Part shown: positions 1 through 64,000 of the stretch, piece after piece
How the letters are laid out: each line of letters begins with the position of its first letter
Numbering within the stretch: the stretch's first letter is position 1
Source of the DNA: Eledone cirrhosa
Lineage: Eukaryota
Direction: 5' to 3'
Assembly: GCA_964016885.1 (NCBI GenBank)
Contig: OZ024743.1
Span: forward strand, 358,546,001 to 358,610,000
Length of the DNA stretch: 64,000 nucleotides
The notes under the pieces: generated by a model
Seen by the model: the letters and a program-made list of their open reading frames with translations, nothing else
Database searches by the model: none
What the model was told of the DNA's origin: nothing
Made by a program: the position numbers and the translations under genes

Positions 1-197
1 CTTTGCTTCTTGAAAAGAATAAAAACAACAATAACAAATAAGAATTTCTGGAATATGAATCAAAATTGAACTGTGTAGACTAAAATACATTCTTTGATTC
101 AATGAGGAAATATGTAAATAGGCACGGAGTGAAATAGATCATTTGATAATATATACTGGAGAATATTACTAAATATTATACCTCTGAATTTTGAAGT

Positions 198-1400
198 ATG
201 GAAGCAGAAATGGTCTATAATGACAAAAGATCATACAATTGTGAAATATGTGGTAAAACATTCTCAGCTAATAGTAGCTTAAAGAGACATAAAATGATTC
301 ACGCTGATGAAAAACCTTTCCATTGTGATATTTGTGGTAAAGCATTCTCACAGAACTATAATTTATGGAAACATAAACTAATACACACAGGTGAGAAACC
401 ACACCAGTGTGAGATTTGTGGTAAAGCTTTCTTACTGAGTGGTCACCTAAAGAGGCATGAAATAATCCATACTGGAGAGAAACCATATCAGTGTGATATA
501 TGTGGTAAGGCTTTCTCTCTGAGTTGTAACTTGAGGAGCCATAAAATGACTCATACAGGAGAGCGTCCATACCAGTGTGAAATCTGTTCTAAAACATTTT
601 CATCTAATAGTGCTTTAACAAAGCATGTATTAATTCACACAGGGGAGAAACCATATCAATGTGATATTTGTGGTCGAGCCTTTTCACGCAGCGGTCACTT
701 AAAGACACATGAATTGGTCCATACTGGAGAAAAACCATTCTATTGTGAGATTTGTGGTAAAACGTTTTCATTGAAAGGTAACCTGAGGAAGCATGCACTC
801 ACCCACACAGAGAAACCATCACAATGTGAAGTTTGTGGTAAATCATTCTCATTTAACATTGACTTAAGAAATCACAAAAAAATTCACAAGAAAGCAAAAA
901 TCTATCAATGTGAAATTTGTGCCAAAAGATTTTCATGTAATAAAAGCTTAAAGAAGCATGAAATATTACATAAAGAACAGAAAGTGTATCAGTGTGATAT
1001 TTGTGATAAAACATTTTCAAGAAAAGAATTTGTTATGGTACATAAAGTTGTTCATATGGGAGAGGAAGCACACCAGTGTGAAATTTGTGGTAAAACATTC
1101 TCATCCACGAGTAGTTTAAGTAAGCATAGTCAGTCACATTTAGAAGAGAAACCCTATCAATGTGAATTTTGTGGCAAAACATTCTCATATAATTGTGACT
1201 TCTTAAAGCATGAAATGGTTCATACTGGAGAGAGACCATTTCCTTGTGATGTTTGTGGAAAAGCATTTGCACAGAGTTCGACATTGAAAAAACATAAATT
1301 GGTTCATACAGGAGAGAAACCATTCCCTTGTTTAATTTGTAATAAAGCATTCTCATGTAAAAGTAACTTAAATAGACACTCTGTTGTTCACATTAAATAA
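198..1400 (+). CDS. Poly-C2H2 zinc finger protein (ZNF1), 14 fingers, no effector domain
   Basis: 400-aa ORF with 14 C-x2-C-x12-H-x3-H repeats, many joined by TGEKPY-type linkers; ATG to TAA intact. Confidence 0.93.
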   Translation: MEAEMVYNDKRSYNCEICGKTFSANSSLKRHKMIHADEKPFHCDICGKAFSQNYNLWKHKLIHTGEKPHQCEICGKAFLLSGHLKRHEIIHTGEKPYQCDICGKAFSLSCNLRSHKMTHTGERPYQCEICSKTFSSNSALTKHVLIHTGEKPYQCDICGRAFSRSGHLKTHELVHTGEKPFYCEICGKTFSLKGNLRKHALTHTEKPSQCEVCGKSFSFNIDLRNHKKIHKKAKIYQCEICAKRFSCNKSLKKHEILHKEQKVYQCDICDKTFSRKEFVMVHKVVHMGEEAHQCEICGKTFSSTSSLSKHSQSHLEEKPYQCEFCGKTFSYNCDFLKHEMVHTGERPFPCDVCGKAFAQSSTLKKHKLVHTGEKPFPCLICNKAFSCKSNLNRHSVVHIK

Positions 1401-1890
1401 ACTATCCATCATTGAGAATTGTGATGAAGCAAATGTAATATGTTAGTATTCAGTGTAACAGGAACTAACTGGCTGGAATAGAGAGAGTAATGAAATATAA
1501 TTTTTTAAGAAATAAAAATTAAAGCAAAAAAATGTGTTAAAATATTGCCATATTTTTAATAATCTCTTAAGTTTACCAATTTGTAGAGGAGAATTAATAT
1601 TAATTGAATACAGTAGATGTCTGGTATTTATTTTATTGATTTCGAAGGAAGGAAAGATAGAGTTGAACCTGCAATATAGATAGATGATCCAGTGCATTGA
1701 TTGGTCAAGTGCACTAGCATTTTTGACACACCACTACTATCCTTATTAATAAACATTTTAACATGGGGAGGATAAAGGAAGTTGTTACATTTATACCTTT
1801 CCTAAAAACATTAGTGAGTGAAGAAAACAAAACAAAATGACTGCAACTGAGAAATATAAATGTTTGACTGACCTAGCTAGTTGCTGATAC

Positions 1891-2010
1891 ATGGTGAATT
1901 GGCAGTCGTTAGAGTATCACATAGATTAATACATTGTGTAGCTCTCCTCTGAATTCAAATCCTAATGAGATCAGTTTTACCTTTTACTCTTTCAGTTGAG
2001 TATTGGGGTT
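1891..2010 (+). mobile_element. Degenerate tRNA-derived SINE
   Basis: ggtgaattggcagt head and gaattcaaatcct B-box-like motif resemble the intact SINEs at 31690 and 44759. Confidence 0.45.
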
Positions 2011-2681
2011 GATTCTTCACTGTCTCTCAGGAAGAAATGGGCTGTAGTTAGTCATGGAGAAGGAACGGCTCCATGAGGTTTAAAATGCCCAAGACATGTT
2101 TTATGTTACAGTAGTGCCCCTATGACTTCATCAGGAATTGAGGGCTCAACGTCAAATCAAACCAAAAGTAATTATATAGCACTTCCTTTTAAGTAACCTA
2201 GAATATAGTTCTTTACTAAACTGTTTATGACATGAATAGTCATTATCCAGGATGTAAAGAAACATTATTTCATATTGCAATAACAGATGTACCATTATCT
2301 AAGATTTAAAGAAACATAATCTCAAAACCAGACGTATTATTGCCCACTGTATCTTTGAAAGTAAAGTGAAACGATTTAAAGGAACGTTATTTTAACACTA
2401 GACATAGCATTATCTACTGTTTCTTTTGAAAGTGATTTGAGTCCCAAGCTCAGCTGGCTCTGGCTGACAGTGTTTGGAATGAGCCCCTATCCAGGGTTAC
2501 ACTTACCTGTCTCCTTTAACTTCAAAGAGCTATAGTTTTGGGTCTGTGTTGAAAATGCCAGAGAGATGGATTGCAGGGCTAACAACCTTAATCAAAAATC
2601 CTACAAGAACAACTAACAGATCTTTGATGCTTGGCCATGTGCTATGCATATCCATGAGGATATCAGTAGGGGCCTCTTTGA

Positions 2682-2801
2682 ATCAGCTTATAGAGTAATC
2701 CTTTTTTTTTTATATTTCAACGCCTTGTACAGTATCAATTTTTTTAATTATGTTACCTAATAATTGAACTATTCTTTAATTAAATGTTATGTAATACTTC
2801 T
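2682..2801 (+). repeat. ~120-bp junction repeat R, copy 1
   Basis: atcagcttatagagtaatcc...gtaatacttct also at 22740, 40061 and 53227. Confidence 0.9.
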
Positions 2802-2879
2802 ATATCAGTGGGGGCCTCCCTCAAATGGAAACCAGAAGGAGAGTAATAAACAAAGCAGACATGGGCCTGGCCTGGGAAT

Positions 2880-3910
2880 AGGCCTGTGTCAAGGTTTGCA
2901 ACTATGCAGAATGGAAATTTCTCATTGCCCAATACTCCATAAGGGAAAAGTGCAACTAAAAAAGGAGAAAAACATGAGGTTGCTCACCTTATTTCATTCT
3001 CAAGTTCCATTCATTACAATACAACAATACACCTTTGTTACTCTTGAACAAACATGATTAAATCCTTTAGTAACTTTCTGAAAGTGAGGCCTTGCAATCT
3101 CTTTTAAAATGTTAAACGTTGCAGGGATAACAAGTATTTAAACAAGAAGCTAGATAGACAATAACTTAGATAGTGATAAGTAATTCCTAAGTATAAAAAA
3201 AGCCTTAATGGAGCTCAATTATGTCAATATTTTGGAGTAATTGCTCAAGCTTTGCCAGCTTTAAGAGAAAGTATACTCGAGAGCTAGGTCAGAAATTGTG
3301 TCCCCAAAGGAGCACTATGACACGAAGAGAGGGACCATGATGGAAGAGAATTAAGTGAATAGATCTACCATTGGTTGATATGAAGCCAGGTGATTAAGAA
3401 TCCAAAGTTGACATTTGTAACTGTTAATTTAAAGGCCCTTATGACCGAGTTCTTCAACCATATTTACTGTAGCGAGAACCCTATATGGGGGTTTCCCAAA
3501 CAAACATCAAGGTGTCATTCAGATCTCAGTCTATCAGTGCCATCAACACCTAGTGCAAATAGAGCAGGCCTGGAGGGGTGTCTGATTCCTGAGGTGGAAA
3601 GAAGATTGGGAAGGCTCTCAATATGTCCTCCAAGCAAAGTAGTAGAGCTCCGAGGTCCTCTCTCAGATCTGAGGATGACATCACTCCCTATAGAATTGAA
3701 TGACTTCTTTAGATGGAGTTTGAGGGCCTCAGGGGTGTTAGTAAATGTTCTCGAGCCATGGACGGTTGTTTCACAACCTAATTTTTCGCCCACTCCCAAC
3801 TGAACAAAGTAAAATTCCGAGATGTAGTGTGAGACTGATAATTCCAGAAACGCTTTCCATAAGGCGTCTCAAAGTGCACTAAACAGCAATGAGGCGAAAG
3901 TCACCATTTG
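2880..3910 (-). mobile_element. Decayed CRE-clade-like non-LTR retrotransposon RT fragment
   Basis: Minus-strand translation QLGVGEKLGCETTVH...LKLHLKKSFNSIGSDVIL...PALFALGV resembles CRE RT motifs (QLGVG..GCEA.VH, KLDF.NAFNS, GPLLF); split by a CR1-like insertion in units B and C. Confidence 0.6.
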
Positions 3911-5128
3911 ACCTCATATGACTGAACAGTTTAGCGTCGAAGAACAAAGGGAGGATACTCTCAGAAGAGAGCGTGTTCAAATGATTAAAAAAAACGCTCA
4001 TTCTGTGATATTTTGCTGAGATGTTTATATATTCTTTTCGGTACTAGATAGTCCTTCTAGTGTCTCTCTTAACAAATTGTATATTTTTAAATCTTTGTTT
4101 TTCTCCATAATGATAATTTTTACTATGAGCACGTTTTTTTTAGGGTAAGTGGCAATATTAAAACATTTTTGCGTGTCAAGTTTGCCTCAATTGAGCAGGC
4201 TCACTATTAAAGACATATTTCTTCTTTAGAGAAACAATGTATCTAGTATTACATTATTGAATGTGTTCTTTCGCTCTTGAAATAAAGCAGGGTAACTATT
4301 TTTAACAGGTCGAATGACTATGTAGAAGCTCCCTTGGTGTCACATGCATGGATGGTATTTATTTAATCAATTTAAACATCCGTGTAAAGTTAGTAAACCA
4401 TGACAGATTGGGAGAGGTATTTAATAATCCTTATAATTAAGAAACAAAACGGAGGCAAATGAAACAACAATAGCCGGTTGGTCATTTACAATATTTTGTA
4501 CCTCCAATCTTTGTAGTTTTTAAAAGACGAACTTCGAGATGCCCTCCTCTTTCACAAGCTGTTGTTTACATTCTCCAACCACCATGAATATATACCTTAA
4601 GTATGGTCATTTGGTACCCGGAATGGGTAATTAGACGCATACTAAGAGAGAGAGAGTATCGAGGACCACTTGGTGTCTGATAGGAGATGAAAGCTATATA
4701 AGTTCTAATCTTTAATATTTACAAGTACGGGAAGAGTGAAGTTGAGGTACTGCCTTCGTTAGCAATAAATATCTGTTAGCTGAGTTCATTAATTTATTTA
4801 TATAAGCTATTACTTTCCCCCACTCTAACACCACTTGCCATGTATGTATATGTGTGACTGATAGTGAGTGTATATAGCATTATTAGCAGCAGCAGGAATA
4901 ATCAGTCATCAACGACAACGAGCTGTTAGCTGACGGAAGTGCTTGATGATGAAAGTTTTGGCGACAATATAGAAGAGGTTCGTACCTTAATTTTTCACAT
5001 ATTTCACCCAACATATGAAATGGTGATTGTTTAACTAATATCCGACAGTTTACAAAGTAAACACATAACTGTAATCAAATGTATTAGGGACATGAATGGG
5101 TATTTAGTATGACGATTTGTTTCGTCTG

Positions 5129-5145
5129 CACTTCCGCTCAGCCAT
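5129..5145 (+). promoter_or_regulatory. Putative ZNF2 promoter motif (ETS-like + YY1-like GCCAT)
   Basis: cacttccgctcagccat; related motif upstream of ZNF3 (17505) and ZNF4 (57427). Confidence 0.6.
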
Positions 5146-5539
5146 AACATTATATATATTTATATTTTTATCCAATGTGTGTGAGAATGAAGATAGGGGT
5201 AGATGTATGTATATAGTTCGTTTTTTGTATTTGTTTTGCAAGATTCTCGATGTGAAATCGTATTGAAACAGATATTATTATTATACATACTTATATCTAC
5301 CTCTATCTTTATTCAAACATACACACACGTCTTGGTCGGGTTTTTACATCTCTCTCTTGTTACAGTAAGGAAGGAAAGGCAATACCCATGACCCCTTTTC
5401 AGGCCTTCTGAGACCTGACTACTGGAAGGAAGGTATCCCGAGACCTAGTTCGAATGCTTGAGGGGATTCCGTTAAAAGCATCCAAAGACAAGGTGATCTT
5501 AAACCGGGTGAAGGATTAAGTTTACCACCATAGTACATT

Positions 5540-5760
5540 ACCACAGTGAACTCAGAACGCAAAACGTCGGAACAAATTCTGCAAGGCATTTTCGTCATGC
5601 TCACTCAGTCGTGTTTACTCACCGCCCTGGAATGATACTTTATTTTATCGACCTTTAAAGTATGGACCCTTAAAGAACGAAAGGCAAAATTGAGTCTGCG
5701 GGATTTGAACTCCGAGCGCAGAACAAACGACGCAATGCATTTTTATTTTACGCTCTAACG
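5540..5760 (-). mobile_element. Degenerate SINE fragments (MetaSINE-like)
   Basis: tactttattttatcgacc...aaaggcaaa...gggatttgaactc is the reverse complement of the SINE core. Confidence 0.55.
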
Positions 5761-6904
5761 AGATAGAGGTGTAAATATTGGTAGTAGAGGTAGAATTAAA
5801 AGTATATGTGTGAATATTGATAGAAATTAAGGTGATATATGTGAATATTGGTAGAAATAGATGTGAACAGAAGTGTGTATGTGTGTGTGTAAATATTGGT
5901 ATAATTATGAGTGTATTCTCATCATGATTTAACGTCTGTTCCTCCCGCTAATACAAACTTGTGTATATGCTATGCAATCGTGATCATTTTCCATTGTTGT
6001 AGTTCACTGTAGAAAGATGTATCCAAAATGACTTTCTGACCTACCAGACAGGCCGGGAGAAGGGAGGTCTTTATTATGCTTACATACAGTCTTATGTTCT
6101 ATCGTGTGCACAGCAGAGGTCATGTCTTTTGATACAAACTGAAAGGTCCTCACAACCCTTTGTTTGGCAAGCTTTCTACGGCTGGATGCCCTTTCTTAAA
6201 CAAGCCACTTTACAGATGTACTTGGTTCTTTTACTGTGTAAATCACCAGTATTACAGCGGTTATGTCCTTGACACAACTGAAGAACACTCCCAACTTTTT
6301 GTTTGGCAAGCTTTTTATGACTGGATACCCTTCCTATCACCAACCACTTGACGATGTGTACTGGGTGTGTTTATTGTGTAAGATCACGAACACTAGAAAG
6401 GTTGTGTCATTGACACAACTGAAGGGTACTGTCAATCTTTTTATGCATGGTTTTTACTGTGGGGGTACCCTTCTTGTTCAAACCACCCTTACCAGAGTGT
6501 ACCAGGTGCATTTGTGTGGGTCATAGATCCAACTATAGAGCGCTCTCTGCTCTGATGAGGAGGTGATAAGGAAAGGAGATAGGTATTAAGTTATAGGTGT
6601 ATGTGATGATTTGGCAGGGCGATGAGGAAGGGGTGGAGAGAGGAGATATAGTGGTGTGGGGGATGTGGTCAATAGATTGTGAGGAGGAGCAGTGATAGAG
6701 AAATAGGTAAGGGGTGGTAGTGTGGAGGTGCAGTAATGAGGATATCTAAGGGCTTTAGAAGGGGCGAGTAGCTAAGGAATGTTTCTGGAGTGCTAATGAA
6801 AGGGGTGGGCACACATGGATAGACCAGGACATATTGTATGCTTGTGGCTGGGTCAGTGTCACAGCATAGCACCAGCCCTGGCAACTGAAGGAATCTACTT
6901 TATG

Positions 6905-8110
6905 TGTTTTAGTGCTTAGTTCTCCAGTGCATCTTCCACATACAAAGTCTTATCTTTTCTGTTAATCTGCTAGCAATCCCTCTACATCTCTTATACATCC
7001 ATAGATAACAATGTGTGCACCTTACAGAACTACTGTGTGCCTCTTTCTGACATACCTGATGGTATTCTCTTTCCTACTTATTAATACTTTTGTCTTTAAG
7101 TTTACTTTTAGGCCTTTCAACTTTAGGTTCTTCTTCCATGCTTGAATTTTGCTTCTAATCCCCCTACGGATTTAGCTATGAGGACTAGGTCACCAGCATA
7201 TAAGAGCTCCCATTAGGTGCTAGTTTTAAACTTCTCAGTGATGGCCTGATAGACAATGATAAACAGCAGTGGACTGACGACTGAGCCCTGATGGACCCCA
7301 ACCTGCACTTCAAATTCATCACTGTACTTATTTCCAACTCTCACTCTGTTGGTTACTCCTTTATACATGGCTTGCATGGCCCTCACAAGCCATTCTTCTA
7401 TACCTAGCTTCCTAATTGCCCACCAAATTACAGAGCGTGGGACCCTGTCAAAAGCCAGATACAGTGGCTTACTCTTAGCTAAGTACCTCTCTTGTTGTTG
7501 TCTCACCAGAAAGAGGGCATCAGTAGTACTCCTGCTTGGCATAAATTAAAACTGCATCATGTCTAACTTATTTCTGTTCTTAATTAGTTGTGTTGTAACC
7601 CTTTCAGCAAATATTTTGACCTTGTCCTCTATAGTTACTTCTCTCTAGTGCGTTTCCTTTGTCCTTGTAGCAGTTTGCAATGATACTGTTGCACAAGTCA
7701 TTGTGTGCGACCCCTTCCTGTACTACTTGATTAACTGTGTGTCTGACTAGTGCATATCGTACCATGCTAGATGCTTTTAGTATCTCAGCAACTATACCAG
7801 GTGGTCCAGCTGCCTTCCCTACTTTCATGTCTTTAATTGCTTCATCTACCACATTGTTGTCAACTTTTATAGTTGGGTCTGTATGAGGTAGGCCCTCGCT
7901 GTTCCATTTATTCTCTCCATTCAGCAGTCTCATAGTAAGTCTTCCATGCTTAATTCTTTTTAGCATCAGACAGAACAAGTGCTCCACTATCATTTCAATG
8001 CACTTTTCCCCAACCACATCACAATTTTCTCTAACAAACCTTTTGATAACCCCAAACACTTCATGACACAGAACATGAGCAAATTTCTGGAGGAATAATC
8101 TAAATGTCAT
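6905..8110 (-). mobile_element. Decayed RTE-clade LINE RT fragment in putative ZNF2 intron
   Basis: Fragments MKVGKAAGP..GIVAE, ERSNYRG, STTDALFLVRQ, AFDRVPR, VGVHQGSVVSPLLF; stops and frameshifts. Confidence 0.85.
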
Positions 8111-8218
8111 ACAGAATTTATCCTTAAGCTGTATTGTAGTTCACTCCATTGCCTTATATGGAAGTAGATTCATCTATTACCAATAATATACTGTATTTCC
8201 AGGTACACTCTTAAATTT

Positions 8219-8236
8219 GTTTTCTTTAATTTCAGG
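8219..8236 (+). promoter_or_regulatory. Putative splice acceptor of the ZNF2 coding exon
   Basis: ttttctttaatttcag|g; identical acceptor before ZNF4 (59371) and similar before ZNF3 (19395). Confidence 0.65.
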
Positions 8237-8311
8237 ACTGGTATATTGAAAAGTCGAATCTTACCAATTTGTTTCTAGGTATTTTCTCTAACAAACATTA
8301 TTGATGAAAGA

Positions 8312-9430
8312 ATGTTTCAGAAACGGAGTAAACATCACAGCTGTGAAGTTTGTGGGAAAGTATTGTCTACCCACTTTAAATTATTGGCTCACCACCGTAC
8401 TCACACTGGAGAAAAACCATATAAATGTGAAACTTGTGGCAAAGCATTTTCACACCGTGGCTCCTTTTTATCTCATAAACGTGTTCACACAGGAGAAAGG
8501 CCATACCGCTGTGAAATTTGTGGGAAAACATTTACTTATATTGGTCACTTGACAAGACATAGACGGAGTCATACAGGAGAACGACCCTATATTTGTGCAA
8601 TTTGTGGAAAGACATTTCCTGATGTTACACGTTTAGCAGATCATAAACGTATTCATACAGGAGAAAAGCCCTACCAATGTGAATTTTGTGGGAAAGCATT
8701 TACTCTAAAGAATCAGGTAAAAGTTCATAAGCGTATCCACACGGGAGTTAAACCGTATCATTGTGACATTTGTGGGAAATCATTTGCTCAGAATGCCCAT
8801 TTAACGAGCCATAAACGTACTCACACGGGACAAAAATCATTCCACTGCGAAATTTGTGGGAAATCCTTTACCCAAAATAGTAGTTTATCTGTTCATAAAT
8901 ATACTCATTCTCAAGAAAAACTATACAACTGTGAAATTTGTGAGAAAACATTTTCTCATCGCCGTTTATTATCAAATCATGTACGTATTCACACGGGAGA
9001 AAAGCCATACCAATGTGAAACGTGTGGGAAATCATTTCGTAGGAATAGTTCTTTGTCTGTTCATAAACGGAGTCACACAGGTGAGAAGCCTTACCAATGT
9101 GCAATTTGCGGGAAAGCATTTCCTAGGAGTAGTAGCCTTTCAGCTCATGTACGCATTCACACTGGAGAAAAGCCATACCACTGTGAGCTGTGTGGAAAAT
9201 CATTCTCTGGAAAGCGTAGCCTTTCAAACCATCTACATTCTCACACAACAGAAAAACCACATCATTGTGAAATATGTGGAAAAACATATTCTCAGAAACG
9301 TTCTCTAACTATTCACACACGTATTCACACAGGAGAAAACCCTTTCCAATGTGATTTTTGTGGGAAAGGATTTTCTCGAAATAGTTATTTAGTGCATCAT
9401 AAGTGTATTAAGCTTGAAAAAAATCTATAA
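8312..9430 (+). CDS. Poly-C2H2 zinc finger protein (ZNF2-A), 12 canonical fingers + terminal atypical finger
   Basis: 372-aa intact ORF of tandem C2H2 fingers with TGEKPY linkers. Confidence 0.93.
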
Positions 9431-9506
9431 TACTCTGACATTTACATAAAAAACAATAATCTCTTTCTTTTTAAATGTAATTTACAAGTTAGGTTCACCA
9501 GAGAGA

Positions 9507-9543
9507 AATTGTGAAACAATTATTTTATAATTGTTTCACAATT
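9507..9543. other. Perfect 17-bp stem hairpin just downstream of the ZNF2 stop
   Basis: aattgtgaaacaattat-ttt-ataattgtttcacaatt. Confidence 0.8.
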
Positions 9544-9699
9544 GATCTTAATGTTTAAGGTCCTTCTTTGTAAACCATACTTATTTTAACAAGTATTTGC
9601 TCTAAACAGGATTCATTCATCTGATGAATATCCTACTGCAGAATTAGAAATATATTCACAAGTATGGAAATAATTATGTGCTTCTTTATCTTAAGTCCA

Positions 9700-10226
9700 A
9701 TAACAGTATATACACACATTATCAACTAGTAACAGTGTATACTTATATATACATACAGTCAACCAATAACTATATACACATTGTCAACAAGTTACAGTAT
9801 ATACATACAGTCAAATGATGATGATCAACTAATAACAGTATATACACACACATTAACAGCCAGTAACATTATATGTATACATTGTCAACTAAAAACACTA
9901 TAGACACACATTGTCAACCAGTAATAGTGTATATATACTTTATCAACCAGTAAGAGTGTATATATACATTGTCAACCTGTAATAGTGTATATATACATTG
10001 TCAACCTGTAATAGTGTATATATACATTGTCAACCTGTAATAGTGTATATATACATTGTCAACCTGTAATAGTGTATAGACACATTGTCAAACAATAACA
10101 GTATAGACACACATTATCAACCATTAACAGTGTATACTTATATATATATATATATACACAGTCAACCAGTAACAGTATATACACACATTGTCAACTACTA
10201 ATAGTATATACATACATTGTCAACTA
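9700..10226. repeat. 29-bp AT-rich minisatellite, copy A
   Basis: Unit attgtcaacctgtaatagtgtatatatac; consecutive starts at 9968, 9997, 10026 and 10055; degenerate flanks. Confidence 0.9.
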
Positions 10227-10302
10227 AGTGTATTCAGTCATATTTATTACAGTAAAGTTTGTGGAAAATAATTTCTTCAAATTATTAATTTAACTCATAA
10301 AC

Positions 10303-10520
10303 ATCATCATCATCATCATCAATGATTAACGTCTATCTTCCATGCTCGCATGGGTTAGACATGTTTGTACCATTTAGAGACAAGTTGGGTCAGGTGACCG
10401 TATCTTGCTCATATAAGACTGTTTCTGGCTGGATGCTCTTCCTAATGCCTACCACATTTACAGTGTATGCTGGGTGCTTTTTGCCGTGACTTTTACACAA
10501 CCACTTTACAGTGTGTAACA
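10303..10520 (-). mobile_element. SINE with RTE-type 3' end, (ATG)n tail and V-SINE-like core
   Basis: (cat)n then ttccatgctcgcatgggttagac...ggctggatgctcttcctaatgc; related copies at ~5920, 16085, 21928, 37444, 49537, 52412 and 55470. Confidence 0.6.
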
Positions 10521-10849
10521 CAAAACAAACAAAACTGTATCAGTGTGCATTTTGTGAGAAAACATTCTATATTTCACCAAAATTTTCAAATGCAAATTAA
10601 TAGCGTTAGGCATGACCATATTGTAAAGACGTGTCAGAGATGGGTTCATTTAATACTCTCTCTGGTGTTTCTCTCTTACAGGACATCTAGCATACTCTCT
10701 GTTGCTGGCAACATTATTACATCTGTTACAAGTCTCCAGCAAGATAACCTACTCAGTTTACTCTTCCTTTGTGTTGGCTGTTAATAACATTGTCAACTCA
10801 GTCCACTTGCTTTTCAATGTCTTGTAACTGGATGATATGACACTGTGTG

Positions 10850-13800
10850 GTTCTCTTAATCTTTAGTACGGTAGTAATTTTTATGAGTTGTTTCCCTTGG
10901 CACTGCATTGTCTATTAAGGGGAGATTACTCATATGGTTCATTTTGCTGCTGCGTGCTGAAGGTTAAGCCTATTGTTTACAACCTTCAGAACATCATCCC
11001 AGCCCTAGTGTTCCTCGGACTTCAAACTAACTTGTCCAAGTCAGAGGTGATGTGAGTTACAGCAAAACTCAGTCCATTCCAACTGGGGCAAGTTGTACTG
11101 CTAGCTCGATGCTGGAAATGCTTTCCGGCTAGAGCTGCAAAACCGATTCCAAATGCTGAGTAACGAAGTGGAACAGCAACCGGAGCAAGAGTGGAACACG
11201 CTCAGGGCGGCGACGGTGAGGTTGCCAGGGAGCATCTCGGGTCGACCCGAAGACGCCATCGGGACTGGATCTCCAGCGGCACTCTTGAACTCGCAGAGAG
11301 GGCGAGAGTGGCCCGACTCAAGGGTGCATCCATTCTTCGAGATCTCCGACGTCACACATCTCGGGCTATTCGGGCTGATCGGAATGCACACTGGCGCGAG
11401 TTTGCAGAGCAGACGAAGAGGGCAGCAGCCTGTGGTGACTTGCGCAAGCTCCACCAACTGGTGAAGCGGGCCAGCCAAAGCAGTACGGGTATCAGCGAGA
11501 CGATCCGTGATCGGAACGAGGCGGTCATTACTAATCTTAATGACCGGCTAGTCCGATGGCGGGACCATTTCTCCGAGCTGCTCAACCACCCGCCACCATC
11601 CACGCCAACCTACGTGCAGCCTTCCGGAGAAGAATACGGGTGCAGCACTGCCCCTCCAATGGTCGAGGAGGTACGTGGTGTCCTGACACATCTCCGGAAC
11701 AACAAGGCGCCGGGCGAGGATGGTATTCCAGCTGATGTCTACAAGGCTGAACCTGATGTCTTCACAGCTTGGCTCCATCGAGTCTTCTCGGTGTGGGCGA
11801 CGGATGGTTCCCTGGTAACTGGAGCGAGGCAACTCTCCTACCCTTCAAAAGGGCGACAGGAAACTGTGTTCCAACTACAGGGGTATCAGTTTAATTGATG
11901 TTGCTGCCAAGACCTTCGCAATTCTTCTGCTAAAGAGGTTCCAGGCCATCCGTGATGTCTGTACCCGTCCTTCTCAGGGCAGCTTCCATCCGGGGAGGGG
12001 TTGTGTTCATCAAATCTTCATTCTCCGGCATGTCCTGGAACAACAGTGGGCACATCAACAGCCTACCATCCTCTGCTTCATTGAATTTGCAGCTGCCTTC
12101 GACTCGGTAGATTGGGAAGCCCTATGGCGTATAATGCAGTCAGACGGCATCCCAGTGAAGCTGCTTCGTCTCATACAGGGCTACTACCGGTCGACTCGGG
12201 CTCGAGTGAGGGTCTATGGTGGGGGGACAGTCGTTCGATGTTGGGACAGGTGTCCAGCAGGGGTGTGCGCTATCGCCAACTCTCTTTAACTACGCCATTG
12301 ACTACACTCACAGCGCTCTGGGATTACCCGGGCGTAGAGGTCGGGAGAGGGGTCGTGGTGACGGACCTGGCCTACGCGGATCACATCGTGCTGATGGGCG
12401 CTAACGGGACAGATGTAAAGGGTGCACACTGCAGCCGCCGCTGTTGGTCTACAAATCAATGCCGCCAAGTCAAAGGTCATGATGTCACTGGTCTCGCCTG
12501 ATGCCTGGCAGCCAATATCTCTCGAGGGCGTGGACCTGGGGGATGTGGAGTCCGTTTACCTGGGCTCAACAGTGGTTCCAACGGGACAGGGCGCAGCCGA
12601 GGTCAAGCGTCGCATAGGTGCTGCCAGATCCGCTTTTGGGCGCCTACAGCAGTGTCTGTGGGACAGAAGAGAGATCACCTCGGCGACCAAAGGGCGAATC
12701 TACCAGGCCGTCGTTCGCACTGTCCTCTATGGCTGTGAAACATGGCCTATGAGGGTAGTCAATCAATGAAGGCTGGAGGTCTTCGACAATGACTGTCTCC
12801 GCCACATTCTTCGCTGCCGACGCGTTGATCGGGTACCTACCACCAGTCTTCGTCTTCGCATGAATCTTCGACCGCTTCCTTCAGTGCTGCTGCAACGGCG
12901 CTTGAGATGGTTTGGTCACGCGGCCCGGCGCCCTGAGGGTGAACTGATCCGTGATGTTCTCCTACCTCCACTCCCTATATGGCGCAAGCGTGTTGGCGGG
13001 CAGCTGAAGACCTGGGCAACGACGATCAAGGAGGGCCTCTCCGAACTCTCAGGTCCGCAGGTGGTCGGCCTGCGCCAATGGAACCGTGACTGGCTTGCTA
13101 TCTCCAGTGACCTAGCCCGGGACCGTCGTACGTGGGCTGCCATCAGGACAAGAGAAGAAGCCGGCTCAACCCGTCCAGGGTGAATGTCGACACAAGTACA
13201 AGTAAGTTGTACTGCAAGGGATGATGCTAACATTCTCAACTCTCTAATCTTGAAAGTCATATGAGAATGTCTGGAGGCCAAATAAGCTAACCTAGCAAGG
13301 ACGATAGATTATGTCTCATCAATGTGCATCACATGTTATTCCTCCTGAGGAACTGCTTCACCCTCTCCAAACCTCTCTTTATGTTGTGCAGTACACCTCA
13401 TCATCCTCATGTGGGATATCTGAGCAAACTTGATGCTATCTTCTGTCGCTGCACCAAACTTATTTGCAATGTTAGTTTCAACAATGCCAGCTAACAACAT
13501 GAGAAATTCTCCATGAGGTCCAGTAGTCTAGGCCTCCGTGCAAAATCTGACCTTGCCCTACCGGTCTATCAATCATTCATCATCTGGTGCCCTCGCATGA
13601 GTGAAGTTCTCTGCAAGACATTGGAACCAAATGCAGACTAGGAACTTGAGCCAGCTCTGACTATTTGTGTTGATGGCCTTGCTGTCTTCCTGTATGCAGG
13701 ATACCTATACTACTGGGATGACATTAGGTGCATTTCAACCTGAATGTGAATTGAGTCTTCCTTTAACCAACACAGTCTAGTCTGCCTTGCAATCAAACAG

Positions 13801-14250
13801 CGGCACATGGCTTGATTAGGTGTCCTCCTCTACCCATTGCACCCACATCTGTGAGCCATATAAATGCCGTTGTGGGGCCATGGTTGACAAGTTTAGACTT
13901 CATTTGCTCTTTTGTTGCCACAGCGTGCCACCTCATATGAATTCACTAGAAGGAGCCTTGACGCAACCAATTTCCCATTACAACTGGAGCTTGACAGCCT
14001 CAACTGAGGCAAAGGTAAGTGTCCAGACAGGATAATCCTTTTCCTATCTGAAGATTGTAAATCTCTAATCTGAGCACAGCCACCTGTAATGCAATCTATC
14101 CATCATCCTTGCTAGGTCAGCTTCATTCTTATATATCTTTTGAGGGGATTGGAGAACCAAGAATGTAAGCATCGTCCTTGGCAATACAATGTGCCCCAGT
14201 TGGAATAGACTGACTACTTTTCATGCCAGTCATCATTGAGACCTCTGATA
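10850..14250 (+). mobile_element. Decayed CRE-clade-like non-LTR element (RT end, Cys/His knuckle, RLE-like region), interrupted by an RTE LINE
   Basis: GLQTNLSKSEV (~11017), LGLRAKSDLALPVY (~13530), CEPYKCRCGAMVDKFRLHLLFCC (~13850), GKCPD (KRPD-like, ~14015). Confidence 0.6.
11102..13203 (+). mobile_element. 5'-truncated GC-rich RTE-clade LINE with 12-bp TSD
   Basis: TSD aagttgtactgc at 11090-11101 and 13204-13215; empty site in units B (~38198) and C (~50310); motifs NNKAPGEDGIP, GVQQGCALSPTLFN, DLAYADHI, LYGCETW, RLRWFGHAARR; (caagta)n tail; frameshifted. Confidence 0.93.
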
Positions 14251-14627
14251 TCCTCAGTCCCCAGAATGCTATTTTCCTCTGAAAAATTTGGTGGAGTGTA
14301 TCCTGCCTGAGAAAGATGTCCTGTGAGGTGGAATGGCTGATACAGCGGATTCCTCAGGTTTTCTCCACAACAATGCTTATGCCATCTTGTCTGTGGTGTA
14401 CAGTTGAAATATACCACATAGACAGCTGTATAATGCCTGCCCCAGTCTTCCTCCTTCCCCTTTTCTTGTTTATTATACAAAATATTTATGTAAATAAAAT
14501 TTGATTCCAATTAATAACATTTTTTGTAATGTTTAATTATTTCTGAAGTATGGAATATATTATTTTAATTTATTTTAATATAAATGTTTACAAGTTACAA
14601 TTGTTAAATAATTCTGTAAGTAATAAT

Positions 14628-14717
14628 TGTTTCTACTTTAGGCACAAGGCCAGCAATTACCCAGTGCATCACTGGTACTTTATTTTTATCGACCCCGTAA
14701 GGATGAAAGGTAAAGTC
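14628..14717 (-). mobile_element. 5'-truncated MetaSINE-like SINE with TSD
   Basis: TSD gtaagtaataat at 14616-14627 and 14718-14729; core ttttatcgaccccgtaaggatgaaagg. Confidence 0.8.
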
Positions 14718-15039
14718 GTAAGTAATAATCATCATTTAACATCCTTGATGCCAAGAATTAGATGGGTTGTCACAGAGCAAGTCAGTATTTAATCAGAGCC
14801 ACTAATCTCTCAGACGGATTGGAGTCTCATCTCACATACATTCTCGCACTCTACAGATTACCCTGTGCATTTTATTTTGACATTAAGGAGGTCATTATAA
14901 CCTTGACACAACTGAGAGTGGAAGATGTCTAAATAAAGGGCTTTTTAGGTGAAATTCGTTCAACATCACAATATTGTATCCATTGCTATAAGCAAGGGCA
15001 ACAGGATGAAATAGCTCACTATGCAGTCACAAAGCACTA

Positions 15040-15760
15040 TAACATTTTCAAATATATTGTCTGTGTCTGCCAAGAGAGAAGTGTGTAGTGGTGGTGTTTG
15101 CTCTGACCTAGATGTGTGGAGGTGGTGTCTGCTCTGTCCCAGTGCATAGGTTCCTGCAGGTTTCTGATGCTTTCTTACCTTTTTTAAAATACAAAAGCAT
15201 GATTTTTGAGGGTTAAGATAAATGCACAAAATACAACCAATCTTGTCAGAGTTTCGCTATGAGCTACTTAGAAGTATCAAGTATCTAATGAGTGCATACT
15301 CGGGAGGAACAAAGTAAAGTTAGCAACTATGAGAGTGTCTTAAGTTTAGTATTGGCAAATACTAAATTGGTGACCAAATTAATGGAGGTGGGTGTTCTGA
15401 AAATGCAGTAGCCAGAGTGAAAATGGGATGGAAAATATTTGAGAAGCTAGCTACAAAAGGTTTTTCCTTCAAAATGAAAGGCAGATTGTATGATGCTTTT
15501 GTACAAACAGCAATGCTGTATGGAAGTGAGACCTGGGTGTTATGTGCAGAGGACCTGTGAAGATAGAAAAAAAAATGATGCTGGCACGTTTCAATGGATG
15601 TGTTATAATGATATACATAAACAGCAAGGCATCAATGAACTGAGAGAGAAACTGAGAATAAGAAGGATCAGATGTGGTGTACAGAGGAGGAGATTGCAGT
15701 GGTGTAGCCATGTGATGTGTATGGAGGACGACAGCTGTAAAAGGACAGAGATCTCTGGCA
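15040..15760 (+). mobile_element. Decayed RTE LINE 3' fragment
   Basis: AMLYGSETW (gcaatgctgtatggaagtgagacctgg); ELREKLRIRRIRCGVQRRRLQWCSHVMCMEDD. Confidence 0.75.
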
Positions 15761-16829
15761 GTATGCCGTACTGCAGAAGACTTGCATTCCCATGTGTACA
15801 GGATGAAGCCAACAACTAGGGCACTACTCTGCACCCCCAACCCCACCCCAGATACTTTGCCACATCTTCATACTCATCTATCTCCTTTCACCAGCTAAGT
15901 ATCCCAGTTATCCCGACCTTACACCCCAACACAAACCTCCCCTATTTTCATCTTGCATACACATTCACCTCTCCCCAACCTCCGCCTTCCATACCCGTTG
16001 ATATACCTCTCCAATACAAGCATGGAAACCTGGACATGCTTCACATCTCTTCCACAGTCCTGCTGCTATGACAAAAAATACTTAATCTACCCTGTAAGGT
16101 ATTGGTGACACGCAAAAAGTACCCAGTTAACCATGTAAATAAGGTGGCCGCGATGAAAAAACATCCAGCCAACGCTGTAATGTAGTTGGCGTTAGGAAGG
16201 GCATTTCGCCGTAGAAACCAAGCTAGAAACAGTTCTGTATAAACAAGATATGATCACCTGGCCTATCTTGTGTCATAACGTGACAACCTGTACCTATGCA
16301 AGCATGGATAATAGACCAGACCTGCCAACCTCTAAACACCCAAACGGAGAGTACTATGAAAAAATGAGCCCCAAAATGGGGAGATTTTACATAATGAAAG
16401 CTATACCAATTTTCACAACAGAAGACATCTCTCACCCACCCCAGAGCGGGTGGGAAATCTCCCCGTCGGACGTGGAGAGTTGACAGGTCTGATAGATGAC
16501 AATCAGCGAAGTGACATTTTGCTTCACACACACATGCACCCAATTATACGCCACATAATTTTTTAACAGGCCAACACACAATTCTAAACTAATCTTCTCC
16601 CATGGCCCTACATCTTCGTTTAAAACAATGGCCAAAATATAAATTAAGGTAAGTTAAATCTTCTTTTAAAAGGGATAGTATAAATGCCTAATTTTCATCA
16701 TTTGTTACTTTACAATTGTTTTCTAGAAGAAATATCGTAGCTTTTCAATACCAAATCGTTGTTTATTTAAAAAAATGTCATCATTATCTTTTGCAGGAAG
16801 CTCTTTTAATTTATGTTCTAAAGACCAGC

Positions 16830-17010
16830 TTAATAATTGTTTCTACTTTAGGTACAAAGCCAGCAATTTGAAGGGGAGTGGAAAGTTGATTAATCGAACC
16901 AGTGTATTATTTGTGCTTTATTTTATCGATAAGGACGAAAGGCAAAGCTAACCTTGGCTGGATTTGAACTCAGAACATATAGGGCCGTAACTCTATATTG
17001 CAAAGCATGC
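16830..17010 (-). mobile_element. MetaSINE-like SINE
   Basis: aataattgtttctactttagg...ttttatcgataaggacgaaaggcaaag...gatttgaactcag. Confidence 0.7.
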
Positions 17011-17504
17011 TGAGAATATAATATATATTACCAAATCCCGCCAATTTTTTTTTTTATATTTCCAAAATGACTTGAAAATCTCAGCATGTCTAATCAGAGG
17101 TAAACATAAATTGTAAAAGGTGAAACTGTTAGCTGAAAAGCGAACTAGAAATAGTTGTCACAGCTTAAACTTTCACCCATTCTTTATGGTTCTGTTTTTC
17201 TAATTTATTCATTTTGTAACCATATTCACCTAACTTTAACATGGAGTTGAGTCACAGAAATATTCGTTATTATAGAATGTTTTCTTAAAGTAATTTTATT
17301 ATTTATTAATTCAGCTGATACTGGCAAAAGATATTTTAAAAACGCTTACTCGGGATTACTGAAACGAAAAGGGTGAAACGAAAAATTTGAAAAAAAAAAA
17401 AAGTGTTTGTAGTTCTTGTTTACATTAACAGGAACATTAGAATTTATAGTAGTGACGATGTGAGAGTGTAAAACATATTTGACAATCTTACTCCAATGTC
17501 TTTT

Positions 17505-17521
17505 AACATCCGGTCAGCCAT
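17505..17521 (+). promoter_or_regulatory. Putative ZNF3 promoter motif
   Basis: aacatccggtcagccat, with a possible donor cag|gtgga about 35 bp downstream. Confidence 0.6.
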
Positions 17522-17989
17522 GTTTCACTGTTCCTTTGTTGTATTTAGAGACACAGGTGGAGGGAGAAAGGTCGAATGATGTGCCTTTGTGTATTTAGGG
17601 ATAAAACATACAGAAAAATGTGTTCGTGCGATAGAACAGATAGATGGTGATATATTGTGGTAAGCTAGCTTTCGTTTGACCTAGATAGTTATGTTGGTTG
17701 TTTAACGACTGTTGAGCGAAGAACAGACATTCTTTATTATTGTTTAACTCCATCCCCACTGCCTCTGACCAACTCTGATTCAACAGACCTATGATGGATC
17801 CTCCGACGTTTTTCGGTAATGAGAATACAAGTTGTTCAATCAATTGAACGTCCAAATCACGAATCGACGCTTAAGTGGTCCAGTATTCCATAACCCAGTG
17901 TATCTTTGATGTAATTTCCAAGTCGAAACAGCGTCACTCAATATGTGACAAAGCCAAACCTTTGAATTATCGATATAATCCATCCGACA

Positions 17990-18135
17990 GGCTTCCACAA
18001 TTTCCACCTACCCAATTTCACTCGCAATGTTTGGCTCAACCCTAAAGTTATGCTTGAAATACTTGTTCAAGATGCCACGCAGTGTGATGATCGAACCCGG
18101 GACTTCATTATTGTGAAGCAAAGTTCTTAACTATT
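17990..18135 (-). mobile_element. tRNA-derived SINE (second family)
   Basis: Reverse complement reads tagttaagaac...ccgggttcgatc (A/B-box-like). Confidence 0.6.
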
Positions 18136-18309
18136 CATACAGTGTCTCTTGGATTTGGCTGCTATTTCTAACTGGTAATGTGATCACATACAGGCTCATC
18201 TTAAATAAAACTTCGCAGACTTTTTATATTTTGGCATGACTAAACATAAAAGCAATATGTATGTGTGTACAGATGTATGTGAGAGTGTATATATATATAT
18301 ATATATGTG

Positions 18310-18560
18310 TGTATGGTTAAGAAGTTCGCGTTGCAATCATTGGGTCCCGGGTTCGATCTCACTGTGTGGCATTTTTGGTAAATGTCATTTTCCAGAGCTT
18401 GAAGTTGACCTATGTCCTGTGAGTGAAATTGTGTTGACGGGATATATTTGAAATCGCGTCGGATGGACTGTACCTGTATTTTAAAAGGCCAACCTTGTCA
18501 CACGTTGCGTCCCGTTGAATCTCCAAGAGAATTGTATTAAAAGTACACATGTCTGTACAA
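18310..18560 (+). mobile_element. tRNA-derived SINE (second family)
   Basis: tggttaagaag...gggttcgatctcactgtgtggca; related to ~61289-61620 and ~63760-63920. Confidence 0.6.
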
Positions 18561-18715
18561 AGCTTCAGTTTCATTTACTATTGAGTGGGCCTCAATTTAT
18601 TTAGCAATGTTTCGTCCTATTCTTTTTCTTTAACTATCTTTTAACTTCCACAGCAATTCTATTTTCTTTCTTCAGAATTCTAAACATGTTCTAATATGCA
18701 ACTCAAGTTTTGCTT

Positions 18716-18874
18716 TAACACTTTTGATACCAAACTGACTGAAACTTGGCCCTGGTTCTATGATACAAAAATTGCTTATTTTAAATTGTTTGTCAGCTGC
18801 TTTATAAGTAAAAGTTATCGTCTATTACTAATTATTTTCCAAATTCATTAGAAATATGGTAACAAAAAGATTCA
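18716..18874. mobile_element. piggyBac-like MITE (TTAA-ended), degenerate
   Basis: ttaacacttttgatacc...tagaaatatggtaacaaaa; reverse-complement match to 62781-63015. Confidence 0.45.
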
Positions 18875-18960
18875 TTTGTTCCATAATATTTTAAATTGGG
18901 TAAATTTATCATTTTTAATGAACATTGCAAATGCAATACATAAACAGATATTAGTCACAT

Positions 18961-19144
18961 TGCCAGTATCGGTAGAGGGTCGGACGCCATGCTTTGCAGC
19001 ACAGAGTTACGACTCTTTACGGTCTGAGTTCAAATCCCGCCGAGGTTCACTTTGCCTTTCATACTTACATGGTCGATAAAATAAAGCACCAGTAATGCAC
19101 TGGGATAATTGCTGGCCTTGTGCCAAAAGAGGAAACAATTATTA
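18961..19144 (+). mobile_element. MetaSINE-like tRNA-derived SINE
   Basis: gagttcaaatcccgccgagg B-box; gcctttcat...ggtcgataaaataaag core; aaacaattatta tail. Confidence 0.8.
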
Positions 19145-19748
19145 CATCATATCACTGTCAATGATATATGTTACACATATCACTATTGAAGGTTCATCAT
19201 ACAGTCACATTACATAATGACATAGTACTACAGTCGATGACATCTTACAGTCATGTTACATAGTATCACTGTTGATGACTCATCTTACAGTCACATTAAA
19301 TAATATCACTGACGATGATATGTTTTACTTTCAATTACATGCTATGATTGGTTTTCATTAATTTCATGCTAAGATTGTTTTTTTTTTAATTACAGGGCAT
19401 TTGTGTTGAAAAAATGTGGAATTCCATGAGATGATGTAGTCATTGAACAATATTCAGTAAAATAAAAATGTGTAGTATTTATTGAAGTTATGCAAAACAC
19501 TTTTCTACTGTAGATAGTTATAACATGCCTAACATTACTGAGAAGTCATTTCATTATATACATAGACACATATATATGTATATGTGTGTGGGTGTGTATA
19601 TCTTAAATTGATAGAAACCACGTGATGGAGACAAGGACATTCTAAGTTCTACATCAACCGATTCTAATTGTAGAATCTGTTTAAAGAGGCACCTTGTCCT
19701 CAGACAAAAATATGAAGAAACAGTTGTTAGATCTTTATTATTCTGACA

Positions 19749-21362
19749 ATGTTTGAACCAGAAGAGAAACCTTACAGGTGTGATATCTGTGGGAATCTGT
19801 TTCCTATAAAGACTAACTTTGATGCTCATAAATGCAATCAGAAAAGTAAAAAGGTATACTATTGTGAATATTGTAGGAAAGCCTTTTATCGAAAATGTAC
19901 ATTAACAGATCATACACGTATTCACACAGGAGAAAAACCCTATCACTGTGAAATCTGTGGGAAGGCATTTTCTTTTAGTAGTAATTTGTCACGTCATATA
20001 CGTATTCACACAGGAGAAAAACCACATAACTGTGAAATCTGTGGGAAAGCATTTTCTTGTAATAGCACACTCTCATATCATAAACGCATTCACACAGGGA
20101 AACTACCGCATCACTGTCAAATCTGTGGGAAAGGATTTTCTTTTGTGAGTAAGTTAACTATTCATGTACGTATTCATACTGGAGAAAAACCCTACAATTG
20201 TGAAATTTGTGGTAAAGCTTTTTCTTGTAATAATAAATTGACATATCACAAACGTATTCACACGGGAGAAAAACCCTACCACTGTGAAATTTGTGGAAAA
20301 GCATTTATTTTCAATAATCATTTAGCTTATCATAAACGAACTCACACGGGAGAAAAACCATACCAGTGCAAAATTTGTGGTAAAGCATTTTCTTGTGGTA
20401 GTTACTTAAAGGATCATAAGCGTATACATACAGGAGAGAAACCATATGCTTGTGAGATCTGTGGGAAAGCATTTTCACGTAGTACACTGCTGTCAAGTCA
20501 TAAGCACAAGCATACTGGAAGAACACCATATCACTGTGGATTTTGTGGGAAAACATTCTCTCTGCAAAGTCAGTTATCCCTTCATAAAATCATTCACACA
20601 GGGAATGAACCATACTCTTGTGAAGTTTGTGGGAAAACATTTTCTTTAAAGAGTAGATTAACTTTTCATAAAGTTGTTCACACAGTAGAAAGGCCACTGG
20701 ATGGTGAGAATTGTGGAAAAACACTTTTAAAAACAGCTCAGTTGGAAGATCAAGAGATTATAATGACTGAAAAAGTTTACTGTTGTGAAATATGTGGAAA
20801 AATATTTTCTCGTAGCAGTAATTTAGCAGCTCATAGACGTCTTCATACAGGAGAAAATCTTTATCATTGTGAAATATGTGGGAAAACATTTTCTTGTAAT
20901 AGTAAATTGACTGATCATAAATGGAGTCACACAGGTGAAAAACCATACCATTGTGAAATATGTGAGAAATCATTTTCTCGAAAGTCTAATCTATCTCGTC
21001 ATAAACGTACTCATACTGGTGAAAAACCATACCAATGTGAATTTTGTGAGAAAGCATTTCATAGAAAGTGTCACTTATCAGAACACACACGTATTCATAC
21101 AGGAGAAAAACCATACCAGTGTGAAATTTGTGACAAAGCATTTTATAGAAAAGACCACTTAGCAGAGCATACACGTATTCACACGGGAGAAAAACCATAT
21201 CAGTGTGAAATATGTGATAAAGCTTTTTCTAGTAGCAGTCACTTATCATATCATATACGCATTCACACAGGAGAAAAACCATACCGATGTGAAATTTGTA
21301 GTGAAGCTTTTTCTAGGAACAGAAATTTAATACGTCATAAACAAATTCACACGAGAAAATAA
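19749..21362 (+). CDS. Poly-C2H2 zinc finger protein (ZNF3-A): 17 canonical fingers, one N-terminal C2HC-like, one dead internal finger
   Basis: 537-aa intact ORF; putative acceptor tttttttaattacag|g at 19395. Confidence 0.93.
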   Translation: MFEPEEKPYRCDICGNLFPIKTNFDAHKCNQKSKKVYYCEYCRKAFYRKCTLTDHTRIHTGEKPYHCEICGKAFSFSSNLSRHIRIHTGEKPHNCEICGKAFSCNSTLSYHKRIHTGKLPHHCQICGKGFSFVSKLTIHVRIHTGEKPYNCEICGKAFSCNNKLTYHKRIHTGEKPYHCEICGKAFIFNNHLAYHKRTHTGEKPYQCKICGKAFSCGSYLKDHKRIHTGEKPYACEICGKAFSRSTLLSSHKHKHTGRTPYHCGFCGKTFSLQSQLSLHKIIHTGNEPYSCEVCGKTFSLKSRLTFHKVVHTVERPLDGENCGKTLLKTAQLEDQEIIMTEKVYCCEICGKIFSRSSNLAAHRRLHTGENLYHCEICGKTFSCNSKLTDHKWSHTGEKPYHCEICEKSFSRKSNLSRHKRTHTGEKPYQCEFCEKAFHRKCHLSEHTRIHTGEKPYQCEICDKAFYRKDHLAEHTRIHTGEKPYQCEICDKAFSSSSHLSYHIRIHTGEKPYRCEICSEAFSRNRNLIRHKQIHTRK

Positions 21363-21639
21363 ACAACTATAAAAATTATGAAAGTGCCTTCTCATTTAGA
21401 TAGAGAATTGTGCATTGGAATTTGTGATATATTTTTTCTAAATGCAAGGATAATTATGTCATTTACCAATCTACTTTTTAAATTTTCTTTTATATTTTAT
21501 ATAAATTAAAATAAAACTAATTTATTAGGTAAATTTTAGTGAGACACACACATGTACCAGATCCAAATACAGAAAGTTAACTCCCACTGTCACTGCCTCT
21601 GTCTCTCCCCATCTCATTATTATGGGCAAATGGGGAGGG

Positions 21640-21905
21640 GAATTAGATATAGAGTGCAGGAGAGAAGACTGCTGGTATGGATGGACATGTGATGCATATG
21701 AGTGATGGTTGTTGTAAAGAAGTGCCAAGAAATCCCAGTGGAAGGAAGCTGCAGCAGAGGGAGATCAAGGAACATCTGGATGGAAGTTTTAATAGCTGAT
21801 CTCAAATTGCTGAAGCTTACAGAGGAGATGAAAGGATGCTTTGCTGGAAATGATTTGTCCAACCCATGCAAGCATGGAAAAGCTGACAAAACAATGATGA
21901 TGATT
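21640..21905 (+). mobile_element. RTE LINE 3' remnant with (ATG)n tail
   Basis: KKCQEIPVEGSCSRGRSRNIW...LTEEM; ccatgcaagcatggaaaa...atgatgatgat. Confidence 0.7.
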
Positions 21906-23442
21906 AAAAGAGGACTCCAATTATTGTGATCATCATTATTGTTGCTATTTGATGTCTATTTTCCGTGCTTGCATGGGTTAGACGGGTTTGTCATATTCCA
22001 AAGCTAAACCAGTCAGGTGGTCACATCTTCCTCATACGTTCTGCTTTCTGCTGGAAGCTTTTTATCATAGCACTAGCATTACCACCTTATAGGGTGGACT
22101 GGGTTCGTTTTATCATGATACCTACACTACTACCTTACAGGTTGGACTGAGTTCTTTTTATTGGGGCACCAGCACTGTGATGTTGGTAGAAAAAAGCTGC
22201 CCAGTTGTTATGTGACTTAATATCAACCAGATCTTAGCTTCTATATATTTATTTAAACATTATACTAATGTTTAGTCAACTTATTTGTATTTTACATGAC
22301 CTATTCACAGCAATGGTACCTACTCTTAACAACCTGTAATGATTTTGCAGAAAATATCTAAAAACGGGTTTATTATTTCAAATGTTTATATCTTTATGAT
22401 TGAATTGTGGAAATTTGCAGTAAACTAAAGAAAAGACTAATCATAATTAGTCTTTTCTTTTAATAATTATTAGTGTGATGCAGTCATAGTGATGTTTTGT
22501 ATTTTCAAGAAAGCCTTATTAATGTGATACAGGATGTTAAGAGCTACCATATCTATGCTTTATAAGCCAAGAAATATGTGACAAAAGAAATCGATAGTAA
22601 AATGGGGAGTGGTCGGCTTATAATGAAAATAAAAATCATTACATAATGGAATTGTGAAGCAACACTTAAAACTTTTCAATATCAAAATATTTTTTTGCTT
22701 ATTTCTCAGACATAAAATAAAGAGTAGACTTATATTTGGATCAGCTTATAGAGTAATCCTTTTTTTTTAAATATTTCAACGCCTTGTACAGTATCAATTT
22801 TTTTAATTATGTTACCTAATAATTGAACTATTCTTTAATTAAATGTTATGTAATACTTCTATATCAGTGGGGGCCTCCCTCAAATGGAAACCAGAAGGAG
22901 AGTGTAGTAAACAAAGCAGACATGGGCCTGGCCTGGGAATAGGCCTGTGTCAAGGTTTGCAACTATGCAGAATGGAAATTTCTCATTGCCCAATACTCCA
23001 TAAGGGAAAAGTGCAACTAAAAAAGGAGAAAAACATGAGGTTGCTCACCTTATTTCATTCTCAAGTTTCAGTCATTACAATACAACAATACACCTTTGTT
23101 ACTCTTGAACAAACATGATTAAATCCTTTAGTAACTTTCTGAAAGTGAGGCCTTGCAATCTCTTTTAAAATGTTAAACGTTGCAGGGATAACAAGTATTT
23201 AAACAAGAAGCTAGATAGACAATAACTTAGATAGTGATAAGTAATTCTTAAGTATAAAAAAAGCCTTAATGGAGCTCAATTATGTCAATATTTTGGAGTA
23301 ATTGCTCAAGCTTTGCCAGCTTTAAGAGAAAGCATACTCGAGAGCTAGGTCAGAAATTGTGTCCCCAAAGGAGCACTATGACACGAAGAGAGGGACCATG
23401 ATGGAGGAGAATTAAGTGAATAGATCTACCATTGGTTGATAT

Positions 23443-25927
23443 ATATAATAATAATAATAATGAAATATTGTGTACAGTGCTCAGGTGCACTACAACTCAT
23501 CAAAAAGTGTATGTATAGTACATAGGGTAATTTACAAACGTCAGGAAAATGAACAGTGCATGAGTCATGATATACACGTGTGCATGCGTATGGAAGGGGT
23601 ACATCAGGTGTAGTTTTGGCGAATTTCGGGAAGCATGAGGGTTTTAAAGGATGCAGTGTCTCGGCAGCTAATAACTGACACATGCAGTTTGTTCCATGCT
23701 TCAGTAACTCTGAGCGTGAAAAAATGTTTCAGAAAGTCATGGGAGCTGTGCTGTTTTCTGATTTTGGAGGGATGTCCACGTGTGTTAGACACATGGACAT
23801 CAAAAAAGGTGCTCAGGGTTGTTGTTGGCGAGATGGTTAATAACTTTGTGGGTGTTTACCAAGTCCATTGCCAGACGGAGCTTCAATGAATCCATGCCCA
23901 TGGAAGCAAGGCGTTCAGAGTATGGTAGGTGTCTGATGGAGGGTATGCGCTTGGTTGCATGTCTCTGAACAGTTTCCAGGCGGTCAATGTTCTTAGCAAG
24001 ATAGGAGTTCCAGACTGATGATGCGAATTCCAAGTGTGGTCGTACCATAGCTGTATACAGCTTTAGATAGATGGCTGGAGAGCAGCTCACAAAGGTCTTG
24101 CTGAGTGATGCCAAGACACCCTCGGCCTTCTTGACAATCCTAGAGACATGCTTTGTTCAACGCAAATCGCTGCTGACACAAATGCCCAGTAACGTTCACA
24201 AGAGGACTTCTTGATATCAGTGTTGTGGAGGGAGTATGTGGACGCTGGATTTTTCCTTCCAAAATGCATGGTGGTACACTTGTCCACAGCCAGCTTCAGT
24301 TGCCAGTCTGTGATGCATTGTGTCCAGGTCTGATTGTAGGAAAGAGTTGTAGATTTCAGGATCAGTCTTTTTGATTTCAAGGTACATCTGCATATTTCAG
24401 TACTGTGGCATTCTTTAAGTTGGCATCTATGTCATTAATATATGCCACAAACAAAAGGGGACCAAGAATAGATCCCTGTGGTACACCAGATGACATCTCA
24501 TGGTGAAGAATGCTGACCTAGAACCGTGACTACCTCTTTTCGGCTGATAATGAAGGATTTCAACCAGTTAAAAAGATCATCCCTCACACCCATTGCAGAG
24601 AGTTTTGTCACAAGTCTTTTGTGTGGCACAGAATTAAAAGCCTTAGCGAAGTCAAGGTAAACAACATCCACCCATGAGCCGCTGTCAGTGATCCGGGTAA
24701 TGTCTTCAAGGAACTCGATAAGCTGATCACAGCAGCTGGAGTTAGGGATAAATCCAAACTGCGAGGGCCAGATGAGGTTGTGAGAGCTCCAGAAGTTCCA
24801 AAGTGTTTCTCTGACACAGGATTCCATCAGTTTTCAGTTTGGCAATACAGCTAGTAAGACTGACTGGACGATAGTTGACAGGTGACATGCGGTCACCCTT
24901 TTTGAACAGGGGAATGACATTGGCAGTTTTCCACTGCTCCAGAGTAGCACCATTGTTGAGACAGTATTGAAAAAAAGAAAGAAAGCTGGTGCAAAAGGAA
25001 GTACCCGCCAGATTTGAGAAGCAGGTATGTAACACCATCAAGACCAGGGGAGGCATAGTCGCGCTTATTCTTAAGCTGACGTCGCAACATTGCAGGTGTA
25101 AATTCGATAGTTCTTATGGAATTTGATGTTGGAGATGGTACATTCTGGTTTTCAACAGTAAAAATGCTTGCATAGCACTCAGCAATGAGTTTTGCGCATT
25201 CTTTGGGATCGTCAGTGATCTGGCTTGTGTGGAGATTGCGAAGAGGACCAACTGGAGAGTGAGGTCTCTGCTTTGAATGAACATATTTCCAGAACACCTT
25301 ACTGTCAGGATTGGTTGTAATGCACTGTTCAAATTCAAGCACTGCCTTTTTTGTCACTTGCTTGAGATGGTTGGAAGATCTATTCCCCTTTTTTCTGTTG
25401 GCATCTGATTCATGCAGTTTATATTCCTGTTCAGCGTTCCAACGTTCTTTCCTGGCAAGTCGGACCGCTGAAGTTTCCCAAATTGCATTTTTGGGGTGGG
25501 GTTTTTCTGCTTACGTGGCACTGATGCTGCACACGCTATCCATATTGAGTCCATGATGCTCTGGAGTATAGTGTTCACATCTCCAGAGTTATAGAACTCA
25601 TGCCAGTTTGGGCGCTATAGCTCAGTGCAGTACAAGTTCCAATCAAAGCAAGCAGATTGGAGATGGTTCTGGTTTTTGTTGCTGCCCACAAGAGCCAGAT
25701 TGGCAATGATCAGAGTCGCCTAGAGGTTCCTCAGTAGTACAACTGATAACCACTTCAGGAGTAGTGATGAAGATCAGGTCCAAAGTGTTGTCACCTCTTG
25801 TTGGAGAGGTGACTACTTGTGACCAGTTTCAGTCCAGCACTAGCTCAAGGAAATCGTTTGCACTTTGTGGCCAACGAAAGGTTTCCCAATCGATCTCAGG
25901 ATCATTGAAGTCACCTGCAATAAACAC
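23443..25927 (-). mobile_element. 5'-truncated CR1-like LINE, copy B
   Basis: IAGDFNDPEIDW (APE), IPLFKKGDR..PVNYRPVSLTS, YLDFAKAFNSVPH, VRPHLEFASSVWN, FFTLRVTEAWNKL; (ATT)n tail; absent from unit A at ~3378. Confidence 0.9.
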
Positions 25928-27341
25928 ATATGAAGCCAGGTGATTAAAAATCCAAAGTTGACATTTGTAACTGTTGATTTAAAGGCCCTCATGATCGAGT
26001 TCTTCAACCATATTCACTGTAGCGAGAACCCTATATGGGGGTTTCCCAAACAAACATCAAGGTATGTCATTCAGATCCCAGTCTATCAGTGTCATCAACA
26101 CCTAGTGCAAATAGAACAGGCCTAGAGGGGTCTCTGATTCCTGATGTGGAAAGAAGATTGGGAAGGCTCTCAATATGTCCTCCAAGCAAAATGGTAGAGC
26201 TCCGAGGTCCTCTCACAGATCTGAGGATGACATCACTCCCTATAGAATTGAATGACTTCTTGAGATGGAGTTTGAGGGCCTCAGGGGTGTTAGTAAATGT
26301 TCTCGTGGCATGGACGGTTATTTCACACCCTAATTTTTCGCCCACTCCCAACTGAACAAAGTAAAATTCCGAGATGTAGTGTGAGACTGATAATTCCGCA
26401 AACGCTTTCCATAAGGCGTCTAAAAGTGCACTATACAACAATGAGGCGAAAGTCACCATTTGACTTCATATGACTGAACAGTTTAGCGTCGAAGAACAAA
26501 GGGAGGATACTCTCAGAAGAGACCGTGTTCAAATGATTTAAAAAAACACTCATTCTGTGATATTTTGCTGAGATGTTTATATATTCTTTTCGGTACTAGA
26601 TAGTCCTTCTAGTGTCTCTCTTAACAAATTGTATCTTTTTAAATCTTTGTTTTTCTCCATAATGATAATTTTTACTATGAGCACGTTTTTTTTAGGGTAA
26701 GTGGCAATATTAAAACATTTTTGCGTGTCAAGTTCGCCTCAATTGAGCAGGCTCACTATTAAAGACATTCTAAGCGTGACCATTTCTTCTTTAGAGAAAC
26801 AATGTATCTAGTATTACATTATTGAATGTGTTCTTTCCCTCTTGAAATAAAGCAGGGTAACTATTTTTAACAGGTCGAATGACCATGTAGAAGCTCCCTT
26901 GGTGTCACATGCATGGATGGTATTGACATTTATTTATTTAATCAATTTAAACATCCGTGTAAATTTAGTAAACCATAACAGATTGGGAGAGGTATTTAAT
27001 AATCCTTATAATTAAGAAACAAAAACGGAGGCAAATGAAACAACAATAGCCGGTTGGTCATATAGCGAGAGTACTGGGTTGTATGAATGTAACAAAACGA
27101 GGCATGGTTTGTGTGTATAATATTTAATTAACAATGGTAGATAGTATAGTTGTCATGTCAAAGAAATAGATGATAGAATGAAACAAAGTTAGTCGTTACC
27201 GTTTTGATTGCCAGGCAAACGCGGCTGGCAGAGGACGCCTGGCTAAGGCCAGGCCAAATGAGAGGCAGAGAGCCGAGAGCTATTCGTTTTATAGGGCTCT
27301 GCTGGAAGTTACAGAAAGGGTTCTACTTCCCGTCTAGACGT

Positions 27342-29615
27342 CACCAAATTCCGGTCAGGAAGGAGGATATTCCGAAAACTGCAATTACAACCCCTTTCGG
27401 ATCATTCGAATTTTTGACCATGCCTTTCGGACTCAGGAACGCCGCTAGCACTTTTCAGCGGTTCATAGACGAGGTCACGCGTGGTCTGGACTTCGTCTAT
27501 GCTTACATAGACGATATTCTCGTCGCTAGTTCCTCTCCGGAAGAGCATATGCGCCACATGCTTCTCTTACTTCGGCGACTTCAGGATTACCGCGTTCGCG
27601 TGAATCCTGCAAAGTGTGTTTTCGTTTCCACTTCCCTACATTTTTTAGGCCACCTCATCGACGCCGAAGGTATTAGGCCGCTCCCTGAGCGAGTTCAAGC
27701 CATACAGGAGTTACCGCCGCCTACTACACTTAACCAGTTGCGTCACTTCTTAGGCCTAATCAATTTCTATAGGCGTTTCATTCCTCATTGTGCTAATTGG
27801 CTATCTTCCCTTACTGACATTTTTAAAAAACGTCGTAAGAAGAATGAAGACATTTCCTTGACACAAGGACAGCTTCAGGACTTCCAGTCTGCCAAGACAG
27901 CCCTCGCTAGTTCTTCTTTGCTAGCCCACCCGGTACCAGAGGCCAAGCTTTCGCTTTGTGTTGATGCATCTGATACCGCTGTGGGAGCAGTTTTACAGCA
28001 GTCTTACGCTGAAAACCAACAACCTTTGGCATTTTTCTCGAGGAAGTTGAAACCAGCAGAAACGCGTTATAGCACGTTTGGGCGGGAATTATTAGCCATA
28101 TATCTGTCGGTGAAACATTTCTCTCATATCCTTGAGGGGAGAAATTTTACGGTTTTTACCGACCACAAACCGTTGACCTTCGCTTTGAGGGCCAAAGCCG
28201 ACAGATATTCGCCCAGAGAGACAAGATACCTGGACTACGTTTCACAATTTACAAACGATATCCAGCACATTGCCGGCTCGCACAACATAGTTGCAGACGC
28301 ATTATCTCGTTTGCCAATTAGCTCCATCTCGTCATCCCAGGATATCGATTTAGGTCGTTTAGCTGCAGACCAACCTGCACTCCAATCGTTGGACACTCTT
28401 TCTACCGAATTTGCGACTTGCATTTTCAAATATCTGCCCTTGTCCACCACCGACAGGCAGATCCTTTGTGATGTATCCACTGATGCACCACGACCACTTG
28501 TTCCTGAGACTCACCGTCGAATAGTGTTTCTGGCTCTGCACAACATTTCTCATCCAAGATCTGCTGCCACAGTTAAACTCATAACAGCCAGATTCTTCTG
28601 GCCTAATATGAGGCGCGACATTGCTGTTTTTTGCCGTTCCTGTATCGCTTGCCAGAAATCGAAGATCCATAGACACATCCGGACTCCACTGGATACTTTC
28701 ACCACTCCAGATGCCCGGTTCCAACACATCCACATTGACATCGTTGGACCTTGGCCATTCAGCAGTGGATATTCCTACATATTGACGTGTGTCGATCGTT
28801 TTTCGCGATGGCCTGAAGCTATCCATTTACAAGACATGACTGCCGAGACTGTAGCACGTGCCCTGGTATCAGGGTGGATTACCCGCTTTGGGGTACCAAC
28901 TACACTCACCACAGACCGCGGTAGACAATTCGAGTCCCATCTCTTCTCTGAGCTCACCAAAATAATTGGAGCTCAACGGATTCGAACCACGGCCTATCAT
29001 CCTGCTTCAAATGGAATGGTGGAACGATTCCACCGCCAATTAAAGGCCGCTCTTCGCGCCTATCCAGACTCTCAACGTTGGAGCGAGTACCTTCCTATTG
29101 TGTTATTAGGAATTCGGTCATCAATAAAGGAGGACCTTGGGTTCTCCCCGGCCGAATTAATTTACGGTGCTCCTCTAGCGTTGCCTGGGCAAATGCTTGC
29201 CCCTGTTGATCTTGCTTTCCAAGATCCGCTTTCCTACGTATCCCGTCTGCGTTCTTATTTACAGGACCTGCCGCCGATGGATACGAGGAAGCAAACTGTA
29301 AAACATGCGGTCCCAAGGGACATTGCCTCGTGGACCCATGTGTTCGTAAGGAACGATGCTGTGAGACCACCCCTCACACACCCATACTCTGGACCCTACC
29401 GTGTGTTAGCACGCACTGATAAACATTTCACTGTAGACATTAAGGGGTCCAGAGAGACAATTTCGGTGGATAGACTGAAAAGGGCACACAATGACGCTCA
29501 TACACCCGAGCCACAAATACCCCAATCTTTCACCATTGTGCACACACCTGCTCCTTCTGCCCCACCTTCACCTACATACAAGACTACGACCCGTTCCGGT
29601 CGGAGAGTCCACTAG
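27342..29615 (+). CDS. Gypsy pol remnant: partial RT, RNase H, integrase (no internal stops)
   Basis: HQIPV...KTAITTPFG...MPFGLRNA...YIDDIL (RT); [23 protein letters not shown] (RH); H-H-C-C and HIDIVGP...[10 protein letters not shown]...NGMVERFHR (IN); GPY motif. The ORF track start at 27204 lies in non-coding LTR sequence. Confidence 0.9.
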
Positions 29616-30273
29616 CCCAAAAAGTTCTGCCAAACTATTTTTATGTGAACTGGCCATTGGAGCCTTATATATATATATTATTATTTTTTTTTTTTGCTGT
29701 TCTTATTTATTGATTTATTGTATTGCAATGTACCTCTCATTACCATTTCACTGGATGTATATATATGTTTTTCGTTTCCTTTACAACGAACATTTTAAGC
29801 TATATTCTTCTATTTGCCGGTTTATAAATTTACCACGTAAATTTACCGTTGATAACCGCGCATTTATTAAGAATGCTTATTTCTCTGGTCGCTGGCCCCT
29901 TGACCCTTCCAGGCCAACGCATTCACAACATCAGCGACAACTACACAGCTTCATCAACAACTAAAACCAGCAGAACAAGCCAGACAATTTATTTCTGCAG
30001 CACTCTGCCTGTGAGAAATTACCTCCGGAAGTTGGACATTTCATGTTATACCACAGACCAGAAACCACCTGCATTCATTCTCTGGAACACATTCTTTACT
30101 GCTGTCATGTGACTGCACACATGTTAACTGTATTTTAGATATTTGAACTTTTGACCTCTTCTCTTACTTCCATTACTCTGTACCATAGTTTTCATGCCTC
30201 TTACATGCTCGCCATCTTACTCCATGCATGCTTCTTTCGATTTTTATGTTTTAAAAATCTGGCGGGGGGATAT

Positions 30274-30683
30274 TGTAGTAAGAGTTGCCTCCCCTGCCAC
30301 GACAATCGAATCGCTGTTCTCTAGACAGGAAGTAGGTGGAGTTGCTTCCCTTTGGGATTGACCAGACCCCCTAGTGGTCACTTCCGGTCAACAGATATAA
30401 AAGGAACAATTTACCGCGAAATCTCTCTCTCGCCTCCTGATTCCTAGCTGGTGATTCTTTCTGGACTACCCTTTCGTTACCAAGCACAATGCAGCTTGCA
30501 GCCTGAGATGAGAGCGCCAAGATATTTCTACCAACTTCAGAATTGTATTATTGCCATCGGGTAACAAACCCTTACATTATATGCCTTTGACTTCTATGAA
30601 GTAAAACTTTATTACACACACACACACCAGTATTTTTTGTCTTTTATATTATGTTGCATGTACACCGATATTTATTTCCTAAA
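30274..30683 (+). repeat. 3' LTR of the Gypsy element (LTR-A)
   Basis: Starts TGTAG just after the PPT; cacttccggtca + tataaaa at 30379-30402; ends ...tttcctaaa at the TSD. Confidence 0.8.
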
Positions 30684-30903
30684 GTCATTTACAATATTTT
30701 GTACCTCCAATCTTTGTAGTTTTTAAAAGACGAACTTCGAGATGCCCTCCTCTTTCACAGGCTGTTGTTTACATTCTCCAACCACCATGAATATATACCT
30801 TAAGTATGGTCATTTGGTACCCGGTAGGGGTAATTAGACGCATACTAAGAGAGAGATAATCGTCTCTGAGTATCGAGCACCACTTGGTGTCTGATAGGAG
30901 GAT

Positions 30904-31324
30904 TTTAGGAAATAGATATCGGTGCACATGCAACAGTTACACGTCAGGGTTACCAATATAGCGGAGATTACTGGTTGCATGAATGTAACAAAACGAGACA
31001 TGGTTTGTGTATATAATATTTAATTAACGGTAGATAGAATACTTGACATGTCAAAGATAGAGTGTTAGAATTAAACAAGGTTAGTAGTTACCGTTTTGAT
31101 TGCCAGGCAAACGCGGCTGGCAGAGGGCGCCTGGCTAAGGCCAGGCGCCGGTTGGCCAAATTAATGGCAGAGCCAAATGAGAAGACTCTTGACCTGGTGC
31201 CGAAAAGGCAAAGAGAGAAAGGAAGCTCTAAGCCGCCAGTTTTATAGGGCTCTGACCGGAAGTCGCAGAAAGGGCTCCACCTCCCGTCCAGATCCCAACC
31301 AAAACAAGGGAGACAACCGCTACA
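30904..31324 (-). mobile_element. Solo LTR (LTR-B, related family)
   Basis: Minus strand TGTAGC...tgttgcatgtgcaccgatatctatttcctaaa; absent in A (~4684) and C (~44561); imperfect TSD (ggat/agat). Confidence 0.8.
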
Positions 31325-31503
31325 AGATGAAAGCTATATAAATTCTAATCTTTAATATTTACAAGGTCGTGAACGGGAAGAGTGAAGTTTAGGAACTGCC
31401 TTCGTTAGCAATAAAAATCTGTTAGCTGAGTTCATTAATTTATTTATATAATCTATTACTTTCCCCCACATGTATTTATATGTGTGACTGATAGTGAGTG
31501 TAT

Positions 31504-31889
31504 TTGGCAGTATCGGTAGAGGGTCGGACGCCATGCTTTCCAGCATAGTTACGTCTCTTTATGATCTGAGTTCAAATCCCGCCGAGGTTGACTTTGCCTT
31601 TCATCCTTACGGGGTCGATAAAATAAAGTACCAGTACTGTACTGTGTGATTGCTGGCCCTGTGCCAAAAGTAGAAACAATTATTAGCAGAAGCGGTGAAT
31701 TGGCAGTATCGGTAGATGGTTGGACGCCACGCTTTCTAGCATAGTTAATAGTTACGTCCCTTCACGGTCTGAGTTCAAATTCCGCCGAGGTTAACCTTGC
31801 CTTTCATCCTTACGGGATCGCTAAAATAAAGTACCAGTAATGTACTGAGTGATTGCTGGCCTTGTGCCAAATGAAGAAACAATTATTAG
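31504..31889 (+). mobile_element. Two tandem MetaSINE-like SINEs
   Basis: Two head-to-tail copies ending aaacaattattagcag; the second is shared with unit C (44759), the first is B-specific; both absent in A (~4880). Confidence 0.85.
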
Positions 31890-32134
31890 CAGCTGCAGGA
31901 ATAATTAGTCATCAACGACAACGAGCTGTTAGCTGACGGAAGTGCTTGATGATGAAAGTTTTGGCGACAATATAGAAGGGGTTCGTACCTTAATTTTTCA
32001 CATATTACACTCAACATATGAAATGGTGATTGTTTAACTAATATCCGACAGTTTACAAAGTAAACACTTAACTGTAATCAATTGTTGTATTAGGGACATG
32101 AATGGGTATTTAGTATGACGATTTGTTTCGTCTG

Positions 32135-32151
32135 CACTTCCGCTCAGCCAT
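32135..32151 (+). promoter_or_regulatory. Putative ZNF2-B promoter motif
   Basis: cacttccgctcagccat. Confidence 0.55.
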
Positions 32152-33884
32152 AACATTATATATATTTATATTTTTATCCAATGTGTGTGAGAATGAAGAT
32201 AGGGGTAGATGTATGTATATAGTTCGTTTTTTGTATTTGTTTTGCAAGATTCTCGATGTGAAATCGTATTGAAACAGATATTATTATTATACATACTTAT
32301 ATTTACCTCTATCTTTATTCAAACATACACAAACGGCTTGGTCGGGTTTTTACATCTCTCTCTTGTTACAGTAAGGAAGGAAAGGCAATACCCATGACCC
32401 CTTTTCAGGCCTTCTGAGACCTGACTACTGGAAGGAAGGTATCCCGAGACCTAGTTCGAATGCTTGAGGGGATTCCGTTAAAAGCATCCAAAGACAAGGT
32501 CGTCTTAAACCGGGTGAAGGATTAAGTTTACCACCATAGTACATTACCACAGTGAACTCAGAACGCAAAACGTCGGAACAAATTCTGCAAGGCATTCTCG
32601 TCATGCTCACTCAGTCCTGTTTACTTACCGCCCTGGGATGATACTTTATTTTATCGACCTTTAAAGTATGGACCCTTAAAGAACGAAAGGCAAAATTGAG
32701 CGCAGAACAAACGACGCAATGCATTTTTATTTTACGCTCTAACGAGATAGAGGTGTAAATATTGGTAGTAGAGGTAGAATTAAAAGTATATGTGTGAATA
32801 TTGATAGAAATTAAGGTGATATATGTGAATATTGGTAGAAATAGATGTGAACAGAAGTGTGTATGTGTGTGTGTAAATATTGGTAGAATTATGAGCGTAT
32901 TCTCATCATGATTTAACGTCTGTTCCTCCCGCTAATACAAACTAGTGTATATGCTATGCAATCGTGATCATTTTCCATTGTTGTAGTTCACTGTAGAAAG
33001 ATGTATCCAAAATGACTTTCTGACCTACCAGACAGGCCGGGAGAAGAGAGGTCTTTATTATGCTTACATACAGTCTTATGTTCTATCGTGTGCACAGCAG
33101 AGGTCATGTCTTTTGATACAAACTGAAAGGTCCTCACAATCCTTTGTTTGGCAAGCTTTCTACGGCTGGATGCCCTTTCTTAAACAAGCCACTTTACAGA
33201 TGGACTTTACTGTATAAATCACCAGTATTACAGCGGTTATGTCCTTGACACAACTGAAGAACACTCCCAACTTTTTGTTTGGCAAGCTTTTTATGACTGG
33301 ATACCCTTCCTATCACCAACCACTTGACGATGTGTACTGGGTGTGTTTATTGTGTAAGATCACGAACACTAGAAAGGTTGTGTCATTGACACAACTGAAG
33401 GGTACTGTCAATCTTTTTATGCATGGTTTTTACTGTGGGGGTACCCTTCTTGTTCAAACCACCCTTACCAGAGTGTACCAGGTGCATTTGTGTGGGTCAT
33501 AGATCCAACTATAGAGCGCTCTCTGCTCTGATGAGGAGGTGATAAGGAAAGGAGATAGGTATTAAGTTATAGGTGTATGTGATGATTTGGCAGGGCGATG
33601 AGGAAGGGGTGGAGAGAGGAGATATAGTGGTGTGGGGGATGTGGTCAATAGATTGTGAGGAGGAGCAGTGATAGAGAAATAGGTAAGGGGTGGTAGTGTG
33701 GAGGTGCAGTAATGAGGATATCTAAGGGCTTTAGAAGGGGCGAGTAGCTAAGGAATGTTTCTGGAGTGCTAATGAAAGGGGTGGGCACACATGGATAGAC
33801 CAGGACATATTGTATGCTTGTGGCTGGGTCAGTGTCACAGCATAGCACCAGCCCTGGCAACTGAAGGAATCTACTTTATGTGTT

Positions 33885-35095
33885 TTAGTGCTTAGTTCTC
33901 CAGTGCATCTTCCACATACAAAGTCTTATCTTTTCTGTTAATCTGCTAGCAATCCCTCTACATCTCTTATACATCCATAGATAACAATGTGTGCACCTTA
34001 CAGAACTACTGTGTGCCTCTTTCTGACATACCAAAAAGAACCATTTCCTGATGGTATTCTCTTTCCTACTTATTAATACTTTTGTCTTTAAGTTTACTTT
34101 TAGGCCTTTCAACTTTAGGTTCTTCTTCCATGCTTGAATTTTGCTTCTAATCCCCCTACGGATTTAGCTATGAGGACTAGGTCACCAGCATATAAGAGCT
34201 CCCATAAGGTGCTAGTTTTAAACTTCTCAGTGATGGCCTGATAGACAATGATAAACAGGAGCGGACTGACGACTGAGCCCTGATGGACCCCAACCTGCAC
34301 TTCAAATTCATCACTGTACTTATTTTCAACTCTCACTCTGTTGGTTACTCCTTTATACATGGCTTGCATGGCCCTCACAAGCCATTCTTCTATACCTAGC
34401 TTCCTAATTGCCCACCAAATTACATAGCGTGGGACCCTGTCAAAAGCCAGATACAGTGGCTTACTCTTAGCTAAGTACCTCTCTTGTTGTTGTCTCACCA
34501 GAAAGAGGGCATCAGTCGTACTCCTGCTTGGCATAAATTAAAACTGCATCATGTCTAACTTATTTCTGTTCCTAATTAGTTGTGTTGTAACCCTTTCAGC
34601 AAATATTTTGACCTTGTCCATCAATTTCATACCTCTATAGTTACTTCTCTCTAGTGCGTTTCCTTTGTCCTTGTAGCAGTTTGCAATGATACTGTTGCAC
34701 AAGTCATTGTGTGCGACCCCTTCCTGTACTACTTGATTAACTGTGTGTCTGACTAGTGCATATCGTACCATGCTAGATGCTTTTAGTATCTCAGCAACTA
34801 TACCAGGTGGTCCAGCTGCCTTCCCTACTTTCATGTCTTTAATTGCTTCATCTACCACATTGTTGTCAACTTTTATAGTTGGGTCTGCATGGGGTAGACC
34901 CTCGCTGTTCCATTTATTCTCTCCATTCAGCAGTCTCATAGTAAGTCTTCCATGCTTCATTCTTTTTAGCATCAGACAGAACAAGTGCTCCACTATCATT
35001 TCAAATGCACTTTTCCCCAACCACATCACGATTTTCTCTAACAAACCTTTTGATAACTCCAAACACTTCATGACACAGAACATGAGCAAATTTCT
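33885..35095 (-). mobile_element. Decayed RTE LINE fragment, copy B
   Basis: Paralog of 6905-8110. Confidence 0.85.
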
Positions 35096-35285
35096 GGAGG
35101 AATAATCTAAATGTCATACAGAATTTATCCTTAAGCTGTATTGTAGTTCACTCCATTGCCTTATATGGAAGTAGATTCATCTATTACCAATAATATACTG
35201 TATTTCCAGGTACACTCTTAAATTTGTTTTCTTTAATTTCAGGACTGGTATATTGTAAAGTCGAATCTTACCAATTTGTTTCTAG

Positions 35286-36429
<1,144 letters not shown>

Positions 36430-36699
36430 TACTCTGACATTTACATAAAAAATAAAAATCTCTTTCTTTTTAAATGTAATTTACAAGTTAGGTTCACCAG
36501 AGAGAAATTGTGAAACAACTATTTTATAATTGTTTCACAATTGATCTTAATGTATAAGGTCCTTCTTTGTAAACCATACTTATTTTAACAAGTATTTGCT
36601 CTAAACAGGATTCATTCATCTGATGAATATCCTACTGCAGAAATTAAAAATATATTCACAAGTATGGAAATAATTATGTGTTTCTTTATCTTAAGTCCA

Positions 36700-37366
36700 A
36701 TAACAGTATATACACACATTATCAACTAGTAACAGTGTATACTTATATATACATACAGTCAACCAATAACTATATACGCATTGTCAACGAGTTACAGTAT
36801 ATACATACAGTCAAATGATGATGGTGATGATCAACAAATAATAACATTATATACACACACATTATCAACCAGTAACATTATATGTATACATTGTCAACTA
36901 AAAACACTATAGACACATATTGTCAACCAGTAATAGTGTATTTATACATTGTCAAACTGTAATAGTGTATACATACATTGTCAACCTGTAATAGCGTATA
37001 TATACTTTGTCAACCAGTAATAGTGTATATATACATTGTCAACCTGTAATAGTGTATACATACTTTGTCAACCAGTAATAGTGTATATATACATTGTCAA
37101 CCTGTAGTAGTGTATATATACAGTCAACCAGTAATAGTGTATATATACATTGTCAACCTCTAACAGTGTATATTTATAGTTATATACACATTTTGTCAAA
37201 CAATAACAGTATAGACACATGTCAAACTAAAAACACTATAGACACACATTATCAACCATTAACAGTGTATACTTATATATATATATATATACACACAGTG
37301 TCAACCAGTAACAATATATACACACATTGTCAACTACTAATAGTATATACATACATTGTCAACTAA
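36700..37366. repeat. 29-bp minisatellite, copy B
   Basis: Same unit as 9700-10226; longer array. Confidence 0.9.
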
Positions 37367-38293
37367 TAAGTGTATTCAGTCATATTTACTACAGTAAAAT
37401 TTGTGGAAAATAATTTCTTCAAATTATTAATTTAACTCATAAACATCATCATCATCATCATCATCAATGATTAACGTCTATCTTCCATGCTCGCATGGGT
37501 TAGACATGTTTGTACCATTTAGAGACATGTTGGGTCAATTGACCGTATCTTGCTCATATAAGACTGTTTCTGGCTGGATGCCCTTCCTAATGACAACCAC
37601 ATTTACAGTGTATGCTGGGTGCTTTTTGCCGTGTCTTGTACACGACCACTTTACAGTGTGTAACACAAAACAAACAAAAATGTATCTGTGCATTTTGTCA
37701 CCAAAATTTTCAAATGCAAATTAATAGCGTTAGGCATGACCATATTTGTAAAGACGTGTCAGAGATGGGTTCATTTAATACTCTCTGGTGTTTCTCTCTT
37801 ACAGGACATCTAGCATACTCTCTGTTGCTGGCAACATTATTACATCTGTTACAAGTCTCCAGCAAGATAACCTACTCTGTTTACTCTTCCTTTGTGTTGG
37901 CTGTTAATAACATTGTCAACTCAGTCCATTTGCTTTTCAATGTCTTGTAACTGGATGATATGACACTGTGGTTCTCTTAATCTTTAGCACGGTAGTAATT
38001 TTTATGAGTTGTTTCCCTTGACACTGCATTGTCTATTAAGGGGAGATTACTCATAGGATGCATTTTGCTGCTGCGTGCTGAAGGTTACAACCTTCAGAAC
38101 ATCATCTCAGCCCTAGTGTTCCTCGGACTTCAAACTAACTTGTCCAAGTCAGAGGTGATGTGAGTTACAGCAAAACTCAGTCCATTCCAACTGGGGCAAG
38201 TTGTACTGCAAGGGATGATGCTAACATTCTCAACTCTCTAATCTTGAAAGTCATATGAGAATGTCTGGAGGCCAAATAAGCTAACCTAGCAAG

Positions 38294-38843
<550 letters not shown>

Positions 38844-40763
38844 ACAACTATAAAAATTATGAAAGTGCCTTCTCATTTAGATAGAGAATTGTGCATTGGA
38901 ATTTGTGATATATTTTTTCTAAATGCAAGGATAATTATGTCATTTACCAATCTACTTTTTAAATTTTCTTTTATATTTTATATAAATTAAAATAAAACTA
39001 ATTTATTAGGTTAATTTTAGTGAGACACTCACACATGTACACCAGATCCAAATACAGAAAGTTAACTCCCACTGTCACCGCCTCTGTCTCTCCCCATCTC
39101 ATTATTATGGGCAAATGGGGAGGGGAATTAGATATAGAGTGCAGGAGAGAAGATTGCTGGTATGGATTGACATGTGATGGTTGTTGTAAAGAAGTGCAGC
39201 AGAGGGAGATCAAGGAACATCTGGATGGAAGTTTTAATAGCTGATCTCAAATTGCTGAAGCTTACAGAGGAGATGAAAGGATGCTTTGCTGGAAATGATT
39301 TGTCCAACCCATGCAAGCATGGAAAAGCTGACAAAACAATGATGATGATTAAAAGAGGACTCCAATTATTGTGATCATCATTATTGTTGCTATTTGATGT
39401 CTATTTTCCATGCTTGCATGGGTTAGACGGGTTTGTCATATTCCAAAGCTAAACCAGTCAGGTGGTCACATCTTCCTCATACGTTCTGCTTTTTGCTGGA
39501 AGCTTTTTATCATAGCACTAGCATTACCACCTTATAGGGTGGACTGGGTTCGTTTTATCATGATACCTACACTACTACCTTACAGGTTGGACTGAGTTCT
39601 TTTTATTGGGGCACCAGCACTGTGATATTGGTAGAAAAAAGCTGCCCAGTTATGTGACTTAATATCAACCAGATCTTAGCTTCTATATATTTATTTAAAC
39701 ATTATACTAATGTTTAGTCAACTTATTTGTATTTTACATGACCTATTCACAGCAATGGTACCTACTCTTAACAACCTGTAATGATTTTGCAGAAAATATC
39801 TAAAAACGGGTTTATTATTTCAAATGTTTATATCTTTATGATTGAATTGTGGAAATTTGCAGTAAACTAAAGAAAAGACTTTATAAGCCAAGAAATATGT
39901 GACAAAAGAAATCGATAGTAAAATGGGGAGCGGTCGGCTTATAATGAAAATAAAAATCATTACATAATGGAATTGTGAAGCAACACTTAAAACTTTTCAA
40001 TATCAAAATATTTTTTTGCTTATTTCTCAGACATAAAATAAAGAGTAGACTTATATTTGGATCAGCTTATGGAGTAATCCTTTTTTTTTTAATATTTCAA
40101 CGCCTTGTACAGTATCAATTTTTTTAATTATGTTACCTAATAATTGAACTATTCTTTAATTAAATGTTATGTAATACTTCTATATCAGTGGGGGCCTCCC
40201 TCAAATGGAAACCAGAAGGAGAGTGTAGTAAACAAAGCAGACATGGGCCTGGCCTGGGAATAGGCCTGTGTCAAGGTTTGCAACTATGCAGAATGGAAAT
40301 TTCTCATTGCCCAATACTCCATAAGGGAAAAGTGCAACTAAAAAAGGAGAAAAACATGAGGTTGCTCACCTTATTTCATTCTCAAGTTTCAGTCATTACA
40401 ATACAACAATACACCTTTGTTACTCTTGAACAAACATGATTAAATCCTTTAGTAACTTTCTGAAAGTGAGGCCTTGCAATCTCTTTTAAAATGTTAAACG
40501 TTGCAGGGATAACAAGTATTTAAACAAGAAGCTAGATAGACAATAACTTAGATAGTGATAAGTAATTCTTAAGTATAAAAAAAGCCTTAATGGAGCTCAA
40601 TTATGTCAATATTTTGGAGTAATTGCTCAAGCTTTGCCAGCTTTAAGAGAAAGCATACTCGAGAGCTAGGTCAGAAATTGTGTCCCCAAAGGAGCACTAT
40701 GACACGAAGAGAGGGACCATGATGGAGGAGAATTAAGTGAATAGATCTACCATTGGTTGATAT

Positions 40764-43219
40764 ATATAATAATAATAATAATGAAATATTGTGTACAGTG
40801 CTCAGGTGCACTACAACTCATCAAAAAGTGTATGTATAGTACATAGGGTAATTTACAAACGTCAGGAAAATGAACAGTGCATGAGTCATGATATACACGT
40901 GTGCATGCGTATGGAAGGGGTACATCAGGTGTAGTTTTGGCGAATTTCGGGAAGCATGAGGGTTTTAAAGGATGCAGTGTCTCGGCAGCTAATAACTGAC
41001 ACATGCAGTTTGTTCCATGCTTCAGTAACTCTGAGCGTGAAAAAATGTTTCAGAAAGTCATGGGAGCTGTGCTGTTTTCTGATTTTGTAGGGATGTCCAT
41101 GTGTGTTAGACACATGGAGATCAAAAAAGGTGCTCAGGGTTGTTGTTGGCGAGATGGTTAATAACTTTGTGGGTATTTACCAAGTCCATTGCCAGACGTC
41201 GGAGCTTCAATGAATCCATGCCCATGGAAGCAAGGCGTTCAGAGTATGGTAGGTGTATGATGGAGGGTATGCGCTTGGTTGCATGTCTCTGAACAGTTTC
41301 CAGGTGGTCAATGTTCTTAGCAAGATAGGAGTTCCAGACTGATGATGCGAATTCCAAGTGTGGTCGTACCATAGCTGTATACAGCTTTAAATAGATGGCT
41401 GGAGAGCGGCTCACAAAGGTCTTGCTGAGTGATGCCAAGACACCCTCGGCCTTCTTGACAATCCTAGAGACATGCTTTGTTCAACGCAAATCGCTGCTGA
41501 CACTAATGCCCAGTAACGTTCACAAGAGGACTTCTTGATATCAGTGTTGTGGACGCTGGATTTTTCCTCCCAAAATGCATGGTGGTACACTTGTCCACAG
41601 CCAGCTTCAGTTGCCAGTCTGTGATGCATTGCTGCATTGTGTCCAGGTCTGATTGTAGGAAAGAGTTGTAGATTTCAGGATCAGTCCTTTTGATTTCAAG
41701 GTACATCTGCATATTTCAGTACCGTGGCATTCTTTAAGTTGGCATCTATGTCATTAATATATGCCACAAACAAAAGGGGACCAAGAACAGATCCCTGTGG
41801 TACACCAGATGACATCTCATATGGTGAAGAATGCTGTCCTAGAACCGTGACTACCTATTTTCGGCTGATAATGAAGGATTTCAACCAGTTAAAAAGATCA
41901 TCCCTCACACCCATTGCAGAGAGTTTTGTCACAAGTCTTTTGTGTGGCACAGAATTAAAAGCCTCTGTCAGTGATCCGGGTAATGTCTTCAAGGAACTCG
42001 ATAAGCTGATCACAGCAGCTGGAGTTAGGGATAAATCCAAACTGCGAGGGCCGGATGTGGCTGTGAGAGCTCCAGAAGTTCCAAAGTGTTTCTCTGACAG
42101 GATTCCATCAGTTTTCAGTTTGGCAATACAGCTAGTAAGACTGACTGGACGATAGTTGACAGGTGACGTGCGGTCACCCTTTTTGAACAGGGGAATGACA
42201 TTGGCAGTTTTCCACTGCTCCAGAGTAGCACCATTGTTGAGACAGTATTGAAAAAAAGAAAGAAAGCTGGTGCAAAAGAAAGTACCCGCCACATTTGAGA
42301 AGCAGGTATGTAACACCATCAAGACCAGGGGAGGCATAGTTGCGCTTATTCTTAAGCTGACGTCGCAACATTGCAGGTGTAAATTCGATAGTTCTTATGG
42401 AATTTGATGGTGGAGATGGTACATTCTGGTTTTCAACAGTAAAAATGCTTGCATAGCACTCAGCAACGAGTTTTGCGCATTCTTTGGGATCGTCAGTGAT
42501 CTGGCTTGTGTGGGGATTGCGAAGAGGACCAACTGGAGAGTGAGGTCTCTGCTTTGAATGAACATATTTCCAGAACACCTTACTGTCAGGATTGGTTGTA
42601 ATGCACTGTTCAAATTCAAGCACTGCCTTTTTTGTCACTTGCTTGAGATGGTTGGAAGATCTATTCCCCTTTTTTCTGTTGGCATCTGATTCATGCAATT
42701 TATATTCCTGTTCAGCGTTCCAACGTTCTTTCCTGGCAAGTCGGACCGCTGAAGTTTCCCAAATTGCATTTTTGGGGTGGGGTTTTTCTGCTTACGTGGC
42801 ACTGATGCTGCACACGCTATCCATATTGAGTCCATGATGCTCTGGAGTATAGTGTTCACATCTCCAGAGTTATAGAACTCATGCCAGTTTGGGCACTATA
42901 GCTCAGTGCAGTACAAGTTCCAATCAAAGCAAGCAGATTGGAGATGGTTCTAGTTTTTGTTGCTGCCCACAAGAGCCAGATTGGCAATGATCATAGCATG
43001 ATCAGAGTCGCCTAGAGGTTCCTCAGTAGTACAACTGATAACCACTTCAGGAGTAGTGGTGAAGATCAGGTCCAAAGTGTTGTCACCTGTTGTTGGAGAG
43101 GTAACTACTTGTGACCAGTTTCAGTCCAGCACTAGCTCAAGGAAATCGTTTGCACTTTGTGGCCAACGAAAGGTTTCCCAATCGATCTCAGGATCATTGA
43201 AGTCACCTGCAATAAACAC
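40764..43219 (-). mobile_element. CR1-like LINE, copy C
   Basis: Same insertion site and sequence as 23443-25927. Confidence 0.9.
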
Positions 43220-44758
43220 ATATGAAGCCAGGTGATTAAGAATCCAAAGTTGACATTTGTAACTGTTGATTAAAGGCCCTGATGATCGAGTTCTTCAACC
43301 ATATTCACTGTAGCGAAAACCCTATATGGGGGTTTCCCAAACAAACATCAAGGTATGTCATTCAGATCCCAGTCTATCAGTGTCATCAACACCTAGTGCA
43401 AATAGAACAGGCCTGGAGGGGTCTCTGATTCCTGAGGTGGAAAGAAGATTGGGAAGGCTCTCAATATGTCCTCCAAGCAAAATGGTAGAGCTCCGAGGTC
43501 CTCTCACAGATCTGAGGATGACATCTCTCCCTATAGAATTGAATGACTTCTTGAGAAGGAGTTTGAGGGCCTCAGGGGTGTTAGTAAATGTTCTCGTGGC
43601 ATGGACGGTTATTTCACACCCTAATTTTTCGCCCACTCCCAACTGAACAAAGTAAAATTCCGAGATGTAGTGTGAGACTGATAATGCCACAAACGCTTGC
43701 CATAAGGCGTCTAAAAGTGCACTAAACAGCAATGAGGCGAAAGTCACCATTTGACCTCATATGACTGAATAGTTTAGCGTCGAAGAACAAAGGGAGGATA
43801 CTCTCAGAAGAGAGCGTGTTCAAGTGATTAAAAAAACACTCATTCTGTGATATTTTGCTGAGATGTTTATATATTCTTTTCGGTACTAGATAGTCCTTCT
43901 AGTGTCTCTCTTAACAAATTGTATCTTTTTAAATCTTTGATTTTCTCCATAATGATAATTTTTACTATGAGCACTTTTTTTTTAGGGTAAGTGGCAATAT
44001 TAAAACATTTTTGCGTGTCAAGTTCGCCTCAATTGAGCAGGCTCACTATTAAAGACTTTCTAATCGTGACCATTTCTTCTTTAGAGAAACAATGTATCTA
44101 GTATTACATTATTGAATGTGTTCTTTCCCTCTTGAAATAAAGCAGAGTAACTATTTTTAACAGGTCGAATGACCATGTAGAAGCTCCCTTGGTGTCACAT
44201 GCATGGATGGTATTGACATTTATTTATTTAATCAATTTAAACATCCGTGTAAAGTTAGTAAACCATAACAGATTGGTAGAGGTATTTAATAATCCTTATA
44301 ATTAAGAAACAAAACGGAGGCAAATGAAACAACAATAGCCGGTTGGTCATTTACAATATTTTGTACCTCCAATCTTTGTAGTTTTTAAAAGACGAACTTC
44401 GAGATGCCCTCCTCTTTCACAGGCTGTTGTTTACATTCTCCAACCACCATGAATATATACCTTAAGTATGGTCATTTGGTACCCGGTAGGGGTAATTAGA
44501 CGCATACTAAGAGAGAGATAATCGTCTCTGAGTATCGAGCACCACTTGGTGTCTGATAGGAGATGAAAGCTATATAAATTCTAATCTTTAATATTTACAA
44601 GTTCGTGAACGGGAAGAGTGAAGTTGAGGAACTGCCTTCGTTAGCAATAAAAGTCTGTTAGCTGAGTTCATTTATTTATTTATATAATCTATTACTTTCC
44701 CCCACATGTATGTATATGTGTGACTGATAGTGAGTGTATATAGCATTATTAGAAGAAG

Positions 44759-44950
44759 CGGTGAATTGGCAGTATCGGTAGATGGTTGGACGCCACGCTT
44801 TCTAGCATAGTTACGTCCCTTCACGGTCTGAGTTCAAATTCCGCCGAGGTTAACCTTGCCTTTCATCCTTACGGGATCGCTAAAATAAAGTACCAGTAAT
44901 GTACTGAGTGATTGCTGGCCTTGTGCCAAATGAAGAAACAATTATTAGCA
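44759..44950 (+). mobile_element. MetaSINE-like SINE, near full length
   Basis: gcggtgaattggcag head; TSD-like attattagaag/attattagcag. Confidence 0.85.
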
Positions 44951-45193
44951 GCTGCAGGAATAATTAGTCATCAACGACAACGTGCTGTGAGCTGACGGAA
45001 GTGCTTGATGATGAAAGTTTTGGCGACAATATAGAAGGGGTTCGTACCTTAATTTTTCACATATTACACTCAACATATGAAATGGTGATTGTTTAACTAA
45101 TATCCGACAGTTTACAAAGTAAACACTTAACTGTAATCAATTGTTGTATTAGGGACATGAATGGGTATTTAGTATGACGATTTGTTTCGTCTG

Positions 45194-45210
45194 CACTTCC
45201 GCTCAGCCAT
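45194..45210 (+). promoter_or_regulatory. Putative ZNF2-C promoter motif
   Basis: cacttccgctcagccat. Confidence 0.55.
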
Positions 45211-46526
45211 AACATTATATATATTTATATTTTTATCCAATGTGTGTGAGAATGAAGATAGGGGTAGATGTATGTATATAGTTCGTTTTTTGTATTTGTT
45301 TTGCAAGATTCTCGATGTGAAATCGTATTGAAACAGATATTATTATTATACATACTTATATTTACCTCTATCTTTATTCAAACATACACACACGTCTTGG
45401 TCGGGTTTTTACATCTCTCTCTTGTTACAGTAAGGAAGGAAAGGCAATACCCATGACACCTTTTCAGGCCTTCTGAGACCTGACTACTGGAAGGAAGGTA
45501 TCCGGAGACCTAGTTCGAATGCTTGAGGAGATTCCGTTAAAAGTATCCAAATACAATGTGGTCTTAAACCGGGTGAAGGATTAAGTTTACCACCATAGTA
45601 CATTACAACAGTGAACTCAGAACGCAAAACGTCGGAACAAAATCTGCAAGGCATTTTCGTCAGGCTCACTCAGTCCTGTTTACTCACCGCCCTGGGATGA
45701 TACTTTATTTTATCGACCATTAAAGAACGAAAGGCAAAATTGAGTCTGCGGGATTTGAACTCCGAGCGCAGAACAAACGACGCAATGCATTTTTATTTTA
45801 CGCTCTAACGAGATAGAGGTGTAAATATTGGTAGTAGAGGTAGAATTAAAAGTATATGTGAATATTGATAGAAATTAAAGTGATATATGTGAATATTGGT
45901 AGAAATAGATGTGAACAGAAGTGTGTATGTGTGTGTGTAAATATTGGTAGAATTATGAGTGTATTCTCATCATGATTTAACGTCTGTTCCTCCCGCTAAT
46001 ACAAACTAGTGTATATGCTATGCAATCGTGATCATTTTCCATTGTTGTAGTTCACTGTAGAAAGATGTATCCAAAATGACTTTCTGACCTACCAGACAGG
46101 CCGGAGGGGAGGGAGGTCTTTATTATGCTTACATACAGTCTTATGTTCTATCGTGTGCACAGCAGAGGTCATGTCTTTTGATACAAACTGAAAGGTCCTC
46201 ACAACCCTTTGTTTGTCAAGCTTTCTACGGCTGGATGCCCTTTCTTAAACAAGCCACTTTACAGATGGACTTGGTTCTTTTACTGTGTAAATCACCAGTA
46301 TTACAGCGGTTATGTCCTTGACACAACTGAAGAACTTCCCAAAGTTTTGTTTGGCAAGCTTTTTATGATTGGATGCCCTTCCTATCACCAACCACTTGAC
46401 GATGTGTACTGGGTGTGTTTATTGTGTAGATCACGAACACTAGAAAGGTTGTGTCATTGACACAACTGAAGGGTACACTCAATCTTTTTATGCATGCTTT
46501 TTACTGTGGGGTACCCTTCTTGTTCA

Positions 46527-47570
46527 AGTGCTTAGTTCTCCAGTGCATCTTCCACATACAAAGTCTTATCTTTTCTGTTAATCTGCTAGCAATCCCTCTA
46601 CATCTCTTATACATCCATAGATAACAATGTGTGCACCTTACAGAACTACTGTGTGCCTCTTTCTGACATACCAAAAAGAACCATTTCCTGATGGTATTCT
46701 CTTTCCCACTTATTAACACTTTTGTCTTTAAGTTTACTTTTAGGCCTTTCAACTTTAGGTTCTTCTTCCATGCTTGAATTTTGCTTCTAATCCCCCTACG
46801 GATTTAGCTATGAGGACTAGGTCACCAGCATATAAGAGCTCCCATAAGGTGCTAGTTTTAAACTTCTCAGTGATGGCCTGAAGGACAATGATAAACAGGA
46901 GTGGACTGTCAAAAGCCAGATACAGTGGCTTACTCTTAGCTAAGTACCTCTCTTATTGTTGTCTCACCATAAAGAGGGCATCAGTAGTAGCCCTGCTTGG
47001 CATAAATCCAAACTGCATCATGTCTAACTTATTTCTGTTCCTAATTAGTTGTGTTGTAACCCTTTCAGCAAATATTTTGACCTTGTCCATCAATTTCATA
47101 CCTCTATAGTTACTTCTCTCTAGTGCGTTTCCTTTGTCCTTGTAGCAGTTTGCAATGATACTGTTGCACAAGTCATTGTGTGCGACCCCTTCCTGTACTA
47201 CTTGATTAACTGTGTGTCTGACTAGTGTATATCCTACCATGCTAGATGCTTTTAGTATCTCAGCAACTATACCAGGTGGTCCAGCTGCCTTCCCTACTTT
47301 CATGTCTTTAATTGCTTCATCTACCACATTGTTGTCAACTTTTATAGTTGGGTCTGCATGGGGTAGGCCCTCGCTGTTCCATTTATTCTCTCCATTCAGC
47401 AGTCTCATAGTAAGTCTTCCATGCTTCATTCTTTTTAGCATCAGACAGAACAAGTGCTCCACTATCATTTCAAATGCACTTTTCCCCAACCACATCACGA
47501 TTTTCTCTAACAAACCTTTTGATAACCCCAAACACTTCATGACACAGAACATGAGCAAATTTCTGGAGAA
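46527..47570 (-). mobile_element. Decayed RTE LINE fragment, copy C
   Basis: Paralog of 6905-8110; retains QFGFMP. Confidence 0.85.
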
Positions 47571-47777
47571 ATAATCTAAATGTCATACAGAATTTATCCT
47601 TAAGCTGTATTGTAGTTCACTCCATTGCCTTATATGGAAGTAGATTCATCTATTACCAATAATATACTGTATTTCCAGGTACACTCTTAAATTTGTTTTC
47701 TTTAATTTCAGGACTGGTATATTGTAAAGTCGAATCTTACCAATTTGTTTCTAACAAACATTATTATTGATGAAAGA

Positions 47778-48464
47778 ATGTTTCAGAAACGGAGTAAACA
47801 GCACAGCTGTGAAATTTGTGGGAAAGTATTGTCCTCCCACTGTAAATTATTGGCTCACCACCGTACTCACACTGGAGAAAAACCATATAAATGTGAAACT
47901 TGTGGCAAAGCATTTTCACACCATGGCTCCGTTTTATCTCATAAACGTGTTCACACAGGAGAAAGGCCATACCGTTGTGAAATTTGTGGGAAAACATTTA
48001 CTTTTAATGGTCACTTGACAAGACATAGACGGTGTCATACAGGAGAACGACCCTATGTTTGTGCAATCTGTGAAAAGACATTTACTGATGTTACACATTT
48101 AACAGATCATAAACGTATTCATACAGGAGAAAAGCCCTACCAATGTGAATTTTGTGGGAAAGCATTTACTCTAATGAATCAGGTAAAAGTTCATAAGCGA
48201 ATCCATACGGGAATTAAACCGTATCATTGTGACATTTGTGGGAAATCATTTGCTCAAAATGCCCATTTAACGGGCCATAAACGTACTCACACAGGAGAAA
48301 AATCATTCCACTGCGAAATTGGTGGGAAATCCTTTACCCAAAATAGTAGTTTATCTGTTCACACGGGAGAAAACCCTTTCCAATGTGATTTTTGTGGGAA
48401 AGGATTTTCTCGAAATAGTTATTTAGTGCATCATAAGTGTATTAAGCTTGAAAAAAATCTATAA
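47778..48464 (+). CDS. ZNF2-C: shortened in-frame paralog (6 intact fingers, broken finger 7, terminal finger)
   Basis: 228 codons from ATG; 432-nt in-frame deletion relative to ZNF2-A joins SLSVH to TGENPFQC; acceptor at 47711 retained. Confidence 0.7.
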   Translation: MFQKRSKQHSCEICGKVLSSHCKLLAHHRTHTGEKPYKCETCGKAFSHHGSVLSHKRVHTGERPYRCEICGKTFTFNGHLTRHRRCHTGERPYVCAICEKTFTDVTHLTDHKRIHTGEKPYQCEFCGKAFTLMNQVKVHKRIHTGIKPYHCDICGKSFAQNAHLTGHKRTHTGEKSFHCEIGGKSFTQNSSLSVHTGENPFQCDFCGKGFSRNSYLVHHKCIKLEKNL

Positions 48465-48735
48465 TACTCTGACATTTACATAAAAAATAAAAATCTCTTT
48501 CTTTTTAAATGTAATTTACAAGTTAGGTTCACCAGAGAGAAATTGTGAAACAATTATTTTATAATTGTTTCACAATTGATCTTAATGTATAAGGTCCTTC
48601 TTTGTAAACCATACTTATTTTAACAAGTATTTGCTCTAAACAGGATTCATTCATCTGGTGAATATCCTACTGCAGAAATTAGAAATATATTCACAAGTAT
48701 GGAAATAATTATGTGTTTCTTTATCTTAAGTCCAA

Positions 48736-49460
48736 TAACAGTATATACACACATTATCAACTAGTAACAGTGTATACTTATATATACATACAGTCAACCA
48801 ATAACTATATACACATTGTCAACGAGTTACAGTATATACATACAGGCAAATGATGATGATGATGATCAACAAATAATAACACTATTTACACACACATTAT
48901 CAACCAGTAACATTATATGTATACATTGTAAACTAAAAACACTATAGACACATATTGTCAACCAGTAATAGTGTATATATACATTGTCAACCTGTAATAG
49001 TGTATATATACATTGTCAACCTGTAATAGTGTATATATACATTGTCAAACTGTAATAGTGTATACATACATTGTCAACCTGTAATAGCGTATATATACTT
49101 TGTCAACCAGTAATAGTGTATATATACATTGTCAACCTGTAATAGTGTATACATACTTTGTCAACCAGTAATAGTGTATATATACATTGTCAACCTGTAG
49201 TAGTGTATATATACAGTCAACCAGTAATAGTGTATATATACATTGTCAACCTCTAACAGTGTATATTTATAGTTATATACACATTTTGTCAAACAATAAC
49301 AGTATAGACACATGTCAAACTAAAAACACTATAGACACACATTATCAACCATTAACAGTGTATACATATATATATATATATATACACATACTGTCAACCA
49401 CTAACAATATATACACACATTGTCAACTACTAATAGTATATACATACATTGTCAACTAAT
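48736..49460. repeat. 29-bp minisatellite, copy C
   Basis: Same unit; longest array. Confidence 0.9.
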
Positions 49461-51051
49461 AAGTGTATTCAGTCATATTTACTACAGTAAAATTTGTGGA
49501 AAATAATTTCTTCAAATTATTAATTTAACTCATAAACATCATCATCATCATCATCATCATCAATGATTAACGTCTATCTTCCATGCTCGCATGGGTTAGA
49601 CATGTTTGTACCATTTAGAGACATGTTGGGTCAGGTGACCGTGTCTTGCTCATATAAGACTGTTTCTGGCTGGATGCCCTTCCTAATGACAACCACATTT
49701 ACAGTGTATGCTGGGTGCTTTTTGCTGTGTCTTTTACACAACCACTTTACAGTGTGTAACACAAAACAAACAAAAATGTATCTGTGTGCATTTTGTCACC
49801 AAAATTTTCAAATGCAAATTAATAGCGTTAGGCATGACCATATTGTAAAGACGTTTCAGAGATGGGTTCATTTAATACTCTCTCTGGTGTTTCTCTCTTA
49901 CAGGACATCTAGCATACTCTCTGTTGCTGGCAACATTATTACATCTGTTACAAGTCTCCAGCAAGATAACCTACTCAGTTTACTCTTCCTTTGTGTTGGC
50001 TGTTAATAACATTGTCAACTCAGTCCATTTGCTTTTCAATGTCTTGTAACTGGATGATATGACACTGTGGTTCTCTTAATCTTTAGCACGGTAGTAATTT
50101 TTATGAGTTGTTTCCCTTGACACTGCATTGTCTATTAAGGGGAGATTACTCATATGGTGCATTTTGCTGCTGCGTGCTGAAGGTTAAGCCTATTGATTAC
50201 AACCTTCAGAACATCATCCCAGCCCTAGTGTTCCTCGGACTTCAAACTAACTTGTCCAAGTCAGAGGTGATGTGAGTTACAGCAAAACTCAGTCCATTCC
50301 AACTGGGGCAAGTTGTACTGCAAGGGATGAGGCTAACATTCTCAACTCTCTAATCTTGAAAGTCATATGAGAATGTCTGGAGGCCAAATAAGCTAACCTA
50401 GCAAGGACGATAGATTATGTCTCATCAATGTGCATCACATGTTCTTCCTCCTGAGGAACTGCTTCACCCTCTCCAAACCTCTCTTTATGTTGTGCAGTAC
50501 ACCTCATCATCCTCATGTGGGACATCTGAGCAAACTTGATGCTATCTTCTGTCGCTGCACCAAACTTATTTGCAATGTTAGTTTCCACAATGCCAGCTAA
50601 CAACATGAGAAACTCTCCATGAGGTCCAGTAGTCTAGACCTCCATGCAAAATCTGACCTTGCCCTACAGGTCAATCAATCATCCTGTCCCAGTGCATAGG
50701 TTCCTGCAGGCTTCTGATGCTTTCTTACCTCTTTTAAAATACAAAAGCATGATTTTTGAGGGTTAAGATAAATGCACAAAATACAACCAATCTTGTCAGA
50801 GTTTCGCTATGAGCTACTTAGAAGTATCTAGTATCTAATGAGTGCATACTCAGGAGGAAGAAAGTAAAGTTAGCAACTACAAGAGCGTCTTAAGATTAAT
50901 ATTGGCAAATACTAAATTGGTGACCAAATTAACAATGGAGGTGGGTGTTCTGAAAATGCAGTAGCCAGAGTAAAAATGGGATGGAAAATGTTTGAGAAGC
51001 TACTACCGTTGCTAGCTACAAAAGGTTTTTCCTTCAAAATGAAAGGCAGAT

Positions 51052-52278
<1,227 letters not shown>

Positions 52279-52411
52279 ACAACTATAAAAATTATGAAAG
52301 TGCCTTCTCATTTAGATAGAGAATTGTGCATTGGAATTTGTGATATATTTTTTCTAAATGCAAGGATAATTGTCATTTACCAATCTACTTTTTAAATTTT
52401 CTTTTATATTT

Positions 52412-52686
52412 GTAAATGTGAAGTTATGTTGGTACCACAACATCCAGTCCAAAACAAATGAGGTCGTGTAGGTGTCACGACAAAAAAAACACACAGTCCA
52501 CGCTGTAATGTGGCCATGTAGGTAACACGGTAAAAACCTCCCAGTCCACACTGTAAACGTGGTTGGTGTTGGGAAGGGCATCCAGCCGTAGAAAACCCGC
52601 CAGACAACAAATCTTGCCTCAAGTGGGAAAACTCCCGTCCAAACCCATGCAAGCGTGGAAGATGGACGTTAAATGATGATGATGAT
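52412..52686 (+). mobile_element. SINE with V-SINE-like core and (ATG)n tail; C-specific insertion
   Basis: gggaagggcatccagccgtagaaa...ccatgcaagcgtggaa...atgatgatgatgat; absent at 21495 and ~38975. Confidence 0.75.
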
Positions 52687-53226
52687 TTTATATAAATTAA
52701 AATAAAACTAATTTATTAGGTAAATTTTAGTGAGACACACATGTACACCAGATCCAAACACAGAAACCTAACTCCCACTGTCACCGCCTCTGTCTCTCCC
52801 CATCTCTCATTATGAGCAAATGGGGGGAGGGGGATGTGCAGGCCACCCCACGGCTCTGGCAGACAGAATAAAGAAAGTGTTTCCGCAGAGGATGGTGAGG
52901 GAGATATGCTGGAAGAGCCATTACAGCTCGTGAGGCTGGAAAGAAATGTAGTAAGCATGCTTCAATGGATATGTAATGTTAATATGCATGAACAACAAAG
53001 CATGGATGAGCTGAGGGAAAAGAGGAATCAGATATAGCGTGCAGGAGAGAAAACTGCTGGTGTGGATGGACATGTGATGCATGTGAGTGATGATTGTTGC
53101 AAAGAAGTGCCAAGAAATCCCAATGGAATTGTGAAGCAACACTTAAACGACACTTAAAACCTTTCAATATCAAAATATTATTTGCTTATTTCTCAGACAT
53201 AAAATAAAGAGTAGACTTATATTTGG

Positions 53227-53347
53227 ATCAGCTTATAGAGTAATCCTTTTTTTTTTTATATTTCAATGCCTTGTACAGTATCAATTTTTTTTATTATGTT
53301 ACCTAATAAATCAACTATTCTTTAATTAAATGTTATGTAATACTTCT
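53227..53347 (+). repeat. Junction repeat R, terminal copy
   Basis: Matches 2682-2801, then diverges. Confidence 0.9.
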
Positions 53348-53349
53348 TA

Positions 53350-53686
53350 ATCAGTGAACGACCAAGCATAGACGAGTTGAGAAAGAAACTGGATGTAAGA
53401 GGGATAAGTTGTGGTGTGCAGGAGAGAAGGCTGAGATGGTATGGAAATGTGATGCGCATGGAGGATGACCGCTGGGTAAAGAAGTGCCAAGAAATCCCAG
53501 TAGAAGGAAGACACAGTAGAGGTAGACCACGTAAAACATGGGTGGAGGTGGTGAGAGCAGACCTCAGATCGCTGAAACTCACCGAGGAGATGAAGAAGGA
53601 ACGTGACAAGTGGAGGGATGCTGTGCTGAATAGGACCCATCCAACCCTTGCAAGCAGGGAAAAGCGGACGTAAAATGATGATGATT
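53350..53686 (+). mobile_element. RTE LINE 3' end
   Basis: LRKKLDVRGISCGVQERRLRWYGNVMRMEDDRWVKKC...RGRPRKTW; (atg)n tail. Confidence 0.85.
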
Positions 53687-54313
53687 AGGGTGTTGGATTA
53701 AATGCCTTGGTATACCTTCCACTCTGTGTTCTGAGTCCAAATCCTGCAGAAGTCAACTTTGCTTTTCATCCTTGGTGGTGATGGTGGGTAGGTGTAGTTA
53801 GGGCATAAATAAAGTACTAACTTAGGGTCAGTGGTCTGGCAGAATTGTTAAAGTCAGATGGGATACTTTTCTAGCTCTAAGTTTTTAGTTCAAGTACCAC
53901 CTCTTGTGGAAAAGCAGACACTATCAGCAATGCTAAGACAAATGAAAATGTAGTTTCCTTAGTCTAATCTGATAATCGGTCATTTCACTTCTTTTAATGG
54001 CGACTGTGAAGAAAAACTTTTTTCTATTTTTTACTTTTTCCAAAGTCCCCATACAATAATGGATAGTTAATCCAAAAGATTTTGGGAATATTAAATTGCT
54101 AAGTTAACTTTCAGTTCTTTCTTCCTTTTATTTTATTTTCTCTTTACATTCCCTTCTGACTAATTCTAACCCACATGCGTTTCACAGTTTTCTAAATAAA
54201 CAGTTTTTATTTTTGTTATTTTTTCATCTTGATGTTCTGCAACTATTGTCATTTTGTTAATATGCCCTGATGAAGTTAGCTACTTCATCTAGTCACATAT
54301 TGTATAATATAGT

Positions 54314-54448
54314 TTCTACTTTTGGCACAAGGCCAGCGATTACCCCAGTGCATCACTGGTACTTAATTTTATCAACCTCGTAAGGATGAAAGGTAAAGTT
54401 AACCTCAGTGGATTTGAACTCGGAACGCAAAGGGTTATACCATATTAT
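54314..54448 (-). mobile_element. Truncated MetaSINE-like SINE with TSD
   Basis: Direct repeat acatattgtataatatagt at 54295-54313 and 54449-54467. Confidence 0.8.
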
Positions 54449-54969
54449 ACATATTGTATAATATAGTATTTATCGAGCAAGTATTGCAGAAACATCTGTA
54501 GGAATTAATGATTTAACCTCAGCTATTGTTTTTACTTGTAATCATACTGTGTAACTACCGCACTTGAAAAAATAAGTACTGGGATCGATATAATCGACTA
54601 AAGGGTGGTGTCCTAGCATGGTTACAGTTTAATGCCCTAAACAAGTATGAGAGAAAAATGAAAACAAAAATATAACTAAACAAAATAAAAAAAAGATAAA
54701 AACATAAGCATGAGGAAACAATGTAAAGTGGGGGTGATAAGAGCATTAGTCCCATGCAGGCATAGTTATTAATCATTTTGTCATGTCTATCAGTTCTATA
54801 AAGGTTGGAATCCTGTTGTTAAAAGACAGATAATGCAATGTTGAAAGACAGATAATGTTAAAAGACAGATAATGACATGGGTGGTAAATGCTGAAGCTGG
54901 AGAGAAATGAAGCAAACATGCTCTGTTGAATGTGTAATGTTGCTGTATGCCAAAAGTAGAAACAGTTAT

Positions 54970-55277
54970 TATGCATGAACGATGGAGGTGTGGATTAACT
55001 GAAGAGAAAAACTGGATATAAAAGGAATCAGATTTAGTGTAAAGAGAGAAAACTGTGCTAGTATGAACATGTGATGCATATGGATGATGATCTCTGGGTG
55101 AAGTGGCAGGAGATACCAGTAGAAGGAAGCTACAGTAGTGGAAGAACTAGGCAGAGGTAATTAGAACCAATCTCAAAACAGTGAACCTCACAGAGGAGAT
55201 GACCAAGCAAGGTTGTGCTGGAGAGGACCCATCAAAGCCAAGCAAGTATGGAACAGCAGATGTAAAATGATGATGAA
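54970..55277 (+). mobile_element. Decayed RTE LINE 3' end
   Basis: Similar to 53350-53686; atgatgatga tail. Confidence 0.65.
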
Positions 55278-57426
55278 TATTAATCCAGATTACATGTAAT
55301 AAAGTTTTTACTGTGGTTGTAGTCATAAAAGCTGATGGAGTTTATCTCTAATTACCTATTATTGTAAAGCATACTCAGGGTTTACAGTATAAATAAGATG
55401 AACTCTAAAAGATAAAGAATCGGAAAGAAAAGGAGACTATAAACATATGGAGAAATTTTCTTCATTTAATTTCTATTTTTCCATGCATGGCTTTGACCAG
55501 TGTCATGTTATAAAACAAGTCAAACCACATCTTAATCATACAGATCTGTATTTTGGCTTGGTTTCTATGGTTGGATGCCCTTCCTAATGCCAACCATGTT
55601 AATGTGGACTGAGTGCTGTTTATCATTGTACCAAAACGACTTAACAGTGGATCATGTCACTATCATGACTACCTTATTGGGTGCTTTTTTAAAAATTGAT
55701 ATTGAAATAAATAAAATTTAAAAAATATGAATACAAAAAAACAATTGTGTTAAAATCTATAATTAGATCATTATAGAAACCTAAATTCGTCAGTAAAGTA
55801 TATATATAGTGCATGACACCTGAGATAGGTTAAGGTGACAAAATCAGTAAACACTGATAATGATACACTAATACTGTGTAGAGCTGACAAACTATTTTCA
55901 AACACTAAGCCTACTCAAAAACTTTTAATCCGGCTGTAACCGGCCACTCATACTGATGTTAAGATATTGTTCTCAAAATAAATAATATGGAAATCTCATA
56001 CATTCGATATTATGTAAGGTAAAGCTTTACTGTGAAAATATTGAATAATGTAAATGCTAAAGCGTTAAAGATAAAAAATAATGAATAGATCACTGACACT
56101 GCTTTAAAAGTGTCCATCCAATCTAAAACATGTTAGCCCAGCTCTTGCATATTTCATACTAACATACAGATATATATAAATGTTTAACTATGATTATTAT
56201 TAATGTACTTCAAATCCCGCTGAGGTTAACTCTGGTTTCATCCTTATGGAGTCAATAAAATAAAAGGCTTTGTGGCAAAAAGTAAAAAATTATTAGTGTA
56301 CATGGGTATGTAGAAATATTCTTTAGTCTACAGAAAGTGTTAAAAATCTGATAGTTGCAATTTATAATCAGCTTGTTCCGTTTATTGACTATTGTATTCT
56401 TACTTAACTAAAGGACCTATGCCATCAGCAACATTTAATTTTTGGCGGCCAGCATTCGTGTACTATATATCGTGTGTGTGTGCATATATATACATATATG
56501 GTTTATTAGTAATCAGTTTTTGTTACTAGAATCTATGAATCTTAGTAGCATGGATTGAGGACTTTCAGTATACAGTTGTTTCTGACTGAACATATGGACT
56601 TCTGCTTGAAGTTGTTCTTAGGGTGATCTTCTGAAGGTACTAATTATAATTAGACAATAAGTTACATGAAAACACCATTCATTGTACAAGAAGGAAAAGC
56701 ATTTATTGCATAATGTTTACATATGTTTCATTAATATGAGAAATTATTGCATCTAGAAAACACTAACCCGATTTCAGAAGCTCCCGCATCTTGCGACGCA
56801 CGAGGCAATCATAGTGTAGTAGTTATGTTGTTGGCTTGATGGGTGGTTATGTATAAGGTAGCCTTGTCCCATATAAAGCGCTGTATGAAATGCCGATGAA
56901 TGAACAAATAAAACATGATCGCTACTTAAATATATTTATTAATTTGGTAACCTGCTACGATGTTATTGTTGATAATGTAAAAAAACAAGGCTTGAGTTGT
57001 GGTGTATTCAAAAGATACTATTTATCGTACTTCTGTAATGTGATGATTTTTGGCCTGGCAGTGAGAGAGAAACCTAAAGGGATCTATGTAAGACAGTGGA
57101 CCACATCTTAATTGCTCGGAAAGTATCAAATTATTACTGTTCCATATGTATGTATTGATGTTATTTAGACTGCTCTACCCTGATCCAGTACGCATATGAT
57201 CAAAGTCAATCTAGTAGTGACCATCCTGTCTTTTTTTCCCATGTGTCTATGATTACGTTATCAAATTTATTTCCTTATTTGAGACAGCAGTGTATAGTTT
57301 AAGGGAAATATAGTTGCTACTTCTAACACGTAGAGCAAAAAAGCTTATGTTTATGCGTGAACAATATCGTAATTTATTAAAACAATAAAGATTTATTTAA
57401 GAGTATTTATCGGTCAGTTTGGTCTT

Positions 57427-57443
57427 CACTTCCGGTCAGCCAT
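57427..57443 (+). promoter_or_regulatory. Putative ZNF4 promoter motif
   Basis: cacttccggtcagccat (perfect ETS CCGGAAGTG on the minus strand); possible donor aag|gtgaa at ~57487. Confidence 0.62.
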
Positions 57444-58109
57444 AACACGCTGTCTCACTCTTTTCTCTGTTTCAGAGAAGACTTAAGGTGAAAAGTATAT
57501 ATGTATATATATATAGACACACACACACACACTTATGGAGATACAAAGTAATGTTGATAAGAGGGCTGTTATAGTGTAAAGGGGAGACAGGTAGTGTTAT
57601 GGCGAGGTAAGTTAACGTTTGTGTAATGTAGACAGTTATTTAGTTCCATATAAACCTTTATCCAACAGCCGTAGAATCAAGGTGTTCCAGCTCTGACTAT
57701 CAATGTTTTCAATACACACATAATGTATCTAGGTCTACATTGTCCAATGTATCCTTATTTATGACAATCGGATGGGATTCGGTTGCTATGTTTACCAACG
57801 ACGTAGAGATTTCGCGGGCGGTTTCCATCAATGTTGTCACTTTAAAGGTGTATTTAACTTATTTTTTCTGTTTCAACGGGGCTAGGTGACTATCCATTGT
57901 GATTGCCATATATGACCGGTTATTTCACTCCTATAAATTTTAAAACAACCATTTCTCTGGCGTCTGCTTTATTTAAAGGCATATATATATACACATATAT
58001 AATATATATATATACAGGGTGTATAAAAAAGAATCATCCGATTTTATATACAATTTTTACAAATGTTCAATATGTAAAATAACTTTATAAAAGAAAAAGA
58101 AGATAAATT

Positions 58110-58774
58110 TTATAGAAGACCCCATTCCATTTCATTTTGAAAAACTTTTTCGTGTGCTATCAACTCAGCTAACCTCCAAGATCAACTTTTTCCCGGAGGT
58201 CAGAGGGGGTGTGGTGGGTACCCCTCCACGGAGTTTTCTCTCCAAATTTTTTTTCGCGTGTTATCAGCGAATATGACTTCCAAACCAGTCGGAAACTACT
58301 AGATTTATAGAAAAAGTTGGGTGAAAGGTGGCGAAAAGACCATCGGAGTTTCGCCGATCTACACACTTCTCGCGTTTAGTGGGAAATAATTATCTTTCCT
58401 TGTTTTTTCCCGGATCTCCTAAATGCTTGCAAAAAAAAAAAGTCTATTGCAAGCATCTAAGAAAATCGAGGAAAGATTAATTATTTCCCTCCAAATTCGA
58501 GAGGTGAGTAGATCCGCGAAACACCGATGGTCTTTTCATCCCTTTTCAGTATAGATGTAGTCGGTTGTTTTGAGGTCCTATTCGTTAAAACGCGAAAAAC
58601 AAAAACAAAAAAAAAATCCTAGGGAAAACTCCAAGTGTGGGACAGACCCCACACCCTCCGTTCTCCAGGGGAAAAAAGTCGATTGCCAGCATCTTGGAGG
58701 TTAGATTAGTCGATAGCGCACGAAAAAATCTAAGACATTTTTTTCCCACTGAAATTGAGTGGAGTGTTCTATAA
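58110..58774. mobile_element. Foldback/MITE-like long inverted repeat
   Basis: Arms pair throughout, e.g. tttttcgtgtgctatcaactcagctaacctccaagat vs atcttggaggttagattagtcgatagcgcacgaaaaa, and gaaaagaccatcgg vs ccgatggtcttttc; centre atgcttgcaa...ttgcaagcat. Confidence 0.85.
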
Positions 58775-58778
58775 TAAT

Positions 58779-58967
58779 TGTTTCTACTTTAGGCACAAGG
58801 CCAGCAAATTACCCAGTACATTACTGCTACTTTATTTTATCGACCCCGTAAGGATGAAAGGCAAAGTTAACCTCAGCGGGATTTGAACTCAGACTGTAAA
58901 GGGACGTAACTATGCTAGAAAGCATGGCGTCCAACCCTCTACCGATACTGCCAATTCACCACAATTC
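58779..58967 (-). mobile_element. Full-length MetaSINE-like SINE with 16-bp TSD
   Basis: agtgttctataataat at 58763-58778 and 58968-58983. Confidence 0.88.
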
Positions 58968-59804
58968 AGTGTTCTATAATAATACCAAAAAGAGTAAAAC
59001 TTTATACTCAGACATGTATTGTACAAGTTACCGTATGTTTATATGGTCATTTGTTTAAAAAACAGCCTTTTTGATATATATATAGTAGAATTTGTGTTTA
59101 AAATACAGTAGTATATAAAACATTAACTAATTGAGTTCTCAATACTGGCGGAACTGGTGGAAATTTTTTACTTAGAAATATGTGCCACTGTCTCTATCAG
59201 TAAAACCAGGAACAAAATATATAGATATAGAGTTCTCTTGTTTTTAACTCAAACGTGTTGATACACTACACAGACATATACACATCTACATACACATGCC
59301 CACATGCATCTGCTGTTAAATACATACCATGTTTTCAATTACACGCTAAAGTTTATTTTCTTTAATTTCAGGACACTTGTATTGAAAAATGTGGACTTCT
59401 ATCAGACAATATGGTCATTGAACAGTGTTCAGTGAAATAAAGCAGTGTGTGGCATTTATTAAAGTTATGTGAGGGTCACAATCTGATGTAAGACACACAT
59501 TTTTAGTAGATAGTTATAACATGTGAAATCTTTCTATCATCGATATATATATATATATATGTGTGTGCATGTGTGAGTGTATGTGTGCAAGTATCTTAAA
59601 TTGACAGAAACCACATAATGGAGACAAACATTTGTCTGTGAGATATCTCAGGAAAAACATTCTAAATTCTACATCAACTGATTCTAGTTGTGAAATCTCT
59701 GTTGGAAATATCTTTTTATTGCAACAGTATTTATAAAAAAAAAAAAGAAATGGAATTATAAAGTTTGTGAAGAATCATTGTGTGTGAAAAATTTTGATTG
59801 GAAA

Positions 59805-60914
59805 ATGTTACAAATTGAGGAGAAGAAACCTTATATATGTGATGTCTGTGGAAAAATATTCTCTCATGAAGATCAATTAACAATTCATGTTCGCATTCAC
59901 ACTGGTGAAAAACCTTACCCCTGTGATATTTGTGGGAAAGCTTTCTCATGCAACAGTTACTTATCTCATCATAAACAGATACACAAAGAAAAGATACACC
60001 ACTGTGAATTTTGTGGAAAATCATTTTCTCGTACTAGGGAACTAATCTATCACATTCGTGTTCACACCAGAGAGAAGCCGTATGAATGTGATATCTGTGG
60101 GAAGGCTTTTTCACGTAATAATAAATTATCAGATCATAAACGGGTTCATAGTGGGGAAAAACCATACCAATGTGAAATTTGTGGGAAAGCATTTTCTCAA
60201 AAAAGTACATTAACAAATCATAATTATGTTCACACAGGAGAAAAACCATTCCAATGTGACATCTGTGGGAAAACATTATCTTCTAGCAGTACCCTATCAT
60301 GTCATAAACGTATCCATAAAGAAAAATTGTTCGCTTGCCAAATTTGTGATAGAAAGTTCTCTCGTAATAATGAATTAATTTATCACATACGTGTTCACAC
60401 TGGAGAGAAGCCATATGAGTGTGAAATCTGTGGGAAAGCGTTTTTGCGAAACACCAAATTGTCAGTTCATAAACGAGTCCACACAGGAGAAAAACCTTAC
60501 CACTGTGATATTTGTGGACAAACATTTGCTTGGAATAGTCAGTTAAAAATACATAAACATACACATACTGGAGAAAAACCATACAAATGTCCAACATGTG
60601 GCAAAGGATTTTCTTGTAGCAGTGGCTTATCTGATCATAAACGTGTTCACTCTGGAATAAGACCGTATAGCTGTGAGTTTTGTGGGAAAGCATTTCCTCG
60701 AAATAGTGCATTAACAGATCATAGGCGTATCCACACTGGTGAAAAACCATACCATTGTGAAATCTGTGGTAAATCATTTTCTAGTAGTAGTAGTTTATCC
60801 GGTCATAGTCATATTCACTCTGCTGAAAAAGCATTCCAATGTGAAATTTGTGGGAAAGGGTTTTCTAGAAAGAGGAATCTTTTATCTCATTATCGTGTTC
60901 ATGTAACAAAATGA
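59805..60914 (+). CDS. Poly-C2H2 zinc finger protein (ZNF4), 13 fingers
   Basis: First in-frame ATG at 59805 (MLQIEEKKPY...); intact to TGA; acceptor ttttctttaatttcag at 59371. Confidence 0.92.
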   Translation: MLQIEEKKPYICDVCGKIFSHEDQLTIHVRIHTGEKPYPCDICGKAFSCNSYLSHHKQIHKEKIHHCEFCGKSFSRTRELIYHIRVHTREKPYECDICGKAFSRNNKLSDHKRVHSGEKPYQCEICGKAFSQKSTLTNHNYVHTGEKPFQCDICGKTLSSSSTLSCHKRIHKEKLFACQICDRKFSRNNELIYHIRVHTGEKPYECEICGKAFLRNTKLSVHKRVHTGEKPYHCDICGQTFAWNSQLKIHKHTHTGEKPYKCPTCGKGFSCSSGLSDHKRVHSGIRPYSCEFCGKAFPRNSALTDHRRIHTGEKPYHCEICGKSFSSSSSLSGHSHIHSAEKAFQCEICGKGFSRKRNLLSHYRVHVTK

Positions 60915-61288
60915 TGACTATATCACTATAGAGGCTGCCACATCTATCAATGCACAATTTATTTGGAGTGAAAAGAAATGTAACACTGGAATGTTTGGGA
61001 CATTTTCTCAAAATTATCATTTCTTATATACCTTTATATTGAAAGGTTATTAGAAACAACAGGGAAAGATAAAGAATTTTAGAACGTAAAAAATATCACT
61101 GCATTGTTTTATATCCATTCTTGGTTTTATGTATTTATTTTAAAAAATTACATTGCTCTTGTAAGTGAAACATAAATGTTCTCATTCCTCAATATTGGCT
61201 CTTAAATTTGAATAATTGAAATTGTATTTTAGATGAGAGGAATTTGTGTTGGTCATTTATATAATCTGGATCTTTAGAGTGGATGTAG

Positions 61289-61620
61289 GTATAGCTGAGT
61301 GGGTAAGAAGTTTGCTTCACAGTCATGAAATCTGGTCTTGGGTTCGATCCTACTGTATGGCATTTTGGACAAATGTCTTTGCCATAGTCTCGAGTTGACC
61401 TAAACATTGTTAATGAAATTGTGTGGAAGCCTGTTGGATGGGCTGAACTTGTAATTCAAAGGTCCATATATGCTGATTCAGCTTTGGAATTACACTAACT
61501 GTACACACATCTGTGGAATATTCAACCACTTACCTCTTACTTCACGAGTTGGATGTTCGCTTGATTGAAAACTGCATGCTCATCCTTGAAACCAATGGCG
61601 GTCCATCATTTAAAGAGATG
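61289..61620 (+). mobile_element. tRNA-derived SINE (second family)
   Basis: tagctgagtgggtaagaag...gggttcgatcc; similar to 18310-18560. Confidence 0.6.
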
Positions 61621-62780
61621 TTTGTGTGTAATTTATATAAGCTGGATTTATCTAACGTGGTTCTCAAAATAGGATTTCTGTTATCACCAAAATATCAGTT
61701 GGAACTCTTGGAATATAATTGCACCAAACAAGCTAATCTTTAAATGATTATCTGTTGAGTATTTTTGAGAATAAGTAACGGGTGTAAATTATGATTAATT
61801 TTTGATAAATATTTTTCTCTATACTGTAAATAAATTTACAAGAAACAAAAATAAAAACTGGCAAACTCAACTATTTATTTGTATGAAGTGGAAAACAAAT
61901 GATGTGTTACAAAAAATACTAACTTGTGATGTATTTTGTATTTTACTTACAATCCCAGGTACACACGCAGGTCAAGTAACTACACAATTAGTGGGATAAA
62001 GAAACTCATATCATTTGGGTATGGTAATTAACACTACATCTGCTGATGTACTTAAACATTGCATTAATATTTCATCAACCTATAACACCTCTACTTAAGC
62101 ATTGTATTAATGTTTCATTAACTGCTAAAAATTCTACATTACCATATTGTCTCTTACAGGTGAAAGCAATGATGTTAAAATATCAATATTTCATATATTT
62201 TTCATAATTCCTTCAACAAAACTTGAATATATTTTCAAATAAAACAGCAAATTATTTCTTCAGCATATTTTCAGTTAGATCTTATATTACAAATATTTAT
62301 ATGTAAAAATATATTTTTTTTTAGCTCTAGGCTAACATTGATCAAAAGTATTCCAGCTGTCTTTTTAGGCCATCTAAAAATACATTATCCCATTCGCCCT
62401 TCCCCAATATTGGTGTTTTTTTTTTTGCAGGTAGGGTGTGATTTGACTGCTATCTTTAGCAGCTTGATCTCCTTTATTCACTTTAGTTATCATCTTACCT
62501 GTGATTTATAGCTGGACTCAATAGTCTGAAAAGGGAAAGAGAGCAGCTTTATCTATTTGGCTCTCTTGCTCACACTGAAATATGAAGACAAGAGCTGGTG
62601 ATCAACCTGTCATCACTGGCATTTCACAAGTGTATGAGTGCAGTCATTAACCTTTGCTGAAGGATCACTGTAACAAATTTGCTACTCAGCCAGGCTCTGA
62701 CAATACTTCCTGTATGTGATTGACATCTTATCCACCATGAAAATTCTATATTTCATTTACTTTATGCCATGAAACCAGAA

Positions 62781-63015
62781 TTAACCCTTTTGTTACCATA
62801 TTTCTAATGAAAGACACTACCTACAATTTTCAAATCATTTAAAAAATAATTAAAACTGTCTCATTATTAAACTGAAGTTTGGAACACAACTTAATAAAGG
62901 TTCTTACTTAGAATTATGATGGAAGGTTTTTAGATAAATACAAACACTAAAAAAAGAAAGCTTTATATTGTAGAACCAGTGTTGGTTTCAGACTGTTTGA
63001 TATCAGAGGGGTTAA
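62781..63015. mobile_element. piggyBac-like MITE
   Basis: TTAA-cccttttg...cagagggg-TTAA imperfect TIRs; second copy inverted at 18716. Confidence 0.5.
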
Positions 63016-64000
63016 ACGTCAGCTCATATTTATTGGTCAATTGATTCCTCACTTGCAGTGCCTATTTCATATTGTTGCATTAAAACAAGAAGGCCTTTGT
63101 TACTTTCACATGGTCTTAACTGTAGATAGGGTATCAACATGGCTCTGTGGATGAGCAGAGCAGCAGATAAGGCTAGAAAGAAGCAGAATGAATTAGTGGA
63201 GAATCATTCAGAAATATATAATGAATTACAGAGGGTGATGTGAAGAGAAATGGAATGAGATGGTTGGGAGTGATAGAAATGAATGTGGAAGGAAAATCAA
63301 TATAGATGATGGAAAAAGAAATGAAAGCCAGGTGAGGGGAAATGCAAACGATATGAAAAAATAGAGAAGCTTGTCATAGCTAACCACTGCCTTAGTAGGG
63401 AAATGTTTGTTGTTAGGGTATCAACATAGAACACTGCCAAGAATGGAATCCAACTGAATTCAAAAAGTGATTCTTAAGTGATTTACATAATTTGCTATGG
63501 TCCACTCGTCAAGTCAACAACTTCATAATTTAACTACCAATGAGAAAGCCTCTAAATAGGCACTCGATTTCCTAGAAAAAGCAACTAAATCATACTGGGA
63601 TCACAACCTAAAGTCTTTTTAAAACAGGGCACATAGGATAATGTAGTTCTAGATAATGCCATACATCATGTACATCAAACAGTTGTCGGTGACCCTACAA
63701 TCAGAAAAACGAAGGAACTGCTTCAAATTGCAGGTAAGTGACCATATATAGACAGGAATAGCTGTGTGGTTAAGGAGTTCCTTTTGCAACCTTGTAATTT
63801 GGGGCTCAAAGCCACTGCATGGAATCTTGGTCTAGTGCATATTACTATAGCCACAGGTTGACCAATGCATTGTGAATTACATTTGGTGAGTAGGAGCTGC
63901 AGAAATCTGTCGTGTACGTTTGTGTTTGTCAATATTTATTGCCAACGATTTAGCAGTTTGACAAAAAGTACCAGGCTTGAAAAAAAAAAAAAAACTAGTG

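What the first reader, a model, noticed from the sequence alone, without database searches (positions are those of the whole stretch)
5129..57443. One 17-bp ETS+YY1-like motif sits upstream of every ZNF gene: a candidate shared promoter code
Seen: (C/A)AC(T/A)TCCG(G/C)TCAGCCAT at 5129, 17505 and 57427, 1.9-3.1 kb upstream of the acceptors of three divergent genes whose surrounding DNA does not otherwise align by eye. It is also in the duplicates at 32135 and 45194. It is always sense, and at 17505 and 57427 a GT donor-like site follows within ~45 bp. All genes also share a TTTAATT(T/A)CAG|G acceptor. Known: CCGGAAGT is the ETS/GABP core and GCCAT the YY1/Pho core; both cluster near TATA-less start sites. 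Inference: the cluster uses one conserved architecture (motif, tiny non-coding exon, TE-filled intron, finger-only exon) that could co-regulate the expanded ZNF family. ZNF1's upstream region is outside the window.
Basis: partly seen in the sequence, partly recalled or inferred. Interest (0 to 1): 0.75.

Follow-up and report, generated by a model that had tools for sequence, protein, structure and literature searches.

The report
Shared promoter of zinc-finger subfamily
A roughly 40-base DNA element sits in front of about 18 scattered zinc-finger genes in a large animal genome (likely an octopus) but was absent from 60 other zinc-finger genes sampled; it is likely their inherited start-of-transcription switch, an ordinary kind of promoter and not a code for the whole family.

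Summary
The 17-mer is real: 5 exact copies, all sense, 0 expected. Only three are independent. It is the core of a ~40-bp element: an upstream T-rich box, TCT, a full ETS site (ACTTCCGGT), then YATA.

The element lies 0.9-3.2 kb upstream of same-strand C2H2 arrays in five clusters on three chromosomes (17 of 27 arrays), and 6.9 kb upstream of one more. Flanks are at background identity. It is not family-wide: 0 of 60 motif-blind ZNF loci carry it.

The YY1 reading fails: GCCAT in 7 of 15 copies, GCCATNTT in 1 of 15; YATA in 12 of 15. Contigs of one run imply a splice 57606 to 59372, so exon 1 is about 165 nt, not 45.

Best reading: a TATA-less ETS plus initiator core promoter inherited by gene duplication in one dispersed ZNF subfamily. 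The start site is unmapped. The scan noted shared front ends of other ZNF subfamilies in this genome, but no look-alike of this element.

The parts
57410..57449 (+). Best copy of the ~40-bp element (upstream box, TCT, ETS site ACTTCCGGT at 57428-57436, CATA at 57441-57444) in front of ZNF6
   Evidence: (PWM 58.8)
57444..57606 (+). Predicted non-coding exon 1 of ZNF6. Start is inferred. A contig of run X4 is aligned at 57542-57604, and its spare letters imply about 57504-57606.
   Evidence: table 8 record 9
57607..59371 (+). Intron 1 of ZNF6 (GTAAGT...TTTCAG), containing dispersed repeats
   Evidence: donor 11.9 bits; contig branch at 59370-59399
59372..60914 (+). Exon 2 of ZNF6: leader, then a 369-aa ORF with 13 C2H2 fingers (59838-60902)
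5112..5151 (+). Element copy before ZNF2 (ETS variant ACTTCCGCT)
   Evidence: PWM 51.5
8225..9430 (+). Acceptor and finger-only exon of ZNF2 (12 fingers)
17488..17527 (+). Element copy before ZNF3: core only (ETS variant ACATCCGGT), upstream box lost; the only copy with GCCATNTT
   Evidence: (leave-one-out score 0.3)
17660..17665 (+). Predicted exon-1 donor of ZNF3 (GTG|GTAAGC, +154 from the ETS site)
   Evidence: prediction only
19385..21362 (+). Acceptor, leader and finger exon of ZNF3 (17 fingers)
32118..32157 (+). Duplicate of the 5129 copy, before a frameshifted ZNF2 duplicate (35352-36327)
45177..45216 (+). Duplicate of the 5129 copy, before a shortened ZNF2 duplicate (47808-48290)
240..1391 (+). 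ZNF1 (14 fingers). Its element (ETS site followed by TCATTCATA) lies at window position -925, G000:C4:358545075.
38387..38769 (+). 5'-truncated ZNF3 duplicate without the element
51063..52266 (+). 5'-truncated ZNF3 duplicate without the element

Best explanation
The motif is the centre of a ~40-bp element found upstream of about 18 related C2H2 zinc-finger genes, and it is likely their TATA-less core promoter, inherited when an ancestral gene was duplicated and likely kept by selection while its flanks diverged. An ETS-family factor is predicted to bind ACTTCCGGT. RNA polymerase II is predicted to start about 6 bases downstream at the CA/TA dinucleotide of YATA, an initiator-like site; TCA directly after the ETS site is an alternative start. 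A 150-260-nt non-coding exon is spliced over a 0.5-3-kb intron to a single finger-coding exon. Shown: location, orientation, conservation, restriction to one subfamily, downstream donor bias. Inferred from one run's contigs: the ZNF6 splice. Predicted, untested: ETS binding, the start site, any function of the upstream box.
For: (1) Footprint: mean pairwise identity is 0.68 in the 40-bp element against 0.44-0.49 in eight flanking 40-bp windows, over 15 independent copies. (2) Linkage: of 9 strong copies found by motif alone outside the window region (L049-L055, L200, L158), 8 have a same-strand C2H2 array 0.9-6.9 kb downstream. The ninth lies in a different repeat. The 89%-identical ZNF6 paralog on C6, found by protein, also has the element. 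(3) Polarity: a donor of 8 bits or more lies at +140..+270 in 10 of 15 copies, against 0-2 of 15 in four control windows. (4) Run X4: record 9 aligns to 57542-57604 with 30 spare letters; records 15 and 16 branch at 59370-59399; the bin depth of 10 is reproduced exactly if those 30 letters lie in exon 2. This joins AG|GTAAGT at 57606 to the acceptor. (5) All 15 copies keep the GGA(A/T) core and 9 of 15 are exact ACCGGAAGT. The GGAT variant is one that ETS proteins accept (PMC2905244 passage). (6) YATA in 12 of 15 and BBCABW in 10 of 15 (consensus from PMC5287114). No TATAWA in the 30 bp upstream of the ETS site in 15 of 15. CpG o/e is 0.71-0.84 around the element against 0.47 in flanks and 0.32 just before the fingers.
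Against: No start-site data. Run X4 is not on record as RNA, the joint is not among the rows printed in table 5, and only one gene was laid. Copies were anchored on the ETS site, so its conservation is partly built in. BBCA+1TA is an under-represented initiator variant in human. Finger sequences do not group element-bearing genes cleanly: many best hits at 70-75% are to motif-blind genes, so one clade is inferred from shared leaders and donors, not shown by a tree. Ten of 27 cluster arrays lack a recognisable copy, two counted copies are weak (PWM 10.2 and 13.3), and orphan copies exist with no array within 8 kb (C4:339851098, C6:59983549).
Confidence: 0.7

Rival explanations
1. One reading: an ETS+YY1 composite code shared by the whole expanded ZNF family.
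For: GCCAT follows the ETS site in all 5 window copies and in 7 of 15 independent copies. The 17505 copy matches 8 of 9 positions of CGCCATNTT.
Against: 0 of 60 motif-blind ZNF loci have the element in 0.9-9.5 kb upstream, and sense ACTTCCGG occurs in 1 of 60. 0 of 5 C26 arrays have it. GCCATNTT occurs in 1 of 15. A at position 8 sharply lowers YY1 binding and T at position 9 is required (PMC1904287 passages); the usual copy reads GCCATAAC.
Confidence: 0.05
2. The element is a dedicated subfamily switch: the upstream box (TATCGRTTAGTTT) plus the ETS site is read by a specific factor that co-regulates these dispersed genes, beyond housekeeping initiation.
For: The box at -20..-8 is conserved at fixed spacing (T-14, T-13, G-11, T-10, T-9 in 12-13 of 15; T-5 and T-3 in 15 of 15) on three chromosomes, while finger DNA is only about 70-78% identical between most members.
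Against: Conservation of a whole core promoter after duplication is expected without a dedicated factor. The box is lost at 17505. Octopus C2H2 paralogs of one clade fall in different co-expression modules (PMC12513265 section 14).
Confidence: 0.17
3. The element is a relic of a transposon promoter captured by the ancestral gene, or a repeat fragment without present function.
For: A ~400-bp dispersed repeat with a sharp 5' end carries a core one base different (family B; 2620 first-look candidates; 70 exact hits of the TTAG variant, of which 3 were checked). A second repeat (family C) and two sites in the window's retroelement insertion also carry ACTTCCGGT.
Against: Profiles of B and C match family-A flanks essentially only over the 20-30-bp core (B best E 0.036; C best E 7e-4 over 25 nt, one 67-nt match at E 0.003). 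Family-A copies are confined to sense positions upstream of ZNFs, unlike B, which lies upstream, downstream and far from arrays. Sharp conservation against diverged flanks argues for function.
Confidence: 0.08

Closest known systems
ETS (class I, GABP/ELK-type) TATA-less core promoters, including dual ETS-initiator sites (ProCapNet, bioRxiv 10.1101/2024.05.28.596138; passages read)
   Same: Full ACCGGAAGT site at the predicted start of a TATA-less, CpG-retaining promoter, with a CA/TA initiator-like site next to it.
   Different: Here it is embedded in a fixed 40-bp element shared by paralogs in an invertebrate. No start-site data. The predicted initiator lies beside, not inside, the ETS site.
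Mouse V1R promoters (PMC1955453; abstract read)
   Same: Promoter regions conserved within subfamilies of an expanded gene family, with short motifs near start sites.
   Different: V1R conserved regions are about 1 kb and the motifs reach about 90% of genes across subfamilies. Here the footprint is 40 bp and limited to one subfamily.
Clustered protocadherin conserved sequence element (CSE, a CTCF site; PMC7811963 passages)
   Same: One short oriented motif at a similar distance upstream of each paralog.
   Different: The CSE serves enhancer looping and stochastic choice within one locus. This element is ETS-like, dispersed over chromosomes, and has no CGCT box in most copies.
Zebrafish FZNF promoter classes (sharp TATA and broad TATA-less; PMC10547256 passage) and cephalopod C2H2 expansions (PMC12513265; abstract and section 14 read)
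   Same: Subsets of a lineage-specific poly-ZNF expansion sharing a promoter architecture; finger-only genes in clusters.
   Different: The cephalopod paper has no occurrence of 'promoter', 'upstream' or 'motif'; this element is not described there.

Membership tests
ETS binding site (class I) | GGA(A/T) core with ACC/GT flanks | tested here: met
   Core in 15 of 15, exact ACCGGAAGT in 9 of 15; copies were anchored on it. GGAT tolerated. The full class I consensus is recalled, not read in a call.
ETS binding site (class I) | Bound by an ETS protein | not testable with these tools
   Needs EMSA, ChIP or CUT&RUN.
YY1/Pho site | CGCCATNTT, with T at positions 8 and 9 | tested here: not met
   GCCATNTT in 1 of 15, GCCAT in 7 of 15; requirement from PMC1904287.
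Initiator (BBCA+1BW / YR) | Consensus match in fixed register | tested here: met
   BBCABW in 10 of 15, YATA in 12 of 15. The motif is short and the copies are related, so this is weak.
Initiator (BBCA+1BW / YR) | Transcription starts at the A | not testable with these tools
   Only contigs were available; they cannot show a start.
Core promoter with non-coding first exon | Spliced RNA from just downstream of the element to the coding exon | tested here: inconclusive
   Strongly implied for ZNF6 by contig geometry and depth arithmetic; joint not printed, run kind not on record, one gene.
Core promoter with non-coding first exon | Splice donor downstream, not upstream | tested here: met
   10 of 15 at +140..+270 against 0-2 of 15 in four controls; donor matrix numbers recalled.
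TATA-less promoter | No TATA box about 30 bp upstream of the predicted start | tested here: met
   0 of 15 have TATAWA in the 30 bp upstream of the ETS site.
Family-wide ZNF promoter code | Present upstream of most C2H2 genes | tested here: not met
   0 of 60 motif-blind loci; 17 of 27 arrays only within member clusters.
Dispersed repeat / transposon fragment | Many copies unlinked to genes, with homologous flanks | tested here: not met
   14 distinct sequences score 20 or more in all fetched DNA, 13 of them ZNF-linked; flanks at background identity; loose-pattern hits 108 against control 88.
One ZNF clade | Members form a monophyletic group | tested here: inconclusive
   Nearest-neighbour identity of finger DNA is mixed; leader, acceptor and donor similarity is seen in subsets. 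No tree was built.

The most novel reading that the evidence does not exclude
The 40-bp element is a subfamily-specific promoter badge. An undescribed upstream box (TATCGRTTAGTTT-N-GTCT) locked to an ETS site is read by a dedicated factor, possibly one of the zinc-finger proteins themselves, and switches on about 20 dispersed, otherwise diverged ZNF genes together. The octopus ZNF expansion would then be organised as promoter-defined regulons, each subfamily with its own front end.
Probability: 0.17. Interest if true: 0.62.

Novelty: new member of a known kind. Interest (0 to 1): 0.35.

Why it matters
Regulation of the cephalopod C2H2 expansion is unstudied at promoter level in the papers found. 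This gives a precise 40-bp target, a predicted start site and a list of about 18 genes, so one reporter series and one CAGE run could test whether shared promoters make paralogs co-expressed, against the report that paralogs split into different modules (PMC12513265). It also shows the expansion has no single promoter. The kind of thing, a paralog-conserved ETS core promoter, is ordinary.

Tried and rejected
- Exact 17-mer genome-wide: 7 hits. The two outside the window (C11, C14) have no finger within 1.5 kb and match the ~1.1-1.3 expected by chance.
- 14-mer search: 21 hits, control 3; only 3 new ones were family members.
- Of 20 loose-pattern candidates fetched, 18 had no ZNF array; one was a clear member (L200) and one a degenerate site 2.1 kb before a 3-finger array (L208).
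- Of 10 further candidate loci, none had a ZNF array.
- DNA search with the ZNF3 acceptor region found only itself.
- Protein search gave only distant ZNFs (35-53% identity in the listed hits, mostly vertebrate), so no taxon name.
- Metagenome scan: 0 hits.
- No RNA holder was listed as such.
- Run X4 has no cover over the motif itself or just upstream of it; a hole proves nothing.
- No profile search of the whole genome was made, so the copy number is a lower bound from pattern searches.
- DRE, Myb and Drosophila Motif 1 readings of the upstream box (motifs recalled) were considered; the key positions vary between copies, so none was adopted.
- Literature searches for this element and scan look-ups found no description. 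Subscription journals are largely not held, and no supplements were read.
Full report
Setting. The window is G000:C4:358546001-358610000 in a 3.0-Gb assembly with 64,334 candidate C2H2 fingers. An octopod is inferred from this and from earlier scan notes; the protein search named no cephalopod. The window holds eight plus-strand finger arrays.

Observation. The 17-mer occurs exactly five times, all sense, with none expected. Three copies lie in 95-96% duplicates, so three are independent. Acceptors follow at 1.9-3.1 kb. The genes are paralogs with alignable acceptor and leader regions (70% over 318 nt; 78% over 65 nt), so the shared acceptor is descent. ZNF1 has a degenerate copy at -925. Two 5'-truncated ZNF3 duplicates and the next array to the right have none.

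The real unit is longer. Genome-wide the exact 17-mer has 7 hits, two at chance level. Relaxing it showed a ~40-bp element. All 20 loci that lie outside the window region and were new were fetched (three of them already seen as short loci). Seven carry the extended flank, on C4 (235 and 339 Mb), C6 and C22, and 7 of 7 have a same-strand array 0.9-2.6 kb downstream. Of the other 13, five are copies of a separate repeat (two of them near arrays) and eight have no array. Walking five clusters (804 kb in all) gave the element before 17 of 27 arrays, two of them weak. One more member lies at C4:51.3 Mb, 6.9 kb before 16 fingers. That makes about 18 genes, a lower bound. Across all fetched DNA, 14 distinct sequences score 20 or more, 10 of them the training set. 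Thirteen are ZNF-linked (with L149's array shown); the exception belongs to another repeat.

It is not family-wide. Sixty loci were chosen from the 150 listed PF00096 hits without regard to the motif (biased to high-scoring fingers and to C27 and C18). None has the element in the 0.9-9.5 kb available upstream. The best score with a softer matrix, 11.0, was the repeat look-alike. Sense ACTTCCGG occurs once in their 286 kb, 12 times in 127 kb upstream of the cluster arrays, and twice in 384 kb of background. ZNF6's 89%-identical paralog on C6 has the element; the C26 cluster holding its 57%-identical relatives does not (0 of 5 arrays).

Anatomy. Over 15 independent copies, identity is 0.68 in the element and 0.44-0.49 in eight flanking windows. 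The best-kept positions are T-5, C-4, T-3, the ETS site and A15, T16, A17. All keep GGA(A/T), and nine are exact ACCGGAAGT. The copies were anchored on this site, which inflates its conservation. ETS proteins bind GGAT cores about as well as GGAA (PMC2905244, passages). GCCAT is present in 7 of 15 although several searches required it, and GCCATNTT in 1 of 15. YY1 needs T at positions 8 and 9 of CGCCATNTT (PMC1904287, passages), and the usual copy reads GCCATAAC. What persists is YATA (12 of 15), fitting the initiator BBCA+1BW in 10 of 15, though BBCA+1TA is under-represented in human (PMC5287114, passages). In human promoters ETS sites drive initiation rate and can double as initiators (ProCapNet preprint, passages). 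No TATA box is present, and CpG is retained around the element.

First exon. Strong donors fall at +140..+270 in 10 of 15 copies against 0-2 in controls, often in a similar context. Contigs were laid on ZNF6 only. Run X4, whose kind is not on record, has a 131-letter record aligned at 57542-57604 with 30 letters left over on the 3' side, just before AG|GTAAGT at 57606. Two other records meet at 59370-59399, at the acceptor. The depth of 10 in that bin is 8.86 without those 30 letters and 10.0 with them. I infer a 57606 to 59372 splice; the joint is not among the printed rows. This puts DNA downstream of the +45 GT inside exon 1, so that GT is not used in this molecule. The start itself is not shown.

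Repeats. A ~400-bp dispersed repeat (family B) with a fixed 5' end carries a core one base different. A second repeat (C) also has ACTTCCGGT. Neither aligns convincingly to family-A flanks beyond the core. B lies upstream in 3 of the 60 blind loci and downstream of or far from arrays elsewhere. A transposon origin is not excluded but is unsupported.

Mechanism. Most likely (0.7) an ancestral two-exon ZNF gene had an ETS plus initiator TATA-less promoter, and duplication spread the whole unit. Introns, flanks and fingers then diverged while selection kept 40 bp. ETS binding, the start site and the role of the upstream box are predictions. A dedicated co-regulating factor (0.17) is the bold reading; against it, octopus C2H2 paralogs of one clade split among co-expression modules (PMC12513265, abstract and section 14). 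The family-wide ETS+YY1 code is rejected (0.05).

What was seen of papers. Abstract only: PMC1955453. Passages: PMC2905244, PMC1904287, PMC5287114, PMC7811963, PMC10547256, PMC12988792 and the ProCapNet preprint. Abstract, word search and section 14: PMC12513265. Others appeared as listings only. No supplements were read. Searches found no description of this element.

Verdict. A real, well-defined promoter footprint of one dispersed ZNF subfamily: a new member of a known kind, interest 0.35.

Noticed in passing
window 4929-4941 (minus strand), and its duplicates near 31.9 kb and 45.0 kb: An inverted look-alike of the motif (CACTTCCGTCAGC) about 190 bp upstream of the 5129 copy; possibly a divergent start or the relic of a head-to-head partner promoter.
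   Followed up: partly
L149 (G000:C6:59990351 minus, 59990851 plus): Two element copies 500 bp apart, back to back, each facing its own ZNF array: a candidate bidirectional promoter pair.
   Followed up: partly
L059:7830-8200 and many copies (C18 5-12 Mb, C28, C9, C27): Family B: a ~400-bp repeat with a fixed 5' end and an ETS-like core one base from the motif, 95-99% identical among the top 40 hits, many in ZNF clusters. Helitron-like 5' end by recollection only.
   Followed up: partly
L158, L169, L224, L225: Family C: another dispersed repeat of at least 150 bp with ACTTCCGGT followed by an initiator-like word.
   Followed up: partly
window ~30380 (plus) and ~31260 (minus): Two sites in the retroelement insertion pair ACTTCCGGTCA with a TATA-like box 6-8 bases later; they look like LTR promoters. 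An 812-aa retrotransposon pol-like ORF (reverse transcriptase and integrase by inspection) lies at 27177-29615.
   Followed up: no
window 57444-59808: The predicted ZNF6 mRNA leader is about 600 nt with 14 upstream ATGs, one spanning the splice junction (23 codons).
   Followed up: no
G000:C4:339851098 (minus, L165) and C6:59983549 (minus, L148): Orphan element copies with no array within 8 kb; the C4 one is followed by an exon-1-like stretch and a donor, 28 kb upstream of an array that has no element of its own.
   Followed up: partly
L082, L092, L107, L110 (C27) and similar in L093, L103, L108: Several motif-blind ZNF loci share a different upstream block, about 1.3 kb before the fingers in the C27 copies, suggesting each subfamily has its own front end.
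   Followed up: no
G000:C4:235207359, 235209691, 235277388: Three copies of the upstream box with a broken ETS core (ACTTCCTC) in the C4 235-Mb cluster.
   Followed up: no

What the first reader, a model, noticed from the sequence alone, without database searches (positions are those of the whole stretch)
11090..13215. GC-rich RTE LINE out of place in this genome: horizontal-transfer candidate
Seen: a 2.1-kb insertion with a perfect 12-bp TSD, present only in unit A and therefore younger than the duplication. It is very GC/CpG-rich (40 of 60 bases are G/C in 11221-11280) and unlike the AT-rich resident RTEs at 6905, 15040 and 53350. From memory (unverified), its C-terminus RRPEGELIRDVLLP...GGQLKTWATTIK...LSGPQVVG...DRRTWAA...GSTRPG resembles RTE pol-related proteins of liver flukes (Clonorchis/Opisthorchis). 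Known: RTE-clade LINEs such as BovB are recurrently transferred horizontally, and trematodes parasitise molluscs. The empty paralogous sites argue against contamination.
Basis: partly seen in the sequence, partly recalled or inferred. Interest (0 to 1): 0.72.

Follow-up and report, generated by a model that had tools for sequence, protein, structure and literature searches.

The report
Young octopod LINE recording RNA edits
The insertion is a dead, front-truncated copy of a young jumping-gene family whose closest named relatives are in cuttlefish rather than flukes, so a fluke origin is unlikely, but its sub-lineages differ mostly by one-stranded A/G changes that are likely RNA edits copied into DNA and passed on.

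Summary
Observation confirmed: 2,102-bp insertion, 12-bp target duplication, empty sites at 38198 and 50310, GC 57% against 37%. It is a 5'-truncated, frameshifted copy of a 3.47-kb RTE-type family (FAM1); 95 fetched copies lie 2-6% from their majority: one burst. The host looks octopod (7-unit haemocyanins). Closest named relatives are Sepia pharaonis proteins (65%), flatworm ones 37-49%. FAM1 groups with Sepia (99/98); grouping with flatworms is rejected (AU p at most 6e-5). A second GC-rich family of the clade lives in the genome. A fluke donor is unsupported. Transfer from an unsampled host stays open (about 0.3): no older subfamily found, CpG o/e 0.96 against 0.08 in an old resident RTE, and an unnamed 81% sister. 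Unexpected: shared variants are 24 A/G against 4 C/T on the sense strand, mostly synonymous, with a 3' G preference, absent in two control families; one such change makes a G run that expands and shifts the frame. Likely ADAR edits inherited through active masters; direction is only partly shown. The scan already noted ADAR-type hyper-edited LINE copies elsewhere in this genome.

The parts
11090..11101 (+). 5' target-site duplication AAGTTGTACTGC
11102..13203 (+). 5'-truncated RTE-type LINE copy (FAM1): starts at family position about 1305 of 3474, lacks the 5' UTR and endonuclease; one non-templated T at the 5' junction; 11 deletions (54 bp)
11103..13183 (+). broken single ORF (linker, reverse transcriptase, C-terminal part) in six frame pieces, 69-100% identical to unnamed full-length P0002 in five pieces and 46% in the first, which runs over the junction
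13184..13203 (+). short 3' UTR and tail of (CAAGTA)n-type repeats, as in other copies
13204..13215 (+). 3' target-site duplication
11229..12922 (+). G alleles at shared A/G sites (11229, 11249, 11400, 11677, 11718, 11851, 11911, 12178, 12475, 12540, 12922): the copy belongs to the G-rich sub-lineage
38198..38209 (+). empty paralogous site, unit B
50310..50321 (+). empty paralogous site, unit C

Best explanation
The insertion is a dead, 5'-truncated copy of a young, multi-copy RTE-type LINE family whose closest named relatives are in cuttlefish, so its lineage is likely at home in coleoid cephalopods rather than imported from a fluke, and its sub-lineages likely differ through ADAR A-to-I edits that reverse transcription fixed in DNA. 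Steps: (1) shown: a 3.47-kb single-ORF family spread in one burst; (2) inferred from TSD, tail and truncation: this copy entered unit A by target-primed reverse transcription at about the time unit A split from B and C; (3) inferred: the lineage reached this octopod by descent at low copy number or from another cephalopod; (4) shown: shared variants are strand-biased A/G and mostly synonymous; (5) inferred: each round through RNA adds roughly one A-to-G edit, edited daughters become new masters, and selection removes most damaging edits; (6) shown: where CGA-GGG reads CGG-GGG the G run is often expanded and out of frame; inferred: the A-to-G change came first.
For: Family: 45 matches from 315 candidates (40 scored) at 86-96% besides the window copy; 95 distinct loci at K2P 0.024-0.062, mean 0.041; star-like tree, terminal length 1.81 against internal 0.049; variable 5' ends, TSDs of 11-14 bp in several full-length copies. 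Relatives: Sepia pharaonis P0295 and P0369 at 65-66%; cestodes 47%, Trichobilharzia 49%, Dicrocoelium 39%, Schistosoma 37%. Tree: FAM1+P0002 99/98, with both Sepia rows and P0384 99/98; AU rejects FAM1+P0002 with Trichobilharzia (1e-8), cestodes (2e-6), Dicrocoelium+Schistosoma (6e-5) (same placement with 57 rows). FAM1-P0295 path 0.50 changes per site against an octopus-decapodiform split of about 275 Mya (PMC9068888, passage); that this fits descent is my inference. FAM2 in the same genome is also GC- and CpG-rich (0.51, 1.06); Sepia and cestode relatives have GC-type residues G+A+R+P 0.30-0.31 against 0.25 in the old resident RTE. Editing: non-CpG variants at frequency of at least 0.12 in the 3' ORF are 24 A/G against 4 C/T (p 2e-4); synonymous third positions 18 of 269 against 3 of 337 (p 1.5e-4); 3' neighbour G in 12 of 18 against 29% (p 0.001); rare A>G 339/40,183 against T>C 281/43,270 (p 0.001); with all CpG-forming sites dropped 18 against 4 (p 0.005). 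The other five substitution pairs are strand-symmetric (ratios 0.90-1.02). Controls: FAM2 7 against 7 (28 loci); old resident RTE 40 against 21 on 619 purine and 411 pyrimidine sites, as expected (28 loci). 18 of 24 shared sites are synonymous against 113 of 454 possible (p 4e-7). On the FAM1 stem 10 of 34 polarised amino-acid changes are A>G-type against 5 of 58 on the P0002 branch (p 0.017). G run: of 38 copies 15 keep A at normal length, 10 have G at normal length, 13 are expanded (10 out of frame); none of the 14 G-rich-lineage copies keeps A.
Against: No older FAM1 subfamily was found: of 29 loci checked 17 are FAM1 and 12 FAM2; of 50 further loci (some overlapping earlier ones) 49 are FAM1 at 89.6% or more and 1 matches neither. 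A lone burst is what an invader looks like, though searches score only the best 95-150 candidates. Majority CpG o/e is 0.96 against 0.08 in the old resident RTE. No listed hit was named Octopus. The nearest relative (P0002, 81%) has no host on record. The wider clade's other named eukaryote members are flatworms, and FAM1 and FAM2 are not sisters (AU 2e-10). On editing: 6 of the 24 sites have G as majority and mostly lack the 3' G context; automatic polarising of 22 shared non-synonymous sites gave G>A 8, C>T 4, A>G 3 (I re-read two, 1253 and 1429, as A-ancestral from outgroup lysine codons, and several G>A and C>T rows are low-frequency and look like decay); 7 of 34 stem changes are G>A-type; 5' G depletion is not significant (p 0.13), 3' G among synonymous sites only borderline (p 0.055); predicted pairing not significant (p 0.10); no hyper-edited cluster (at most 5 in 150 nt); G-rich copies are not younger (p 0.60). 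Classing expanded runs as G is partly circular.
Confidence: 0.55

Rival explanations
1. FAM1 is a recent horizontal invader from an unsampled non-cephalopod marine animal (prey, parasite or neighbour), and the Sepia relatives reflect older or separate invasions from the same reservoir.
For: Single burst with no older relatives in the loci checked; CpG o/e 0.96 against 0.08; two distant GC-rich families of one clade, each a single burst; unnamed 81% sister and many unnamed intact relatives; RTE transfer among aquatic animals is documented (PMC13155389, abstract and passages; PMC8967140, passages).
Against: Nearest named relatives are cephalopod; the stem shows an A>G-type excess, as expected after time in an editing host (weak); no donor sequence found; one search lists no second organism.
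Confidence: 0.3
2. The donor was specifically a trematode or cestode, for example a marine flatworm that uses octopods as host (host relation recalled, not tested).
For: Named members of the 38-row clade outside the cephalopod group are cestodes and a bird schistosome; marine flatworm genomes may be poorly sampled (my assumption).
Against: Identity only 37-49%; AU tests reject all three flatworm groupings; no Clonorchis or Opisthorchis hit listed.
Confidence: 0.1
3. The A/G bias is not editing but a biased error of this family's reverse transcriptase or of second-strand synthesis (G opposite T, T opposite G), or chance among a few masters.
For: Both A>G and G>A shared variants occur; direction only partly polarised; weak 5' context and pairing signals; human L1 RNA was not found edited by ADAR1 in the regions sequenced (PMC5224506, passages).
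Against: 3' G preference; FAM2, 56% identical in protein, shows no bias; ordinary DNA mutation in masters would give C>T and G>A equally; coleoids edit repeat-derived RNA widely (PMC9068888, abstract and passages).
Confidence: 0.35

Closest known systems
RTE-clade LINEs of coleoid cephalopods (RTE-BovB type in PMC8967140 and PMC9068888; RTE-2_OV of Octopus vulgaris in PMC9115989; passages read)
   Same: Single ORF with AP endonuclease and reverse transcriptase, short-repeat 3' tail, recent lineage-specific burst; relatives in Sepia pharaonis
   Different: GC 58% and CpG o/e near 1; only 28% identical to the old resident RTE family of the window; ORF about 1,035 aa against 1,109 aa with a zinc finger for RTE-2_OV; identity with any published family not tested
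Perere-3/Sr3 RTEs moved between schistosomes and snails (Brann et al. 2026, PMC13155389; abstract, outline and passages)
   Same: RTE of about 3.2-3.5 kb; a flatworm-mollusc setting
   Different: That case has near-full-length nucleotide matches and low dS; here flatworm proteins are 37-49% identical and rejected as sisters; the paper's main text does not mention octopus, cephalopod or Sepia
APOBEC DNA editing fixed in LTR retrotransposons (Knisbacher and Levanon, PMC4866542; passages)
   Same: Strand-biased, context-dependent deamination marks left in genomic copies
   Different: There G-to-A clusters in single vertebrate LTR copies; here sparse A/G differences in a non-LTR element, shared between copies and filtered towards synonymous sites, so passed through active masters

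Membership tests
RTE-clade non-LTR retrotransposon | Single ORF with AP endonuclease followed by reverse transcriptase | tested here: met
   P0002 (81% to FAM1) has PF03372/PF14529 and PF00078; FAM1 copy L028 has the endonuclease; window copy has RVT_1; P0002 aligns over residues 18-1035 of full-length copies
RTE-clade non-LTR retrotransposon | Short element (about 3.2-3.6 kb) without a separate ORF1 | tested here: met
   Family length 3,474 bp, coding match starts at about 370; RTE-BovB mean 3,583 bp in PMC10294476 (passage)
RTE-clade non-LTR retrotransposon | 3' tail of short tandem repeats, TSD, variable 5' truncation | tested here: met
   (CAAGTA)n tails, TSDs, graded 5' ends
RTE-clade non-LTR retrotransposon | RT phylogeny with reference elements (RTE-1, BovB, SR2) | not testable with these tools
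   No labelled reference elements were returned; the clade label rests on anatomy and recalled knowledge
Horizontal transposon transfer from a flatworm | Element tree conflicts with host tree (sister to flatworm elements) | tested here: not met
   Groups with Sepia 99/98; AU p 1e-8 to 6e-5 against flatworm groupings
Horizontal transposon transfer (any donor) | Sequence similarity or dS to a donor beyond that of host orthologues | not testable with these tools
   No DNA or host for P0002; no eukaryote genome panel
Horizontal transposon transfer (any donor) | Patchy distribution among relatives | tested here: inconclusive
   Only organism A; no Octopus-named protein among listed hits; Sepia has relatives
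Horizontal transposon transfer (any donor) | Integrated in the host, not contamination | tested here: met
   TSD, empty paralogues, copies on many large contigs, present in reads of other samples
ADAR A-to-I signature | A/G excess on the transcribed sense strand only | tested here: met
   24 against 4 shared sites; rare variants p 0.001; controls flat
ADAR A-to-I signature | Direction A to G | tested here: inconclusive
   Supported at 699, 1253, 1429, 1879, 2771 and the G-run site; 6 sites have G majority; automatic tally mixed
ADAR A-to-I signature | 3' G enriched and 5' G depleted (preference recalled) | tested here: inconclusive
   3' G 12 of 18, p 0.001 (synonymous only p 0.055); 5' G 3 of 18, p 0.13
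ADAR A-to-I signature | Sites lie in double-stranded RNA | tested here: inconclusive
   Local pairing 0.61 against 0.54, p 0.10
ADAR A-to-I signature | Editing seen in RNA against matched DNA | not testable with these tools

The most novel reading that the evidence does not exclude
In this octopod, RNA editing is the main heritable mutator of an active LINE lineage: ADAR edits made on the element's RNA are written into DNA, pass selection in daughter masters, define the subfamilies, and at one site create a G run whose slippage breaks descendants. The family may be a recent GC-rich invader meeting cephalopod ADAR.
Probability: 0.4. Interest if true: 0.7.

Novelty: new member of a known kind. 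Interest (0 to 1): 0.4.

Why it matters
As a transfer case it adds little: no donor is found and RTE transfer in aquatic animals is documented. The side result matters more. If the shared A/G sites are edits, RNA editing is feeding heritable, selected change in a working retrotransposon, not only scarring dead copies. It would give a dated record of germline ADAR activity in a cephalopod and a direct way to test whether editing restrains or diversifies LINEs.

Tried and rejected
Fluke donor: rejected on identity and AU tests. Unique foreign copy or contamination: rejected. Apparent fixed 5' end of the matches: an artefact of the query, most copies run further 5'. A cluster of 5' ends near family position 1,170-1,220: likely set by my fetch windows, not used. 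JGI metagenome scan: 18 loci, best full-length 41%, uninformative. Atlas look-up with P0295: generic RT clusters under 0.9, no use for taxonomy. Sequencing-run search: no RNA holder listed; it used 3,700 bases of L002, 1,500 of them flank. Laying reads on L006 showed only the 40 best-supported rows, nearly all reversions, and did not test intermediate-frequency A/G sites. Homoplasy of A/G sites (85 of 105 pairs four-gamete incompatible; 2-12 parsimony steps) was not used as evidence of recurrent editing, because the tree is unresolved and a C/T site behaves alike. No hyper-edited FAM1 copy among 95. Literature: searches listed no paper whose title or abstract start reports this family or RTE transfer between cephalopods and flatworms; searches listed none on ADAR edits inherited through LINE masters. 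These cover open-access text only, and no supplements were read (Brann et al.'s list of 298 organisms may include cephalopods).

Full report
Observation. The 12-mer AAGTTGTACTGC flanks a 2,102-bp insert at 11090 and 13204 and occurs once, with joined flanks, at 38198 and 50310. The insert has GC 0.574 and CpG o/e 0.82 against 0.374 and 0.47 for the rest of the window. It encodes a broken reverse transcriptase with 11 deletions relative to its family. Short-read contigs of the same organism hold the empty-site joint and cover the element deeply. The empty sites place the insertion on unit A's line. The clock cannot separate insertion from duplication: 2.9% predicted from 27 changes against 2.3% observed.

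Host. Haemocyanin genes with seven functional units (five such runs among 39 matches) indicate an octopod or Nautilus, since decapodiforms have eight (PMC4491423 and PMC3945787, passages). The C2H2 zinc-finger arrays of the window and the 3.0-Gb size make an octopod my inference.

The family. A search of the own genome gave 45 matches from 315 candidates, 40 scored. Most copies extend further 5', so the window copy is truncated. I fetched 100 loci, dropped 5 duplicates and mapped 95: length 3,474 bp, GC 0.584, GC3 0.63, K2P to the column majority 0.024-0.062. The tree of the 59 longest is star-like. Read depth suggests roughly 200 copies at the 3' end, but the tool warns that depth is no copy number. 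The longest open frame in the first 30 loci is 671 aa; no intact copy was seen there. Of 29 further loci 17 are FAM1 and 12 belong to a second family, FAM2; of 50 more, some overlapping earlier ones, 49 are FAM1 at 89.6% or more and one matches neither. No intermediate, older subfamily appeared, with the limit that each search scored only its best 95-150 candidates.

Relatives. The best is an unnamed intact 1,035-aa protein, P0002 (81%), with endonuclease and RT domains. Then come unnamed decayed copies (64-84%), two Sepia pharaonis proteins (65-66%), unnamed intact proteins (52-61%), and named flatworms: Trichobilharzia 49%, Sparganum and Spirometra 47%, Dicrocoelium 39%, Schistosoma 37%; the gastropod Batillaria 35%. 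I looked up names for 30 proteins only. A quick tree of 57 rows and a careful tree of 20 rows place FAM1 with P0002, inside a group with both Sepia proteins (99/98). Holding FAM1 and P0002 together with any of three flatworm sets is rejected (AU 1e-8, 2e-6, 6e-5), and so is pairing with FAM2 (2e-10).

Is it out of place? Against the old RTE of the window's units it is: that family is 11.7% diverged, GC 0.45, CpG o/e 0.08 and 28% identical in protein. But FAM2 is also GC- and CpG-rich (0.51, 1.06; 5.3% diverged), and Sepia and cestode relatives have GC-type amino-acid make-up. So composition marks the clade. It could still mean that the clade keeps re-entering cephalopods from a reservoir. RTE transfer between schistosomes, snails and other aquatic animals is published (PMC13155389), and a study of coleoid repeats favours vertical bursts without excluding transfer of RTE-BovB (PMC8967140, passages). 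I put a coleoid-resident lineage (descent or cephalopod-to-cephalopod) at about 0.6, another marine donor at 0.3 and a flatworm at 0.1.

Strand-biased variants. All substitution pairs are strand-symmetric except A>G against T>C (2.17-fold; first noted, before I consulted earlier findings). The excess sits mainly in shared sites: 24 A/G against 4 C/T, robust to thresholds of 0.10-0.20 and to removing CpG-forming sites. It holds at synonymous third positions (18 of 269 against 3 of 337). Eighteen of 24 are synonymous where 25% would be by chance, so they passed through elements under selection. The 18 sites with A as majority or near half favour a 3' G (12 of 18). Rare variants show a smaller excess (1.3-fold), under one extra change per copy. 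FAM2 and the old RTE show no bias, with 28 loci each and so less power. DNA mutation in masters would give C>T and G>A alike, so an RNA- or RT-level process is needed (inference). ADAR is the best candidate because coleoids edit repeat RNA widely (PMC9068888). Against it: direction is clear at about six sites only, six sites have G as majority, the automatic tally is mixed, the 5' context and pairing tests are not significant, and no cluster was found. The FAM1 stem also leans to A>G-type replacements (10 of 34 against 5 of 58, p 0.017; 92 of 190 differences polarised). At family position about 1,178, 15 of 38 copies keep CGA at normal length, 10 read CGG at normal length, and 13 have an expanded G-rich run, 10 of them out of frame. 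The window copy carries the G-rich haplotype but is truncated 3' of this run.

Earlier scan notes report ADAR-type hyper-edited LINE copies elsewhere in this genome. They are unchecked AI notes and not support; they describe private clusters, whereas here the changes are sparse, shared and selected.

Verdict. A real, ordinary TPRT insertion of a young RTE-type family, new as a family. Transfer from a fluke is not supported, and transfer from an unknown host is open. The inherited A/G bias is the more interesting feature and is about 0.55-0.6 likely to be ADAR editing. Interest 0.4.

Noticed in passing
L159-L169, L171, L178-L207 (for example G000:C1:86034526-86036219): Second GC/CpG-rich RTE family of the same wider clade (FAM2), 56% identical to FAM1 in protein, about 5% diverged, tail CAAGAA-type, 55-57% to cestode proteins; 54 candidates.
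   Followed up: partly
FAM1 position about 1,170-1,190 (for example L014, L018, L024, L003): G-run expansions of 4 to 21 bases, some interrupted by T or A, at the end of the endonuclease domain.
   Followed up: partly
window 27177-29615 (+): 812-aa ORF that reads like the RT-RNase H-integrase of a Ty3/gypsy LTR retrotransposon (label from recalled motifs), in unit B only.
   Followed up: no
window 8279-9430, 35286-35891, 47706-48464: Paralogous C2H2 zinc-finger exons: 383 aa open in unit A, ending at 201 aa in B, 252 aa with fewer fingers in C; the insertion lies 1.7 kb downstream of the unit A exon.
   Followed up: no
window 24386-25510 (-) and 41705-42791 (-): Decayed RT fragments of another LINE clade present in units B and C.
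   Followed up: no
window 9700-10230, 36700-37400, 48730-49470: 29-bp minisatellite in each unit, with varying copy number.
   Followed up: no
G000:C1:173.74-173.91 Mb; C26:21.93-22.02 Mb (L238, L239): Five haemocyanin genes of seven units each, three in tandem and two as an inverted pair, plus two units on C27.
   Followed up: no
L150, L151, L152: FAM1 copies with inverted segments, as from twin priming or later rearrangement.
   Followed up: no
proteins P0013 and P0117: RTE proteins filed under bacterial MAGs (Pseudomonadota, Ca. Thiodiazotropha), likely animal DNA in the bins.
   Followed up: no
L001 (window copy): CpG decay is 11% in this copy against 7.7% for the family, suggesting a more methylated neighbourhood.
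   Followed up: no
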